Assembly: GCA_026770705.1 (NCBI GenBank)
Contig: JANJGN010000038.1
Coordinates: 12,276,001-12,340,000 of the forward strand
DNA: 64,000 nucleotides
Source: Isurus oxyrinchus
Taxonomy: Eukaryota
Reading direction: 5' to 3'
Part shown: one piece after another, positions 1 to 64,000 of the stretch
Layout: every line of letters starts with the position of its first letter
How positions within the stretch are numbered: position 1 is the stretch's first letter
The notes under the pieces: generated by a model
What the model was told of the DNA's origin: nothing
Seen by the model: the letters and a program-made list of their open reading frames with translations, nothing else
Databases searched by the model: none
Made by a program: the position numbers and the translations under genes

Positions 1-385
1 TTGATGTTGAACGCTTTAACTGTCAGATATAGTTTAGTGTTGAGCAGAGGCCGCAGGAGACTCTGGGCTCACTGCAGTGGGGAGAGACCCAGGGACCCAC
101 AGATGGAAAAACGCAGGAAATCCATCATTTTACTGTTTGCTTTATCGGGGAATTTTATCCTGTTGTGGGTAGTTTTATGATACATTTTGTTTGTAATAGG
201 CCATATTTGTTAGATGCTATTCCTGTATACCTTCCTAGGTTTGTGCAGGAACTGGGATTTATATTTCAGCTCCTGAGTTGTTGCACTAACACGGCCATTT
301 ATGCAGTGACCCAGACTCAATTCAGCAATTGAAGAATGTGGTGAAATATTCCTTTTCTGTAATTGTTAAATTTATTAAACAGTGA
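1..385 (+). pseudogene. GPR139/GPR142-like GPCR, copy A, 3' part (TM5 to C-terminus), frameshifted; truncated by window edge
   Basis: Frame 1 reads LMLNALTVRYSLVLSRGRRRL...DPQMEKRRKSIILLFALSGNFILLW, then a frameshift (TGA at 178-180). It resumes as ...QELGFIFQLLSCCTNTAIYAVTQTQF and, after a second frameshift, ...KNVVKYSFSVIVKFIKQ* (TGA 383-385). Collinear with the other copies in the window. Confidence 0.85.
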
Positions 386-1399
386 CAAGAATATCCATTA
401 TCAACACGAGTTGACCCTGTTTTATTCCCAATCTCTTCACCTCGGTGATGAGCACAGGGTGAGGCCAGTTTTCATCTTTCACCGCCAGGATTCAATGACT
501 AACAGAAACGGTGCATTTGGGAAGTAATTTACCTCAGTCCTGTTTGTCCTGCTGGTTTTCAGGCTATTCCAACTCTCCTGCTGTCCCTGGGCATGGTGTG
601 TGAAATTCCCACCCACCAGGCTCGAGTTTCATGTCATTACGCAAAGGGGTTTTGGAGGAAAAGGCCACTCAGGCAGGTTACAGTCCATGGGCGGACATGC
701 TGCAGTATCACAGGGAAACCTTGTTCAAAACATTTCGGACCAATCTGCAGATGGGAGGGTGGTTTCTAGAGGTTCGAAGGTCATTGATTTTAGCTTTTCA
801 AATTCTTTCTGTGATTTTATTCCAGTGTTATTAGAGCTGAACAGTTACAGAACCTCGGAGCGGCAAGTCTCCTCGTTTCAAATAATGGTGTATTTCCAAT
901 GCATAAGTTATGTTCCAGTGAAATTCGTCAATTCAAATGTCACTCTGAACCCAGCCTGAAAAAGGATGTTCAGGAGAGGAGAGAGAGGGGGGGCCAATGT
1001 GCTCGGATCTGAAAAAAAAAACAGAAAGGCTGGGAATAATCAGCAGCCCTCGCTACCTTTGTGTAGCGAGAAACGGACGAATGCTTCAAGGGCTTCCATC
1101 AGTGTTGTGATACTCTAAGAAATCCAAAGGCTTCCTCCTGCTGCAGCAGTAACTGAAGCATGTCATTTCAAAGTGTGAGGTGTGGGGTGAGGGGGGCTGG
1201 CGGCCTAAGTGGGGTTTTTTTGTTGTGGGGTTTGTGGTGCTGGGGTGGGGGGAGGTGTTTAGAGTGAAATATCAAACTTTGTCAGCATGTCACCAGTGGG
1301 GTACTGCAAGGAACACCACTTGAGAGCCAGCTGTTCACAACGTAGCAATGATTTGGATGTGTGCGTCAAATGTAATATTTCCAAGTTCGAGGATGACAC

Positions 1400-2295
1400 A
1401 AAGCTTGATGGGAACGTGTGTTGTGAGGAAGGTGAAAAGCAGTTTCAAGGCGATTTGGACTGACTTAGTGATGGGGACAGAACAGAAAAGATTAAATTTA
1501 ACCTGGAAGAATGTGAGGTTAACCAGTTTGGTAAGATCAGCAGATGTGCAGATTATTTCATAAAACGTGAGATCCGAGAAAATGTAGCTGTGCAAGGGGA
1601 CCTGGGTGCCCCCATCAATAAGTCTCTGAAACTTCACATACACATGAAGCACTTAGGAAGGCGAATGGAATGTCAGTCTTTATCACAAGAGGATTTGGAT
1701 ACAGCAGCGAAGTCTCGTTTCCTTTGTATATAATCTTGGTTAGGCCACCCCTGGGGTACAATGTGCAGGTGTGGCCCCCTTACCTTCGGAAGGCTGTAAT
1801 TGTCATTGAGGGAGTGAATCGAAGGCTCACCAGACTTGCCTCAGGGATGGCGTGACTATCCTGTGAAGAAGGATTGGGGACACTGGACCTGTATTCTCTA
1901 GAGTTTCGAAAAATGAGCAAAAATATCTCATTAACGCAAACAAAACACCTGAATGGAAGAAATTGTAAATGCAGGTCAGATATTTCCCCTGGTTGGGGAT
2001 TCTAGAACCAGGGGACACAATTTCAAAATAAGTGGAAAGCCACTACGACTGACATGAGGAGAATTGCTTTTTTACTCAGAAGTTTGCGAACCTTTGGAAT
2101 TCTGCATCCCAGAGAGCTGTGGAAGTTCTATCATTGATTTTGTTTAAAGCAGATAATGGCAGATTTCTAAATACCAAAGATATAAAAGGTATGGGGATAG
2201 TGCGGGAAAAAGATGTTGAAGTGGAAGGTCATCCATGATCACAATGAAAGGTGGGACACGTTCGATGGGCTGAATGGCATTCTCCTGTTCCTCTG
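1400..2295 (+). mobile_element. CR1-clade LINE, degenerate 3' part (RT C-terminus and 3' UTR)
   Basis: LVRPPLGYNVQVWPPYLRK resembles the CR1 ORF2 motif LVRPHLEYCVQFWSPYLRK. It ends in the CR1-type tail gggctgaatggcattctcctgttcct. Confidence 0.8.
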
Positions 2296-2344
2296 TTTCC
2301 ATGCAATAGGTTTGGATTTTTTTGCATTGTTTATTTGAAGGGAG

Positions 2345-2720
2345 CATTGTGGACAAAGCCAGTGTTTATTGCCATCCCTCATTTCCCTGGGGAAGATGTT
2401 GGTGGGGACGTTCTTGAAGAGAAGTTGTCCATCTGGTTTGGCTTGTCTGCAGCGGTTTGATATAACTCACGGTGTCCAGACTATTTCAGGACCAGCCACA
2501 TTGCTGTGAGTATGGAATCTCGTGGAGCAGCCAGAATGTGTGGAATTCTTGGAGATTACCAGAGATTTCATATTTAGACCGAAATCATCCCCATTCGTGA
2601 AAGGGTTTCAACTCCTGATTTTTTGACGGAAATTCAGCCAGTTGCTGTAACGGGGTTTGAACATTTCTTCAGTCTTTTTAGCTTATCCGCATTGTGACAT
2701 TACCAATACACCAGGATCTC
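2345..2720 (-). mobile_element. SINE (same family as 12575-12925), degenerate
   Basis: Reverse-complement matches to the tail (tttattgccatccct) and body (ccacattgctgtg...atggaatc) of the copy at 12575. Confidence 0.5.
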
Positions 2721-2924
2721 CCTGTCGGTGTGGAGGGGGCGGGGGCATAGCAGAGAATGCCTGGGATGATGTTTACAGCACTGGACAAACAACAGAAGAA
2801 AGAATGGATCCGCCGAAACTCTAATTGTCTGTTCCCACTGGGAAGCAGTTGTTCAGTTGCTCCGGTGGCTACAAGTGATTCACTCACACATCCATTCTGC
2901 TGAAACAACAAGGACACCCAGGTC

Positions 2925-3338
2925 CCGTTGCACATTCCCCTCTCTCAATTTATAGTCATTCAGAAAATAATCCGCCTTACTGTTTTTGCTACCAAAACGG
3001 ATAACCCCACAATAATCCACGTTATATTGCATCTGCCATGCATTTGCCTACTCACTCAGCTTGTCCAAATCACACTGGAGCATGTCTCAATCCTCCTCAC
3101 TGCTCACCCTCCCACCCAGCTTTGTGTCATCTGCAAATTTGGAGATATTACATTTAGCTCCCGCATCTAATTGATTAATATATATTGTGAATAGCTGTAG
3201 TCCCAGCACCGATCACTGCGGTAGCCCACTAGTCACTGCCTGCCATTCAGAAAAAGAACAGTTTCTTCCTATTCTTTATTTCCTGTCTGGCAACCAGTTT
3301 TCTATCCATCTCAATACACCATCCCCAATCCCATGTGC
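2925..3338 (-). mobile_element. CR1-clade LINE RT fragment
   Basis: Reverse complement of tttgtgtcatctgcaaatttggagatat encodes ISKFADDTK (RT catalytic motif). Confidence 0.8.
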
Positions 3339-3392
3339 AATGGCAGCGGTGAAAGAAAAATGCAGCCACCAGACGAGGGAAGTCCTGAATGG

Positions 3393-3643
3393 AAAAAGCA
3401 AAATATTGCTGCAGTTTCTGGAAATCTAAAACTAAACAGAAAATGCTGGAAAAACACAGCAAGTCCAACAGCACCTTTGGAGAGAAAGATGGGATTAACG
3501 TTTCGAGTCTGTCCGACTTTTATTAAGATAAGAAGACTCTGAAGTAGAATCATGCAGGCTCAAAACGTTAACACTATATTTTTCTCCACAGATGCTTTAA
3601 GAACTTAATAGTTTTTAGAACCTTTTCTGTTGTTGATTCAGAT
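3393..3643. mobile_element. Fold-back (head-to-head) Penelope-like terminus with target-site duplication
   Basis: Two inverted arms of the same terminal sequence that caps the Penelope ORF remnants at ~34925 and ~60985. Flanked by direct repeat gtcctgaatg (3382-3391 and 3644-3653). Confidence 0.7.
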
Positions 3644-3974
3644 GTCCTGAATGCCATTGCAGTAGAGGAAGGGAGAGAGATTGGGAGAGAGAAAGGGTTT
3701 TAGCATTAACTCCACTCATTCATAAATATCATTCCGAGTCTTGAAGATGTGTAGGTAACTTTTCTCTTCCGAACCCTTCCTATATTCAACAATAAGGAAC
3801 CTCGTGCCTGAACTCTGGGGCATTAGATAAAAGTGGCTCAGTTTCAGAAGGAAAACATTGGAAGATAGTGGGATATGAAGAGAAACTTCTGCTGTTATTC
3901 CCGTGATCGGGAGGCTCTGAAGTATCGTTTGACGAAACGATGAAGCAGGTAGAACGAAATCCCTGTGGTGATAA

Positions 3975-4183
3975 ATGCAAAATACCACGGATGCTGGAAA
4001 TCTGAAACAAAAACAAAAATTGCTGGAAAAACTCATCAGGCCTAACAGCATCTGAAGAGAGAGAAACAGAGTTGATGTTTCGAGTCCATCTGAAGAAGGG
4101 TCATAACGACTCGAGAAGACCACTCTATTTTTGTCTCCACAGATTCTATCAGACCTGCTGATAATTTCAGCGTTTTCTGTGTT
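3975..4183. mobile_element. Fold-back Penelope-like terminus
   Basis: gatgctggaaatctgaaac...agcatctg arm followed by its reverse complement (cagattctatcagacctgctg...ttttctgtg). Degenerate CTGAAGA...GACTCGA core at ~4090-4115. Confidence 0.7.
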
Positions 4184-5588
4184 TACCCCTGGGGTGATGT
4201 TCAGCGAGTTCAGGGAGATGGTATCAGTAGGAATGAGTTGATCAGGAATACAGTTCAAGATCACAGCAGAAGGGCGAATGACAGCGCTAATGGATTTAAC
4301 AGAAAAGGTGGAAGTGGAGAGTCGGCCTGTGTTTACTCGAATAAGGACCATGTATATGCTAAACGGAAAGGGGTGGGCCAGGGCGAGGTGCGGGCTACGT
4401 CTGTTTGTTTATTTAAGAGAAAATGCAAAGCCAGTGTCTCAGTATCCGATCGGCACCAGGATCTGTGAACAAGCCCCATGTTTATGGTTACTTACAGCAT
4501 AAAGTTAGACCCCACCTTTGAATATTTTCACGGTTTTGACCCCCCGTATGTCGAATAGACCTAAAGCTCTGTAATAATTTGCAGGATTTGTACTTAATAA
4601 TATATCAGTGCCAGTCCCTGGAAACATCCCTTGGTTTGTGCTCCATATTCTGCCTGTGTTATATATCTAGCTTGTGGCATCCCCACTTCAAAGTGTTTAA
4701 TCGGACAATGCAGAGGGATCTTTACCGTTTTTCTGACCCTGATTGCACCAACGGTGGGAGTGTTTGATGGGGTATTTTAAAGGAAGTTTTCTGCTCCAAT
4801 TTCCTGTCCTATATCAGCCTCCAATGAAGCCGAACACTATAGTTTAGAATTACCAGACATGTGACTGTGACCGCCCAGAGTGAAATCACCGAGGTGACCT
4901 TCCCTGTTCAATCATTTCACCTCGGTCAATTGCCAGAAACAGGCAGAGGTAAAAGTCTCCTTACACGGATGGGACGATGGGTGGCCCAATGGGGTCTTCG
5001 GTGCAAACAGATCCCAGACAAGACTGGTAAAACTGGGAGAAATGTGTAATAGGGAAAATGGAGCGATGTGAATGGGCCTTGGAGAAAGGAATCCAGCAAA
5101 GTCACAGTTAGTCCACTTTTCATTCCATTTTATTAGTAATATCAGAGAATATTTCACAAGAAAGTTTATTTTAAAGTTAACAGAAGTGAATATAATGCCT
5201 GAGGTCACGTTGGGAACAGAACACATGCACGCTGAGTTGGTAAATTGTATGTACCACTGGAACATAGATCAGAAAGAGAAAACTGTGGCTCAAAGGAAAG
5301 GGAAGCGGGCAATAATGAATAACGAATGAAAACGTTACTTAATTACAATTGAAATCCTACCTCTAGGGAAATTAGATGCTACAATTACATTACAACCATT
5401 ATCATCTCGCACATTTCATACATGAAAAAGGAAATACTGCTATAGGTTCGGTTACAGATTTGGGATCACAAATTGAAGACATTTCACCTTTAGAATCACC
5501 AAGACAACATATTTTATACTAGAATACAGAGATCTGAATAAACAGCTGAGGAAAAGCTACAGGGTCCAAACCTTTTCATTTGAAAAGA

Positions 5589-5597
5589 TCATTTGAT
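5589..5597 (-). other. Ig heavy-chain TM2 micro-exon (coding part), cassette 1: ATC AAA TGA = IK*
   Basis: Preceded by the polypyrimidine acceptor ttttctgcctcttttacag. Same position and acceptor in all three cassettes. Gives a K-I-K tail comparable to the canonical KVK of membrane Ig. Confidence 0.75.
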
Positions 5598-5744
5598 CTG
5601 TAAAAGAGGCAGAAAATAATGAAGCAGATGTTTATGATCTGGTGCATTCATATTATAGTTTTTAATTGTTGAAATATTTAGAAAGTTTTCAAACCGCTTC
5701 TGTCAGATTGTAGTGTTCAATCCACTAGGATTGAATATTCTCAC

Positions 5745-5872
5745 CTTTACCAGAGTGACGGCAGCGCTGTCGAAAATGCTCAGGAAGAACAGGACAATGA
5801 ATGTTGGAGCTATTGTCCAGATGTTCCCGTTATCGTCCTCATAGCCTTCAATCCAGATGCGGTCTGTTGAAT
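5745..5872 (-). other. Ig heavy-chain membrane exon TM1 (mu-like), orphan cassette 1
   Basis: 128-nt exon, tag|AT...AAG|gtgaga, phase 1 start. Reads (D)STDRIWIEGYEDDNGNIWTIAPTFIVLFFLSIFDSAAVTLVK: acidic spacer plus the antigen-receptor transmembrane (CART) pattern W-T-T-A-S-T-F-I-x-L-F-x-L-S-x-F-Y-x-x-x-V-T-L-x-K. Confidence 0.88.
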
Positions 5873-8179
5873 CTACACGGATATTACCGAGAGGTTGGCC
5901 AATGGGAACCTCAATTAATCTCAGCAAAAAAAAACAACAAATCATGTAATACATTTAAAATCATGCGATGTCGGAATGAAGCTGGAATTTATCCATATGA
6001 AAGTATCTGCTATTAGATAGAAACAGATAACACTCACGAGGAGAAAGATGGAAAGCCAAGGTGTCACGTCGACGCCATTTCATCAGAACATTCAGGTCTT
6101 CACCATCCAGTGTCTTTTGTTACGTTTGCGCCGTTGCTTTTTTGACTTGTGCAAGTTTGCCTACCATTTTATTGCCGTTTATTTATTTGAGGATAAAATT
6201 ATTAATATTTTATTTCAGTTTTGCGGTAGCTGAATGGATAACAAAGCTTAGCATTGCACTGCACAGATGGAGGCCAGTACACCCATTATTCCTTTTCCTG
6301 AAAGTGCTATTCCATTTGTCCGGTTCCAATGCTCTTTCTCATAGTAATTTATTTTCCTTTCTGAATAGTGATTCATTTTTGGAAGAAATATTATCCAGTC
6401 TGCTTCTACCACGTGTTCAGCTTGTGCATACACAGGTCACCATGAATAACTTATTTAAAATGTCCAGATATTCCCATTGGTTTTTTAACCTCTACTACCA
6501 AAGTAAAACAAACAGAAAAGAAATACAGAGAACAGGAATTGAATATAGTTATTACTACGGGTGCCAAGTAGCAGTAATAATCCATGGGGATAGCAACTTT
6601 AGCCACCATTTTCGACCGTGGACTTGAATGAGCTGATCTCAGTGCTGGGAAGTATAGTATAAAAAAATTGCGTACCACGCTAACTTAGGAAGGGCTGAGG
6701 TTTTGCTAATGCTAAGGATGAATGTGACCAAATACAAGAATATTAGAAACACATGAGGATAAATGGCAAAGTAATTTAATTCTGACCAAGATTGAAGATT
6801 AAGCCGAGGCAAACTATTGGTTGGAAATTATGATCTTAAATGAGATTAAGACTCGGGGTCATCCAGAATGGTAATGCTTCATAAATCAAGGAATGCCCAT
6901 TGAGATAAATGCCGCAACATTTGCAGATGATTGGGAAATTTCAAGTGACTAAATGTTCAAGAAGAATTTTTCACGAATATGTCCACTGAAGAGTCCACGC
7001 ATGTTGACTGAACGTCCAATCAGCACGTCAATAAAACACCCCTAACACTTTTGCAGTTCCGTTGATAGCTCATCAACCTGAAACGGTTACCTGTTTTTTT
7101 GTTCTCAATCCAGAGATGTTATCCAGTCAACGAAATGTGTCCAGCATTTTCTCTTGCATATATAAACAGTCTCCGAAGAGAGCAGAATAAATTAATATTG
7201 TATTTTTTTTCATGTTATTGGAGTGGGATATTGAGACAGACAAATTTTCAATGATCAATAATTGGGACTCAGAAATACATACTTTTATAGGTATAGAGAC
7301 GTTGGGAATAGGCGAATTTCGTGCAGATATTTAAAACACCTCCACGCATTTAATGGATAAAAAAATGACTTTTTTTAGAGCATGTCAGAGAATCGTTGTG
7401 ACTCAGGTCACATTGCGATCAACATGGTTAATGAACAGCTGTCCAATATTCAATTCTGATTCGTCGACCTAAGTGGCCAGTTAACTTTAATCGAGCTTCC
7501 TTATGCAAATACGTAAGCACATTGCAGGGTGCCGCACACAAATTAAAGAGAAGGTCCTGACCATTAAAGAGTGGCTGGTGCTCCAGGAAAGCAGATGCCA
7601 ATTTGATCCAGGAATGTACAAAGTATTGAGTTGATATTCAGAGTGCGTACTCCTGAGCAACCGTTGCTGCAAGTAAAGCCACGGAACAGATGGATGCAAA
7701 GTAATCTCAATATATAGTGGATATATGTCCATGAAAGGGAGTCTGTGCCATTCAACTTCACCAGGTAGGATCCATTTAATGGATGCGATACACTTGGCTT
7801 TTTCAGTCCTTGCACGTAGTTCATCTAGGAATCAGTTGCTAGAATCGGTGGATATATTTCACAAGGTGTTACTAGCATGTTGATGCATAGTGCCTATACG
7901 GCACGGATACAGAGATGAATTGGCCTAAAGTGGATATCCTAGAGTCTCCTTATTTGAACCTATTTTTTTAATGCAGTTGATAATGACCCGAAGCTCAAAG
8001 ACACAACAACAATGGCTGAATTTGTGGAGGGAACAAGGCTGTTGAAGATGGTCGACTGCAAAACCTGATAAAGATTAGCTCCAGGAAGATGTTTGGAATA
8101 GGAGAGACAGACAGTATTTGCACTTCAACAGATAGGAATGGTAAAAAATAAATGCCACATGTAGACCAGAATTGCAATG

Positions 8180-8790
8180 AGCCTTTCTTCGGTCGCTAGG
8201 AACTGTGGGAATCGATTGTTTAGAATTCTGAACAATTCATTAAGATATTTATGCTATGATTGGAGGAAATCTTCATGGGTTATGCTAGTGACATCGTTTT
8301 TGACACATTTTGACACCAGTTGATGCCATACACTTGGATTTCGAACTTAAATCCCTTAAGATTCCACACAAAGGTTAGTTCACAAGATGATGACTCATGG
8401 GTTTGAAGCGAATACATTAGCATGGGTAGAAGATCGGTCAATGTCGAGGAAGCAAATAATATGGTTTATCGGGCATTTTCAGGGTGGCAGGCTGGCAGGC
8501 TGTCACTAGTGGAGTGCCACAACTTTCAATGATGGCCTCTGCTACAATTTGCTTTAATCACTTAGGAAAAGACCTGGAAAATAACAGAGTTGCTGACGAT
8601 TCAAGGCTTGGTGCGGGTGCAAGCTGTGAGGAGATCGCAAGGAGGCTGAAAATTGATGTCGAAAGGTTAAGGGAGTGGAATTTCTATCGGAGTACAAAGT
8701 GCAGAAAAGTGAAGTCGTGCAATTTAGCGGTAAGAAAGTGAAACACAATGTTTCTAAATGATGTAAATCATGCAAATGTTGATGCTGGCT
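8180..8790 (+). mobile_element. CR1-clade LINE RT remnant
   Basis: WQAVTSGVPQ and ADDSRLG motifs in ORF 8484-8741. Confidence 0.7.
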
Positions 8791-8799
8791 GAACCTCGA

Positions 8800-9335
8800 A
8801 ACGGGCAAAATACAGAACATATCCAACGAGACAGTGCTGGTAAAGATGAAATTACAGTGTTCAACATTGGATGCGATTCGGAACTCGAGAACATTTGCTA
8901 AATAAAATTAATTGCACAAGGAATAACGCTGACAACCAACTCAGATTATCAGTTGGGCTTGCAGAGTGGTGCACTTGCATGTAATGGGCGCTGCATATTT
9001 TAATACACAGGACCCTGTTCTTTGTAAGCAAAAGTGACATGCACACACATTGTGCGTGGTTCAGCTAAACACAATAAGTGACAGCCATTCGCTGACTCAT
9101 TCCTCAAGGCAATGCATTGACTAATCAAGGCCAAGCTGCCTAGTTAAAATTTCAAACAAAGCTTAGGAGTTAACTTTCAGTCGCCATAATTCATGCATTC
9201 TCCATGATAATTCCTCTGCCGGAGTCCACTTGCCAAGCAATCAGCACTCTCTTCACATGCAGTATAAATTGTTGTTTTCCCCTTACATCGGTATTCTTAA
9301 AAAGTGACCTGACGAGTCAAAAAATGTTTCAAATT
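8800..9335 (+). mobile_element. Penelope-like element family 2, 3' end (ORF C-terminus plus terminal repeat)
   Basis: Degenerate ...HLLN...IISWAC...YFNTQDPVLCKQK, homologous to the minus-strand copy at 11700-11870. Followed by the terminal repeat also seen at 16470-16830. Confidence 0.6.
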
Positions 9336-9339
9336 GGAG

Positions 9340-9830
9340 GAAGATTTCGCCAGGAGTTGGTGTCAGCACCCTTTTTCTGGATATATATAATTGCTTTGAC
9401 TTGAGTGTACGTGACATAATTTCAAAACTTACAGATGTGACAAAACTTGGAAATATTGCAAACTAATGTGATGGGGGTGCTGAACTTCCAAAAACCATGG
9501 ACAGATTTATAACATGGGCATACAAGTTGGCAGCTTAACTTTAACATAGCTATCTGTCAAGTGAATCACCTTCGAATGAAGAATAAGGATAAGAAAACTC
9601 GAATAAAGGATATGATTGTAACGGGATTGCAGGAGCTAAATACATGTTCCATATGTTTATAAATCGGCATACAGGAAGCTTGATTATATAAGTAGCAATC
9701 TATGATAAAAACACAAGAACGGTTTGGCTCAGCTGGAGCATTTGAGTCCAGTTCTGGGAAGAACATTTTGCAAGGATTTTATAGCTTTTGAAATGATGAC
9801 AGGGATGAGGAACATCTGTCACAAGTTGTC
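9340..9830 (+). mobile_element. CR1-clade LINE remnant
   Basis: atttcaaaacttacagatgtgacaaaacttgg (ISK.ADDTKLG-like) and cagctggagcat...ccagttctgg (LEY..QFW-like). Confidence 0.6.
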
Positions 9831-10075
9831 ACTTGGTAGTATAGAATTACGTGTATTGCTGAAAATGAGGAATAAGTTATGGAAGCTTATTGTCTTGCAC
9901 TCATCATGAATCCCGAATTGCAAATGATCACAGAACTCGAAGCTGATTGGCCGAGCACAGCCACGGAGAATGCAATGGAGAGCCGTTAGCTCCCCATGAT
10001 TTTAGGCAACTCAAAAGATGACCTACCATCTAGAACCTCAGCACTATCCAGGACAAAGCAATGCGGTTGACTGGC

Positions 10076-11269
10076 GCATTCGATACGGTGCAACGTAAAA
10101 GATTATTGCACAAGATAAGAGCTCACGGTATTGGGAGAAATGTATTAGTATAGATTGAGGATTAGATAACACACAGGATACAGAGAGTCTGGATTAATGG
10201 GTCCTTTTCAGACGCATTGGAAAGACGCAACAAATGGAGTGCCAGAAGTATCAGTCTTGGCGCCTCAACTATTTATTATCTATTGCAATGACTTGGAGGA
10301 GCGGACAGAGTGTGATGTATCCAAATTTGCTGAAGATACAATAGGTGAGAAGCCATGTTGTGAAAGGACATAAGGAATATAAAAGGGGTTGTAGATAGGT
10401 TGAGTGAGTGGGAAAAAAAGAAAACACTTGGCAGATGGAGATTAATGCAAGAAAGTGTGAGGTCATTCACTTTTGTAGGAAGAATCAAAAGGCAGACTAT
10501 TATTAAAATGGAGAGAGACCCCAAAAACATGCAGGATCTGATTGTTCTTGTGTACGAAACACAAAACGTCAACATACAAATGTAACAAGTAATTAAGAAG
10601 GCAAATGACATTTTGGCCTGTGTTGCTAGGGGTTTACAGTTTTAAAAATAGGGAGGTCTTTTTACAAATGTGCTGGCTTCGGTGGGGCCACACCTGGAGT
10701 GCTATGTACAGTTTCGGTCCCCGTATTTAAGAAATGATATATTGGCATCAGATGCAGTTCAAAGCGGATTCGTTAGGCTGATTCCTGGGATGAAGGAGTT
10801 GACTTATCAGGAATGGCTGAACAGACTAGGACTTTATTTATTAGCGTTTAGAGGAATGAGGAATTATATTATTGAGATGAACAGAATCTGAGGGGAGGGG
10901 CTGTTGGCAGGTGGATATTGAGAAAATGTTCGATCTAGTGGCGGAATCTCGAGCTAGGGGACATAGTTACATAATAAGGGGCCACTCATACAAAACTGAG
11001 TTGCGAAGGAATATCTTCTCTCTGAGAGTATTGAATGACTGGAATTCTCTACCCCAGAGAGTTGTGGAGGCTTGATCTCTGAAGGTATTTAAAAAAGAGA
11101 TGGATAGATTATTGAAATATCGTGAGTTGATCTTCATGGAGAGCTGGCAGTACATAGGAGTTGAGGCCTGGGGCAGATCAGCCATGGTGTTATTGAATGG
11201 GGGGGGGGGAGGGTTGGACGGCCGAATGGCTTACTGATGTTGCAATTTCTTATTATCACTTGTCTATTA
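10076..11269 (+). mobile_element. CR1-clade LINE, 5'-truncated, nested in an older LINE
   Basis: AFDTV...GVPE.SVL, SKFAEDT, VGPHLECYVQFRSPYLR motifs and a CR1 3' tail (ggccgaatggcttactgatgttgcaatttctt). Confidence 0.85.
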
Positions 11270-11680
11270 CCACCCCATCGACAAACATTCAGTCCCTGCA
11301 GCACCGATGCAAAGAGGCAGCAGTTGTGAACAACCTACATAATGCATTTCAGGATCTTACCAAGGCTTCTTAGACATCATCTTACCAATCTACGATCTCT
11401 ACTGCCTGGAAGATCAAGCACAGGAAATGAATAAGAACACCATCGGCTTCAAGTTCTCTTCCACGCCACACACCATCCAGACTTTGAATCAGATCATCGT
11501 TCCTTCACTGTCATGGAGGTGAAATCTTTGAACTTCCTCCCTAAATGCACTGTACCTGTATGTACACTACATGGACTGCAGCGGTTCAAGAACGCGGCTC
11601 ACCATCAACTTCCGAAGGACAATTAGTGATTGGCAATAAATGTTAACCTAGCCAGTGAAGCGTAATTCTGCACACAAATT
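11270..11680 (+). mobile_element. 3' end of a second LINE family (same as 44225-44865); its upstream part is at ~10030-10075
   Basis: actatccaggacaaagcaatgcggttgactggc (10045-10077) joins caccccatcgacaaacattcagtccc (11271), matching the uninterrupted copy at 44430-44490. Confidence 0.75.
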
Positions 11681-11699
11681 TTGAAAGACCTTGGAAAAT

Positions 11700-12550
11700 T
11701 AATTTAGCTTGCAGAGATCCAGTCCTTGTTTATGAATGCATGTTGCCCCTGACAAGTTTTAATGAGCCACGTGACCAACTTGACGGATCACCTTGAAGTT
11801 CTTGCTACTGTGCCGCAATTAGCGCACTCAAGACTGCTCAACGAATGCTGACCAATCGTGGAATCGTCTCTAATTGTTGGAGTTTTGATTCAAGTTTTAC
11901 AAGCGCGGGCTGCTTCTGTTGGATCTTTGTTCTGTATATTATGAACCGGGTGGAGGGACATTTTGTTTGATTCGACCAACCAATCGCTGGGACCTCTGAC
12001 TCACTTGCCTGGTGCTGGAATTCATACACGGCGTTACTCAATTGCCTGATGAGTAGAAACTTGGTTTGTTCTATTCTCTTCAACTGATTCGTGAACAGTA
12101 CCACTCGTGTCGCTGTTGCATCATGACAACATTTTTTTTGTTAACCTGGAGTTCCAATTTTGGGCTACTTGAGTCTTCCAGGATAACTTGAGATATACCC
12201 AGGTATTTTCAGGCCCGAAAGGGAAGGCTGTGGCCATTTTGCGAGTTTGTCTAAAGCACTGCGGACAAAGAGACTGCAGATATATTTTTGTATACTTGCT
12301 TTTCAAATAATTTAATCTATTTCGATGAATTATTGTTCCTTATAATTGGTTAATTGAGATACAATAGTTTAAAACTGAAATAAACTTTCTTCAAATATCT
12401 GGATTGGACAAATTAAACCAATATGTTGGTTGAAGTACAATCGTAAACTGAAGGGAGATACGTATCCCCAGTGTAACCTAAAGCAGCGCAATTGTATGTG
12501 TGATTTCTTAAATTCTCTGTTTCTCGGTATGTTTTTTCTCTCCATTTCAT
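11700..12550 (-). mobile_element. Penelope-like element family 2, GIY-YIG endonuclease region, degenerate
   Basis: Minus strand reads SNAVYEFQ...SQRLVGRIKQNVP...DSTIGQH, resembling the Penelope GIY-YIG signature SNVVYxFxC...YVGxTxxRLxxRIxQH. Confidence 0.65.
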
Positions 12551-12574
12551 TGGGATGATGGTGGCGCCATCGCA

Positions 12575-12925
12575 CTGTCATAAAGCTAATAATCCAGGTG
12601 TCAAGGCTAATACTTTAGAGACAGAGGATCAAATCAAACCAAGGCAGCAGATAGAGTTTCAACTCGTTGAATGAATCATAAATTATGAAACTAGCCCCAG
12701 CAATAGTGACCATGGAACTATCACAGTTTGCTGTAAAATCCCATCTGGTTCACTTAATTAGCCTGGTCTACTTGTGACTCCAGTCCCACAACAATGTGAT
12801 TGACTCTTAACTGCCCTCTGAAATGGCCAAGTAAGCCACTCAGGACAAAGGCATTAGGGATGGGCAACAAATGATGGCCTGTTCAGTGACATCCAGGACA
12901 TGTGAAAGCATCAAGAAGAAATAAA
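12575..12925 (+). mobile_element. SINE with tRNA-like head and LINE-derived tail
   Basis: Body gtgactccagtcccacaacaatgtgattgactcttaactgccctctgaaatggcc. Tail attagggatgggcaacaaatg is shared with the LINE 3' ends at ~11620 and ~44800. Further copies at ~24290, ~41090 and ~51755. Confidence 0.7.
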
Positions 12926-15029
12926 CAATTCAAATCCCTGATTTTAATAGCACAGCCTAGTATAGGAAGCAATCAAAATTCACATGAGATTTGCTAACTA
13001 GACAAAATTCAAATTGGCATATAATTATGAAAACACTTTCACATGGGATTCTATCTGTAGTATAACTACACTGGATGCCTGGTATTATTACTTTCAAAGA
13101 TGGGTCACAATTGCAACATTCAACTACTGATATGATGACCACTTTGAAAACGACTTTTCTATATGGATCATCCCAATTAAGAAGATGGCTGTAACAGGTC
13201 AATAACTGAAATTGTGTGCTTTACTTCTTATCCTTTCTGATGCCTGGCGGTTAAAAACTACATTGGCTCCAAAACTGTAGGCGCAAATTTGAAAGATAGA
13301 CGTTTTTATAATTACTAGCCAACGAATGCACATTGTAGTATTTTTACTGCAATGATATTGTTGTATTCAGGATTACAAAGCTTTTTCCTTCAAGGCCAAG
13401 AGATCTAATTGCTGTTCGCAAAACTCAAAGAGATATCTGAACATAGTTTAAATTTAATTGTCATTTTGCCCTTTTGGATTTTGAGGACAAATGTTCCATC
13501 CTGTTGTGGCCAAATAGCGTGCCACATTTTACTATACATTTTGTTATTATGCCATTGTGACAACACATAATCAGAGCTGGTGATGGAAGAGTTTGGAACA
13601 TTTTCTCAATGGTTTGATTCGGCGAGTCCGACAATGTCAGACTTTCCATTGGCTAGTTTGTGGATCAGCTGTCATGTCCCAATATGTGAATGAGGAGGGC
13701 TTTGCAGGATCGATTGGGCTGGCTTTACCTTTGTAAATTCCAGCACCTAGGAAAATCACGAGTGTTCCTCACACTGTTACTTTTTCTTTGTTTCATAGTG
13801 GCTTGTTCGACCATTTCAGACCACAGTTAACACTTAAGTACATCTCTTTGTGTCAGGAATCACATGTACACTAAGCAGGGGACCTAAAGCACAATCCTTC
13901 CACTAAGATGCATTAATGAAACAGAACGCATTTTCTTCCTTCTTGATAAGAATATACTTTCATGGTGATTATTCGTGATGCGTCATTTTTCTTTTTCTTT
14001 GCCTTCTTAATTTCAGCTGTATTTAGAGAACTTAACTCAACTATTTTAGCCATCGCTGTGGGATCTTAAATTATGTCCCGAATCAATAAAATAGATTTCG
14101 TGTTTTATTCCATTAAAATAATTACTATGTTACCATGCCCCTTGACCATTTTCTCCTAAAGGTTCAAAGACAATCGGAGTCAATCGAACATGCGAAAATT
14201 AGATTGACTACTTTCAGGAAAACCATTGAAAGAGAATAAAACTAAGGTGGGTAGATGCAAATTATATATAGATTACCCATGAGCTAATTGAATTGTAGGA
14301 AATATTAGAGCAGCTGTATGTATCTTGCTTTTCCTCTGAGTCAATATCTTCAGGAGGGGAACTCCAAGGCTACTGGGTAAATGCAAAACTAAAACCATCC
14401 AAAAGCAATTCTTTCAGACAACAGCGAGAGTGGATCCCGGGAATGGAGAACAGAAAGTAAAACAAAAAAAAGGATCAATGTTTGCCAATACAATCAGTGG
14501 AATTTTATTTCAAAGGCCAGTGTTGCTTGAAGCACAATAAAACACGCACCCAACTGAGAGTGTTCCAATGCAATGGCTATCCAATGATCTGTAATCACTT
14601 ACACAGAATTACAATTGAAGTTGCAGCATTTGCAATGGGGAGAAACCCAGCAACACTTCTGTCTGTGGACTAGGTTTCAACGGATTACCCAACCCGGGCA
14701 GAGACAGGACATACTCTACAGAAGCAAACCTTGGAAATTCCTGGACCATAGAAAGGGATTCGTTTGCCCACCCCAGCTGGAGATTTATTGAAATGTTTCC
14801 GCAGGTAAGAAATCGTTCAGTTGCACCATTGGCGAGGAAGCATATTGCCAGTTGTCCCATTCTTTCAAATTCAAGTACATTCACCCATATAAGCAAATGA
14901 TTAAAACAATGTTTGGGTGAGAAGAGAGTTGCTCATTCACTTTAATTGTTGATAGGTCAGCGAATTTAGAGATTTGATTCTGCTGTTTATAATCATGACA
15001 ATCACTTCATGGAGAGTTGAATATTTAGT

Positions 15030-16430
15030 CACAGAATCAGAGAATCACAGGTTCGCACAGTGCAGAAGAGGCCCTTCTGCTCATCGAGTCTGCACTGACA
15101 CGTGAGAAACATCTGACCTACCTAACTAATTCCATTGACCAGCACTTGGCCCACAACCATGAATGTAAGGACGTGCCAAGTATTCATCCAGGCACTTTAT
15201 AAAGGATGTGAGGCAACCAGCCTCCATTACCCTCTCAGGCAGTGTATTCCAGACAGTCACCAACACCTGGGTAAAAAAGGTTTTCCCTCACATCCTCCCG
15301 AAACCTCCTGCCCCTCACGTTGAACTTGTGTTCTATCGTGACTGAGCCTTCATCTAAGGGGAACAGCTGCTCCCTATCCACCCCGTCCATACGCCTCACA
15401 ATCTTGTACACCTTGAACTGATCGCCCCTCAGTCTTCTCTGCTATGCTGAAAATAACCCAAGTCTATGCAACCTCTCTTTATAACTTAAATGTTTCAGCC
15501 CAGGCAGCATCCAGGTGTACCTCCTCTCCACCACTTCTAGCGCAATCACATCTTTTCTATCATTTGGCGATCAAAACTGCACACAGCACTCCCACTGTGG
15601 TCTCACCAAGGTTCTGTACAACTCCAACATGGCCCCTCTACTTTTGCAATATGTGCCTCGACTGATAAAGGCAAGTATCCCAAATGCCTTCTTCACGACC
15701 CCATTAACACGCCGCTCTGCCTTCAGAGACTTATGGACAGAGGCACCAAGGTCCCTTTGTTCGTCAGATCTTCCTGATGCCATGCTGTTCATTGAATACT
15801 TCCTTGTCAAATTACTCCTTCCAAAGTGTATAACCTCACGCTTTCCAGGGTTAAATTCCATCTGCCACTTATCTGCCCATTTGACCACCATGCCAATATC
15901 TTCCTCCAGCCTAAGACTCTCAACCTCACTGTAAACCAACCAACCAATCTTTGTGTCATCCGCAAACTTACTAATCATACTCCTCACATAGTCATCTATG
16001 TCATTTATATAAATAACGAACAATAGGGGACCCAGCACAGATCCCTATGGTACACCACTTGTCTCGAGTTTTCAGTCACTAAAGCAGCCTTCTGTCATCA
16101 CACTCTGTCTCCTACAACTAAGCCAATTTATAATCCATTTTATCAAATTACCCTGTATCCCATGCACATTTGCCTTATTTATAAGGCTGTCATTTGGGAC
16201 CTTGTCAAAGGCTTTTCTGAAATCCATATAAACTACATCAACTGCACTACCATCATCTACACACCTGGTCATCTCCTCAAAAACTCAGTAAAATTTTTTT
16301 GGCATGACCTACCTCTGAAAAATCCATGCTGAATATTTCGTATCAAACCTTCTCTCTCCAAGTTAAGATAGATTCTTTCCTTCAGAATTTTCTCCAATAG
16401 TTTCCCGACCACTGACGTGAGACTCACTCG
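15030..16430 (-). mobile_element. CR1-clade LINE, RT domain and 3' UTR, 5'-truncated
   Basis: ORFs give SLTSVVGKLLEKIL, QHGF..GRSC, VDVVYMDFRKAFDKVP, LGPLLFVIYINDID, ISKFADDTKIG and LYRTLVRP; several frameshifts. Confidence 0.92.
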
Positions 16431-16469
16431 TTGTTTGGTAGAACAGAATGTGAGAGTGCTGATCAAATA

Positions 16470-16830
16470 CACATGCTTTCGAAGCTCTTCATCTTGGACT
16501 CATCAGGACAATTCGCAAGAGTAAGAAAAAAGTCAAATGGAACAACACTTTTAACGTCATGAGAAGAGTGTGATGATTGATTGGCGAGTGAAAACGGATC
16601 ACTTGTGGCATTGCAATAGAGAATGCGATAGTGACTTGATGAATGGAAGTTAACTGTCAACCATTGTTTACATTCAAATCAAGTATGTTGACTCTGATTG
16701 GTCAATACATTTCATGAGGGCATGAGCCAGAGACTGGTTCTCCCGTCTTTTGATCAGTTGAAATAGGCACAACTCTTGCAAATTGTCCTGCTGAGTGCTA
16801 GACCATAAGTTTCTACAACATGTGCATTTT
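16470..16830 (-). mobile_element. Penelope-like family 2 terminal repeat
   Basis: Reverse complement aligns with 9050-9330 (ttgaccaatcagagtcaa, ccaatcaatcatcacactcttctcat, gtcctgatgagtc). Confidence 0.6.
16478..16509 (-). ncRNA. Minimal type I hammerhead ribozyme-like motif (partly mutated)
   Basis: Minus strand GTC-CTGATGA-GTC-CAA-GAT-GAAG-AGCT-TC-GAA: core CUGAUGA, 3-bp stem II, GAAA variant, palindromic stem III (AGCT), UUC cleavage triplet. Confidence 0.5.
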
Positions 16831-17800
16831 TCGGCTACATAATTCTTTATGCAAAGCTCTTATAAAGTGTAGGGCAATCGGTCTGTTTCAACTATCACTG
16901 GAAGACATAACGAGTGATAATATGTACACAGCATGAATGCCTTGGATTGGGTTTTCTGCTGAGAGCAATTCTCAATCTTAAGACTTTCTGTGCGGTTGTA
17001 AGTCACGACACGGGAAATTTCAAATAATAGTAAGTGTGTAGTATTTACCCACGATTGGGATATGGGGTCATTGAGAAGCATAACCCACAATTTCATTCTA
17101 ATTACTGTTTCTGTATCAGGATGGCAACAAACACTTATAGTGCATTGTGGATGGTGAAGATAATGTTTCCATTAAATTTGGCATTTTTTATTTGTTCTGG
17201 CCAGTTGCGATTTGTAATCATTTAAAAGGGGAGATTGTTGCCAATGTGACTTGTACTTTATGATGACCCTGCGGATTTCGCCTCCATTGCCAAATGGAAG
17301 TGGTGAACAAAATGTTTACTTTATCTGTGTCTGTAACACTTCAGTTCCCTGTTCCTATGTTTATGGGAAAACGAGTTCAAGTGTGAAGCGGAGCCTGCTC
17401 AATGTAGAACAATGGATGGGGACAGTGTTCCTTTCCATTTCAGGGCGCCATCTACCATCAAGATCCAAAACATAGGAAGGAGGGATAGCGAGGTTCCTAC
17501 ATTTAATGGTGAAACTTTGTTGCCAAGTTATACATTTTTGTCGGACACTTTGTCTCCTGCATGAAAGTCGAGACACCCCGAGACCTTAGGGGCAGTTGGG
17601 AATGTACCAGGCCCGTTCTGGAAAGGGGACAAAAAATAAAAACTAACTGGAAAAATGCAGAGTTAGTTATATTATTCTGAATTCACACGTCAGGCAGGAG
17701 GTAACTCTTTTTCTGCGGCTGGAAGCCATATGGAACATGTACAAACAACAACAATTGGTGGGGTATAATGTAGAATTCATGTTGGATTTCACTGCTTTCA

Positions 17801-20159
17801 TCATTTAAATAAATTAACAATCAGACTCAATGGATATTTCAAGCCATTCTTTAACTCCTCTCTGAATTTACTCTGGGTACCTGCACAAATAAACAGGTTG
17901 ATGCAGGAACTTAAAAGCTGCAGCATAAGTCTGCATTCCTCCTGTATAACATTTGATTGATTGAAATTCGAGCCATCGAAATAACTAACGATGGCAATTC
18001 GTGCATAAAGGAAAGTTTTAAGAGCGAGGAAATATAACAGGATGAAACTTCCCGAGATGGCAAAGAATAAAACGATGGACTTTCTCCTCTTCTCCATCTC
18101 TGGGTCGCTTTGGTTATCACTCTTGCTGTGGGCTCGCAGTCTTCTGCGGGGTCGACTGGCCACAACAATGTGCCTGACCGTCAGAACATTGAGCAGCAAA
18201 ATAAGAACGAATAGGAGACAAGGGGTTAAAACGGCATTTATGCTGTCATGTACCACCCATCCGGGTGATGAATACAATATTGGCTTTAGTTTGCAGTACT
18301 AGGGTGTATTGTCTGTGATAACAGAAGGTTCACAAGCAAAGTAAAAGGGTATTTTTTTAGCACAATGCACAACGCAGACAGTTCCTATGACCACAGCTGC
18401 CGATTTCTTGGTGCAATATTTGGTTTTCAGCTTCTGGCAACAAATGGCTACAAATCAATCAAAGGTGAAAGCAGCTGTCACCCAGACAGAAGAATCCTTG
18501 ACGCCATATATGAACAAAAGACTGAGAGCAAAGGCCAGAGTGATGGAAAGGAAACTTAATGGGAAATATGTACCTGCAATCCGGTTTAACATCACCGCAA
18601 GGATCATGATCAGGAGATCCGTCACGGCCAACGACATCAGATAGTATGTGATACATCCAGTGAGACCGCATCTTCCTCGAGACAGGATCAAAATTACTGC
18701 CAAATTAACTGTGACAGAGGAATATAACCAGTAAATTTGCGGTGGGGACAAATGAATATAGAACAGAAAATATTGAGAAACTCACAAATACAGCATCGGT
18801 CATGAAAAGAGAGCAATGTTCCCATTTCAGTCCTATGACTTATATGCTCCAGTGGAGAAAGAAAGACTCATTCCAAAATACAGCAAATCGTCAATACTGT
18901 GCTGATTTACAGGAAGAATGCGGGCTCGGCCCTATAGTGAATATTCAAATTGCAGAATTTTTACTCAGTTCATTGAAAAACGATCAAGTATCCTCTTGCT
19001 TGCTGTTTAGAGAAGAACAGGATGGAACATTGGAAAACAGAAGGGACACAATGTTAAATCGACCTAATAATTTGACAGAAACTCAGTAGATGGCTTCGAA
19101 TGGAATTAAATACAAAGTGATGCTGCTGTGGGCATAATCCAGCAAATGAAAACAGCTAAAATGGAAAAAAAAACTCCTTTGGATGGAAATAAAGGGTAAC
19201 TACAACTCCTGAGTTATGATGACGTGCAGCGAACACAACTGTCCCTCACAGCAGTGAGGAAATCCACACACAGTTAAAGGTTCAATTGCTGCTAAGTTGA
19301 AAGTCGTCTAGCTTTGGAGTCAAAAGATCTTGGATTCAAGATCAACTTCAGCTCCCTGAGAATTCTTCACCGCCCAGGGTGCCAGGTTTCCGCTAAGACA
19401 ATAAACTCTCGGCCAGTCATTTAATATTCTGCACAAATTTATCAGATAAATACTGTTCATATCGGAGCGATAGGTGAAAGGGAAATGCATGAGATAATAC
19501 AGATACAGTTCCTCTGTAATAATTCACACACGATGAGAATGCCATTGACACAACAGAAAAACATTTCCTCAGTGGTAACAGCGTTATACATAACCTTTTT
19601 TAAAAACACCAAGCATAAAATAAAATAACATCTGAAACCTCGAACGGTGGAGGTAAACAGATGAAAGTGTCCAATTAAACTGAATAAATATTACTAGCTC
19701 AGGGAAGATAGTGCATTGTTACTGCTGAACTATTATTCTGGCGTTGGGGAGAAATTATGTACAAGGGAAGAAATGACACGGAAAAACTTGAGCGACTCGG
19801 CATGTGATGACGACTAATCATGTCAGTAAAAGAAAACAATTTTGTTGCTAAAATGGAGAATTAAATTAAACATTTCCCTTGAAGTGGAAAAAAGTGACAT
19901 TGTCGAGCTGATAAAGTGGAAAGATGTCACGTAATGTTGATAGATTGTTCTGTTTAATGGGAGAAAGAATATCGTACCATGTAGAAGCAAAGCTGCTAAA
20001 TACGAACAACGATTCACTAAAATGAAAGCAAACCAAAGAAAAGTGATTAAACAATGATTTCAATAACATAGCAAACCAAAATCCTTAACCTGGAATCCTG
20101 ATCGCTGCAAGGACGGGATAGTATATGATGAAAATCAGACATTTTGGCAATCCATGCAT
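17801..20159 (-). pseudogene. GPR139/GPR142-like GPCR, copy B (exon 1 20090-20159; exon 2 17801-18708)
   Basis: Exon 1 MHGLPKCLIFIIYYPVLAAIRIP (70 nt, G|gttaag). Exon 2 after cag| reads (V)NLAVILILSRGRCGL...TAAFTFD*FVAICCQKLK...LLSSCINLFICAGTQSKFREELK...LFK*. Two in-frame stops: TGA 18455-18457 (replaces R of DRF) and TAG 18299-18301 (replaces W). Confidence 0.92.
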
Positions 20160-20210
20160 TTCTGTCACCAGCTGCGAGTGTGTTCTGCACCACAACTAAA
20201 GACAGTCACA

Positions 20211-20245
20211 TATATATGTCAGGCCAGCCTCCAGGGAGACAATTA
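20211..20245 (-). promoter_or_regulatory. Copy B proximal promoter: TAATTG + TCCCTGGAG + TATATA
   Basis: TATATA begins 57 nt upstream of ATG, as in copies D and E. The O/E-like site ends 13 nt before it. Confidence 0.55.
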
Positions 20246-21229
20246 GACGCTTTGATCTTTTGCAATAATTGAAATTGAAACAAAGATGCTCGTGCTGCAG
20301 CTGTCAGGAAATTGTTTTTATTTTGACAGAGTAGAAAGCTCTTCAAGGTCACTGACATTGTTCTGACGGAACATCCTCACAAAGTGCCCTTCTGTCTTCC
20401 ACATTAACACAAACCTACATTGATGTTTCTTTATCATCAGCCCTTTACCACAACCGTTTCCCGCCGCTATAGTGAAAACAAGAACTCTTCCATTGCTCCC
20501 TATTCCCCAACTTCGATGTAAAGTCATGGATCTGAACTTTTACCGTTTTCTCTCCACAGATGCTGAATGGTCTATTGCGTATTTCCAGCATTTTCTGTCT
20601 CATTCACATAAGCTTGTTTGCATTTGGTGTGGAAATGTTCAACTCATCACCTTTAGCTTTAAAGTACTCAAATCCTCTTCTGTACGGCTTCTTGCAGTGT
20701 GGATTATTCCACTTCAGTTAGGTTCATTGCAGACATGTCAAATCCAACTCTAGTGAGTGCGCATAGCTGTGTAGCTGTGAACGGCTACGTTTTATTTGGT
20801 CAGATGCAATCAAGCGCTTATGCGTTAATTATGCATAATTATAGAGAGTACGCTTAAACTCCGTAAACGGAGGTCCAGTTGAGCACGATTCTAGTTAATG
20901 TGGACCGCTCCAGTTCGGAATGGTTATGTGATGTGTCGAGGCTCCATTTCTGCCACGTTACATTCATTCATGACGGATAAGGAAGGGTAAGTGTGCACAT
21001 CCATTTCCCGTAAATTGCTTTCCGTGGCGCCAGGCGAGATTATGCACGGCTGCACTAAGTCTGCAAAGGCCCAGTTCAGTCATCTTGCATTGAATATGGA
21101 CAGGCCCCATTTTAACTGCTATCTTCAATGTGCACATGTGAAGCAGTGTTACAAACCTTGTGCAGGTAGTTAATTCCTCATGCTTACTTTCTGGAAAGTC
21201 TGGAAAAAAATGTCCACCAAAATATTGAA

Positions 21230-23560
21230 AATAGGAGTATGATTACTCCTTCGAGCCCTTCGAGCTTGCTCCGCCATTCAGTTTGATGATGGCTGATCCT
21301 CTATCTGAACGCCTTAGACCGGCTCTCTCCCCACACCCCTTGATGCGTTTGAAGGCTAGTGGTCTACTTATTTACTTCTTAAATATATCCAGTGACTTGA
21401 CCTCCAAAGCCTTCTGTGCTAGAGAATTCCAAATGTTCGCCACCTTCTGATTGAAGACGTTTCTCCTCATCTCAGTCCTAAATGGTCTAACCCGTATCCT
21501 GAGTCTGTGACCCCTTGTTCTAGACGCCCGAGCCAGAGGAATTATCATCCCCGCATCCAGTCTGTACATTCCTGTCAGAGTTTCATATGTTTCAATGCGA
21601 TCGCCTCTCATTCTTCTGTTCTCCAATGAATAAAGGCCTAGCCGGCCCAAGCTCTCCTCATACTATAATTCTGCCAGGCCAGAAAACAGCCTGATGAACC
21701 TTGGCTGAACTCCCTCTACGGTAGGTATATCCTTTCTTAGGTAAGGGGACCAGAACTGCAAACACTACTCCAGGTGTGATCTCACAATGACCATGCACAG
21801 CTGCAGTAAGACATCGTTGCTCCTGCACTCAAATCCTCTCGNNNNNNNNNNNNNNNNNNNNNNNNNNNNNNNNNNNNNNNNNNNNNNNNNNNNNNNNNNN
21901 NNNNNNNNNNNNNNNNNNNNNNNNNNNNNNNNNNNNNNNNNNNNNNNNNNNNNNNNNNNNNNNNNNNNNNNNNNNNNNNGCATTGATCCCTGTTAGTCCA
22001 CTCGTCACTGCCTGCCCCTCCAAAGAAGACCGAATTATTCCTGCTTTCTTTCCTGTCTTTAATTTTACACGCTAACTTTGGGTCTTTGTCAAAGGCTTTC
22101 TGATAATCCAACTACAGCACAGCCACTGGTTCTCCCTGATCCTTTTTGCAGATTACGTCCTTTAAAACTCCAGTAGGTTTGTTAAACATGATTTCCTTTG
22201 ATAGATACATGTTAGCTTTGTCTCAACCCATTGATAAGTTTAAAGAGTCCTGTTATCACATACTCTACAATAGACTCTAGCATTTTCCCTACTATTGAAG
22301 TTCGGCTAACAGGTCTGCAATTCGTTGTTTTCTCCCTCACTCCTTTTCAAAATAGCGGGGTTATATTTAACACCCTGCAATCTGCCGGGACTGTTGCAGA
22401 ATCTACATAATTTTGGAAGATGACAACCACTACACTCACTATTTACATGGCCACCTCCTTTAGTACCCCAAGACGTATATTATCAGGCATGCGGATTGAT
22501 TGGCTTCCAGTCCGATTAATTTCTCCAGCACAATTGTTTTAGTTACATTAATTTCGTTGAATTCTTGCTTCTCAATGGACCCGAGATTCCATCGTATTTC
22601 TGTGAAGCTATTTATGTCTCCCTACGTGAAGACCGAGCAAAAGTAATTGTTCTGTTATAAAGTCTCCCGTTTCAGACTGTAAGGTTTTTTTAAAAATATT
22701 TATAGATGCTGTTAATGACCGTTTTTATGTTATTTGCAAATTTATCCTCATCCAATATTTTCCCCCCTTATTCGAATTCTTGGTCGTCCTTTGCTGAGTT
22801 CTAAACTGTTCCCAATCGTTAGGCTTGTTAAATTTTCTAGCAACTTCATACGACTCCTCTTTGGATCTAAAGCTATCCTTAATTTATTTTTTTACCCATG
22901 GTTGGGCCGCTTTTACTGTCTTGCTCTTTTGGGCCAGAAAAGAAAGTATAACATTTGAAATGTATGTACTCGTTCCTTAATCATTGGACTTTGTCTACAC
23001 ACCATCTTTCCTTTTAATAAAGTACTCCAATCGATCTTAGCCAACTCAAATCTCCTAAATTTGTCGATTCCTTTGTAAGATTTAGCACCCTCGTTTCAGA
23101 CCAGACTACTTCACTTTCCATTCCAATGAAGAATTCTATCATGTTATGGTCAATGTTCCCCAAAAGACCCCACACAACAAGATTATTAATTTAATGCATC
23201 TCATTTCACTATACCAAATCTAGGTTAGCCTGATCCCCAGTCCGTTCCTCGACATACGAGTCCGGAAAAAAACATTTCGTACACACTACAGGAATCCATT
23301 CGCAATTTTATTATTGCTAATTTGGTTTGCACACTCTATATGTAGTTAAAAGTCACTCATGATTTCTGTAGCACCCTTGTTACATGCAAGTCCAAGTTCC
23401 TGTTTTATGCCGTCCCCTATGTCGACACTGCTGTCTGGATGTCTAAAGATAAGTGATCTTTTCCACTCATTGTTGCTTCTTAGCTCCACCCAGGTTGCAT
23501 CTACATCTAGATTTTCTGAGCCAATATCCCTCTCTCACTCTCGCACTGATTTCATCGACA
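21230..23560 (-). mobile_element. CR1-clade LINE (about 2.3 kb, degenerate), spanning an assembly gap
   Basis: LGLYSLENRRMRGD.IETY, VRSHLE and DYQKAFDK motifs. Endonuclease-side remnants towards 23100-23400; CR1 3' tail near 21240-21300. Confidence 0.85.
21842..21979. other. Assembly gap (138 N)
   Basis: Run of n. Confidence 1.
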
Positions 23561-24289
23561 TGGTTTCCTTCAAGTGTGAAATGCTCAATTTATGTATGAT
23601 TGTTTTCCACAAAGACGGGGCCTGCTGGTCTATAATGAGTGTGAAATGACTCAGGTCTGCACAGTAATTCTCAATGTGCAAATGTCATTTCTCGACACCG
23701 ATTTTCAAAGGGGACTGGTTCAGTTATACACAGTTACTGCCGGCGTGGGCTACTCCAGTTCAAACTCATTAGATTCAATGTTAACAATCCCAATTCATCA
23801 GTATTGCAAGCAATGAGACCACCTTAAAATCATCGTAGTTAGGTTTAGAGTGCACATTGCTACTTCAGTACGGTTACATTCAGTGTGTGCAGGTCCAGTT
23901 GTGCGCAATATCTACCACTCTGGACTGGTCTTTTTCAGCAGTATTATATGTTTATAGCGACAATGAACAGTATTTTGTGATTCTAACCTGTAACAAGGGA
24001 TCCAGGTGTGCAGAATGTATTCAGGAAGGATACAGCAGAATTTTACCAATTCCAGGATGAGGACGTCAAACATCTTCCCCTTGGAATTTAATGTAATTGC
24101 GATAGTCGAACACCCTACATCAACATTAGGGGCAGTGTGATAGGGTGATCCTGAGGCCGAGGCACATACCTTTGTGACATTGTTTTAAATCATAACATGG
24201 CAGCTAATTAAAATAATGCGATTGGAGTATCAAGCTCGTCTCGGTAACTGTGCCCACGAAAACGGTCTTCGATTGTTGCGAACACCTAT

Positions 24290-24760
24290 TGGCTTCACTA
24301 ATGTCCTGTAGGGAAGACAATGTGCCGTCCTTACCCGATCTGACCTATATGTGGCTGCAGACCCACAGTAAAATGTCTGCCTCTTTACTGTGCTCAAATT
24401 GACAACAAATGTGGCCTTCTGCACGATGCCCACATTCCAAGAAAAAAAGAATCAACTTATCAGGTATTCTGTAACTACACCTTCGAAACTTCGGGTTTTA
24501 CTGTCTTGGGAAACAAAGGTAACAGGCACGTGGAAACACCAGCAGCTGCATCTCACTCACGCTCGAAACTTGAAATAGTTTTCATCAATTGGTCAAACTG
24601 TGAAAATTCCTGCCTTCTAGCATTATGGATGAAGATAGCGCACATGGACTGAAGGGGCTCAAGAAGGCAGCTCACCACGAAATTCTAAAGAAAATTAGCA
24701 ATTCGCAATAAAGATTGACCTTGCCACCCAGGGCTATATCGCAGGGATAAATAAAAAATG
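24290..24760 (+). mobile_element. SINE 3' part followed by LINE 3' tail (second LINE family)
   Basis: ttcactaatgtcctgtagggaag...gtggctgcagacccacag, then cacatggactgaaggggctcaagaaggcagctcaccac...gcaataaa. Confidence 0.55.
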
Positions 24761-25249
24761 GTGGTATCAGTATTGAGTGGAGATAATATTTCAGTCCTAG
24801 TAAGAATTTCCTCCTCATAACAAACACATAACCCAACTGCTGGGAGCTGATAAATCATACTTGAGCTGCCACACTACCTGGGATGTTCCATCACTCGCAG
24901 AACAGTGGGAAGGTGAGAGGAGTTTACTTTGCAAAGAGTTAAAAAGAATGATTCAAAATGCATTGCAAACAGGAATATGAAACTGTCAGTCACGCCACAT
25001 ATTGTGGTAGATTTCTATTATCGTTAGAATATCATATTCCCCTCTGACCAATCTTTGTACTTTACACACATGCACTCCGATACTTTTGTGTATGTTTCAG
25101 TATTAATAGATTACTTGGTCAATGCACAGTCCATGGCAACATGGTTTTGCTCAATGCGACCGAAGCTATGGGCAAAAATAGAATATTTTTAATTTATATA
25201 AAGCGCCTCCAAGCCAAATTGCTCCACATGATGTTTGTTGCATCCACCT

Positions 25250-25560
25250 GGGATCGTGAAAATTGCTTAAGTTTTAGATGCCACCCGACTGGCTGAACTT
25301 CAATCAGCGCATCTCTCCATTAATACTGCAATGAACTATTATTCATTTCAAATTTATGCTCATGCCTCAAGGAAATCGACCCCACACCACATTCTCTAAA
25401 TTTTCCACCACTTAAGTAGCCAACGTTTCAGGGAAGGACAGGGAAAACGTTACAAAGATACCACGAAGCGCTTCTTGAAGCACAGCGCCTTTCACATGAA
25501 TGACTTTCGACCAACCATGAACAAAAATGGCGAGACTTTCCATCACTTTTCTTGTAATGC
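25250..25560 (+). mobile_element. RTE-clade LINE 3' remnant
   Basis: ggacagggaaaacgttacaaagataccacgaagcgcttcttgaag = GQGKRYKDTTKRFLK, resembling the RTE motif GGQRKRYKDTLK. Confidence 0.5.
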
Positions 25561-25579
25561 AATGTAGACTAATGTGGCG

Positions 25580-26700
25580 ATAGTTGACCGGACTGGATTT
25601 TTCCTTCCTTCTCTGGACAGGTCATATTTGGGCAGCTTCCAATTATTTGAGTCATTGCCAGCTTTCTAAGATGTACTGAAGTCGGAAATTGAGTCGGCTT
25701 GTTCTGAAGCACTAATCTTCAATTCTACAGCCGGCTCCTTTATCGGGCCCATTGCCTTTGTGGCATTTGTTGTACTCAATTGCCAGTAATATTAACTGGA
25801 ATCAATCGAATTCGGTGAGGACGATGGAGACCTCAGGTGGAGTCTGAGATGGATCTTCCACTCGGGAGTTCTGGCTGAAAGTTAATTAAAGTCCTTCAGC
25901 CATCTCTTTCTGCCCCGATATGCTGGACTCACCCATCTTTAGGGTTAGGGATATTTGTGGAATATCCTGTTTCTCTTTATTCTTCTATTGCCCACCGCTA
26001 TTCATGATTGGATGTGGAAGGATTGCAGATCTTTGGTTTGACCAATTGTTGGTGGGATATTTTAGTGCTGTCAATCACATGCTTTTTCAGTTGCTTGGCA
26101 TGCCAAGGTTTCTGGTTTTTTTTTACTTCACCAGGTCGACACCTCGTTTTTATGTCCCTTGTGCCCCTGGCATGCTGTTCTACACCCTTCACTTTGTCAG
26201 AATTGATCCCTTCATCTGTTGGTAATGTCAAAGTGAGGGATATAACGGGCCATGAGTTTACAAACTAAGAATTGATACAATGCTACTGCTGCTGATGGCT
26301 CACTGCACCTAACGGAAATCTGGCTTTGATTTTCTTGATTTGATTTAGCACAATGGTAGCGCCACACAGCACGACAATGTGATGGTTTTCATGTTTATAC
26401 AGATGTGTACTGGAGGCTTCTCCCAATACTATGGTGGACAGGTGCATCTGCTACAGGTAGTTTACTTATGATCAGGTAACATGTGTTCTTCCCTATTTTT
26501 GGCTCCCTCACCACCTACTACAGGCAAAATCTGGTAGGTGTTCCCTTGGGCATGCAGCCAGGTCAATATATATTGCTGCTTCGGAGAAACACTTGGTGAT
26601 GGACACTGAAGCCCCCTGAGTTCAATCTGGGACCTTGCAACTCTTAGTCTTTCTTACAAGTGGCGCTCAACATGGAGCAGTACAGATTCATCAGAGAAGT
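25580..26700 (-). mobile_element. LINE ORF2 remnant (endonuclease-RT linker), degenerate
   Basis: aaggcaatgggcccgata (KAMGPD) and gggggcttcagtgtccatcaccaag (GDFN.HH-like) on the minus strand. Confidence 0.55.
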
Positions 26701-26779
26701 GTGGGAAGCGGAGCGGGTGGTCATGTGGGGTGGGGGGGGCGGTGGGCGAATCAGTTTTAGGCACTTGTTCAGTAGGGAC

Positions 26780-27850
26780 GATATGCAAAACAACAGAGCT
26801 GTGACCAGTATTGTTGCACAGCTAGTGTAGTTGCGAATAATTTAAACTAAATTGGCCAAGCCTGTGCTCACCCAATTACTGGAATAAAAGCGAGAAACAA
26901 CATGAAGAAGGCAATGCTAGTTTTAGATCAAACTAGAAACGCAAAATTTAACCTATTTCATAGGCAATGCTACGAGGACACTGACATACCAGAATGTTGG
27001 AAAGAGGTAGGAAGAGGAGTTCCAATTTCAAAAGTCTACAGCAGCTGAATCAAAGTGGCAGATGGGACCTAACCCAGGAAATGCTAGATTTAGTAAAATG
27101 GCCAGTGAGGAACAATATCCATTTAATGTTAAGGTTCTAAACAGTGCGCAAGGACAGAGGGACCTGACGGTCCATGTGAATTGATATTCGAAGGTGCCCT
27201 GACATGTTGAAAGTATTGTTACAACAGGCTTTGGAATTTTCGAGTACATAAATCGAGAAATTGAGCATAAATACGAGGAAGCTGTGCTGAAACAATTTAC
27301 ACTCTGGTTAGACCACAATTAAATTGCTGTGTCCGTTTCTGGTCACCATGCACCAGATAAAATGTGTGTGTGTACTTTATGCAGTGTAGAGGAGATTTAC
27401 TCGAATGTTAACAGGGATGCGACGCCTTGGCAGCAATGTTCAGTGAGTGGAGCTTGGGTTGTTTTCATCGGAGGAAAGGGAATTGACGAGCTGTTTGGTA
27501 GAAACTTCCTAGATTAAACGGGTTGAGATAAGGTAGATAGCAGAAAATATGTTCCCAGTTACCGATCGTAAAGTTGCTTGGGTGCAACGTTTTAAGGACC
27601 GTGCAAAATGTGCTGGCAGCACGTGATGAACAAAAGTGTTTATGCAGCGAGTGGTCACGACCTCAAAGTGCTGCCTACAATTGTGGTGGAAACGGAGATG
27701 ACTCGTGATTTCAAATGGTAATGTGATAGCTACTTAACGGAAATAAACGTGAAGGGCCACTGAGATAAAATGGGGAGGAGGAGACTGACTGAATTGTGCT
27801 TCAGAGATCCTGAATGTTTGTGAAGGATTGAATGAATTCCTTCTGTCTCC
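26780..27850 (+). mobile_element. CR1-clade LINE remnant
   Basis: aagtggcagatgggacctaaccc (KWQM.FNP), actctggttagaccacaattaaattgctgtgtccgtttctggtcacc (TLVRPQL.CCVRFWSP) and a CR1 tail near 27830. Confidence 0.7.
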
Positions 27851-29118
27851 AAATGTCTTGGTAACGTTATGATATGATTACCCAATGTGAACATACAAAT
27901 GCAGAAAGCCAAATTGTTCACAGTGCGTTACTCTATCACCGTGGCCCTGTATCATCCCAAAACAATTTTGTCGGCCCTGCCCTCTCACTACAGGCCTGAA
28001 TGCATCGAAAATCATTCACTGTTTCGTCCATGTCCCTATGGTAAAAGAATCCTTGAAATTCACACATTGCTGCCTTTTCACTCCAGCCCTGTATAAATCC
28101 AACGGGCATTCATACAGCTCAGCTCTCTAATTACATGCCTGTCTCAGATCAAAACATTTCACATTGCCTAGCAATTCGCTTCAACATGGTACGAACCTGG
28201 AACAATTCACTCTACCCTTTTTTCTAAGTGTAAGCCTCCGGCAATCCAAAATATCTCACACTGATCTTTTTTTTTCCTCACAATAAGACTGTACCAATCC
28301 AAAATAGTTCACCATTTTCTTTCTTCTTACTATAGGCTAATATCAATCCAAAATAATTGGCACTGCCCATCATTCGCATTGCAGCACAGTATTCATTCAA
28401 AAATATTCCCATGACCCTGCTCTCTCATTAAATCCATGTATCGATCCTAATCAATTATTACTCCCTATGGCCTTTTCGAAATGTAACATTGATCCGACTG
28501 CTTTACTCCCCCACCGCCACTCCCCGCCCCCAACAACTGCTCTGTACGAATTCAAAACAACTCAGACAGCTACTCGGAGTTGTCGAACCAGCAAAATTCT
28601 GCCAGGGTAGAATATTACTACAGGTATACTACAGTAAGAAAAAACTCTTTAACAGTTTACCACTATCCGCACTTAGAAAGCAAACTTACGATTTCTACGA
28701 TATTGTTACTTATATGTGGGTTCATGAGGTTTTCAGTATGAGGCTACAACTCATATGTATATCACTACTATATCACCGAATATAACCTAGCAATGCTATG
28801 CAAGAAAGCATAAGATTATAAATCCACTTTATTCAACAATCTGGATAGTCAAACAAATATTGATTTGAAGAAGTTATTCTTAAAATCCAGTATAATTTCT
28901 TAATCGTAGAGTGTACATTTGTCTTACCTTTTCAACGGAATTCTCTCATAACTCAATCCTTTGTATCCTAAAGATGGCTGAGCTATGTCTCTGTAGTTAA
29001 GTGTCTGGGTAATGGCTTTTACAGGGACATGCGTCTTGTCTCTGTAGCTTACTGTACTATCTGGCATTGTTCATTGTATTCTATATTTTTTTCCAAAACT
29101 AGTTCTTATCAACATTTG

Positions 29119-32100
29119 CTTAACTGTGAATCCTTGAGGGTCAGATGTTTACTATTAGCTTCTACCGGTTTTTGGCTGCGCTCCAAGGGCAAGACATTCA
29201 AGATTGATTTATATGTTCCAAGGCGCGCTGTTTCTTGTGTTGACAGGAATTTTGACAATGATACAGATGATGTATAATATAGTTTAATTTGTACTTCAAT
29301 ATTGTAATTTACACCTCAATTGTTTCATTAAACGGGTCATTTATTTTACATGCATAGATGTTAATTTACATTGATATCGATGTAAATTTAAGTCACGATG
29401 CCTGCGGTGTGTACAAAGCTCATCTAATTTGTTGATGGATAATGTGAATACAGTGCAATTGACAGGCGGTGCCAGCTGATTCACAGGATTTGTATGTGGG
29501 CCTGTTTTTCATCGCATTTAGAAGGTTCAAAATGAAGCAGCAGTAAGTTTCGTATCCAAATTGCTGCCGAAAATAAGCCATGTGGTACACTAAATAGTTT
29601 AGAGAAGAACAGAACATTGCGAAGGGCTGTCGTTGGATAACTGAATGAGCAAACTGTAGGAGAAGGAATACCATTTGGGGAAGGCTGTTTTTCTCTGGCG
29701 CTTTAAGCTTAACCATTGCACGTCACCATATTTTCTAATTAGGGTGAAACTATAAATGATAGTGGTAAGTATTTTCCATGTTTTTGTTTACCCGCCACAT
29801 GTTTATTGGTGTTTGACTAACAATGCGTAAATTTAACATCAATCATTGCAGTCGCTGAACTGTGATGATCATTTTTAACTCCGTTGCTGCGGTTAACAGC
29901 TGCATTCAATTCTCCTTAGTAGTGCACTTCGTTGTCCAGCCTGTGTGATACGCTTCGGAGCCGGAATTCATTATTCTCGTAGCCATTTTATTTAACTGAG
30001 CTAAATTTTGAAATTTCAGTGTTCGTTCGGAAAGCCCTGGGTTTGTTCCCTACTTCCGATCGCGTGTCTGTAGCCCAGCTCCATGCCGCTGAGATAGTCC
30101 AGCACTTTCTACTCTGTCGTCCTTCTGACGAGGCTGTAAACCGAAGTCTTTCTGCTTTATCAGTTGAAAATCCTCACTACAGCTGCGAGACCTCATCTCC
30201 CACTACAGCAGTCACTGAACTGAAAAAAAAGACCTTGATGCGCTTTGACTTGTTTCCACAGGGGCAAAACCCAAATTTAGTCAAAGGTGTTCGCTCATTT
30301 TTTTTTTTCATCGTACCTTGGTTCCTTCTGATACTTATTAGGAATTCGTTATTACCCATACCTTATTTCCTGTCATTAGATTGGTTTCATTATTATAGTG
30401 GTTTAAAGTTTCATAACGTTATTATTTACTTATTTTTAAATGAATAAATGAATTGAGATTTTATATGTATTTTATGCCATTTTCAGGTTGTCCTTTTGTC
30501 AATTTAATACGTTAGTGAAGATCAATTCCTTCTACTTCTAGATTACATAAAATTTACAGGAATCGGAAAGTAAGTGCTTTGTGTCATTTTATATTCCGAC
30601 TTCCACTTTATCTGGGACAATATAAATAAAAAACGGACCAGCATTTATACATTGGTAAACTAATCAGTTCCAGCGTTGAATAAAGTATTGATGGTCCAGA
30701 TGCCATACTATTCTTCTGCCAAACGGATGTTGTAGCTGGGAAATTCAGCACTAATTCTTCTCTACACTCTCCTCTCTCTCTCTCTCTCTCTAGCTTAGAG
30801 CTAACTTTCTGACTATCGTGAAATGTTCCCGAGGAAGATGTGATCTTTCTAGATACGCAGTGTCCATGGCGGTGATAGATTTCCTTTGTATTTTCATTAC
30901 AATGGTATTAAGCCGGTTTACGGCTGTTTATTTTACAGTCAGTTTTCTGAATCACTCAAAATACGAAACAGAAACATTCTGAATCTGAATTCATTGTATT
31001 CTACGTAATTTTTCCGGAATTAAATCTTTTCCATCTTTTTTTTAACTGTGAAGCCTTGAGGGTCAAATGTCTACTGTTTAGCTTCTCCGGATGTTTGGCT
31101 GTCCTCCAACAGCAAATAATTCAAGGTTGCTTTATGTGTTCCCGCGATTTCTGTGTCTTGTATTCAAGGACTTTTTGGCAATGATACAAATGCTGCAAAA
31201 TGTAGTTTAATTGTTACTTCAATAATGTCATTAACACCTGAATTTCTTAGTCAAACAGGTCGTTTATTTTACATGCCTAGATGTTAATTTATATTGATAT
31301 CGACATAAATTTAAATAGCGATGGCTGTGGTGTGTACAAAGCTCATTTAATTTGTTGATGGATAAAGTGAATTCATTTCAACTGACAGGGTGTGACAGCT
31401 GATTCGCAAGATTTGTATTTGGGTCTCAGCTTTTCACCGCATTTAAAGGTTCGAAATGAAGCAATAGTAAGTTTCGTATCCAAATTGCTGCCAAAAATAA
31501 GCCATGTGGCACAGTAAATATTTTAGATAAGAAGAGGACATTGCGAAGGGTTGTTGTTGCATAACTGAATGAGCAAACTGTGGAAGAAGGAATATAATTT
31601 GTGGGAGGGAGTTTTTTTTTGTGGCGCTTTGAGCTTAACCATTACAGATCAGCATATGTTCTAATTGGCGCGAAACTATAAATGATAGTGGTATGTATTT
31701 TTCCATATTTTTGTTTACCCTCCACATGTTTATTCGTAAATTTATCAAATTGTTGCAATCGATGAACAGTTACGAAGACTTTTTTTTTTTAACTCTGTTG
31801 CTAATGTTAACTGCCCCATTCAATTCTCCTAAGATGCATTTTGTTGTCAAGGCTGTGTGATACTCATCGGAACCAGTATTTATTATGCTCACAGCCACTT
31901 TATTTCGGGAATCTACATTTTGAAATATCAGTGTTCAAGCCCTGTGTTTGAGCCCTACTCCCGATCTCGAGTCCCTAAACTAGCTGCATACTCCTGAGGA
32001 AGGACAGCACTACCTGCTCTGTCGCTCGTTTGATGAGACTCTAAACGGAGGACTTTCTGCTTCTTCAATTACAAATCTTCACTAATAATACGAGACCTAA

Positions 32101-32875
32101 TCTCCCACTACAGCAATCATTGAGCTGCAAAAAAAAACCCCGCTGATGCTGTTTGACCTGTTTCCACAGGAACTAAACCCGAATTGAATCAATGGCGTTC
32201 GTTCAACTTTATTTTCCATCGTCCGTGGTTCCCTCATTTATTTCTTAGGAATAAGTTATTACCCATATTTTATTTCCTGTCATTCGATTGCTCTAAGTAT
32301 TATAGCGGTTTAACATTTCATAACGTTATTATTTACCGGAATTTAAACGACTAAATGTATTGATTTATTATCTATACGTTATGCCATCTTCAGGCTGTCC
32401 TTTTGTCTATTTAATACGTTAATCCTGTTCAATTCCTGCTATTTCTAGATTGCATAAACTTTACAGAAATCAGAAAATAAGTGTTTTGTGTTATTTCATG
32501 TTCCAATTTCCAATGTATTTGGGACAATATTAACAAAAAAACCACACTACGTTACTAAATTAATCAGTTCCAGCGTTGAATCAAGTATTCATGATATAAA
32601 TTCCATACCCTCTCCCACCAAACTGCAGGTGTAGCTGAGAGTTTCAGCACTAATTCTGTTCCTCTCTCTCTCCTCTTTCTCTCTCTCGCTCTCTGCCTTA
32701 CAGCTAACTTTCTAATGATTGTGATCTTCTCCCGAGCAATTTGTGGTTTCTCCTGATGTATCACGCAGTATCTGGTATCCATGGTGGTGACAGATCTCCT
32801 TGTCATTAGCATTACCGTGACATTAAGCCCATTTCCGGCTGTTTATTTTCCAGTCAGTTTTCTGTCCACCATTCC
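29119..32875 (+). repeat. Local tandem duplication, about 1.85-kb unit (29119-30957 and 31042-32875): GPCR intron plus start of exon 2
   Basis: Collinear similarity, e.g. ttaactgtgaatccttgagggtcagatg vs ttaactgtgaagccttgagggtcaaatg, and agtaagtttcgtatccaaattgctgcc in both units. Confidence 0.9.
30801..30957 (+). pseudogene. GPR139-like exon 2 5' fragment
   Basis: After a CT-repeat acceptor: ctaactttctgactatcgtgaaatgttcccgaggaagatgt (NFLTIVKCSRGRC), ...VSMAVID..., ...VYFTVSFL; then the homology stops. Confidence 0.75.
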
Positions 32876-33604
32876 TCTATGTCGTCCTTGTTGCTTTAAA
32901 CTCTGGTTCGAAAGGTTGTACTCTCTGGTCAACTTTCAAGTTCACCTTTTACTGTTCCCTAGCCATTTGTCACCAGGAGCTGAAAATGAAATACTGCAGT
33001 TAGAAAACAGCAGCTGGAAATTTAAGAATGACCTGTGTGCAGTCCTCTTTGATAAACACCCCTTTTTATTTCATGTATGAACTTATTTATATCGTTAACA
33101 ACGTAACTCTATCATAGATGATGCATTTTATATTTTATTTCCATGGAGAATGTTTGACTGGCTGGACTGTATTCTAACCCCTTGTCTCTCCTTTCTCCTG
33201 ACTTTGCTGCTCGATATTGAGACATCCTGAAATATTTTACTGGTAAGTAAATCCTGCAGCAGACTCTGATCCCACAGGAATGGAGAGAATCAGAGTGACT
33301 CAGAGATGAAGAGCCACAGCAAGTCTATTGTTGTACTCTTCTCCATCTCAGGCAGTTTCCTCCAGCTGGCCTTGACGCATATTGTACGTTTCCTGTTTGC
33401 ACAAAGTATGGGAAATAGCTGATCTATCAGTTCCATTTCCATTGACACAAAATTTATTCTGCAGCAAATCCGACAGTGTTTTTAACTCCTTAGACCCTGT
33501 AAGAATACATTTATATATGCAGGGACCCAGACTAAATACAAAGCGGAGCTGAAAAGGGCGTTTAAATACTCTTTCAATCTATTGCCAAATGGCATAAACA
33601 GTGA
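32704..33604 (+). pseudogene. GPR139/GPR142-like GPCR, copy C, exon 2, heavily disabled
   Basis: cag|CT AAC TTT CTA ATG: NFLMIVIFSRAICGFS*CITQYLVSMVVTDLLVI...; later NGENQSDSEMKSHSKSIVVLFSISGSF and NTFIYAGTQTKYKAELK. Several stops and frameshifts; exon 1 not recognised. Confidence 0.88.
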
Positions 33605-34430
33605 CAATGGCTGGATATTTATTTGAAGTCATTGAGATCAAAAGAGATGAGAGTCGCTGTAAGCGTTTTGGCCCAACAATCCAGCTCCAACATACAGTAA
33701 GTTCATGACTGATGTGATCCTGGCCTTAACTCCATTTTCCTGACAGACTGAGTAACCATTGGATCTCTTGTCGATCAATAATTTGTATAACTATGCCTTA
33801 AATATATTTAGTGCCTCTGCCGTGTCTTGTTTTCTGGAGAAGACAATTCCAAAGTCTCTGGAACCTCCTCATCCCCTGGTGCTTTGCCTAAGAGCCTTCC
33901 TTTAGCATTAAAAATAGACCTGGATTTTGTCATGGAAAATCACAATAAATAAAATCTCTCCGGCCCAGATCAGTCTGCACTGAAAAGCATGCTGCAGAAC
34001 TGTAATTGTGCAAATTGAATGTAAGCTCATTGATCAAGCCATCTGCACACGAAGCATAGCAACTAAGAAGTTAAAATGTTCACGCTGACAGTAACAGTGA
34101 CCAGTTGGGACTGTCCACCACAGAAGCTCATATTAAAAGTAAGAATGCAGAACTAAACCAATCCATTCTGAATGCAAATGTCCATGTACACATTCATTAG
34201 CACCGAGCAGACTTCAATACGTCTACACAAAACATAACCATGCCCAGCCGGTCCTGTCTCTATCGAATACAGCAGTAATGAAATTGAGTATTCTACATGG
34301 AAAGTAATCATGCTGAAGTGAAATTTTCCACAGCAAGAAAGAAACTGTTCACAGCCGGGGCTGTGCACATGGTACATTTTTGTGTTCCACCGGACAAACT
34401 TGACAATAACAGGGCTAATAGTCATCTATG

Positions 34431-34911
34431 TACATTCAGTGTAACAAGATAGAAATTGGCCTGTTCGTACTGAGTGCAGCTGTGCGCAAATTAACCTGAA
34501 TTCAGTTAATGCAATTTACTGAACTGGACAGTCACAATAGCGTGATTTACCCCTAAACTGGTTTTCCACTAAACAGTGATTGCAAGCGGGCTGGGCGAGA
34601 CTCTTTACATGGCATATAACCATGTCGATCTGGAGTGCTCCACCATTAATTTAATCGGGCTCAACAGGAGGTTATCTTCTCTGAATGTGAGTGCACTGAG
34701 CTTAGCCTGAAAGCACAAAGCACACACGTCCTGAACTGGATGTTGCCACACAAAATGTACATTCACACACCAGTGCACATTCGTTATTGCCGGGATTGAC
34801 ATGGCTACACTAACTGAATTGAACTAGTCCAAATGGAAGTAACCGTGCCAAACTAGGCGTGCACACTGTGAATATAATCGTGCCGAGCTGCACATTTCTA
34901 CACTGAATGTA
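34431..34911. mobile_element. MITE-like element with terminal inverted repeats
   Basis: tacattcagtgta (34431-34443) and its exact reverse complement tacactgaatgta (34899-34911). Related sequence near 23870. Confidence 0.45.
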
Positions 34912-34924
34912 AATACCCTAAATG

Positions 34925-36530
34925 GAATTAAACAGGAAACGATGGAAATACTCAAGATATCCGGCAGCATGTGACCTTTTATCAGAGCAGGCAAAAGTAA
35001 CAGACGGAACAGTTTTTATGTAAGTATAGAGGCAAAAAACGAATGTGGGGAAGCAAGATCAAAAGGAGATGCTTCTGGCAAAGGGGAAAACAGCAGAATT
35101 CAAATGACAAAAACAGTGATATTGGAGGTCAAAGTGGAACAAGGAAAAGCAGAATCAGAATGTCTAAAAGACGGCAAACTGTCTATAACAGAATCGAAAT
35201 CAACAAATGTTTTCCCAACGGAACAACAAAGAGCAAAGAAGGAAGAAAAATGCAGTGGATGTGATCACGATTGTTGCAATTTATGGAAAATACAAAAGCC
35301 TAGAAAGTGCCTTAAGGAACTATCAGATTTTACTCCTGGAGCATATGCTCCATGTTAAAGTGAGAGCAGAACAGATAATTAGGGTGACAAGTGACCAGAA
35401 GATCACACTTGTGGACTGAATGGATGTATCTGAGAAATGATCACCAATCTACACTTAACCTCCAGAATGTAGAGCAGGCTGCATATTGAGCAGTGAACAG
35501 GGTATACTCAATGGACAGAAGTTCAAACAAATCGATTTTCCATTTGGAAGCATTGTTTGGGACGTAGGACAGAGAGAAGGGCAGGGAGACAGGGGCTGGC
35601 GTTGCATGTTCATTGCGTGCATGGGAACGTTCTTCAGAAAAGGAAGGGTTGGATTGCTTGAGGAGGAGACAAGTGCGGAGTGGAGCAAATGACCCATTCT
35701 CAATATTAAGGTGTAGAGGTGAGTTGCACATATTGGGCAGTGACAACATGCCGGATGTGTTTGAAAATGCAGAGGTGGACCAAATGATACTGGAGGTGTG
35801 TTGAATGGTAGGCAAGGGCAAGGAGAAGCCTATTGTGGATCTTGGAGGGGGAGAAGGTGTGAAAGCAGAAGTGTGAGACATGATACGTGCACGGCGCTGT
35901 GTTCTGTCAACCACGGTGCGCTGGAAATACTCGGCTGAAGTAATTGGAAGCTCTATTGGAGAAAGCTAGAAGGGATAATCGAACATATTCAGCAGAAACT
36001 GAGATTCTGAGAGAACAGAAAAGTTCCTTTCCAGTAAGAGATGTGCATGGATGTGTATTCAAGATAACTGGGTGTTGGTGAGCTTCTGTTGAATATTGGG
36101 CCATAGCCAATTCCCCGATGTGTCCACATCAAAGCTGCAGAAGGAAATATAAATTTCAAACATGGAACAAATAAGGGCATGGGGAGGGTTACATTCCAAA
36201 GCAAACGTAACCTCATTTTCCAGTTCAGGGGTTGAACGAGATCAACACTGATCTGGTCATGAATATACCAGGAAGAAGTGTGATGGAGGTGCCTGAGTGG
36301 GACTGGAACAATGATTCTGCTGCAAATCCATCTAAAAGCCAAACAGAAATAGGACACATGCCAACACCCATAGCATTGGCGTTTCATTTACAGAGTTTTC
36401 GTCGTGAGTTGACGTCCAAGCAGGCAGAGAGGCTGATGATGGATGGCTACTGATTGGTTCCTCATTCCAGAAGGGAAAGGGAGCCACATTACACGTGATC
36501 CGTGTACACACGGGCTGAAAAATGATCAAG
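34925..36530 (-). mobile_element. Penelope-like retroelement family 1 (RT plus GIY-YIG remnants)
   Basis: Minus strand NAMGVGMCP (cf. Penelope RT G.AMG..MGP) near 36350-36380, and HCSICSLLYILE (cf. C..C...YIGET) near 35460-35500. Family terminal sequence at ~34925-34990. Confidence 0.7.
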
Positions 36531-36823
36531 AGTGAGAACTTTGTAATGTTTTCCTGCGGGGTTTAAAGCCATGGATGCTCGTGCACAGTTCTCACTTTCA
36601 CAATTACAATCGCTTATTTGGCTTGTTATTTAAATTTTAGGAAAAAATGCAACTTGGACCGTACTCTCCTATCAGATTATTTCAATTTGGAGCCGCGCCA
36701 GTGTGCTTGAAAACAGATTCCATTCCATCAAAAACATAAACGCGAGCGCGGCAGCAGCTGCACTAAAATGTTTTTTTTTTCAGTTAGTGTAATTAATGTA
36801 AAAGGCCAAACCTTCCCTTTGTC

Positions 36824-36850
36824 TCCCTAGAGTCCGACATCATGTATAAA
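36824..36850 (+). promoter_or_regulatory. Copy D proximal promoter: TCCCTAGAG + TATAAA
   Basis: TATAAA at 36845-36850, 57 nt before ATG 36902. O/E-like site at 36824-36832; TAATTA further upstream at 36790-36795. Confidence 0.55.
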
Positions 36851-36901
36851 TGTAACAGTCTTTCGGTGTAGCACAGAGCACACTCGGAGCTTTTGAGAGA
36901 A

Positions 36902-39130
36902 ATGCATGGGATACCAGAAGGTCTGGTGTTCGCCATTTACTATCCCGTTCTTGCAGCTATTGGTATTCCAGGTAAAGTATTAGGGTTAGTTACCAGTTAC
37001 CAGAATCATTTTTCTATCACTTCTTTAATTTAGCTGTATTGCTTCTCTATGGTTCACCCTATTAACAGGATAATTTGTTATTTATAATGTTTTCCCTTTT
37101 TTGCAGTATCCTTATCTCTACGTTTAATACATTCTTCTTTTAATTGATATTAAACCTTCCCTTTCCTCGCAATATTACTGCTCATTACTGGTCTCTTTTC
37201 TCCACTTTAAGGGTATCATTTCTCCCCTTCACGAGAACAGTTTCTTCCCATTGCCAGTATACTTACTTCCATTTCAGGGATTACTATGTTTGCTTCACCA
37301 ATGCCTTTTCATCTCTTTAATTAAAAAGTTTCTCCCACTTAGCAGTGCGGTCTCTCAGTCTAAGTGAAATTAGATGTTGTTATTGTCATTATTAATGTGG
37401 GCGAAGTATTTAGCACACTAATATCACAGTGCAATGTAGATCAATTGTATTATTGGCACTGTCACCATGGATGATTTATTACGCTGTAAATGTAGCTCTA
37501 TTGTGTTATTTTCACAGCTATTGAATTACCTCACTTTGCCATGTGCATATATTGCTCCTTGCACTGGAATGTGAATAACAGCTATTTCTTAAGTTAGATT
37601 TTGTATTCACGAGTTATTGGACCGTTCCTCAGTCTTTTGTTTTAGCTGAAATATAGCATATCGGGCAGTGCAACGTTGCTGAAGTCCATCAGTTGGACTT
37701 GAATGCTAAACCTTTTGAATCAAAAGTGAGATTGCTACAAATTGAGCCACACCTGATCCATAGTAAGCATGATCTGCTTTACTCGTGGCTGTGAAGCCTT
37801 GTTCCTTTAACTTCGAATTGTTGCAGCTAAGATGCATCAGATCTCCTTCATCTTTTTTTCAGTTAAGTACTAGCTTTTTTTTTGCTGAACTTTTTTCAAG
37901 CTCTGTAAAGTATTTGTTAACCTTCGATTTTCCAGTGTTTCAGAGTATTCTTATATTTTCCCGTCGCTAAACATTAGATGAGAACAACATTGATTGTATT
38001 TCAGAGTCACAATCCAGGACGTTCAATGTTCACCTTGGGTGAGCCCTTAGTGTTGCTGACAGTACAGAACAGATTGCTGTGTTTTAGGTTATTTTCCTCT
38101 AGATCATTTCTCTGACATGCTAACTTGTTCCTCTCTTTTCAACTGCTGCTTGAATGAGAATTTCCAACATTTTATGTTATAAATTTCTTTCTCAACATCT
38201 GATATTCACTGGCTGCGTTTCGCTGTCACAGCTAATCTGGCAGTGATTCTGATACTGCCTCGAGGAAGATGCGGTCTCTCAAAATGTATCACTTACTACC
38301 TGATGTCCATGGCCGTGACGGATCTCCTTGTCGGGATCACAGTTGTGTTATTAAACCGGGTTATAGGTATTTATTTCCCATTCAGTCTCTTGTCCATCAC
38401 TCCGGTCTTCAGCCTCAGACTTGTGCTAATTTATTGTGTCATCGATTCTTCTGTCTGTGTCACCTTTGACCGATTTGTAGCCATTTGCTGCCAGAAGCTG
38501 AAAACTAAATATTGCACTGAGAAAATGGCGGCTGCGGTGATAGGAACTGTCTGTGTACTGAACTGTGTTAAAAGCATCCCCTTGTATTTTATGTGTGAGC
38601 CTGCCTTTATCATTGACAATATACCCTGGCAATGCAACACAAAATCAATATTTTATACATCACCTGCATGGGTCGCTTAAGAAAGCATAATCGCCGTGTT
38701 AATCCTCTGCCTCTCATTCGTCCTTATTTTACTGCTCAATGCTCTGACCATCAGACACATTGTAGCGGCCAGTCGAGCCCGCAGGAGACTCCGGATCCAG
38801 AGCAATGGAGAGAATCAAAGTGACCCAGAGATGCAGAAGAGAAGGAAGTCCATGGTTTTGCTCTTCTGTATCTCGGGCAGTTTCATCCTGTTATATTTGT
38901 TAAGACTTATAAACTTCCTCTATGTCCGAATTGCGAATCTTAGCTATGTGGACTCTACCAATATCAATGAATCAAATTTTCTTATGGAGGAAAGCGCACG
39001 TATGCTTCAACTTCTGAGTTCCTGCGTCAATCCGTTTATTTATGCAGGGACCCAGAGTAAATTCAGAGAAGAGTTAAAGAATGGTGTGAAATTCCCACTG
39101 AATCTGCTTGTTAAATTATTTAAAAGATGA
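36902..39130 (+). pseudogene. GPR139/GPR142-like GPCR, copy D (exon 1 36902-36971; exon 2 38232-39130)
   Basis: Exon 1 MHGIPEGLVFAIYYPVLAAIGIP (G|gtaaag); exon 2 cag|CT AAT CTG GCA. ORFs 38243-38680 and 38696-39130 are in the same frame, separated by one TAA (38678-38680). There is also a 4-codon deletion in TM3 (SSVCVTFDRF vs SSVWVTAAFTFDRF). TM7 reads NPFIY. Confidence 0.92.
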
Positions 39131-41089
39131 TATCAATAAAATCCAACATGAGTCATAATTTGTGTTCCATCCATTGCTGCTTTTGTTTATCTCACACCAA
39201 GTCTAGTCTCCCGGAAGCAGCGTCATTTGCTTTGAGTCCCTTTTCCTCTGTGTGAATTTAACAATGTATAAAGAACGTTGCCTGCTCCCCGTTAATTTTT
39301 AGTTGTCTTCCTCGTGCTAGCAGGGGCCTGGTACATCCCTACCAGCCCCCAGGGCCTTGTAAATCCATGTGGGAGACAGAGAGTCCGACTTAGATCTGAT
39401 ATTGGATACCAAAATTTAACAATTTAAGGTAGGAACCTCAATGTTATTGCTTTGTGTAGTTTATACCTTGGAGGTAAAAGGCGTTCTGAAATGGTAACAA
39501 ATGCTGCTCCCATGCATTGTTCTCAACTCACTAGTCACCGCTTCACACTCACTATCCCTTGTCATTGAACATAGGAATAAGGGGCAGGAAAAAATGAACA
39601 ACAGTAATTCGCCTTCTACACTTTCAATCGGACAATTATGATGACATTTCCAGTGTTATTAAACAGCATAAATCGAGTCTAACAACAGTGTCTTAATGTC
39701 AATGGGCATCAATCATGAACAACAGAATTATTAAAAATAACTCATCAAATGTAATGGCAAATTCAGAATTTAATGGCCCCTCTCGGCGGCGAGATTTTTT
39801 GGTTCTGCAAATGCCAATGAGCTTTTGAATGACTCGCCACATTTTACAGCACTGCCGCTCCCCACTGACCATGCACAAACACATTTCTTGCCATCCTGAT
39901 AGCCACAAAATGTCACGCCAGAGATATTATGGGGTACTCATTGCAACAAATCATTATCCCAATCTCGGGTGAGTACTGCACATGCGCTTGGGGTATGGCA
40001 GTTCTCCTGCTCCCCAAATGCAAAATGCGGCACAGGTTTCAATATTTGTCACTGTTGCCAGCGGAAGATCGTGAGTAAGGAAGTAATTACTTGTTATACC
40101 TCGATAGGTCTTTCAATGTCAGACCGAAACTGATCCATTAGCCTTCGCTTTATATGCCCTTTGTCCAGATTATTAAATAACCCCAGATGTGATTAACATC
40201 ATTAGTAAGAACATAATTGAAATTCTGCTGCTACTTGAAATTTCACTCATCTGTCAGCAATTGAAATGCACGACTGAGTCACTCGCCAACTACATATCAT
40301 TTGAAAGGTTTTTCCTGCGTCTACCTCTTGAACATAACGGACTGCGAGAAGAAGAAACAACTGTTAACATCTTCCCTAATCCATGCAGCATGTGAACGAC
40401 TTCTTCTCAGTGGGAATATATTGATAAATTTGCAGTCGGGCTGAGGAAGCAAGTCCCGTCCTGCAGTGTCCTCATTTGCAATGTTTCGCAGTATACCGCA
40501 TCCTTGTGCTACTGAGGTTGGATGATTTGTTGAAACTTCGTCCAGTCATTGAAAACGTGCAAGACCTCTCCCCACTGTGAATGGTGCGATGCGTTTATTT
40601 ATTCATGCTGTGCTAACTAGTGAAAACTTTGTCCACATCCATTGCATTGGAGCACTCTTTGTCCAGTGTGCATCACATTCTTTTTGCTGTCACACTGACT
40701 ATTGAAATATAGTCATATTTACTATACTGGCGACCATTTTTCCAATCTGCTTGGTTCTGTTCTACGCCTCCTTGTTCCCTTCTCGCTGCTTTGCAGAAAT
40801 TGCTGACTATAGCTGGTTTCTGGTTTCAGTTATGCATTTACCAGTGCAATTTTGGATCCTATCCCGAAGTTGTTGACCCATAGCAAATGGAGAAGGATAT
40901 TCTGGTCCTGGAATCTTCCCTGTCCTTCAATGAGTGCACTGATAATATGCAGAATGTCTCCATTTGGACACCTTAGTTTAAAGCAGTTGGTACCGAATCC
41001 TATCAATCTCAGTTTTGATATTTTCAATTGAACCCTAGTCTCTATATCTCGTTGGTAGACAATTGCCTTGGTGTATGTTGGAATAGAGG

Positions 41090-41380
41090 TCATGTTCATG
41101 GTCTAGTAAATCTGAAGGCAAGGTTAGTGATTCAGGGACGAAAATGTACATCCCAGCACGTCAATTGATGAACATAAGTTCAGTTCACGAAAGTAAGCTG
41201 AAAATTAAAAAAAGAGCAATCATGAATGATGACCATGAAACTACAGCATTCTCATGAATTAGCACAATCCGTTTCATTCATATACTTTCGTGAAGGAATT
41301 CAGTTGTCTTTCCCAAGTTTGGCCTCTATGTGACGCTACGCCCAGGGAGGTGCAGTGGAGTGACAACTGCCCCCTTAACT
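41090..41380 (+). mobile_element. SINE (family of 12575-12925), degenerate
   Basis: gatgaccatgaaactac...ccgtttcattcatatactttcgtgaagg...ggcctctatgtgac. Confidence 0.5.
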
Positions 41381-42829
41381 GGCCTTGCAAGCGGGAGCAA
41401 ATGTTTGAAAATAGAACCGATGGAACACCCGGCATCGAGCTAAGCACCAGAAAAAACAAAATGACAGTCAGCTCTGTCGATCCTGTAAAGTCTTCTTCAC
41501 ACACATGTGGATGCATGAGATCTGCCCCAGAGAGCAGTCAGGCAACAGGCTGACATAATCATATTTCGAATCGTACCGTTCCGCCAATATTCCAGGTTTC
41601 TATCACCATTCAGAGTTAGGTTCGGCCATACTGCGAAAAAAAAATCTTACAGTGTTGGGCGTTTTTGTCCACAACTAGAAAGTGTCCTGCACCAAACTGG
41701 CCCAATGACAATTAAATAATGATTAAGTTCAAATACCTCTTTGATGTTTATTTAGAACAATTAGGTCTCCTGACATTAAGTAAACTTGTTATCTTTAAAA
41801 GAGCCGAATCTTTCCACTCAAAATGAATGTCTCTATTGATTGGTTAGTTTCTCTGTCACTATCAAACAACCTATCATTTACGTTTGCATATTTGCAGTTA
41901 GTCTTGGAGCCAATGCATTTATGTTGCAGGACACCCATCACAAAACATGTGTCACACTTTGTTACAAATATATAAGAATTTTTTAAAAAGGAGAGTTCTG
42001 GCGACAGAACAAGAAGCTGAAACTTAAATTAAAAAGTAATTATCCTCTTGGTTGGATTTGTGCATTTTGAGAAATTGCTATTAAAGTGGAGGTCTGGTTA
42101 GCAGTTAAATGTAACAATTGTGTTTCACCTCTGAGACGACACGTAAACAACAATGCCCGATTTCAAGCTTAGTAAACTTACAGATCGACTTCCATTTCAA
42201 AGTATTTTCTTAATTACATGTTCATTTGAGCTTTGTGAAATTAAGAAGACTTCATGATTTAAATTAGTGTGTTTTCTATGATCGGCTGGAATCTACAAAA
42301 CAGGGATTGGAAATTATATGTAGAAAAGCAAACACGGGTTAATAAATCAATGAAATAGAATTGCTCTGTTTTAGGCCACAACTTGGTCCGTATCTCATCT
42401 CGGTTGAATGATATGCTTGAATCCCTGATTACTTTAATTTTTACACTTAAGGTATTTGAACAAAGCATAGGTTGTAAAAAGTGATACTGTAATTAAGCCA
42501 TTAGAGCCAGTAATCACAAGCTGAAAAAGATGAAAGTAATTCAAAGGCAACTATGTAACATGGAAATAAATCTGAAAATCTCATAAAGAAACAAAAAGAA
42601 AAAACATTGGAAGTTATCACCAGCTCCCTGACAAAAGCAGACTCACCGAACTGGGTACAATACACAGGGGTCTGTGACTGTGCCGAGTCTATTTTAAAAT
42701 AATTCTCCATAAATAACATTTAAAGCAGCGGTGATATGATGCTTTTCTAGTAAACGTCTAAATAATCCCTTGCGGAGCTCTGACAAATGTTCCCTGCAGA
42801 GAGCGCATTGTTCCATTTACGGGGGAATC

Positions 42830-43090
42830 AACATTATTTTTAGGGGACAATGAATATTGCATTCAGGGGACATTAATGATTGAATTTAGGAGAAGATGAT
42901 CATTGTAGTTAGGGGACATTTAAAGATTGTATTTAGCAGCTAGTGATCATTATGGTTATGGGACAGTGGTCATTGTTTTAGGGGACAGTGAAAATTGTAT
43001 TAGGGGACAGAGATCATTCCAGTTACAGGGCAGAGAGCATTGTATTTAGCGTCAGAGCAGACTATATTCAGGGAACCATTGTCATTCGCA
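42830..43090. repeat. Minisatellite, about 22-23 bp unit (tcattgtatttaggggacagtga-like)
   Basis: Repeated taggggaca / tcattgta words. Confidence 0.75.
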
Positions 43091-43099
43091 CCGAACTTA

Positions 43100-44200
43100 C
43101 GAATTCGGTACGTGGGGGTGGGAGGGGTTGTGCGCAGTAAGTGCCCCAGAAGATGCACCCGGGCCCCCACAGGAATTTCTCATGTAAACATTACACAGAT
43201 ATTGCGCAAGAACTTCAAACTTCCGATGGGAAATTATCCTGGATGCCTTGGAATCATCTGGAAATGAAATTTAAATTGCAGAACCTACGTAGCTCCACCA
43301 CTCTTAGCAGAATAGGTATCCAGGAAAAGTTAGGGGATTTGAAATAATTTCCTACTTCCCGATTCCCCACTTGACCCCGAATATTCCCCTCCACCATTCC
43401 TCACTCGGTTGCCCTGATTATCCTCCTGACAGCCCGACTACCTTCCTACCCCACCCCCGTGAATAACCCGACTAAAAAAACACCACCCGATTATTCCTCC
43501 CTCCACAAATCGTCTCACCTATGCCTCGACTGACACCCGCAGACACAAAATACCCCTGGACTAATTCTACCCCCTCCGACCCATCCTACCTACTCCACCT
43601 ATCCTAATCCCAACGTATCCTATTCCCCTGAACGATGCTACCACCCTACCCTTCCTATCCCATTCCACCTACACTAAACCCGGGACCATCCTATGCCCCT
43701 GACCCATACTGCCCCACTCAACTCATCCAACCAGCCAGCCACAGATTACATCACTGAATCATCCTACCATACTTCACCATTCTACCCCTGATCCATCCAT
43801 CCCGAATGGCACACCCAACCCCACTCACCCCGTCCTACCTCCAACCCATCATACAGCACTCCAAGTATCCTACCTTGAAGCACCCAATTCTCCTAGCCCA
43901 ACCTACGCCCCTCAACCCATCCTGCCTCCAAGGACTATCCTACAGTCTGGACTATTCTAACCCACTCGACCTATACTACCCACTCTACCTCCCCGACCCA
44001 ACAGACAGCCTCTGCCAGCCAACCCGTCCGAACATTTCTGCCCCGAGCAATCTTGCCCCACTTGAACTGGACTACAAGCCCGACCATTCCTCAACTGCCA
44101 ACGAAACCTATTCCTGACACAAGTTACACTACGTCAACTGTTCACAACACCTTACACATTCTGTCAGTTCAAAGCATCCTATCTCACGCCGGCTTTTCGA
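43100..44200 (+). repeat. Dispersed repeat with unique core and C-rich low-complexity arm
   Basis: Core cttagcagaataggtatccagg is the reverse complement of cctgggtacctattctgctaag at ~48769-48790. Followed by a long C-rich tract. Confidence 0.55.
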
Positions 44201-44224
44201 ATCCTGATCTACTCTTCTCCTGAC

Positions 44225-44865
44225 ACATCCATTGACTAGAAACTGAACTGGGCTAGCCATCTAAACACTGTGGCTACAACAGCAGGTAAGAGGCTAAGTA
44301 TCCTGCGTCGGTTAACTCACCTCCTGATTCCCCAAAGCCTGCCCACCAAGTTACAAGTCAAGAGTGTAATTAAGTACTTCCCACTTGCCTGGATGAGTGT
44401 TGCTCCAACAGCGCTCACGAAGCTTGACACCATCCAGGAGAAAGCAACCCGCGGGATTGACCCCCCCATCCACAAATATTCACTCCCTCCACCACCGGTG
44501 CACAGTGGCAGCACTATTTGCCATCTACAAGATGCACTGCAGGAATTCACCTTAGACAGTACCTTCCAAACTTCCGGCCACTTCCTTCTTGAATGACAAG
44601 GGCAGCAGATATATGGGAACTCCAACAACTGGAATTTCCCCTCCAAGTCACTCACTGACTTGGAAATATGTCGCTGTTCCTTCAATGTCTCTGGGTCGAT
44701 ATCCTGGAACTCCCTCCCTAACAGAAACATAGGTGTACCTACACTACATGGACCACAGCAGTTCAAGAAAGCAGGTCAGTAATACCATGTTCTCAAGGGC
44801 AATTACGGGTGGGCATTAATTGTTGACTGGACCTGGGACACCCACATCCATGAATGAATAAAAAA
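44225..44865 (+). mobile_element. Non-LTR retrotransposon (CR1/L2 group) 3' end, second LINE family
   Basis: ORF 44270-44596: AGKRLSILRRLTHLL...QVKSVIKYFPLAW...KLDTIQEKA, typical of the post-RT region. Ends gggcaattacgggtgggcattaat...tgaatgaataaaaaa. Confidence 0.8.
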
Positions 44866-46908
44866 ACTGTTACAGAAGCATCACTTTACCCTTTGACTTT
44901 TTAATTGATATTGTGCCTAATTGTGACGAAGTATTGATATCCGACTCTAACATTGACGGAGTAAATGATGCTTTGGTCAAATACGTTGAATGACCACATG
45001 TGTTGGGCTCCATATCCTCTTGTAAGTAATTGACCAATTTTGAAGGATTTTCTGCGGTGTGCTCGCACAGATTGCCTGAATAAACAAACTTCCCTGATGG
45101 AAAGTCACGAAGAGTTGGGCTTGTGATTCTTATACAGTTTTTGACATATGCAGTGTTTAAGCGTACAAAAGAACCAAAAGTCGTTTTTACTGATCAGGAT
45201 GGTTTTCATTACTCTGAATGGATATGCACAATGTAAATCTATTTACTGTACCGTGAACTGAGGCTGTAACAGAAAAGGAGAAAAGCTTTGCTACAGCTGT
45301 ACAAATCCCTGGTTAGATTATATGCTGGAATACTTGTATAGTTCTGGGAACGAAACATTAGAAATGATAAACATTGGTCTAGAAGCAGGCCGGCACTGAT
45401 CTACCAGAATGCTTGGAAGGTTTTAATATTTAGACTCAGGCACCATGCCAGTTATTACAGCAGGACAACTGTTGGATTCCGCCTGGTGCCTCAGCTTGAA
45501 ATGAATTTCAGGATGTTAGAGTCAATGTGCAGCAAATATCCAAATGTATAACTACTTTTACTCAATCATTAGTAATACCATGCAAATTCAAACAACTATA
45601 CTCAGTATCTGTTCCATGATTCAATGTTTAAAATCAAAGTTGTAATATTTGTATTCTCATTTTGAAATTAGGCACTCTCCACTTTGCAACACAAAACGAG
45701 TTGTAAACCTGGGGGAGTTGCACCATTTGTTGCAGCGAAGAAACAACTCTGGCCTGGAGTGCTGTTTTCAAAGGTCAGTTGTGATCGGTTGATCAGGAGT
45801 AATGTGTGTATCTGTGTAAACAGCAAGCAGAAACATCTGTCCCATTGCAACCCATATTCAGCCTTACACCACCATCTTTAGTCAGTTAACTTTTTGTGCA
45901 TTGTGCATTAGCACAGCCCATCTCACCCCTTTCCTTCACTTCTAATCTCTGCCTCTATAGCTGTTCTCGACCAGTGGACACAGTGGGTGGGGGGGAAGGG
46001 GGGGGGGGTGGTGGTGGCGTGGGGGGGGCACTTTACTCCGCACCTAACCAGTGCTGTAGAGGCCTGGGAATATTTTATGTGATATGTAAAGAACGTATTC
46101 TTCCACAAACATTGTGCTGCATTAACCTCTGAGGAAGAGTGCCTTTATTATTTAGAACGACCAGACGCTGACTGTGACAGATCAGAGACGTCACTGAGTT
46201 GCTCTTCGCCATTCCATCATTCTGCTTCTGGTTTTCACCATAAAAGGGAAGGGGTAAACATTTCTTTACACGGGTGTGGCGTTGTGTGGTGAATCGCTCT
46301 TTGACTGAAGGGCCTCGAGTTCAAACACTTTGCAGACAGGAATCGTGATAAATACCACTCGGGAAAGGAGGAAAACGTGAAATAGGGAAAATGCAGCCAT
46401 GTCGATGAAGCGAGGAGAAATGAATTCAGCAAAGTCATACTTGGTGCAATTATCATTCAAGATTTATTAACAATTTCAGAGCATGTTTTATAGAAATGGT
46501 TCATGTAAAGGTCACAAAAGTGAATTTATCGTTTGAGTGTCACATTGAGACAACCCCATATGCTCTGAGCTGCCAACTGTAAGTAGAAGTGTAACATAAG
46601 CCAGAAAGAGAAAACAGAAATTTAGCATAAAGGGAAGGGGACAACAGCGAAAGAAAAGTCATATTTACAAATGCAATTCAAGCTATAGTGAAATTATAAG
46701 TTACAGTTATTTTAAAATAATAATTATCTCGCGCATTTCAGACAGAAAAGCGGAAATACTGTCCACGAATGTCTCAATTACAGATTCAGAATCATAAAAT
46801 GAAGACATTTCACTGTTAGCGTCACCAGGAGAACATATTTTAAAGTCACAATACAGAGATCTCAATAAACAACTGAGGAACAGCCAAGGAAGTCCGAAAA
46901 TCAACCGA

Positions 46909-46917
46909 TCACTTAAA
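46909..46917 (-). other. Ig heavy-chain TM2 micro-exon (coding part), cassette 2: TTT AAG TGA = FK*
   Basis: Acceptor ttttctccctcttttacag; positionally homologous to cassettes 1 and 3. Confidence 0.7.
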
Positions 46918-47048
46918 CTGTAAAAGAGGGAGAAAATATTGCAGCAGATATTAATGACCTGGGACATTTATGTTGGAGTTTTCAATCAGTGAAATATTTG
47001 GAGATTTTTCCTGTCATATTGATGTGTGAGTGGATTGAATCTTCTCAC

Positions 47049-47176
47049 CATCACCAGAGTGACGGCAGCGCCATAGAAAATGCTCAAGAAGAACAGGGCG
47101 ATGAATGTGGAAGCAGTGGTCCAGATGTTCCCGTTATTGTCCTCAGAGTCTTTAATCCAGATGTGGCCCGTGGAAT
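47049..47176 (-). other. Ig heavy-chain membrane exon TM1 (mu-like), orphan cassette 2
   Basis: 128 nt, ctctag|AT...ATG|gtgaga. Reads (D)STGHIWIKDSEDNNGNIWTTASTFIALFFLSIFYGAAVTLVM, the best match to the CART pattern of the three. Confidence 0.92.
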
Positions 47177-48129
47177 CTAGAGGGATGTAGCCAAGGAAAT
47201 GTTTTAATATGCATATTAATCCAGGACATCCCATTATCTTTTGCACATATATTCTGTTGTATCTTCCTCAAGCTTTTGGCTTAGTTTCGAATTAAATTTT
47301 CATGCATGCCTATTATTACATTAGTGGCTCTCAGTAATCTTTGTCTGTTACTAACAACAGAGCCGTTCTTGCTTTACATTCCGTATACTGTCCATATCAG
47401 TACATTGTATTTTCAAAGATTCAGTGCCAATGTGTTTTGGATCAATTTCATATGACCTATTACTGGATTACGCAGGAAAATTAGTAGTTCAAAACGGTTA
47501 TTTTAACGATAGGTACTTATGGCTACTAAATGCAGGCTCTGGGTCTTATCACTTATGTGATCAGTTGGGGAATCTCATCTTCTTTCATAATTTGTGATGG
47601 AAATGCTTGGAAAATCATTCACTTAACTCAGTTTCTAAGTGAGAGCGTTGTTTCAATGTATTTGCAGGGTGTGCATGTTATTGGAAGTATTATTGGAGGA
47701 TACAACTGTTAAGTACAAACAAAGGATTATAATCTCGGCCCGGAGAGAACAAAGTCCTGTTTTATGGAGCTGATTAGGATGAAGCTGGACCATCATTTTC
47801 CAGACCTTCTCCCAAAAGCACATTCCAGAAAGAGGTAGACAATGATTTCTCTGATCCCAGCTCTTTCAAGGACAGAATGGGTGCATGTTAGATTCTGGGC
47901 TGACAGGGTGGATCTGAAAGGGGAATCCCGTCTCACCAAAAACTAACGATATTCATGTTGATGGTTTGAAGATTTATAAAGGAAGCTTTCATCAGCTGTG
48001 GAATATGAAACACGATGGCCGAGAAGTGGTAATCAGCTTTGGATAGCCATTCCGCCATTTTCAACGTTCCCTGCCCCGCAGCTCCACATTTCTCACCTGC
48101 ACTTCAGAACAAGGTTTCAAGGGAACAGT

Positions 48130-49790
48130 GGGGTGTAAAGTCCTCCTTCCTCGTACAGGAATGTCGGGGAAAGCTGAGCCAGAGCATTTCTGTAGCTCTA
48201 GCTACCGTTTAGCAGTAGCTTTACTGATTCCAAAACCAGAATGGCACAGCGCAGACAGAAGTTCAGTGTGCAAGACAGCAGGGTCAGGTAGTCGGGTGGC
48301 AAGTAAAGGGGTGAGGGAATAGGGTAGTTCGAGGGATATCAGGGAGTTCGAGGTTGTCGACATTTAGTGGGGGAAGGGGGCTAGACAATTGGACGGGGGG
48401 GGTGGTTAGCGGGTGGGTGTTCAGGTGCTAAGTAGGCAGCGTGGGGTGGGAGTGTGGGTAGCGTTTGGGTTATCTGGAGGGTTGTCTGGGGTAGGGGGAG
48501 ATTCGGGTATTCGGGAGGGTAGTCGGGGGTTGGGTGTAATGGGAATGTGGGGGATTAGTTTGGGGATGGGGGTTGTCCCCGTCGTCTCAGCGGCAGTTGA
48601 ATTTTCAATGTATTGGTCAGGGTATGGGTAATTGGATTTTGGATGGTAGTCGGGGACCTGGGTCACACTCGGGCTGTCTGGACAGTAATTGGGGTGTCCA
48701 TTTCAGAGTTGGAGATCTTAATTCTGGTTACCCAGGAGCTGGAACTGGTATTAATCCTTCTCACGTTTCCTGGGTACCTATTCTGCTAAGTATGCCAGGA
48801 CAATCCAACTCCTCCAAATCTAACTCAGGGTTCTGGAATGTTCCAGATGCAGTACTAATTGCCCAAAGGATGCGGAAAATCCGGAGGAAGTTGCCGGGCA
48901 GTCCTGAAGTGGGGACTTACAAGGGATCGAACATTGCATCTCTCTGGTACCTCGGGGTCAGGCCATCCACTGGTCAGATCTGGGACATGTTGAAAATACA
49001 TTCTGATCTCCATAGGGCCGCAGCCATGAGGCACCCCAAAGATGCTCTGGGAGAAGTACAACCTCCACCATCCGCCCCCGGTCCGGAAGCCCCCATATGA
49101 GGGCTGCATGGGTATTGACCGGAAAATTCAAACTTCTGAAGAACATCAGGGACCATCCAAAGCATCCGACACGTGGATTTAAATGGGAAACTTCAGTTCG
49201 TTATGCCTGTCCCGGCTGAATAGTTTCCCAGGAGGAGTGAGAAGAACGAAAATCGCTTCTAACTCCTGGGTCACTATAGAAATGAGAACCCCGACCCCGC
49301 ACTGGAAACCTCAACTATATCTCCCACCTCCCCGACTTCTGAAGCACCCCCGCCTATCCTCTCAACCCGCCCCTGACTACGCCCCATTACCTTCCCCAAC
49401 CCCTGATAACCCTCCCGCCCCCAGGCTGCCCTCCCAACAATCGACAATCCACAAGATCCCGACTGCACCCTCACCCAGTTAGGACCCAACCAACCTCACG
49501 AATACTCATGATAACCTGCCAAACACCCTCCCAACACATCGAGTACTCGCCAAGCATGACATCGACAAACTCCCCCGATTCCCCAAACACCCTGCAGACC
49601 CCTCATTACCTCATAAGCCTTCCAGCCCCCTGTACAGCCCAGGGTATCACTCTAACACCTCGACAACCATCCCAACCACGCCGAATTCTCTCCTGGTATC
49701 CAAATGCATCCATCCTGGACACACCCGATGATTCCAACACTGCCCCCCACCCTCAGACCCAGCGGCCAATCACCTCCATCCCCAATCCTG
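48130..49790. repeat. Composite repeat with G-rich left arm (48290-48660) and C-rich right arm (49280-49790)
   Basis: Strong strand-asymmetric composition flipping across a unique core. Left half is an inverted relative of 43100-44200. Confidence 0.5.
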
Positions 49791-51754
49791 GAAAATTGGA
49801 TTCTGGATGTCTGATATCGAATAGCAGTAGTTTTCCTTATCCATGTTTGATTTGATGTTCTCTGATGTCATGAGACTTGATGGATTCCGCAGCAGATGTT
49901 GAGAACTCCCAAGGCCCTCCTTCCAGAATATACACCACTGTACTGGCATCACCGAAGGTTCTAGCCTGTTGGGTTATGTTGCTTCCCAACTCGATTTATT
50001 TCCAATTAAAGCATTCCAAATCATATTTTTTGCAGTAAATTCTATATCTCATGCGCCTGGCATTCCAGCTGTCCTTCCTGAATTATGTCAACTAGCCTGC
50101 ACACAGTTTTCTCCATATCCATGTCTTGTGCTATCGGCAAAGCTTAAATTTTTACCCTTTGTTCCCGTGTCCATATGACTAACAGATATCACAAATGACA
50201 ATTCACACCGATACTTGTGGGACACTGTGTTAACTTGCTTCACGATGCAAAACCATTGGGACCCACGAATACCATCCCGTCTATTACTTCAGAGAAAAGT
50301 TCCGTCAAGTTTGTCTATTTTGCCTTGTTAGCTGTCGGTTATTAACCGAAAATCTTCAAATTCACCATTAAATTGCCCCGATTCTGCCCACTGGACGTTC
50401 ACCTGGCGGCAATGTTAGGCTGACTGATTGTAATGCAGCAATGATTTTCACACAGGATAGGAAATGTCTCTGTGGTGAATTTGTATGGCTGCTTCTAGAT
50501 TGTCATGTGACATTCAATGTCAACATGCTTCATTAACATTCAACATCATAACGTGAGAAAAGTGCAACTTTTAAAGATATTGTAAGATATCATGGGGGTA
50601 ATGTTTCCTGTTGAATAAGTTTTTAAAAAATCTAATTTGTAAAGGAGAACATGAAAAAAATAACGACTGATCCTATTGGGAATTACAATGGATTAATTGA
50701 TGCTACGGAAATAACGAGACAACCAGACTAATAAATTCATCAAATTCTTTCTGTACCTGCCTTTCGAAAGATGAATGTGCTCCTGAGCAGTGTCAGTGTC
50801 ATCCAGCATCCGCCCAAAATGAAAACGAATGGAACGTCTCGCCAATCAGACCAAATTGCCGAGTTGTAGGCCCCTACTGCATTACAAAGCAACACTGCAG
50901 CACCAACATCCTGTTATTCTCTGGAATCCATTAAGTGTCAACTAAACTGGCTTGCATTTCACGCTATGCACACCCCAAAATCCTGCCCACCAGATCATTG
51001 ACAAATGGTTCTATTGAGTATTGTCAGAAGATAGAGTGAGATTGTTAGTATTGGTTCATACAATGCAATGGCTACTCCTGCCGCTGTCAAGGAGCATTAA
51101 AGAGTCTGGCTCCAATTCAACAGATTGCATTTGACAGAGCTTCGCCTCTTCAAAGCCGACACTGCATTTCAGCTGTAACGTTGCTGGTCCAGAGGCATCG
51201 CTGGCCCCGTGGACACATCATCAGATCTGCTGCCTCTCCTTACAGGCTGCCGAACAGTCATCTGGGAAATCCAGAAACCAACCACAAGGCCTCCAAAAAC
51301 AAGCCTTAATAACACCAAATAGTTTGTGACAGGAGACCTAATCCAAATTAAATTCCATGATATTAAGGTACCAAGCCCATTGTGAAACACTGGTGGAGTG
51401 TCAGTTTTGCAGAACTGGAGCTTCTGTTTGCCGAATGATGTATTAATGCGTTTTCTAGTCCACATTCGGTATAGTGCCATCACCTCAGTCATCAGGATGC
51501 GTGACTTCAGTGTATCATCGATTCACCTCTTTCAGGCAAATACGGGGCATACTCCTAGAGGCCTCTTTCACAAATGGAATTCTGGGTCATGGTAGAGGGT
51601 GCCTCAGCAAACCACAGCTAAACCTCGGTACCACTGCTACAACTAATTTCGCGCCCCGAATATTGAAGCTATCCACTGACATTATAGTTGATCACGTCTG
51701 GGCCTGTTTAACCTGTTGTTAAAGATAAATTGGTAGGACCAGCTAACTACTGAT

Positions 51755-52045
51755 GGGAGGTGGTGATGTAGCAGCATTATGACCAGGTTAACATTGCATA
51801 AGGCCCAAACTAATTCTCTGGGGACCTAAGTTCACATCCCACCATGGAAGGTTGGGCAATTTGAATTTAATAAAAAATCTTTAATTAAGCGTCTGATGAT
51901 GATCATGAAACCATTGCTAATTGCTGCAAAAGCCCATTTGGTTTAATCATTTCCTGCAGGAAAGAGCATCTGCTGTCTGGCCTCTACGTGACTCTTAAAT
52001 GCTCTCTGAACAAGAGCATTTAGCGATTGAACGAATAAAAAAATC
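51755..52045 (+). mobile_element. SINE (family of 12575-12925)
   Basis: ggtggtgatgtagc...ggggacctaagttcacatcccaccatgg head, gatcatgaaaccattg body, gtgactcttaaatgctctctgaa tail. Confidence 0.65.
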
Positions 52046-52426
52046 CCTTCTACCTTTATCAACGTGGCTAACAGGACAGCAGGAAACGAAATCGGCTGAA
52101 GATTTATAAATGATAAATGAAGATAATGTCCTTATGCAGTTTTATAACTTTTTAAAAAATGATTTTGTTGGTCATTTTTGGGGCCCCTTTAGAGATGGGA
52201 CTCTTCCCAATTGGCCAACGGAAAGTGCAGAAGATGAATTGATGATGTTTTGCCATTGCAATCCCCCAGTCCGTTGTTTGTATATTTAGGAGCTCAGGTG
52301 TTTGCTGTATAGCGGTGCTTGGTCAGTGGAGAACAATTCCTGAGGATAGTATATGCATCCATTTCGAAGCATATCCAACCATCAAGATCAGAATCATTAC
52401 CGGGGCGGGACGCAGGGAGATTGCAG

Positions 52427-52680
52427 CTCTTTCGATTACAAACACGTTTCCATCTGTTTCAGATGAAATTACGTTGTTTCATAGTTTGCCATTGTGAGAT
52501 TTGAACTCTTGATCTTAGGGTTATTAACCCAGTACCATAACCACTTGGCTATTTAGGCCAAGCAAAGTAACTCTTTCGAGTACAAATCCGTTTCCTTCTG
52601 TTTCAGATGAAGTTACATTGTTTCATAGTTTGCCATTGTGAGATTTGAACTCTTGATCTTAGGGTTACAAACCCAGTACA
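52427..52680 (-). repeat. Tandem duplication (period 144) containing a tRNA-like SINE head
   Basis: ctgtttcagatgaa...ttgccattgtgagatttgaactcttgatcttagggtta at 52454 and 52598. Minus strand shows A-box TAGCCAAGTGG and B-box GAGTTCAAATC. Confidence 0.7.
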
Positions 52681-53047
52681 GTTCATCTTGGAATGTGGTA
52701 ACAAATCAGATATATGACACTTTGCCGTCCACATGAACGTAGAGATACTACGAGGACTACAGGGACCCTGGATTCTGATGGGAATAAGACAGACCACAGA
52801 AGATATGGGGAAGAGAACATTTAACTACCAGAGAACAGATACTGACCCTTAATTGTGCTCGGATGTATTGCGCCTTTAACAGTCTTATTTTCAAACTGAG
52901 TGACTGTGAACTAGAATGGAAAACAATGCTTGGCATCGACAAGAAGGGGAAAGGATGGAATCTTGTGTACAGTTGAAGTTGGATTTTGCTGTCCTTAGCG
53001 TCCAAATAATTTAACAATTTCAAGTAGTGGATATTTCACCCCATTCT

Positions 53048-55714
53048 TTAACACCTCTCTGAATTTACTCTGGTCGCTGCATAAATAAACAGGTTTGCGC
53101 AGGAACTCAAAAACTGAAGCATATATGCTTTTTCCTCAAGAATGAATGTTGAAAGATTGATTTCAGAGCTTGATAAGTATTTAACATTTCCAATTTGCAC
53201 ATAGAGGAAAATTATAAAAATTAACAAATATAACAGGATGAAATTTCCCGATATACAGAAGAGTAAAATGATGGACATTGTCCGCTTCTCCATCTCAGGG
53301 TCACGCTGATTGTCTCCATTTCTCCGGGTCTGGAGTCTCCTGCGAGATCTACTGGCTGCGAGAATGTGTCTGACTGTCAGGACATTGAGCAGTAAAATCA
53401 GAATGAATGGGAGACAAGGGGTTAAAATGTGATGAATGCAGTCATAGGCGATCCATGCAAGTGAGGTATAAAATATCACTTTTACATCGCAGAACCAGGG
53501 CACATTGTCAATTATGTACAAAGATTCGTATATAAAATACTGGAAGGTGTTTTTGACACAGCTGATTGTGCAGATTGTCCCTATAACCCATGCCGCCGTT
53601 TTTTTGGAACAACATTTTACTTTCAGCTTCTGGCAACAAATGGCCACAAATCGATCAAAGGTGAAAGCTGTAGTTAACCAGGCAGAGCTGTCTATGGCTG
53701 AATATATTAGGGCTTCACGGAGACTGCATACTGGTGTGATTGACAGGAAACTGAGTGGGAAATAAATACCAGCAGTCCGGTTCAATATCACAGCGGTTAT
53801 AATGAGCAGGAGATCTGACACCGCCAGGGATTGTAAATAATAGGTTATACAGGTGGAGATACCGCATTTCACTCGAGAAAGGATTACAATCACCGCCAGG
53901 TTAGCTGCAATAAAGAGAGAGAGAGAAAGAGAGAAGTTGGAAAGAGACTGAGTTTGTGTATGTGAGTTTGGGAGAGAACGAACACAGGAAGGTTACTGCT
54001 CAAACTATAAACAAATCAACAATTGTATAGGATTCTGCATGAATTTGTACATTTCAGATGTGTTCCCCAGTTGCGCAATTGCAATGGGCAAGTGATTCAG
54101 CTTTGTAAATTGAAATCTTAATTCAATATAGGTCAGGTCAAAGTTATATGAATGTCAAATATTTTAATAAAAACTAATGGAGAACAAAAGACATCGTTAA
54201 CACTGAGAAACCAACGTAGAATTTCTGTATAAGCAAGAAGAAAGTGTACGCATTGCAGGAAATAATGACGAAGGTAAGTAACAAAACAAGCAACAAGAAG
54301 TGTGGAAACTAACAAGGGCACGGATTATATCTCACTGAAGATCAATATAGTTCCTTTCCTATATAATAATTGGCAATAATTATTGAAAATTATTCGTTGT
54401 TGTGAACTTTGGGAATTAGACCTGCTCAAAAATATCGACATACAGCGAGGAGTAAAGGGGCAATGAATTTTTTCTGATCTTCCAGACAGGGTGTTTGCCT
54501 GCATGTGAAGATACATTCTAGCTCCTCACTTATAGTCAACTGGAAGATCGGTGTCGATCTGAACCTTTGGAATTGGCGGAAACCGAAGTCTCCTTCCGAG
54601 TGAGGTCCCTCTTGCAATGCAGCACTGACTCCGTACTGCACTGCACTTTCGGGATCAACTATCAACGTTGTCCTGTAATGGATATTTCAAATCAAAGCAT
54701 TGCGCCTGAGATGCGAAAGATGCAGCCAAGTAGGCAGCCTCATTCAATATGGACAAACAGTGGAGACGGGAAAATGTGGGACATTGCCCGGTGATATCAG
54801 CAGAAGGAAATTCTGGCGTCAACAGTGGTCAAGTCAAAGCGTCAGCAGCAGCTCATGAACAAATTAGTGTTGGAGACTGAGAGCAGAAACACACCTGTGT
54901 GATCGTGGTGCTAATATAGAATATTCATCAAAAGTCTATTATTACATTGCTCATACATCTGTCAAAAACTGGGTGCTCATGATGTCCTTCCATCAAATTC
55001 ATTGGGGGAATATTGAATGTTACATTGCTCTCTATCAATGAAACATTCGTGGGAATTGTTCGATCATTGTCAATGCGAACAGCACAACAGATTTACATTT
55101 GCACCGTGAAAACAGTGTGATAGCTCATCCACAGTTCGACTGTCAATAACAGAAGATGATCCATTTCACAGTGTGTTTAAAGTGTGATCACATAACCACA
55201 GTTCGACTGTCAGTAACAGAAGGTGATCACAGGGTAATATTTTACCATTAACGGCGAGAAATTGCACACTTTGCAGGGTGATATGATAGCACTTAAATTG
55301 TGAAATTTTGTTTTTAACAAGGTTATATTATGCCACTAACAGCGAAGAATTGCACCTTTAATAGCATATTATTAAGCCATTAGCGGTGAGAATTTTAGGC
55401 AAAGGGAACAAATTATATTGTCAAAATTGAGACATTATACCTATAAAGTGGGGAAAATGTTCTTTTAGAGGGGTAAAATATACTTGTTAAAAGAGGGAAA
55501 TTGCCCCATTAATGGGGAGAATTGTACAGATAAAGGGCGGAATGGGAGAATGGGTATAACGTTATGGATATACAATGCTTTTAAAAGGTAGAATTCCTGC
55601 AGACAACCGATTTCCGTATCAAAATACTAATTACAATACTTTACCTGGAACCCCGAGAGCTGCAAGGACTGGATAATAAATGGCAGACAGAAGGTCTTTT
55701 GGTGATCCATGCAT
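53048..55714 (-). CDS. GPR139/GPR142-like class A GPCR, copy E (exon 1 55645-55714; exon 2 53048-53904), 308 aa, C-tail altered by a 1-nt deletion
   Basis: Exon 1 MHGSPKDLLSAIYYPVLAALGVP (G|gtaaag) plus ttgcag|CT AAC CTG gives an uninterrupted frame through seven hydrophobic segments, with LAVSD (TM2), TFDRF (TM3) and SSCANLFIY (TM7). The YYxxLxxxGxP|ANx split across the single intron matches GPR139 gene structure. The ancestral tail QSKFREVLKNGVKYPLLEIVKLFGR* (stop 52995-52997) lies in another frame. Confidence 0.8.
55220..55560. repeat. Degenerate minisatellite (taaaggggagaattgtac-like units) in intron of copy E
   Basis: Recurrent taa..ggggagaa(a)ttg words. Related tracts in the introns of copies B (~19830-19980) and D (~37000-37360). 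Confidence 0.55.
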
Positions 55715-55765
55715 TTCCAACAAATGTTCTGAACGCCTTCTGCACATCACTGAAAGATTGTCACA

Positions 55766-55800
55766 TTTATAACTGATGTGAAGCGCCAGGGAGTTAATTA
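55766..55800 (-). promoter_or_regulatory. Copy E proximal promoter: TAATTA + TCCCTGGCG + TATAAA
   Basis: TATAAA (55771-55766) begins 57 nt upstream of ATG 55714; same spacing as copies B and D. Confidence 0.55.
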
Positions 55801-56599
55801 GGTGGTTTGATATCTTGCATTAAATACATTAATTTTAAATAATAACAGTTCAGCCCAGCTGCTTCAGGACTGACGTTTATGTTTTGGGAGAATAAAAAGT
55901 TTTTTTTTCAATGGGGTTGACACCCAGAGATTGCAGCATGATCACAATATATTTTCTCATAAAAAGATACCGACCTGGATTTTGTGGTCAGGGGTGAATG
56001 AGAGGCCTTTGGCCCTGTTTGCTCTGGAGAATCCCAATTTGACTGATTCACTGGCTGCCGCCAGAATTTAAGCCTTTGGCTGATGCATGGCCCATGGACA
56101 AAATGATCTGTGAAATGTAGCATCGGGGTGACTTCTGACGACGGCCGCCCCTCCTGACGTCACGAGCCTGATTCAAGTTCCCTGCGGTCCCTTTTCAGGC
56201 CAAAGGCAGATGGGTGTTTTGTTATGATTTAAAACACTTCTATGGACTTTAAAAATGTTCAAATTTTTCTAACGCTTTCATATACTTGAAAAGTCCTTTA
56301 AACACTAATGAGTGCTGCACAAGTGAATGTACGCTGTGGTAGAAAATGCCCCGATGCAAGAATTTTCAAACAGGACAGGAAATGTGACACAGGCTGCAGG
56401 ATTGTCATGTGATATTCGATGTTCACATGCTTGTCTAATGTTATAAGTTGCAACGCGAGTTTTTAAAGCAGCCTCAAGATAATTGTACACTTACTCCTTT
56501 GGAAAGTATGCACTGCATCACCTTACTGCAATTCTCTCATAAATTCGGCCACGCTGCCTCTGGCTTTTCGTTTCATAGACTTCCGTTTTCAACAGGATC

Positions 56600-57200
56600 A
56601 AGGAAGTGCAGGACTGGATGCTAAATATTTCTCTGTAAAAGGTATGCAGTAAAGATTGTGCAGGAAGAAAAGGACGGGGGTGACGGTATTGGTTAAGGAG
56701 AGCATTGCAGTGCTGCAGAAAGAGGATGTCCCAGAAGGTTGAAGGATGGAATCAATTTGGCGAGAGCTAAGGGGGGAAAAAATGTGCCATTAAGTGCGAG
56801 GTGTTGTCTACCGTCCACCTGCCAGTAGGAAGGATGTAATGGAACAACTCTGCAGGGTAAACACAGAGGTGCAACCATGAAAGAATAGTAATAATGGGGG
56901 ACTTTAATTACCGGAATATAGACTGGGATACTTGCAGTGTAAAGGACAGAGAAGGGCAAGAGCTCCTCGATTGTGTTCAGGAGAATGTTGTATAGCAGTA
57001 TGTGTCCGGTACAACAAGAAAGGAGGCACTGCTAGACCTGGCTCTTGCAAATGAGGTTAGACAGGTAGATCAAGTATCAGCGGGGAACATCAAGGAGACA
57101 GCGATCATTGTCTCATAAGGTGCAGGGTGACGGTCGAAAAGCATCTTGGAATATCCAGAGTAAGAATAATGAACTGATGCACAGCCGATTTAATGGAACA
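56600..57200 (+). mobile_element. CR1-clade LINE endonuclease-domain fragment
   Basis: gtaataatgggggactttaattac...atagactgg (VIMGDFNY..IDW), acaagaaaggaggcactgctagacctgg (TRKEALLDL) and gacagcgatcat (DSDH). Confidence 0.8.
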
Positions 57201-57672
57201 AGAACCAATCACGGTGCAGTGAAGTGTTGGAAAAATTGTGACATCATTCGCTGCAGGACCAATCGACGAAGGCCATGTTATTGTGAAGTCATACCCTGCT
57301 CGTGCCTGCTGTTTATTAAAAAGAGCGTTTCAATTGAATGAAAAGATGACTTCCGCCCTCATTAAAATAGCCACTCAATTTCAACACTCATTGAACCGTA
57401 ACATATATCGACCGTAATTGATAATTTCCCGCACTGATTCAGCAGCGTGTGATCACGGGCCGTCCACAGCCCCCGCTCAGCGGGGAGGTTTGTTCCGCCT
57501 GTGACCCCTGACTGAGGACTGTGGGCCCGCGGGAGTGAGTTCTTAGCATCTTATTGGGGCCAAGCGTCCACTGAGTCTTTCCGAGCCTGGGAAAGGACAG
57601 AGAAACACAGGAGCACAACGGTGGTGGCTAAAGATAAATGCAGATAACAGTGGAGAGATATCCTGAACGGTA

Positions 57673-57925
57673 AAAGCAAAATACTGCGGATGCTGGAAAT
57701 CTGGAACACAGACAGAAAATGCTGGAAAAACGCAGCACGTCTAACAGCATCTGTGGACAGAAAGGCAGAATTAACGTTTCAAATCCGTATGACTTTTCTT
57801 CAGAGAAGAAAATGACTCTGAAGAAGAGTCATACGGAATCGAAACATTAACTCTCTCTTTTCCTTCGCAGATGCTGTCAGACCTGCTGAGCTTTTATAGC
57901 ATTTTCTGTTGTTTGTTTCAAATGA
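57673..57925. mobile_element. Fold-back Penelope-like terminus with 11-bp TSD (paralogue of 3393-3643)
   Basis: Inverted arms flanked by cctgaacggta at 57662-57672 and 57926-57936. Two opposed CTGAAGA...GAAAC cores at ~57769-57803 (-) and 57818-57852 (+). Confidence 0.8.
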
Positions 57926-58229
57926 CCTGAACGGTAGTGTGGAAGAGGATGGGAGTCATATTGGGAGAGATAAAGGGTTTAAACATTAACTTCACCGATT
58001 AACAAACAGCATTCCGAGTCTTTAAGATGCGTCGGTAATTTTTCCCTGCCTCACACTTCCTACATTCAACAACAAGGAACCTCGCCCGTGAACTCTGGGA
58101 TTTTAGAGAAAATGTTGGAAGATATTAGGTCGTGGAGAGAACTTCTCCTGATATTCCCATGATTGGGAGGCGCTGAAGGAACCACTGAAAAAACAATGAA
58201 GCAGATAGATCAAAACCCCGAGGGTGATA

Positions 58230-58415
58230 AAAGAATAAAACTGCAGATGCTGGAAATCTGAAAGAAACACAGAAAGCTCTGCAGGTCTGATAGCATCTGT
58301 GGAGACAGAAACAAAGTTATAAAATTTCATCAGACAGACTCGAAACGTCAACTCTATTCCTTCTTCCACAGGTGCTGTCCGCCTGCTGAGGTTTAGCAGC
58401 ATTTTCTGTGTTTAC
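58230..58415. mobile_element. Fold-back Penelope-like terminus (paralogue of 3975-4183)
   Basis: Same inverted arms; gactcgaaacgtcaact at ~58337-58353. Confidence 0.7.
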
Positions 58416-59871
58416 GTAACCGTGGGTTGATGTTCATTTAGTTCAGGGAGATTGTATCAGAAGGAATGGAGCAGGGAGCGAGGATCCCTGGGGTTATGCT
58501 CAGTGAGAACAGGGAGATGGTATCAGTAGGAATGAGCTGATCAGGAAACAGTTCACAATCGAAGGAAAAGGGAGAATGACAGGGCTAATGGATTTAAAAG
58601 AAAAGTTGGAAGTGGACAGCCAGTGTGTATTTAGCGGAATGTGGACCGTATATATTCTTAACAGAAAGGCGTTGGTTTGGTGGGGTGCGAGTAATGCCTG
58701 TTTGTGTAGTTAAGAAATACTTCGAAGCCAGTGTCTCAGTATTCGATAGGCCCCAGGATCAAGGAACAAGCCCCATGTTTATGTTTACTTGCTGCATCAT
58801 GTGGAACCCCGTCTTTGGGCATTTTTGCGGTTTTGTCTCCCTGGTATGTGCAATAGACCTAAAGATCTGTAATAATTTACAGGATTTTCACTCGATCATA
58901 TATCAGTGCCAGACACGTTCGAGTCTCTGGAATCGCCCCTTTGTTAATGCTCGCAATTATGCCTGTGTTATATATCTAGCCAGAGGCACCCCTGCCTTCA
59001 AAGTGTTTAATTGGACAATGCAGAGGGATCTTAACTCTCTTATGACCCTGGCTGTACCAACGGTCGGAGTGTTGGCTAGGGCAGTGTAACGGAAGTTTTC
59101 TGATCCAACATCCTGTCATGCGTCAGCCTCTGAAGAAGCCGAACGCTACTATATAAAATTACCTGACATGTGACTGTGACTGCCCAGACTATAAGTCAAA
59201 TCACAGAGGTGGCCCTCCCTGTTCAATCATTCCGCCTCAGGCAATTGCCGGAAACAGGCAGAGGTAAAGGTCCCTTTGCACGGAAGGGGAGATGAGTTGC
59301 TCATTGGGGCCTTCTGGGCAAATAGATCCCAGACAGGACTGGTGAAATAGGGAGAAATGTGTAATAGGGAAAATGGTGGAGTGTCGATGGACCGCAGAAA
59401 AAGGAATTCAGCAAAGCCATAGTTAGTTCACTTTTCATTCCACATTCATTAGCAATTTCAGAGAATATTTTACATGAAAGTTTATTTTATGGTTAACAGA
59501 CGTGAATATAATGCCTGAGCGTCACATTGGGAGCATGCACTCTGATTTGGTAAACCGTATGTACCACGAAAACATAGATCAGAAAGAGAAAACAGCGGCT
59601 CAATGGAAAGGGAAGGGAACAATAGTGAAAATGGAACGAGAAAAGTTAATTAACGACAAATGGAATTCTAAGTCCATGGAAATTAGATGCTCCAATTTCA
59701 TTACGACCATTAACATCTCGCACATTTCAAACAGAAAAACAGAAATTCTGTGGCAGGTTCGGTTACAGATCGGGAATTACAAAGTGAGAACATTTCACTT
59801 TTACAGTGACCAAGAGAACATATTTTAAATTGGAATTAAAGGAAAAGCTACGGGGTCCGAAATTCAACCGA

Positions 59872-59880
59872 TCACTTGAT
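59872..59880 (-). other. Ig heavy-chain TM2 micro-exon (coding part), cassette 3: ATC AAG TGA = IK*
   Basis: Acceptor ttctccctcttttacag. AATAAA on the minus strand at 59481-59486 (homologue at 5165-5170). Confidence 0.75.
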
Positions 59881-60020
59881 CTGTAAAAGAGGGAGAATAT
59901 AATGAAGCAGATGTTTATGATCTGGTGCATTTATGTTATAGATCTTAATCGTTGAAACATTAAGAAAGTTTTCAAACCGCTTCTGTCAGATTGTCGTGTT
60001 AGTAAATTCAATTTTCTCAC

Positions 60021-60148
60021 ATTCACTAGAGTGACGGCAGTTCTGTAGAAAATGCTCAGGACGAACAGGGCAATGGATATGGAAGCTGTTGTGCAGACGT
60101 TCCCGTTATCGTCCTCATTGTCTTCAATCCACACGCGTTCTGTGGAAT
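60021..60148 (-). other. Ig heavy-chain membrane exon TM1 (mu-like), cassette 3
   Basis: 128 nt, ctgtag|AT...AAT|gtgaga. Reads (D)STERVWIEDNEDDNGNVCTTASISIALFVLSIFYRTAVTLVN. Confidence 0.88.
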
Positions 60149-60984
60149 CTACAGGAATATAACCGAGGAAATTTAATTAAATTGTTAGAATCCGAGGGCA
60201 TCTTACTTTTTAAAATATATATTAAATCTATTGTATTTCCCTCAAACTATTGATTTGTCTTCTCATTAAATTTTCAGTGCATATCTGGTAATAAATTGGC
60301 GACTCTCAGCAATCTCTGCCTGTCACTAACCCCACAGCTGTTCTCACTTTACTTTCCTCATCCTGCCCGTATTGGAAAAAAATTGTCTTTTCCCCCTACG
60401 GTACCAGTTCATTTTGGATCAATTTCGTGCGGCCTATCATTGGATTATATTATGCAGTAAATTGCAGGACGTTAAATAATTGATAACATTTATTTTAATG
60501 GTAGGTACTGATCTCTATTAATTCTGAGATTCTGAACACTGTAAATTTTCAACTTGTTTGTTTATTTGTGGTAGTAATGTTTGGCACATAGTTAACTTAA
60601 ATCAGTTTATAATTCAGAACATTGCTTCAGTGTGTTTCCTGGGTCTTTATGTGCTCCCAGAAATTTTTGGAAGATGTGCCCGCTAACAAAGGACACTTGA
60701 AATAGACTTCCGTCTGGCATTTGTTTTTTTTTTAAATATATATTTGCGTATAGCGTGCAGGGGTGTCTCGTGCTCTGCATTTAACTGTGTTTGTGTACCA
60801 TGTTGTATGAATGCTGATGTGTGTGTTGATGTGGAATGAATGTTGATATGCTTATTTATGTGTGGCGCACCTGTGTATGTTTGCTTGTTCATTTGTAAAT
60901 GTTTGTGTATCAGTGTGCCTGTTTATGCATTGATGTTTATGTTCACTTATTAATGCCTGTGTCAAAGAGTTTGTTTACGTCCAT

Positions 60985-62150
60985 AAAAGCAAAATACTGT
61001 GGATGCTGTAAATCTGAAACAAAAACAAGAATAGCTGCAAAAACTCAGCAGGTCTGACATCATCTGCGGAGGGGAATAGAGTTAATGTTACGAGTCCAGA
61101 TGACTCTTCATCAGAACTGAGGAAAAATAGAAATGAGGTGAAATATAAGCTGGTTGAGGGGGGTGGGATAGGTAGAGCTGGATAGAGGGCCCATGATAGG
61201 TGGCGGCAAAGAAGAGATTTCCAATGATGTCAACGAGTAAAGGATAAAGGGGTGTTGATGGTGGAAATGTGATGGGGTTGCGGTGGGGGGAAGAGACCGA
61301 AATAGGCTAAAAGATGAAGAAAAAATGAATGGAAATAAATTTAAAAATAATTGAAATAGGTGGGAAAAGGAAAATATATTTAAAAAATCATATTTTAAAA
61401 ATTATAAATTTTTGGAAATAGGGGATCGGAAAGGGGGTGGGGATGGAGGAGAAAATTGATGATCTGAAGTTGTTGAAATCAATGTTAAGTCTGGAAGTCG
61501 GTAAAGTGCCTAATCAGAAGATGAGGTGCTGTTCCACCCGTTTGCGTTGACCTTCCCAGAACATTGCAGCAGGCCAAGGACGGACATGTGGGCATGAAAG
61601 CAGGGTGGTGTGTTGAAATGGCAAGTGACCAGGAGGTCTGAGTCATGCTTGCGGACAGACTGGTGTCTGCGTATAGTCCAATATTTGCAATACTTTATAA
61701 TTTAAAAAAATATTTTTGAATATGTTTTTCTTTTTCCACCTAATTCTAATATTTTTTATTTAATTTCCACTCATTGTTTTACCTCCACCTTTTAGCCTAT
61801 TTCGATCCCTTCTCCCCACCACAGTCCCACGGAGGCTATCTGTCACTTGCTCGTCCTGCTTTCTACCCTTAATAGCACCATTAGCATGTTCCTTTGCTAA
61901 CATCACCACCGTTAACATTCATTTGTCCTTTTGCCTATGACATCTTTGTCAATCTCTTCTTTGCCTCCACCTATCACTGGCCCTCTATCCAGCTCTACCT
62001 GTCCCAACCCCTTCAACCAGTTTATATTTCACCTCATTTCTATTTTTCCTTAATTCTGATGAAGATTCATGCGGACTCGAAACGTTAACTGTGATCTTCT
62101 CCGCAGATGCTGTCAGACCTGTGGAGTTTTCCAGCTATTTTTGCGTTTGT
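60985..62150. mobile_element. Penelope-like family 1 insertion: 3' end on minus strand (60985-61670) plus inverted copy of the terminus (61680-62150)
   Basis: Minus strand HMSVLGLLQC...EQHLIF*LGTL (Penelope C-terminal motif). The two arms are reverse complements, e.g. ggtagagctggatagagggcc vs ggccctctatccagctctacc. Confidence 0.8.
62052..62090 (+). ncRNA. Minimal type I hammerhead ribozyme-like motif in Penelope terminus
   Basis: AATT-CTGATGA-A-GATTC-ATGCG-GACTC-GAAAC-GTT-AACT. The inverted partner at 61080-61118 reads AGTT-CTGATGA-A-GAGTC-ATCTG-GACTC-GTAAC-ATT-AACT. Confidence 0.6.
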
Positions 62151-62159
62151 TTCCGTCCT

Positions 62160-62700
62160 TGCTTGTTAATGTATCTGATATTATGACTTTTTAGGTTCTC
62201 TGTTTGCTATGTTAATAATTTTGCCTGCATGAGCGTGTGAATATGTTACGGCGTGCCTTTATGTGTTGATGGATGTTTATAACTATGTGTTTATGTCTGT
62301 TTAGTTGTCCATGTGTACTAAAACGTGCGTTTATATGTGTTTGTGTTATTGTGGGTGTGTGAATATATTCATCTTCGTTTCTTGTTCAGTGTTTGTGAAA
62401 ATGCTGTTGCCTGTTCATCTAAGTGCCCGTGTGTCAATTTGTTAATGTGTGTATGGAAATGCCTATGTATTTGCATTACTGTGCATGATAGTGTGTCTTT
62501 AGATCTATATTGTTGTGTTCGTTGAAGCATAGTAATGAACATATTCATGTATATGTTTACATGTCCCGCATGAGTCTGCTTATGGGGTTGTGTATATCTG
62601 CATTTGTATCTGTTGTGTATATGTGTGTGTGTGTGTGTGTGTATGTGTGTGCACACACACATTTGCATTTTTGTGACTGTGAGGCCATGTGTTGAGAGAG
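62160..62700. repeat. TG-rich low-complexity tract with (TG)n microsatellite (also 60740-60980)
   Basis: (tg)n at ~62622-62650 within diffuse tgtg/tatg repeats. Confidence 0.8.
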
Positions 62701-63229
62701 TATGAAATCCCTACAGCTGACAAAAGTTTTAATTCTTGAAGCAAACACCGCGAACTTGAACCAAATTTTGATCACAAATATATTTTTGCACTCCATCTTT
62801 TTCTAAACTCTCAACTGAGCTCCAGATATCTTCACATAAACATGACACACATGGTCTGTTACCGTGTAGAATGGCAAAATATTTATCCGTTAATTCCAAA
62901 ACTTTCCTTAATTCTGGTAAACCACGTAAATAGCTTTTAATTCATTGGAATAACTACAGAAGTCCTGTTCCTGTTCGTCAGCTAATTAAGACCACCTGCA
63001 GTATGAAGGCCTTAACTTCCTGGCTGTTAAATCTTAAGTCAACATGGCTCCAGCCTTCTAGGAATAATAAACACCAAGGCTGTTTCCATTGCATTAAATT
63101 TAGGGCTGCATTTGCCAGTTTCGTCACCAGATGTACCCACTGCCATCAGTTAAATCTCTAATTTCCAAAACTAAAGATTACATTGAAAAAAATACATCTG
63201 AACAATGACACTAACGTAACAATTTCAGG

Positions 63230-63910
63230 CCGTAGGATCGGGTAAAAAGTCACTATTAAACTGGGATATCAGTCACAAGGTCATTGTCAGCCAGAGCCTC
63301 AAATAAATGATCAGGGTTAAATTGGGACATCCGGTACAAAGTCACTGTTAGATTCAATTATCAGTTAAAATGTCACTGCTGGACTGGACTATCAAGTACA
63401 TGGCCAATGTTAGATCATGATAACAGTTACAAGGCCACTGTTAGGCTGGATTATCAGTTACAAAGTGGCGATTAGAACAGACTGCTGGTACAAGGTAAAT
63501 TGTGGATCGGGACATTGGTTACAAGGTCACTGTTAGATCGGAGTGTCGGACACAAGGCCAGCAGAACATCAGGTTTCAATCCCATGGTAGCCGTTTGATG
63601 ACAGTATCTGTAAAACACCCACTGCTGGACTTCGGTAACATTTAAATGAGCACTGTGCGACCAGGTATCAGTTACGTGATCACTGTAAGTCTGTGGTGTC
63701 AGGCACAAGATCAATTTAGATTGTCCGTTTTCTACATGGGCACTAATATTCCATGGATTTCAATTACATGGTTTTTGTTACACCGGGGTATCATTTGCAA
63801 GGCCAGTTTTCAAGTTAAACTGTTTTATCATTTCCATAATGAGTGTCACTCGGAGGTATCACGTATACGTTTAGTGTTAGACCAGACATAAGTTTCAAAT
63901 TATCAGTTCA
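63230..63910. repeat. Degenerate minisatellite, about 30-32 bp unit (gtcactgttagactgggatatcagttacaag-like)
   Basis: Recurrent gtcactgttaga / atcagttacaag words. Confidence 0.75.
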
Positions 63911-64000
63911 CTTTTTACTTTCTGATCACAGGATGATCATCAACCATACTTCCTTTAGGACTGTTACTGCTTCTGACCATCCCCTGGGACTTGTGTTATG

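Follow-up and report, generated by a model that had tools for sequence, protein, structure and literature searches.

The window analyzed herein, a whole stretch of 64,000 nucleotides from the genome of the shark Isurus oxyrinchus, was found to carry five near-complete exon-2 copies (A, B, D, E, and F) and one fragment (C) of receptor genes lying in both orientations, and this mapping bore out the count and arrangement given in an earlier note on this DNA. The features are listed below.

1..385, plus strand: pseudogenic copy A, of which the window has the 3′ part of exon 2, from TM5 to the C-terminus, disabled by deletions of 1 bp (near 174) and 4 bp (near 329)
1..45985, no strand: arm of an inverted segmental duplication, approximately 90-93% identical to its counterpart
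17801..18708, minus strand: copy B, exon 2, with stops at codon 108 (replacing the R of DRF) and codon 160
20090..20159, minus strand: first exon of copy B, 70 nt long with a phase-1 GT donor and followed by an intron of 1381 nt
30800..30961, plus strand: fragment C (TM1-TM2), within a 1.9-kb tandem duplication
32703..33602, plus strand: copy D, exon 2, an old pseudogene with six stops and two frameshifts
36902..36971, plus strand: first exon of copy E, 70 nt long and followed by an intron of 1260 nt
38232..39130, plus strand: copy E, exon 2, lacking 12 bp of TM3 near 38458 and interrupted by a TAA at 38678-38680
52995..53904, minus strand: copy F, exon 2, with a 1-bp deletion at 53073 directly after TM7
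55645..55714, minus strand: first exon of copy F, 70 nt long with its ATG at 55714 and followed by an intron of 1740 nt

Exon 2 of copy A starts approximately 512 nt before the window, its exon 1 lies upstream by roughly another 5.3 kb, and a pattern search for exon 1 of copy D found none. Fragment C is included in the tandem duplication, which involves sequence 5′ of copy D (29070-30949 vs 30990-32864, 78%). Since the 70-nt first exon of B, E, and F ends at a GT donor, the N-terminus of these copies is very short, as had been noticed before. The Pfam 7tm_1 cut-off was exceeded by F and by both halves of E, and the piece of copy B tested fell below it. The DRF motif ascribed to TM3 is readable in E and F, but B has a stop in place of its R, D has lost it, and that of A would precede base 1. 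The five TM7 motifs read as had been reported, although their variety partly reflects decay, the intact duplicate of B having NPFIY; Y7.53 is retained in 58 of 59 open-frame family members.

Whereas four copies had been regarded as disabled by independent lesions, all five turned out to be broken, and not all of the lesions are independent. The 1-bp deletion of copy F, which creates a new stop at 53050-53048 and a product of 308 aa with helix 8 replaced or lost, is common to 19 of the 30 F-like loci examined, and sequencing error was thus ruled out as the cause of the frameshift. Among themselves, the truncated F-like copies showed near-neutral dN/dS values of 0.69-0.87. The other arm of the inverted duplication lies approximately 150-200 kb upstream and carries intact A-, B-, and E-like genes, to which the window copies are 96, 94, and 94% identical at the nucleotide level, respectively (for A, 27 nonsynonymous and 5 synonymous differences). 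Copies A, B, and E are decayed duplicates of these intact upstream genes; being dead, the window copies are poor candidates for assays, and the intact duplicates are available just upstream. The birth-and-death evolution proposed in the earlier note was supported by these lesions and the inverted 90-93% block, together with the duplication of blocks between C42 and C38 and the locus survey described below.

Family members belong to class A of the GPCRs, as they match 7tm_1, have seven helices, and retain the hallmark residues (N1.50 in 59, D2.50 in 59, R3.50 in 58, N7.49 in 59, and Y7.53, as above, in 58 of the 59 members). The predicted structure of a homologue, P0001, showed seven helices with a pLDDT of 74, and a fold search with this model ranked many peptide receptors, such as NTSR1, CCKAR, GPR15, and GPR139, nearly equally (E 3e-9 to 7e-9), a model-based ranking that gives no pointer to a ligand. 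A PDB sequence search with copy F gave no match, the best PDB sequence match of an intact family member was GPR139 (PDB 7VUG, E 8.6e-11), and the ESM Atlas returned automatic names only.

The previous description as GPR139/GPR142-like held in that GPR139 is the nearest characterized relative and the nearest with a solved structure by sequence, and in that the same phase-1 intron lies early in TM1. The family is, however, neither GPR139 nor GPR142, since the same genome carries true GPR139 (L072, 95% identical to GPR139 of another shark) and GPR142 (L073) separately, each as a single gene. A clade uniting the family and GPR139 to the exclusion of GPR142 was rejected (p-AU 1.5e-5), and a position as sister to GPR139 plus GPR142 was absent from the best trees but not rejected (p-AU 0.06). 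Two more single-copy lineages of the clade were found in the genome, L074 and L262 (the latter with an internal stop), both having relatives in coelacanth and teleosts; quick trees placed the family beside them, and the careful tree left the branching order of the lineages unsettled. The unassigned GPR139/142-like subtypes of bony fishes, 'GPR210A', 'GPR210B', and a gar/coelacanth set (PMC6504862), belong to the same clade and may correspond to these lineages; the text of that survey examined mentions sharks 0 times and gives no expansion of this receptor group.

The nearest non-chondrichthyan relative found was a salamander gene annotated as 'probable GPR139' (P0453 from Pleurodeles, P0511 from Ambystoma, and P0514 from Lissotriton), which grouped with the shark family (SH-aLRT 100 in the quick tree; 92/99 in the careful tree) and had family members as its best matches in the Isurus oxyrinchus genome. 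Its placement with the coelacanth group was rejected (p-AU 0.0016). It differs from the shark family in its long branch, in the W-x-P-K kept in TM6, and in being represented by a single cluster, with five records spread over three species. Among RefSeq models, 1,493 matches were obtained, the best 120 at 55-75% identity, with 119 of them named as coming from sharks. The same family thus appears in sharks and rays as 'probable G-protein coupled receptor 139' or as 'capa', 'sex peptide', 'FMRFamide', and 'GPR15' receptor-like, automatic names that suggest orthology to a single gene, for which the tree gives no support; many RefSeq 'probable GPR139' entries in sharks and rays are therefore not GPR139 orthologues.

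An exact motif search of the genome returned 1,276 matches (0 in the control), while of two motifs searched one gave 3,896 (23 in the control) and the other, an independent TM5/ICL3 motif, gave 3,133 (10 in the control). With thousands of matches against 0-23 in controls, the proposed copy count came out on the side of a family that is large genome-wide, and the suggested spread through cartilaginous fishes was confirmed by members in sharks, rays/skates, and a chimaera. The genome of Isurus oxyrinchus thus contains a GPCR family with thousands of copies that is a distant cousin of GPR139/GPR142. Intact exon 2 was found in 21 of the 51 loci sampled (1.264 Mb), from which approximately 1,500-2,100 intact genes would be expected in the genome by extrapolation from five non-random regions.

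The remaining 30 loci were broken, truncated, fragmentary, or without a found acceptor, as might be expected if the amplification were mostly passive, with unstable, repeat-rich regions and redundancy of the assembly multiplying a few dozen functional subfamilies into thousands of copies, so that copy number would say little on the repertoire. The near-neutral spread of truncated F copies and the identical copies on one contig (L080/L081 and L098/L099) agree with this, as do the C2H2 zinc-finger genes and retroelements (RT+GIY-YIG) adjoining the sampled clusters, beside which duplication may proceed regardless of function. On the other hand, approximately 130 representative sequences, most of them representatives of 50%-identity clusters, fell within the family clade, and the long duplicated blocks diverge by 2.5-16%, which would exceed the expectation for alleles. 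The identity between C42 and C38 duplicated blocks reached 97.5%, and haplotype redundancy as the whole explanation was rejected for the C38/C42 blocks compared. Furthermore, intact members are under purifying selection overall (pairwise dN/dS of 0.34-0.58 among open-frame genes), even young duplicate pairs of at least 93% identity still showed values of 0.42-0.53, and positive selection was also present. Mostly passive amplification is thus considered unlikely.

The positive selection was detected in a 15-gene subfamily, which is only 63% identical to copy A and distinct from the B/E/F subfamilies. The M2a model was preferred over M1a with an LRT of 85 (8% of sites, omega 3.8), against at most 3.0 in null simulations (n=15), and the LRT was 82 after realignment and 20-26 in each third with its own tree. 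All 12 sites with a posterior >0.9 were in the outer half (12/12; Fisher p 1e-4), and almost the entire signal fell in the extracellular loops (ECL1-3). In a second set of 7 genes, the signal was weak (p 0.028) and consisted of one site, located in the pocket. The site-wise dN/dS check suggested earlier therefore yielded an outer-loop signal in one subfamily but not in the second set.

GPR139 responds to L-Trp and L-Phe, and N271 is required for these responses (PMC5430874). In the same paper, R6.51 is a modelled polar anchor, a role that rests on the model since its mutants failed to reach the surface. Were the family to consist of amino-acid sensors like GPR139 and GPR142, binding Trp/Phe-type ligands in the same pocket, these residues would be expected to persist. 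The shared intron and part of the pocket are in line with such a function, as 3.33 is aromatic in most of the 59 members (Y in 51, the F of F3x33 in 2), W6x48 is present in 48, and H at the H187 column (H5x43) in 32. However, R6x51 is R in only 2 of the 59 members and the N271 column (N7x38) is N in 6, so that the family lacks the GPR139-type pocket as a whole, whereas R6.51 is R in four single-copy relatives and amphioxus, and K in the salamander gene. Considering also the rejection of a GPR139-only clade and the separate single genes for GPR139 and GPR142, the amino-acid sensing that had been carried over from these receptors was not upheld (R6.51 2/59, N7.39 6/59), and a repertoire of this type appears highly improbable.

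As for expression, the promoter region was 61% identical among six subfamilies, compared with 40% for distal and 39% for intron sequence, and these subfamilies share a putative compact promoter of 170 nt. Its conserved elements in the window are as follows, under motif names (homeobox-like, O/E-like, EBF-like, E-box, and forkhead-like) that we presume to apply.

20229..20245, minus strand: element of the B promoter, conserved, a homeobox-like core beside an O/E-like half site
36818..36832, plus strand: element of the E promoter, a conserved O/E-like site; TATA approximately 57 nt before the ATG in E's duplicate
55784..55800, minus strand: element of the F promoter, conserved, then a TATA box

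The strict homeobox plus O/E pair occurred in 7 of 32 promoters, all in the C38/C42 clade, and the literature text searched gave no sequence for the published Lhx2/Ebf composite motif. EBF, E-box, and forkhead sites would also be compatible with promoters of B lymphocytes. The E-box, EBF-like, and forkhead-like sites would accordingly suit an immune repertoire as well, in which receptors of leukocytes or barrier epithelium, FPR- or MRGPR-like, would recognize microbial or parasite peptides and pathogens would drive the loop change. The location of the positively selected sites, in ECL1-3 and not in the depth of the pocket, points in the same direction. In addition, contigs of several paralogues in 4/4 presumed-RNA runs from three studies, none at least 95% identical to E, tissue unlabelled and with no splice joint, would fit a widespread cell type. 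Nevertheless, the homeobox cores and the TATA boxes are in keeping with promoters of the OR type, in which HD, O/E, and TATA motifs are found (PMC12547500), and a scan of 77 long ORFs from the sampled clusters revealed no immune gene. The presumed-RNA contigs (six runs) contained paralogue pieces at 80-95% identity, included no exon1-exon2 joint, and in one case continued from exon 1 past the donor; as the tissue is unlabelled and DNA may be present, they are not evidence of transcription. No RNA run was listed as carrying copy F. A catshark top-50 brain and olfactory list contains no GPCR at all, a weak test for a sparse family (PMC11979771), and no GPR139/142 entry was present in a 4,750-character portion of the supplement of a shark spleen paper or in the part examined of a further paper's supplement. 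The immune repertoire, which would be a new innate one, ranks next after the chemosensory reading and is rather doubtful.

Taken together, the intact members likely represent a large, previously undescribed set of candidate sensors for outside chemicals, a literature search having found no description of this shark receptor family. A chemosensory role is the leading reading, in agreement with the large clustered birth-and-death repertoire and the ligand-side diversifying selection in one 15-gene subfamily. The explanation we favor, with a probability of about 0.5, is that the window arose by duplication of a multi-gene receptor cassette and has since decayed, the cassette belonging to a thousands-copy family separate from GPR139 and GPR142, whose intact members would form a putative cell-surface sensor repertoire, probably of chemosensory cells. 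As observed in this genome, two-exon class A GPCR genes multiply via segmental duplication of whole cassettes, many copies dying and the survivors being held by purifying selection, while in one sampled subfamily the outer loops shift under positive selection around a constant inner core. The changed loops may set ligand choice, in a manner suited to peptides or larger water-borne ligands over free Trp/Phe in a GPR139-type pocket; signalling would proceed via a G protein, with DRF, ICL3, and helix 8 as the conserved elements involved, and expression in sensory neurons would be driven by the compact promoter that the subfamilies have in common.

A more specific and tentative version, which we hold somewhat less probable than not, would make this family a fifth olfactory-type family of cartilaginous fishes, drawn from the GPR139-like peptide-receptor lineage and numbering approximately 1,500-2,000 intact genes in this genome. 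Homeobox/O-E promoters would drive its sparse expression in sensory neurons of the nose or skin, its outer loops would read peptides or other large water-borne cues, and bony vertebrates would have kept at most a relic copy (salamanders). Shark OR, TAAR, and V1R families are described as very small, with V2Rs numbering a few dozen (the catshark has 34 v2r genes, against 4-9 in each of the remaining olfactory families), the present family not being counted in the text of that study examined (PMC10116579). If sensory, this hidden family would rival the largest mammalian OR sets in size (1,948 in elephant, cited in PMC11979771) and change the small-repertoire picture of sharks; as a fifth olfactory family, it would overturn the notion that shark olfaction depends on no more than approximately 50 receptors.

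Compared with GPR139/GPR142, the family is alike in the phase-1 intron after the start of TM1 and the short N-terminus, and differs in its approximately 30% identity, its thousands of copies, and the loss of R6.51, P6.50, and N7.39 in most members. With OR, TAAR, V1R/ORA, V2R/OlfC, FPR, and MRGPR, it shares birth-and-death evolution in clusters, a large number of pseudogenes, an outer face under diversifying selection, and compact promoters, whereas it represents a different GPCR lineage with a coding intron.

Translated self-searches combined with frameshift-aware alignment bore out the five paralogues and one fragment in mixed orientation that the earlier note had claimed, revealing five near-complete exon-2 copies of a class A GPCR (A, B, D, E and F) and a fragment (C) in both orientations. 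The first exon of copies B, E and F was 70 nt long with a phase-1 GT donor at its end, and their introns spanned 1.26-1.74 kb. The earlier note had counted four copies with independent disabling lesions; lesions were indeed present, in 5/5 copies, but not all of them were independent, as the 1-bp deletion of F recurred among the closest paralogues retrieved (19 of 30) and was therefore inherited by duplication. Helix-8-truncated F-type copies gave near-neutral dN/dS values (0.69-0.87, six pairs). The window is a pseudogene cassette.

Table. Lesions of the window copies, and nonsynonymous:synonymous differences from the intact duplicate.
A: two frameshifts; 27:5
B: two stops; 43:14
D: six stops, two frameshifts
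E: one stop and a 12-bp deletion; 29:23
F: 1-bp deletion, helix 8 lost

The window's first 46 kb belong to an inverted duplication (about 90-93% identity) as one of its arms; on the opposite arm lie intact A-, B- and E-like genes with 94-96% nucleotide identity to the window copies. The substitution ratios between these sequences would fit a history in which A and B decayed and E was lost more recently. In the surrounding 464 kb of contig C38, 5 of 15 long exon-2 loci were intact, and like cassettes occur on a second contig in blocks 84-97.5% identical. C2H2 zinc-finger ORFs (4/77 long ORFs scanned) and retroelements encoding RT and GIY-YIG domains adjoin the receptor cluster. Repeats and neighbours were as follows.

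Window 15574-16044: fragment of a LINE-type reverse transcriptase (Pfam RVT_1)
Window 61016-62153: inverted-repeat element of ~1.1 kb, arms 61016-61270/61900-62153 (83%) and 61273-61420/61682-61829 (79%)
Window 3352-4235 and 57630-58468: pieces related to this element
Window 3352-5891, 57630-60167 and 46373-47678: dispersed copies of a single element type, 72-79% alike
L056, L060, L063 and L065, lying 40-140 kb beyond the window's downstream end: C2H2 zinc-finger cluster occupying the whole 184-kb gap between receptor copies, within a large inverted duplication
L034, L048, L053, L058 and L063: young RT and GIY-YIG retroelements, presumably Penelope-like, copies 96-98% alike, one ORF of 926 aa
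L217:4257-8048 (-), receptor cluster on contig C46: open frame of 1,264 codons that matched nothing in Pfam and may be a repeat array
Contig C21, 83.2-85.7 Mb: long same-strand array with two distinct receptor motif variants alternating, which suggests a two-gene tandem unit

The family behind the window is real and very large, in agreement with the expansion claimed earlier. A 26-nt TM3 pattern matched the genome exactly at 1,276 sites (control 0) and at 3,896 sites with two mismatches allowed (control 23), and an independent TM5/ICL3 pattern matched at 3,133 (control 10). A census of 1.264 Mb in five non-random cluster regions of our choosing yielded 51 loci, 37 and 38 of which were recovered by the two looser motifs, respectively. 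Exon 2 was intact in 21 loci, helix-8-truncated in 3, broken in 20 and fragmentary in 5, which upholds the high pseudogene load proposed before; the other 2 had an open frame with no acceptor found. Outside these regions, exon 2 was open in 12 of 30 motif-selected loci. Extrapolation from the five chosen regions, with intactness judged on exon 2, gave ~4,200-5,300 loci and ~1,500-2,100 intact genes, exon 1 being confirmed for only part of the genes counted intact. Identical gene copies are present in the assembly, and its redundancy may inflate these counts.

Pairwise dN/dS among open-frame genes was 0.34-0.44 (kappa 1) or 0.48-0.58 (kappa 3). Relative to pooled dS, the inner TM halves gave 0.22-0.48 versus 0.46-1.24 for the extracellular loops, with genes recurring across identity bands. 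The site-wise dN/dS analysis envisaged earlier used sets obtained by 78%-identity linkage of 59 sequences with near-duplicates dropped, and was run on a 15-gene subfamily 63% identical to copy A and distinct from the B/E/F subfamily. With our own codon models, M2a was favoured over M1a (LRT 85; LRT ≤ 3.0 in 15 null simulations), placing 8% of sites at omega 3.8; all 12 high-posterior sites lay in the outer half, ten of them in ECL1-3. The result survived realignment and held when each third was analysed on a separate tree, pointing to positive selection centred on the loops. For a 7-gene set, the test gave p 0.028 and a single site, located in the pocket.

Database searches returned 1,493 matches, the best 120 of which were 55-75% identical, mostly auto-named 'probable GPR139' and in 119 cases named from sharks; skates, rays and Callorhinchus also have members, so that the family spans the sharks, rays and chimaera proposed for comparison. 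In the same genome, GPR139 (L072, 95% identical to another shark's GPR139) and GPR142 (L073) are separate single genes, and two further single-copy relatives were found. L074 (contig C6), auto-named GPR139 yet a distinct conserved lineage, has orthologues across sharks, rays, chimaera, coelacanth, lungfish and teleosts, while caecilian and lamprey carry relatives. L262 (contig C9:126711631-126715614 (-)), 59% identical to the coelacanth gene P0462, is the orthologue of a coelacanth/teleost/frog/crocodile GPR139-like group; its in-frame TGA in ECL2 is possibly a recent loss.

The kinship with GPR139/GPR142 assumed earlier stood in part: a phase-1 acceptor early in TM1 is common to the family, GPR139, GPR142, L074 and L262, whereas a clade with GPR139 alone was rejected (AU test, p 1.5e-5), which argues against the family being an orthologue or descendant of GPR139. 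A clade with both GPR139 and GPR142 was not rejected (p 0.06). Quick and FastTree trees grouped the family with a salamander 'probable GPR139' gene (support 100), beside the L262 group, the L074 group and amphioxus genes and away from GPR139 plus GPR142. The mixture-model tree (34 rows) retained the salamander pairing (92/99) and left the deeper branching order open; placing the salamander gene with the coelacanth group, a hypothesis chosen after the trees were seen, was rejected (p 0.0016). The outgroups were two receptor genes, which we take to be somatostatin-receptor-like, and two long-branch unnamed proteins. Bony-fish subtypes of the GPR139/142-like clade have been named, with sharks absent from the naming in the available text (PMC6504862).

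Full-text searches, covering few subscription papers, found no description of the family, and shark chemoreceptor surveys, in their available portions, count only OR, TAAR, V1R and V2R (PMC10116579; PMC11979771); this large receptor family is apparently undescribed. Copy F had no match among runs on record as RNA. Contigs from runs of unstated tissue that were guessed to be RNA matched family paralogues, and no exon 1-exon 2 splice joint was found in them. Across six subfamilies (exon 2 68-79% identical), the 170 nt before the ATG were 61% identical, versus 40% in the distal and 39% in the intron control, with aligned elements that we labelled E-box-like, homeobox-like, O/E-like and TATA-like. 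A strict adjacent homeobox and O/E-like pair occurred in 7/32 promoters (background 32/6,315 windows), which are not independent because all came from one clade; a tight pattern matched the genome 53 times, on contigs bearing family clusters. HD, O/E and TBP motifs are reported from OR promoters (PMC12547500), and an adjacent Lhx2/Ebf composite from OR enhancers (PMC5608512). The promoter likeness is no more than a hint of sensory neurons. Of the possible functions of the family, a chemosensory one is the likeliest.

According to the available text of PMC5430874, activation of GPR139 requires F3x33, H5x43, W6x48 and N7x38, with R6x51 as polar anchor in a model. Among the 59 open-frame family sequences, these residues were retained in 2 (Y in 51), 32, 48, 6 and 2, respectively, and position 6.51 held 13 different residues. 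On this basis the family should not be credited with the amino-acid ligand, and the earlier idea of amino-acid sensing went unsupported. A model of the intact homologue P0001 comprised seven helices and an ECL2 hairpin, and a fold search matched many peptide receptors about equally. R6.51 is present in GPR139, GPR142, L074, L262, coelacanth and amphioxus, while the salamander gene (P0453 Pleurodeles, P0511 Ambystoma, P0514 Lissotriton) carries K.

What the first reader, a model, noticed from the sequence alone, without database searches (positions are those of the whole stretch)
5165..60148. Three orphan immunoglobulin heavy-chain membrane cassettes embedded in a GPCR gene cluster
Seen: three minus-strand 128-nt exons (5745-5872, 47049-47176, 60021-60148), all stop-free with AG/GT borders. 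Each is followed after a 131-147 nt intron by a micro-exon (IK*, FK*, IK*) and a downstream AATAAA. Established: this peptide pattern and two-exon layout are those of membrane IgH (TM1/TM2, CART motif, KVK-type tail), and sharks carry IgH as many small clusters. From memory the DS.DHIWIED spacer resembles shark IgM; this needs confirmation. Unusual: I can find no V, D, J or C-domain exon in 64 kb, and cassettes 1 and 2 have GPCR genes rather than CH exons upstream. Inference: 3' ends of IgH clusters have been co-amplified with the GPCR genes, either as debris from mixed Ig/GPCR duplication units or as reusable membrane-anchor modules.
Basis: partly seen in the sequence, partly recalled or inferred. 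Interest (0 to 1): 0.8.

Follow-up and report, generated by a model that had tools for sequence, protein, structure and literature searches.

The report
Amplified orphan shark antibody-anchor exons
Three leftover membrane-anchor exon pairs of shark IgM antibody genes, each cut off from the rest of its gene, lie in a DNA block with broken receptor genes that has been copied some 20-30 times; they are most likely decaying debris, not working parts.

Summary
The three TM1/TM2 cassettes are real and of shark IgM type. No V or CH exon lies within 100 kb on either side. Each heads a family of 24-32 copies that share one breakpoint; none of 81 fetched copies has a CH exon within 8 kb upstream. A locus on contig C20 is collinear with the window over about 67 kb and still carries V, J and CH1-CH4 before the cassette-3 orthologue: cassette 3 is a beheaded IgM cluster, joined head-to-tail to the far end of the block. 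The three families stem from three IgM lineages. Genome-wide, 91 of 201 TM1 hits lack a nearby CH4, and 87 of them belong to these families. Constraint is relaxed (corrected dN/dS 0.76, against 0.32 in CH-linked copies). Families 1 and 3 have fixed Tyr>Asp and Ser>Arg in the helix, and the neighbouring GPR139-like genes are broken too. A mild deficit of replacements in families 1 and 2 is unexplained. Verdict: pseudogene debris amplified by segmental duplication; reusable anchors are not supported.

The parts
5745..5872 (-). Cassette 1, IgM TM1 exon (Tyr>Asp and Ser>Pro against CH-linked copies)
5589..5597 (-). Cassette 1, TM2 codons (IK*)
5129..5170 (-). Cassette 1, two AATAAA signals
4187..5891 (-). 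Whole IgM-derived segment of cassette 1 (84% to CH-linked clusters); only about 19 nt of the upstream intron are kept, breakpoint at about 5891
47049..47176 (-). Cassette 2, IgM TM1 exon (YG; tail M-FK)
46909..46917 (-). Cassette 2, TM2 codons (FK*)
46373..47655 (-). Whole IgM-derived segment of cassette 2 (70% to CH-linked clusters), with about 480 nt of the CH4-TM intron and AATAAA at 46463-46468
60021..60148 (-). Cassette 3, IgM TM1 exon (Trp>Cys, Ser>Arg; tail N-IK)
59872..59880 (-). Cassette 3, TM2 codons (IK*); AATAAA at 59481-59486
60149..62704 (-). Retained 2.5 kb of the CH4-TM intron; homology to the C20 cluster ends at 62704, 1.8 kb short of CH4
63138..64000 (.). Sequence homologous (78-81%) to the far, downstream end of the C20 block in the same orientation: a head-to-tail join that stands where the CH exons were
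53007..55714 (-). GPR139-like gene between cassettes 3 and 2 (exon 1 55640-55714, exon 2 53007-53905); frameshift just after helix 7
38231..39124 (+). GPR139-like pseudogene, 1 stop
32703..33581 (+). GPR139-like pseudogene, 7 stops (a duplicated fragment at 30800-30952)
17804..20159 (-). GPR139-like pseudogene upstream of cassette 1, 2 stops in exon 2
1..379 (+). 3' part of a frameshifted GPR139-like gene that begins 509 bases before the window

Best explanation
The three cassettes are the membrane exons (TM1, TM2) of shark IgM clusters that have no V or constant exons nearby and are most likely non-functional leftovers, multiplied passively inside a large segmental duplication. Shown: each family has a single breakpoint in the CH4-TM intron (about 19 nt, 480 nt and 2.5 kb upstream of TM1). 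A locus on C20 keeps V-J-CH1-CH4 ahead of cassette 3 and then the same order of GPCR genes and cassettes 2 and 1. In the window family, the DNA upstream of cassette 3 matches the far end of that block in the same orientation. At least 17 places repeat the order 3-2-1. Inferred: IgM clusters and GPR139-like genes were interspersed in one tandem region; three neighbouring clusters of different IgM sub-lineages lost their 5' parts one after another (2 first, 3 last). The loss at cassette 3 was a head-to-tail (unequal crossing-over or tandem duplication) join, and the beheaded block was then copied 20-30 times, mostly recently (95-99% identity). Open frames and splice sites persist mainly because the exon is only 128 nt and most copies are young.
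For: No V/CH in 264 kb or within 8 kb upstream in 81 of 81 fetched family copies. Joins are shared by 30 of 30, 21 of 21 and 30 of 30 copies. The C20 locus is collinear from window -4605 to 62704 at 84-91% and has stop-free V, CH1-CH4; C26 has broken CH1-CH4 before the same cassette. Window 63138-69871 matches C20 offsets 99994-92034, past cassette 1. Each family is one clade (ultrafast bootstrap 100, SH-aLRT 99-100), and the three do not group together (33 of 110 cassettes used). On a tree of all 110 cassettes, replacements per site run at 0.92 of the non-coding rate in orphans and 0.26 in CH-linked copies (Fisher P 4e-5). With context-corrected rates dN/dS is 0.76 (P 0.29 against neutral) versus 0.32 (P 0.005). 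9 of 84 family copies have a TM1 stop, frameshift or altered donor, against 0 of 21 CH-linked copies; all 30 unbroken family-1 copies have Asp/Asn for the conserved Tyr and all 27 unbroken family-3 copies have Arg for Ser. The GPCR between cassettes 3 and 2 reaches its normal end in only 3 of 21 copies. DNA-like public runs of two studies hold contigs across the cassette-1 join, which argues against a mis-assembly.
Against: Replacements in the orphan exons are fewer than the flanks predict: 44 against 65.6 (P 0.003). The deficit lies in families 2 (0.61), 1a (0.49) and 1b (0.45); family 3 is neutral (0.95); silent changes are also somewhat low (0.89). Uncorrected N/S on the tree is 0.50, below neutral for families 1 and 2. 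75 of 84 copies keep an open TM1 with both splice sites. Family 2's YG also occurs in skate IgM, and Gly is the mouse IgE residue there (PMC9860311), so family 2 is not disabled by sequence. The order of losses rests on which loci retain what, and the tree may be distorted by gene conversion among active clusters.
Confidence: 0.82

Rival explanations
1. Family 2 (and perhaps 1) is or was a spare membrane exon: in the uncut locus CH4 would splice past a dead TM to the next cassette, and the amplified copies inherit that history or are still used in cis or trans.
For: At C20 the cluster's own TM1 has a stop, and cassette 2 lies 17.6 kb behind CH4 with an open TM1. Replacement deficit in families 1 and 2. 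YG is tolerated in other Ig helices (PMC9860311).
Against: 4 of 22 family-2 copies are broken or have an altered donor, and the first Lys of the tail is lost. The C20 secretory tail is frameshifted, and its cassette-2 TM2 acceptor did not match the pattern found in 21 of 22 family-2 copies and the C26 orthologue. The amplified copies lie at least 163 kb from any same-strand CH4 hit. The N-versus-S test is not significant (P 0.29).
Confidence: 0.08
2. The exons have no product of their own, but gene conversion from the roughly 110 CH-linked TM exons slows their decay, which explains the replacement deficit.
For: Both replacement and silent changes are low in family 1b (0.45, 0.39) and family 2 (0.61, 0.78), as exon-wide homogenisation would give. 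One family-2 copy has YS and one CH-linked copy has YR.
Against: Family-diagnostic changes stay fixed across nearly all copies, and the families are clean clades. No conversion test was run. This rival refines the best explanation and does not exclude it.
Confidence: 0.07
3. The cassettes serve as membrane anchors or 3' ends for GPR139-like or other non-Ig transcripts.
For: Splice sites and poly(A) signals persist; a same-strand GPCR gene lies 6 kb upstream of cassette 2 and 12 kb upstream of cassette 1.
Against: Those GPCR genes are broken in the window and in most copies; two copies of cassette 2 had no GPCR within 8 kb; none of the 6 database proteins that match TM1 joins it to a non-Ig partner (a weak search of 19 candidates).
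Confidence: 0.03

Closest known systems
Chondrichthyan IgM mini-clusters (V-D-D-J-CH1-4-TM1-TM2)
   Same: TM1/TM2 layout, phase, 3' UTR and poly(A) signal; 79-86% amino-acid identity to the CH-linked TM1 of the same genome. Cluster organisation and IgM pseudogenes in sharks are described in PMC5192425 (passages read).
   Different: No V, D, J or CH exons; conserved helix residues changed; constraint relaxed; 87 copies from three breakpoints.
Orphaned, pseudogenised IGHZ-TM1 exon of Austrofundulus limnaeus
   Same: A lone Ig TM1 exon left after loss of the constant exons (bioRxiv 10.1101/752063, passages read).
   Different: One copy in a translocon locus there; here three families amplified 24-32 times with GPCR genes.
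Rabbit IgD remnant
   Same: TM exons are the best-preserved part of a decayed heavy-chain gene and keep splice sites without being used (PMC5568218, abstract and section 12 read).
   Different: The rabbit locus keeps truncated CH2/CH3 and is single-copy; here the CH exons are absent and most TM1 frames are still open.
Shark 'probable G-protein coupled receptor 139' expansions
   Same: The GPCR between cassettes 3 and 2 has 1249 relatives at E<=1e-20; 119 of the 120 listed carry shark names, best 75% identity.
   Different: In this block the copies are mostly pseudogenes interleaved with IgM remnants; I found no paper on that linkage.

Membership tests
IgH membrane exons, IgM type | TM1 exon in phase 1 with spacer and helix, short intron, two-codon TM2 | tested here: met
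IgH membrane exons, IgM type | Sequence similarity to membrane IgM | tested here: met
   PDB hits to membrane mu chains; 68-76% to chondrichthyan heavy chains with four constant domains (the sources name them hypothetical or Ig-like, not IgM)
IgH membrane exons, IgM type | IgM rather than IgW/IgNAR | tested here: met
   Orthologues sit behind four-domain CH1-CH4 clusters; 110 related TM1 exons pair with that CH4 type; two loci of another heavy-chain class gave no significant TM1 match in 30 kb each. The label IgW/IgNAR for those two loci is recalled, not from a call.
Functional shark IgM cluster | V, D, J and CH1-CH4 upstream of TM1 | tested here: not met
Functional shark IgM cluster | Conserved polar helix residues (Tyr18, Ser19) and basic tail | tested here: not met
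   DS in cassette 1, YR in cassette 3; cassette 2 has a tolerated YG but has lost the first Lys. Y18F, S19V and S19L impair assembly in mouse, S19A does not (PMC9860311 passages); Asp and Arg were not among the mutants I read.
Functional shark IgM cluster | Purifying selection on TM1 | tested here: inconclusive
   Far weaker than in CH-linked exons and neutral in family 3, but a replacement deficit remains in families 1 and 2
Functional shark IgM cluster | Expression as spliced mRNA | not testable with these tools
   No run on record as RNA holds the stretch
Segmental duplication | Multi-kb blocks at >90% identity at many places, with shared breakpoints | tested here: met
Processed (retrotransposed) pseudogene | Intron lost, poly(A) tail | tested here: not met
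   The TM1-TM2 intron, part of the upstream intron and the genomic 3' flank are kept

The most novel reading that the evidence does not exclude
Some orphan cassettes, chiefly family 2, are still spliced onto heavy-chain or other transcripts as spare membrane anchors, in cis at the uncut C20 cluster whose own TM1 has a stop, or in trans from the amplified copies. That would give sharks a pool of exchangeable membrane exons outside the one-cluster-one-gene rule.
Probability: 0.08. Interest if true: 0.75.

Novelty: new variant of a known kind. Interest (0 to 1): 0.36.

Why it matters
If the best reading holds, about 43% (87 of 201 hits) of the IgM-type membrane exons in this genome are passengers from three truncation events. 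Counts of shark IgM clusters made from TM exons or TM probes would be nearly doubled. The C20, C26 and window loci form a graded series (near-intact, decayed, beheaded) that shows how mini-clusters die and how they ride along with GPR139-like genes in one duplicating region. That is useful for annotation and for birth-and-death models of cluster-type Ig loci, but it is not a new mechanism. If orphan cassettes proved to be spliced, it would be a new route of membrane-form diversity.

Tried and rejected
Ordinary cluster beyond the window: rejected. Cassettes as copies of one another: rejected as the sole origin, since the three families do not form one clade. Retrotransposed copies: rejected, introns are kept. 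Assembly artefact: unlikely, as copies differ by 1-10% with private indels and contigs of runs X2 and X5 cross the cassette-1 join (kind of run not on record, and one could be the assembly's own sample). Expression: no RNA holder listed. Three runs guessed to be RNA (X1, X10, X11) were laid: their pieces over TM1 show alleles of CH-linked type, with CH4-TM1 and TM1-TM2 joins. At the Tyr/Asp site of cassette 1 all laid depth in X1 and X11 reads Tyr. These runs may be of another species and contigs drop rare variants, so this says nothing on silence. One 264-base X1 contig (depth 2.8, 7 differences) matches the 3' UTR of cassette 2; it may be DNA. Pfam has no model that hits the TM exons. The C1-set scan was swamped by other genes (150 of 973 scored) and was replaced by a CH4 protein search. 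Raw N/S counts are biased by transitions and CpG and were redone with context rates. In one search the leader and J frames were set wrongly; only its V and TM1 rows are used. Nine literature searches listed no paper on orphan TM exons in sharks or on IgM-GPR139 linkage; the library lacks most subscription journals, and no supplements were read. Earlier scan findings: none returned. No fold or complex prediction was run; it would not bear on the question.
Full report
Observation. TM2 codons follow after 147, 131 and 140 nt and AATAAA 400-460 nt further on. Exon 2 matches membrane IgM chains in the PDB (E 8e-7) and the C-termini of six chondrichthyan heavy chains at 68-76%, so the host is a cartilaginous fish and the exons are IgH TM1/TM2. 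Against the CH-linked TM1 of the same genome (WTTASTF...IFYS...LVK, then IK*), each has lost something: cassette 1 has Tyr>Asp and Ser>Pro, cassette 3 Trp>Cys, Ser>Arg and Lys>Asn, cassette 2 Ser>Gly and Lys>Met.

Are they orphans? tblastn with the six heavy chains over the window plus 100 kb on each side finds the three TM exons and nothing else. In CH-linked clusters of this genome CH4 lies 3.0-6.2 kb upstream of TM1, so the absence is meaningful, and cassette 3 has no cluster beyond the window end.

Copy number. Each cassette heads a family, mostly at 95-99% DNA identity with older members near 85-92%. From the searches I collected 201 distinct TM1 places out of about 220 first-look candidates and paired them with 116 CH4 hits. 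110 have CH4 within 8 kb, 91 do not. Of the 91, 87 belong to the three families (32, 24 and 31 for cassettes 1, 2, 3, window included); four others lie on C26. I fetched 81 family copies with 8 kb upstream: none holds a V or CH exon, and all share their family's join (30 of 30, 21 of 21, 30 of 30). Read by hand from the hit coordinates, 17 places repeat the order 3-2-1, mostly about 13 and 41 kb apart, interspersed on C38, C42, C20 and smaller contigs with CH-linked clusters.

Origin. C20:77.085-77.16 Mb is collinear with the window from -4605 to 62704 at 84-91%. It reads V, J, CH1-CH4 (V and CH stop-free), the cassette-3 orthologue with a Trp>stop, a GPCR, cassette 2, more GPCRs, cassette 1 with a frameshift, a GPCR; its secretory tail is frameshifted. 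C26:5.907-5.955 Mb has broken CH1-CH4, then cassette 3, a GPCR and cassette 2, collinear at 81-86%, without cassette 1 in the 140 kb fetched. In the window family homology to C20 stops at 62704, 1.8 kb short of CH4, and from 63138 the DNA matches the far end of the C20 block in the same orientation. That is the signature of a head-to-tail join; the mechanism (unequal crossing-over or tandem duplication) is inferred. Cassette 2 keeps about 480 nt and cassette 1 about 19 nt of upstream intron. A tree of 33 of the 110 cassettes makes each family one clade with full support. Family 1 is sister to the C38-type clusters (97/94), family 3 lies outside these, family 2 is deeper (unrooted, conversion not excluded). 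So three clusters were truncated separately, by inference 2 first and 3 last, and the block was amplified afterwards.

Function. On a tree of all 110 cassettes, replacements per site run at 0.92 of the non-coding rate in orphans and 0.26 in CH-linked copies (Fisher P 4e-5); raw N/S is 0.50 against 0.16. With rates by context taken from the flanks (80 orphan and 19 CH-linked copies), orphans show 44 replacements against 65.6 expected and 25 silent against 28.2 (dN/dS 0.76, P 0.29). CH-linked copies show 11 against 46.5 and 15 against 20.6 (0.32, P 0.005). Family 3 is neutral (0.95). Families 1 and 2 keep a deficit of replacements (0.45-0.61, each P 0.03-0.06, pooled P 0.003) that I cannot explain; conversion, local rate variation or weak past constraint are possible. 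9 of 84 family copies have a TM1 stop, frameshift or changed donor, against 0 of 21 CH-linked; one frameshift is shared by four copies, so events are fewer than copies. In mouse IgM, Y18F and bulky changes at S19 impair receptor assembly while S19A does not, and IgE has Gly there (PMC9860311, passages). By inference cassettes 1 and 3 would not assemble, while cassette 2, whose YG is also in skate IgM, could. The GPCR genes are GPR139-like. All five touching the window are broken, and the one between cassettes 3 and 2 reaches its normal end in 3 of 21 copies, has a frameshift after helix 7 in 7 and an earlier break in 11. The whole block looks like decaying cargo.

Reality of the arrangement. 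In run X2 a 199-base contig spans 5813-6003, and in run X5 a 314-base contig spans 5614-5934, both across the cassette-1 join; X2 also has an exact 92-base piece with the Asp allele. These are two studies; the kind of run is not on record. Expression could not be tested.

Comparison. It works like nothing: it is a remnant of the shark IgM mini-cluster (PMC5192425, passages) and fails the membership test for a functional cluster on V/CH exons. Lone or surviving TM exons are known from a killifish IGHZ (10.1101/752063, passages) and rabbit IgD (PMC5568218, abstract and section 12). I found no report of this scale or of the linkage with GPR139-like genes in nine searches, in a library that lacks most subscription journals.

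Verdict. Observation confirmed; debris reading supported (0.82), reusable-anchor reading not supported; new variant of a known kind; interest 0.36. The side finding most worth a look is outside the window: three C26 loci in which V and a joined DJ lie directly before TM1 with all CH exons deleted.

Noticed in passing
L191-L193 (G000 C26, TM1 at 32314164, 34569344, 37547932); L192:7313-9270: Three CH-less IgM genes: leader, V with its recombination signal, a germline-joined D-J behind one signal, a J donor in phase 1, about 700 nt of intron, then TM1 (YS kept) and TM2. A 97% sister on C152 has 18 kb between the two sides of the join, so CH1-CH4 were deleted. V is open in 2 of 3 and has Cys for the conserved Trp of the light-chain face (position recalled). 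V plus TM1 show 3 replacements (one a stop) against 8.1 expected and 5 silent against 3.1 (P 0.04, weak). After V-to-DJ rearrangement they would encode a single V domain on a membrane stalk; expression untested.
   Followed up: partly
L071-L080 (G000 C20:77085700-77157500): Uncut version of the block: stop-free V and CH1-CH4, but a stop in its own TM1 and a frameshifted secretory tail, followed by two further TM cassettes.
   Followed up: yes
G000 C26 about 5962640-5962830 (L082): A V-domain fragment only 32% like IgH V that looks like a T-cell receptor alpha/delta V (recalled motif resemblance), lying among GPR139-like genes next to a decayed IgM cluster.
   Followed up: no
G000 C26:5873000-5874150, C26:25301046, C20:76734426: The mirror case: CH3-CH4 with no TM1 hit in the DNA fetched downstream (50 kb, 8.6 kb, 8.2 kb).
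   Followed up: partly
L194 (G000 C26:23038663): A further lone TM1 with YS intact and no V or CH in 8.9 kb upstream, outside the three families.
   Followed up: partly
window 5874 (loose end in run X11): A contig guessed to be RNA joins the middle of CH4 directly to TM1, beside the full CH4-TM1 form: an alternative membrane splice of ordinary IgM.
   Followed up: no
window 29070-32864: Direct duplication of about 1.9 kb (78%) that includes the start of a GPCR pseudogene; also present on C20 and C26.
   Followed up: no
window 15037-16416, 11269-11670, 44238-44877: LINE-type reverse-transcriptase fragments (Pfam RVT_1 at 15574-16044) and related repeats.
   Followed up: no
L039-L040 (130.6-133.4 kb in window coordinates) and copies at about -36 kb and +79 kb: Young Penelope-like retroelement (926-aa open frame with reverse-transcriptase and GIY-YIG-like motifs, recalled); copies at 95-99% have inserted into single copies of the block.
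   Followed up: no
G000 C38:12176001-12440000, at -24636 to -23731 in window coordinates: The only GPR139-like gene of 11 in the 264 kb with an unbroken second exon.
   Followed up: no
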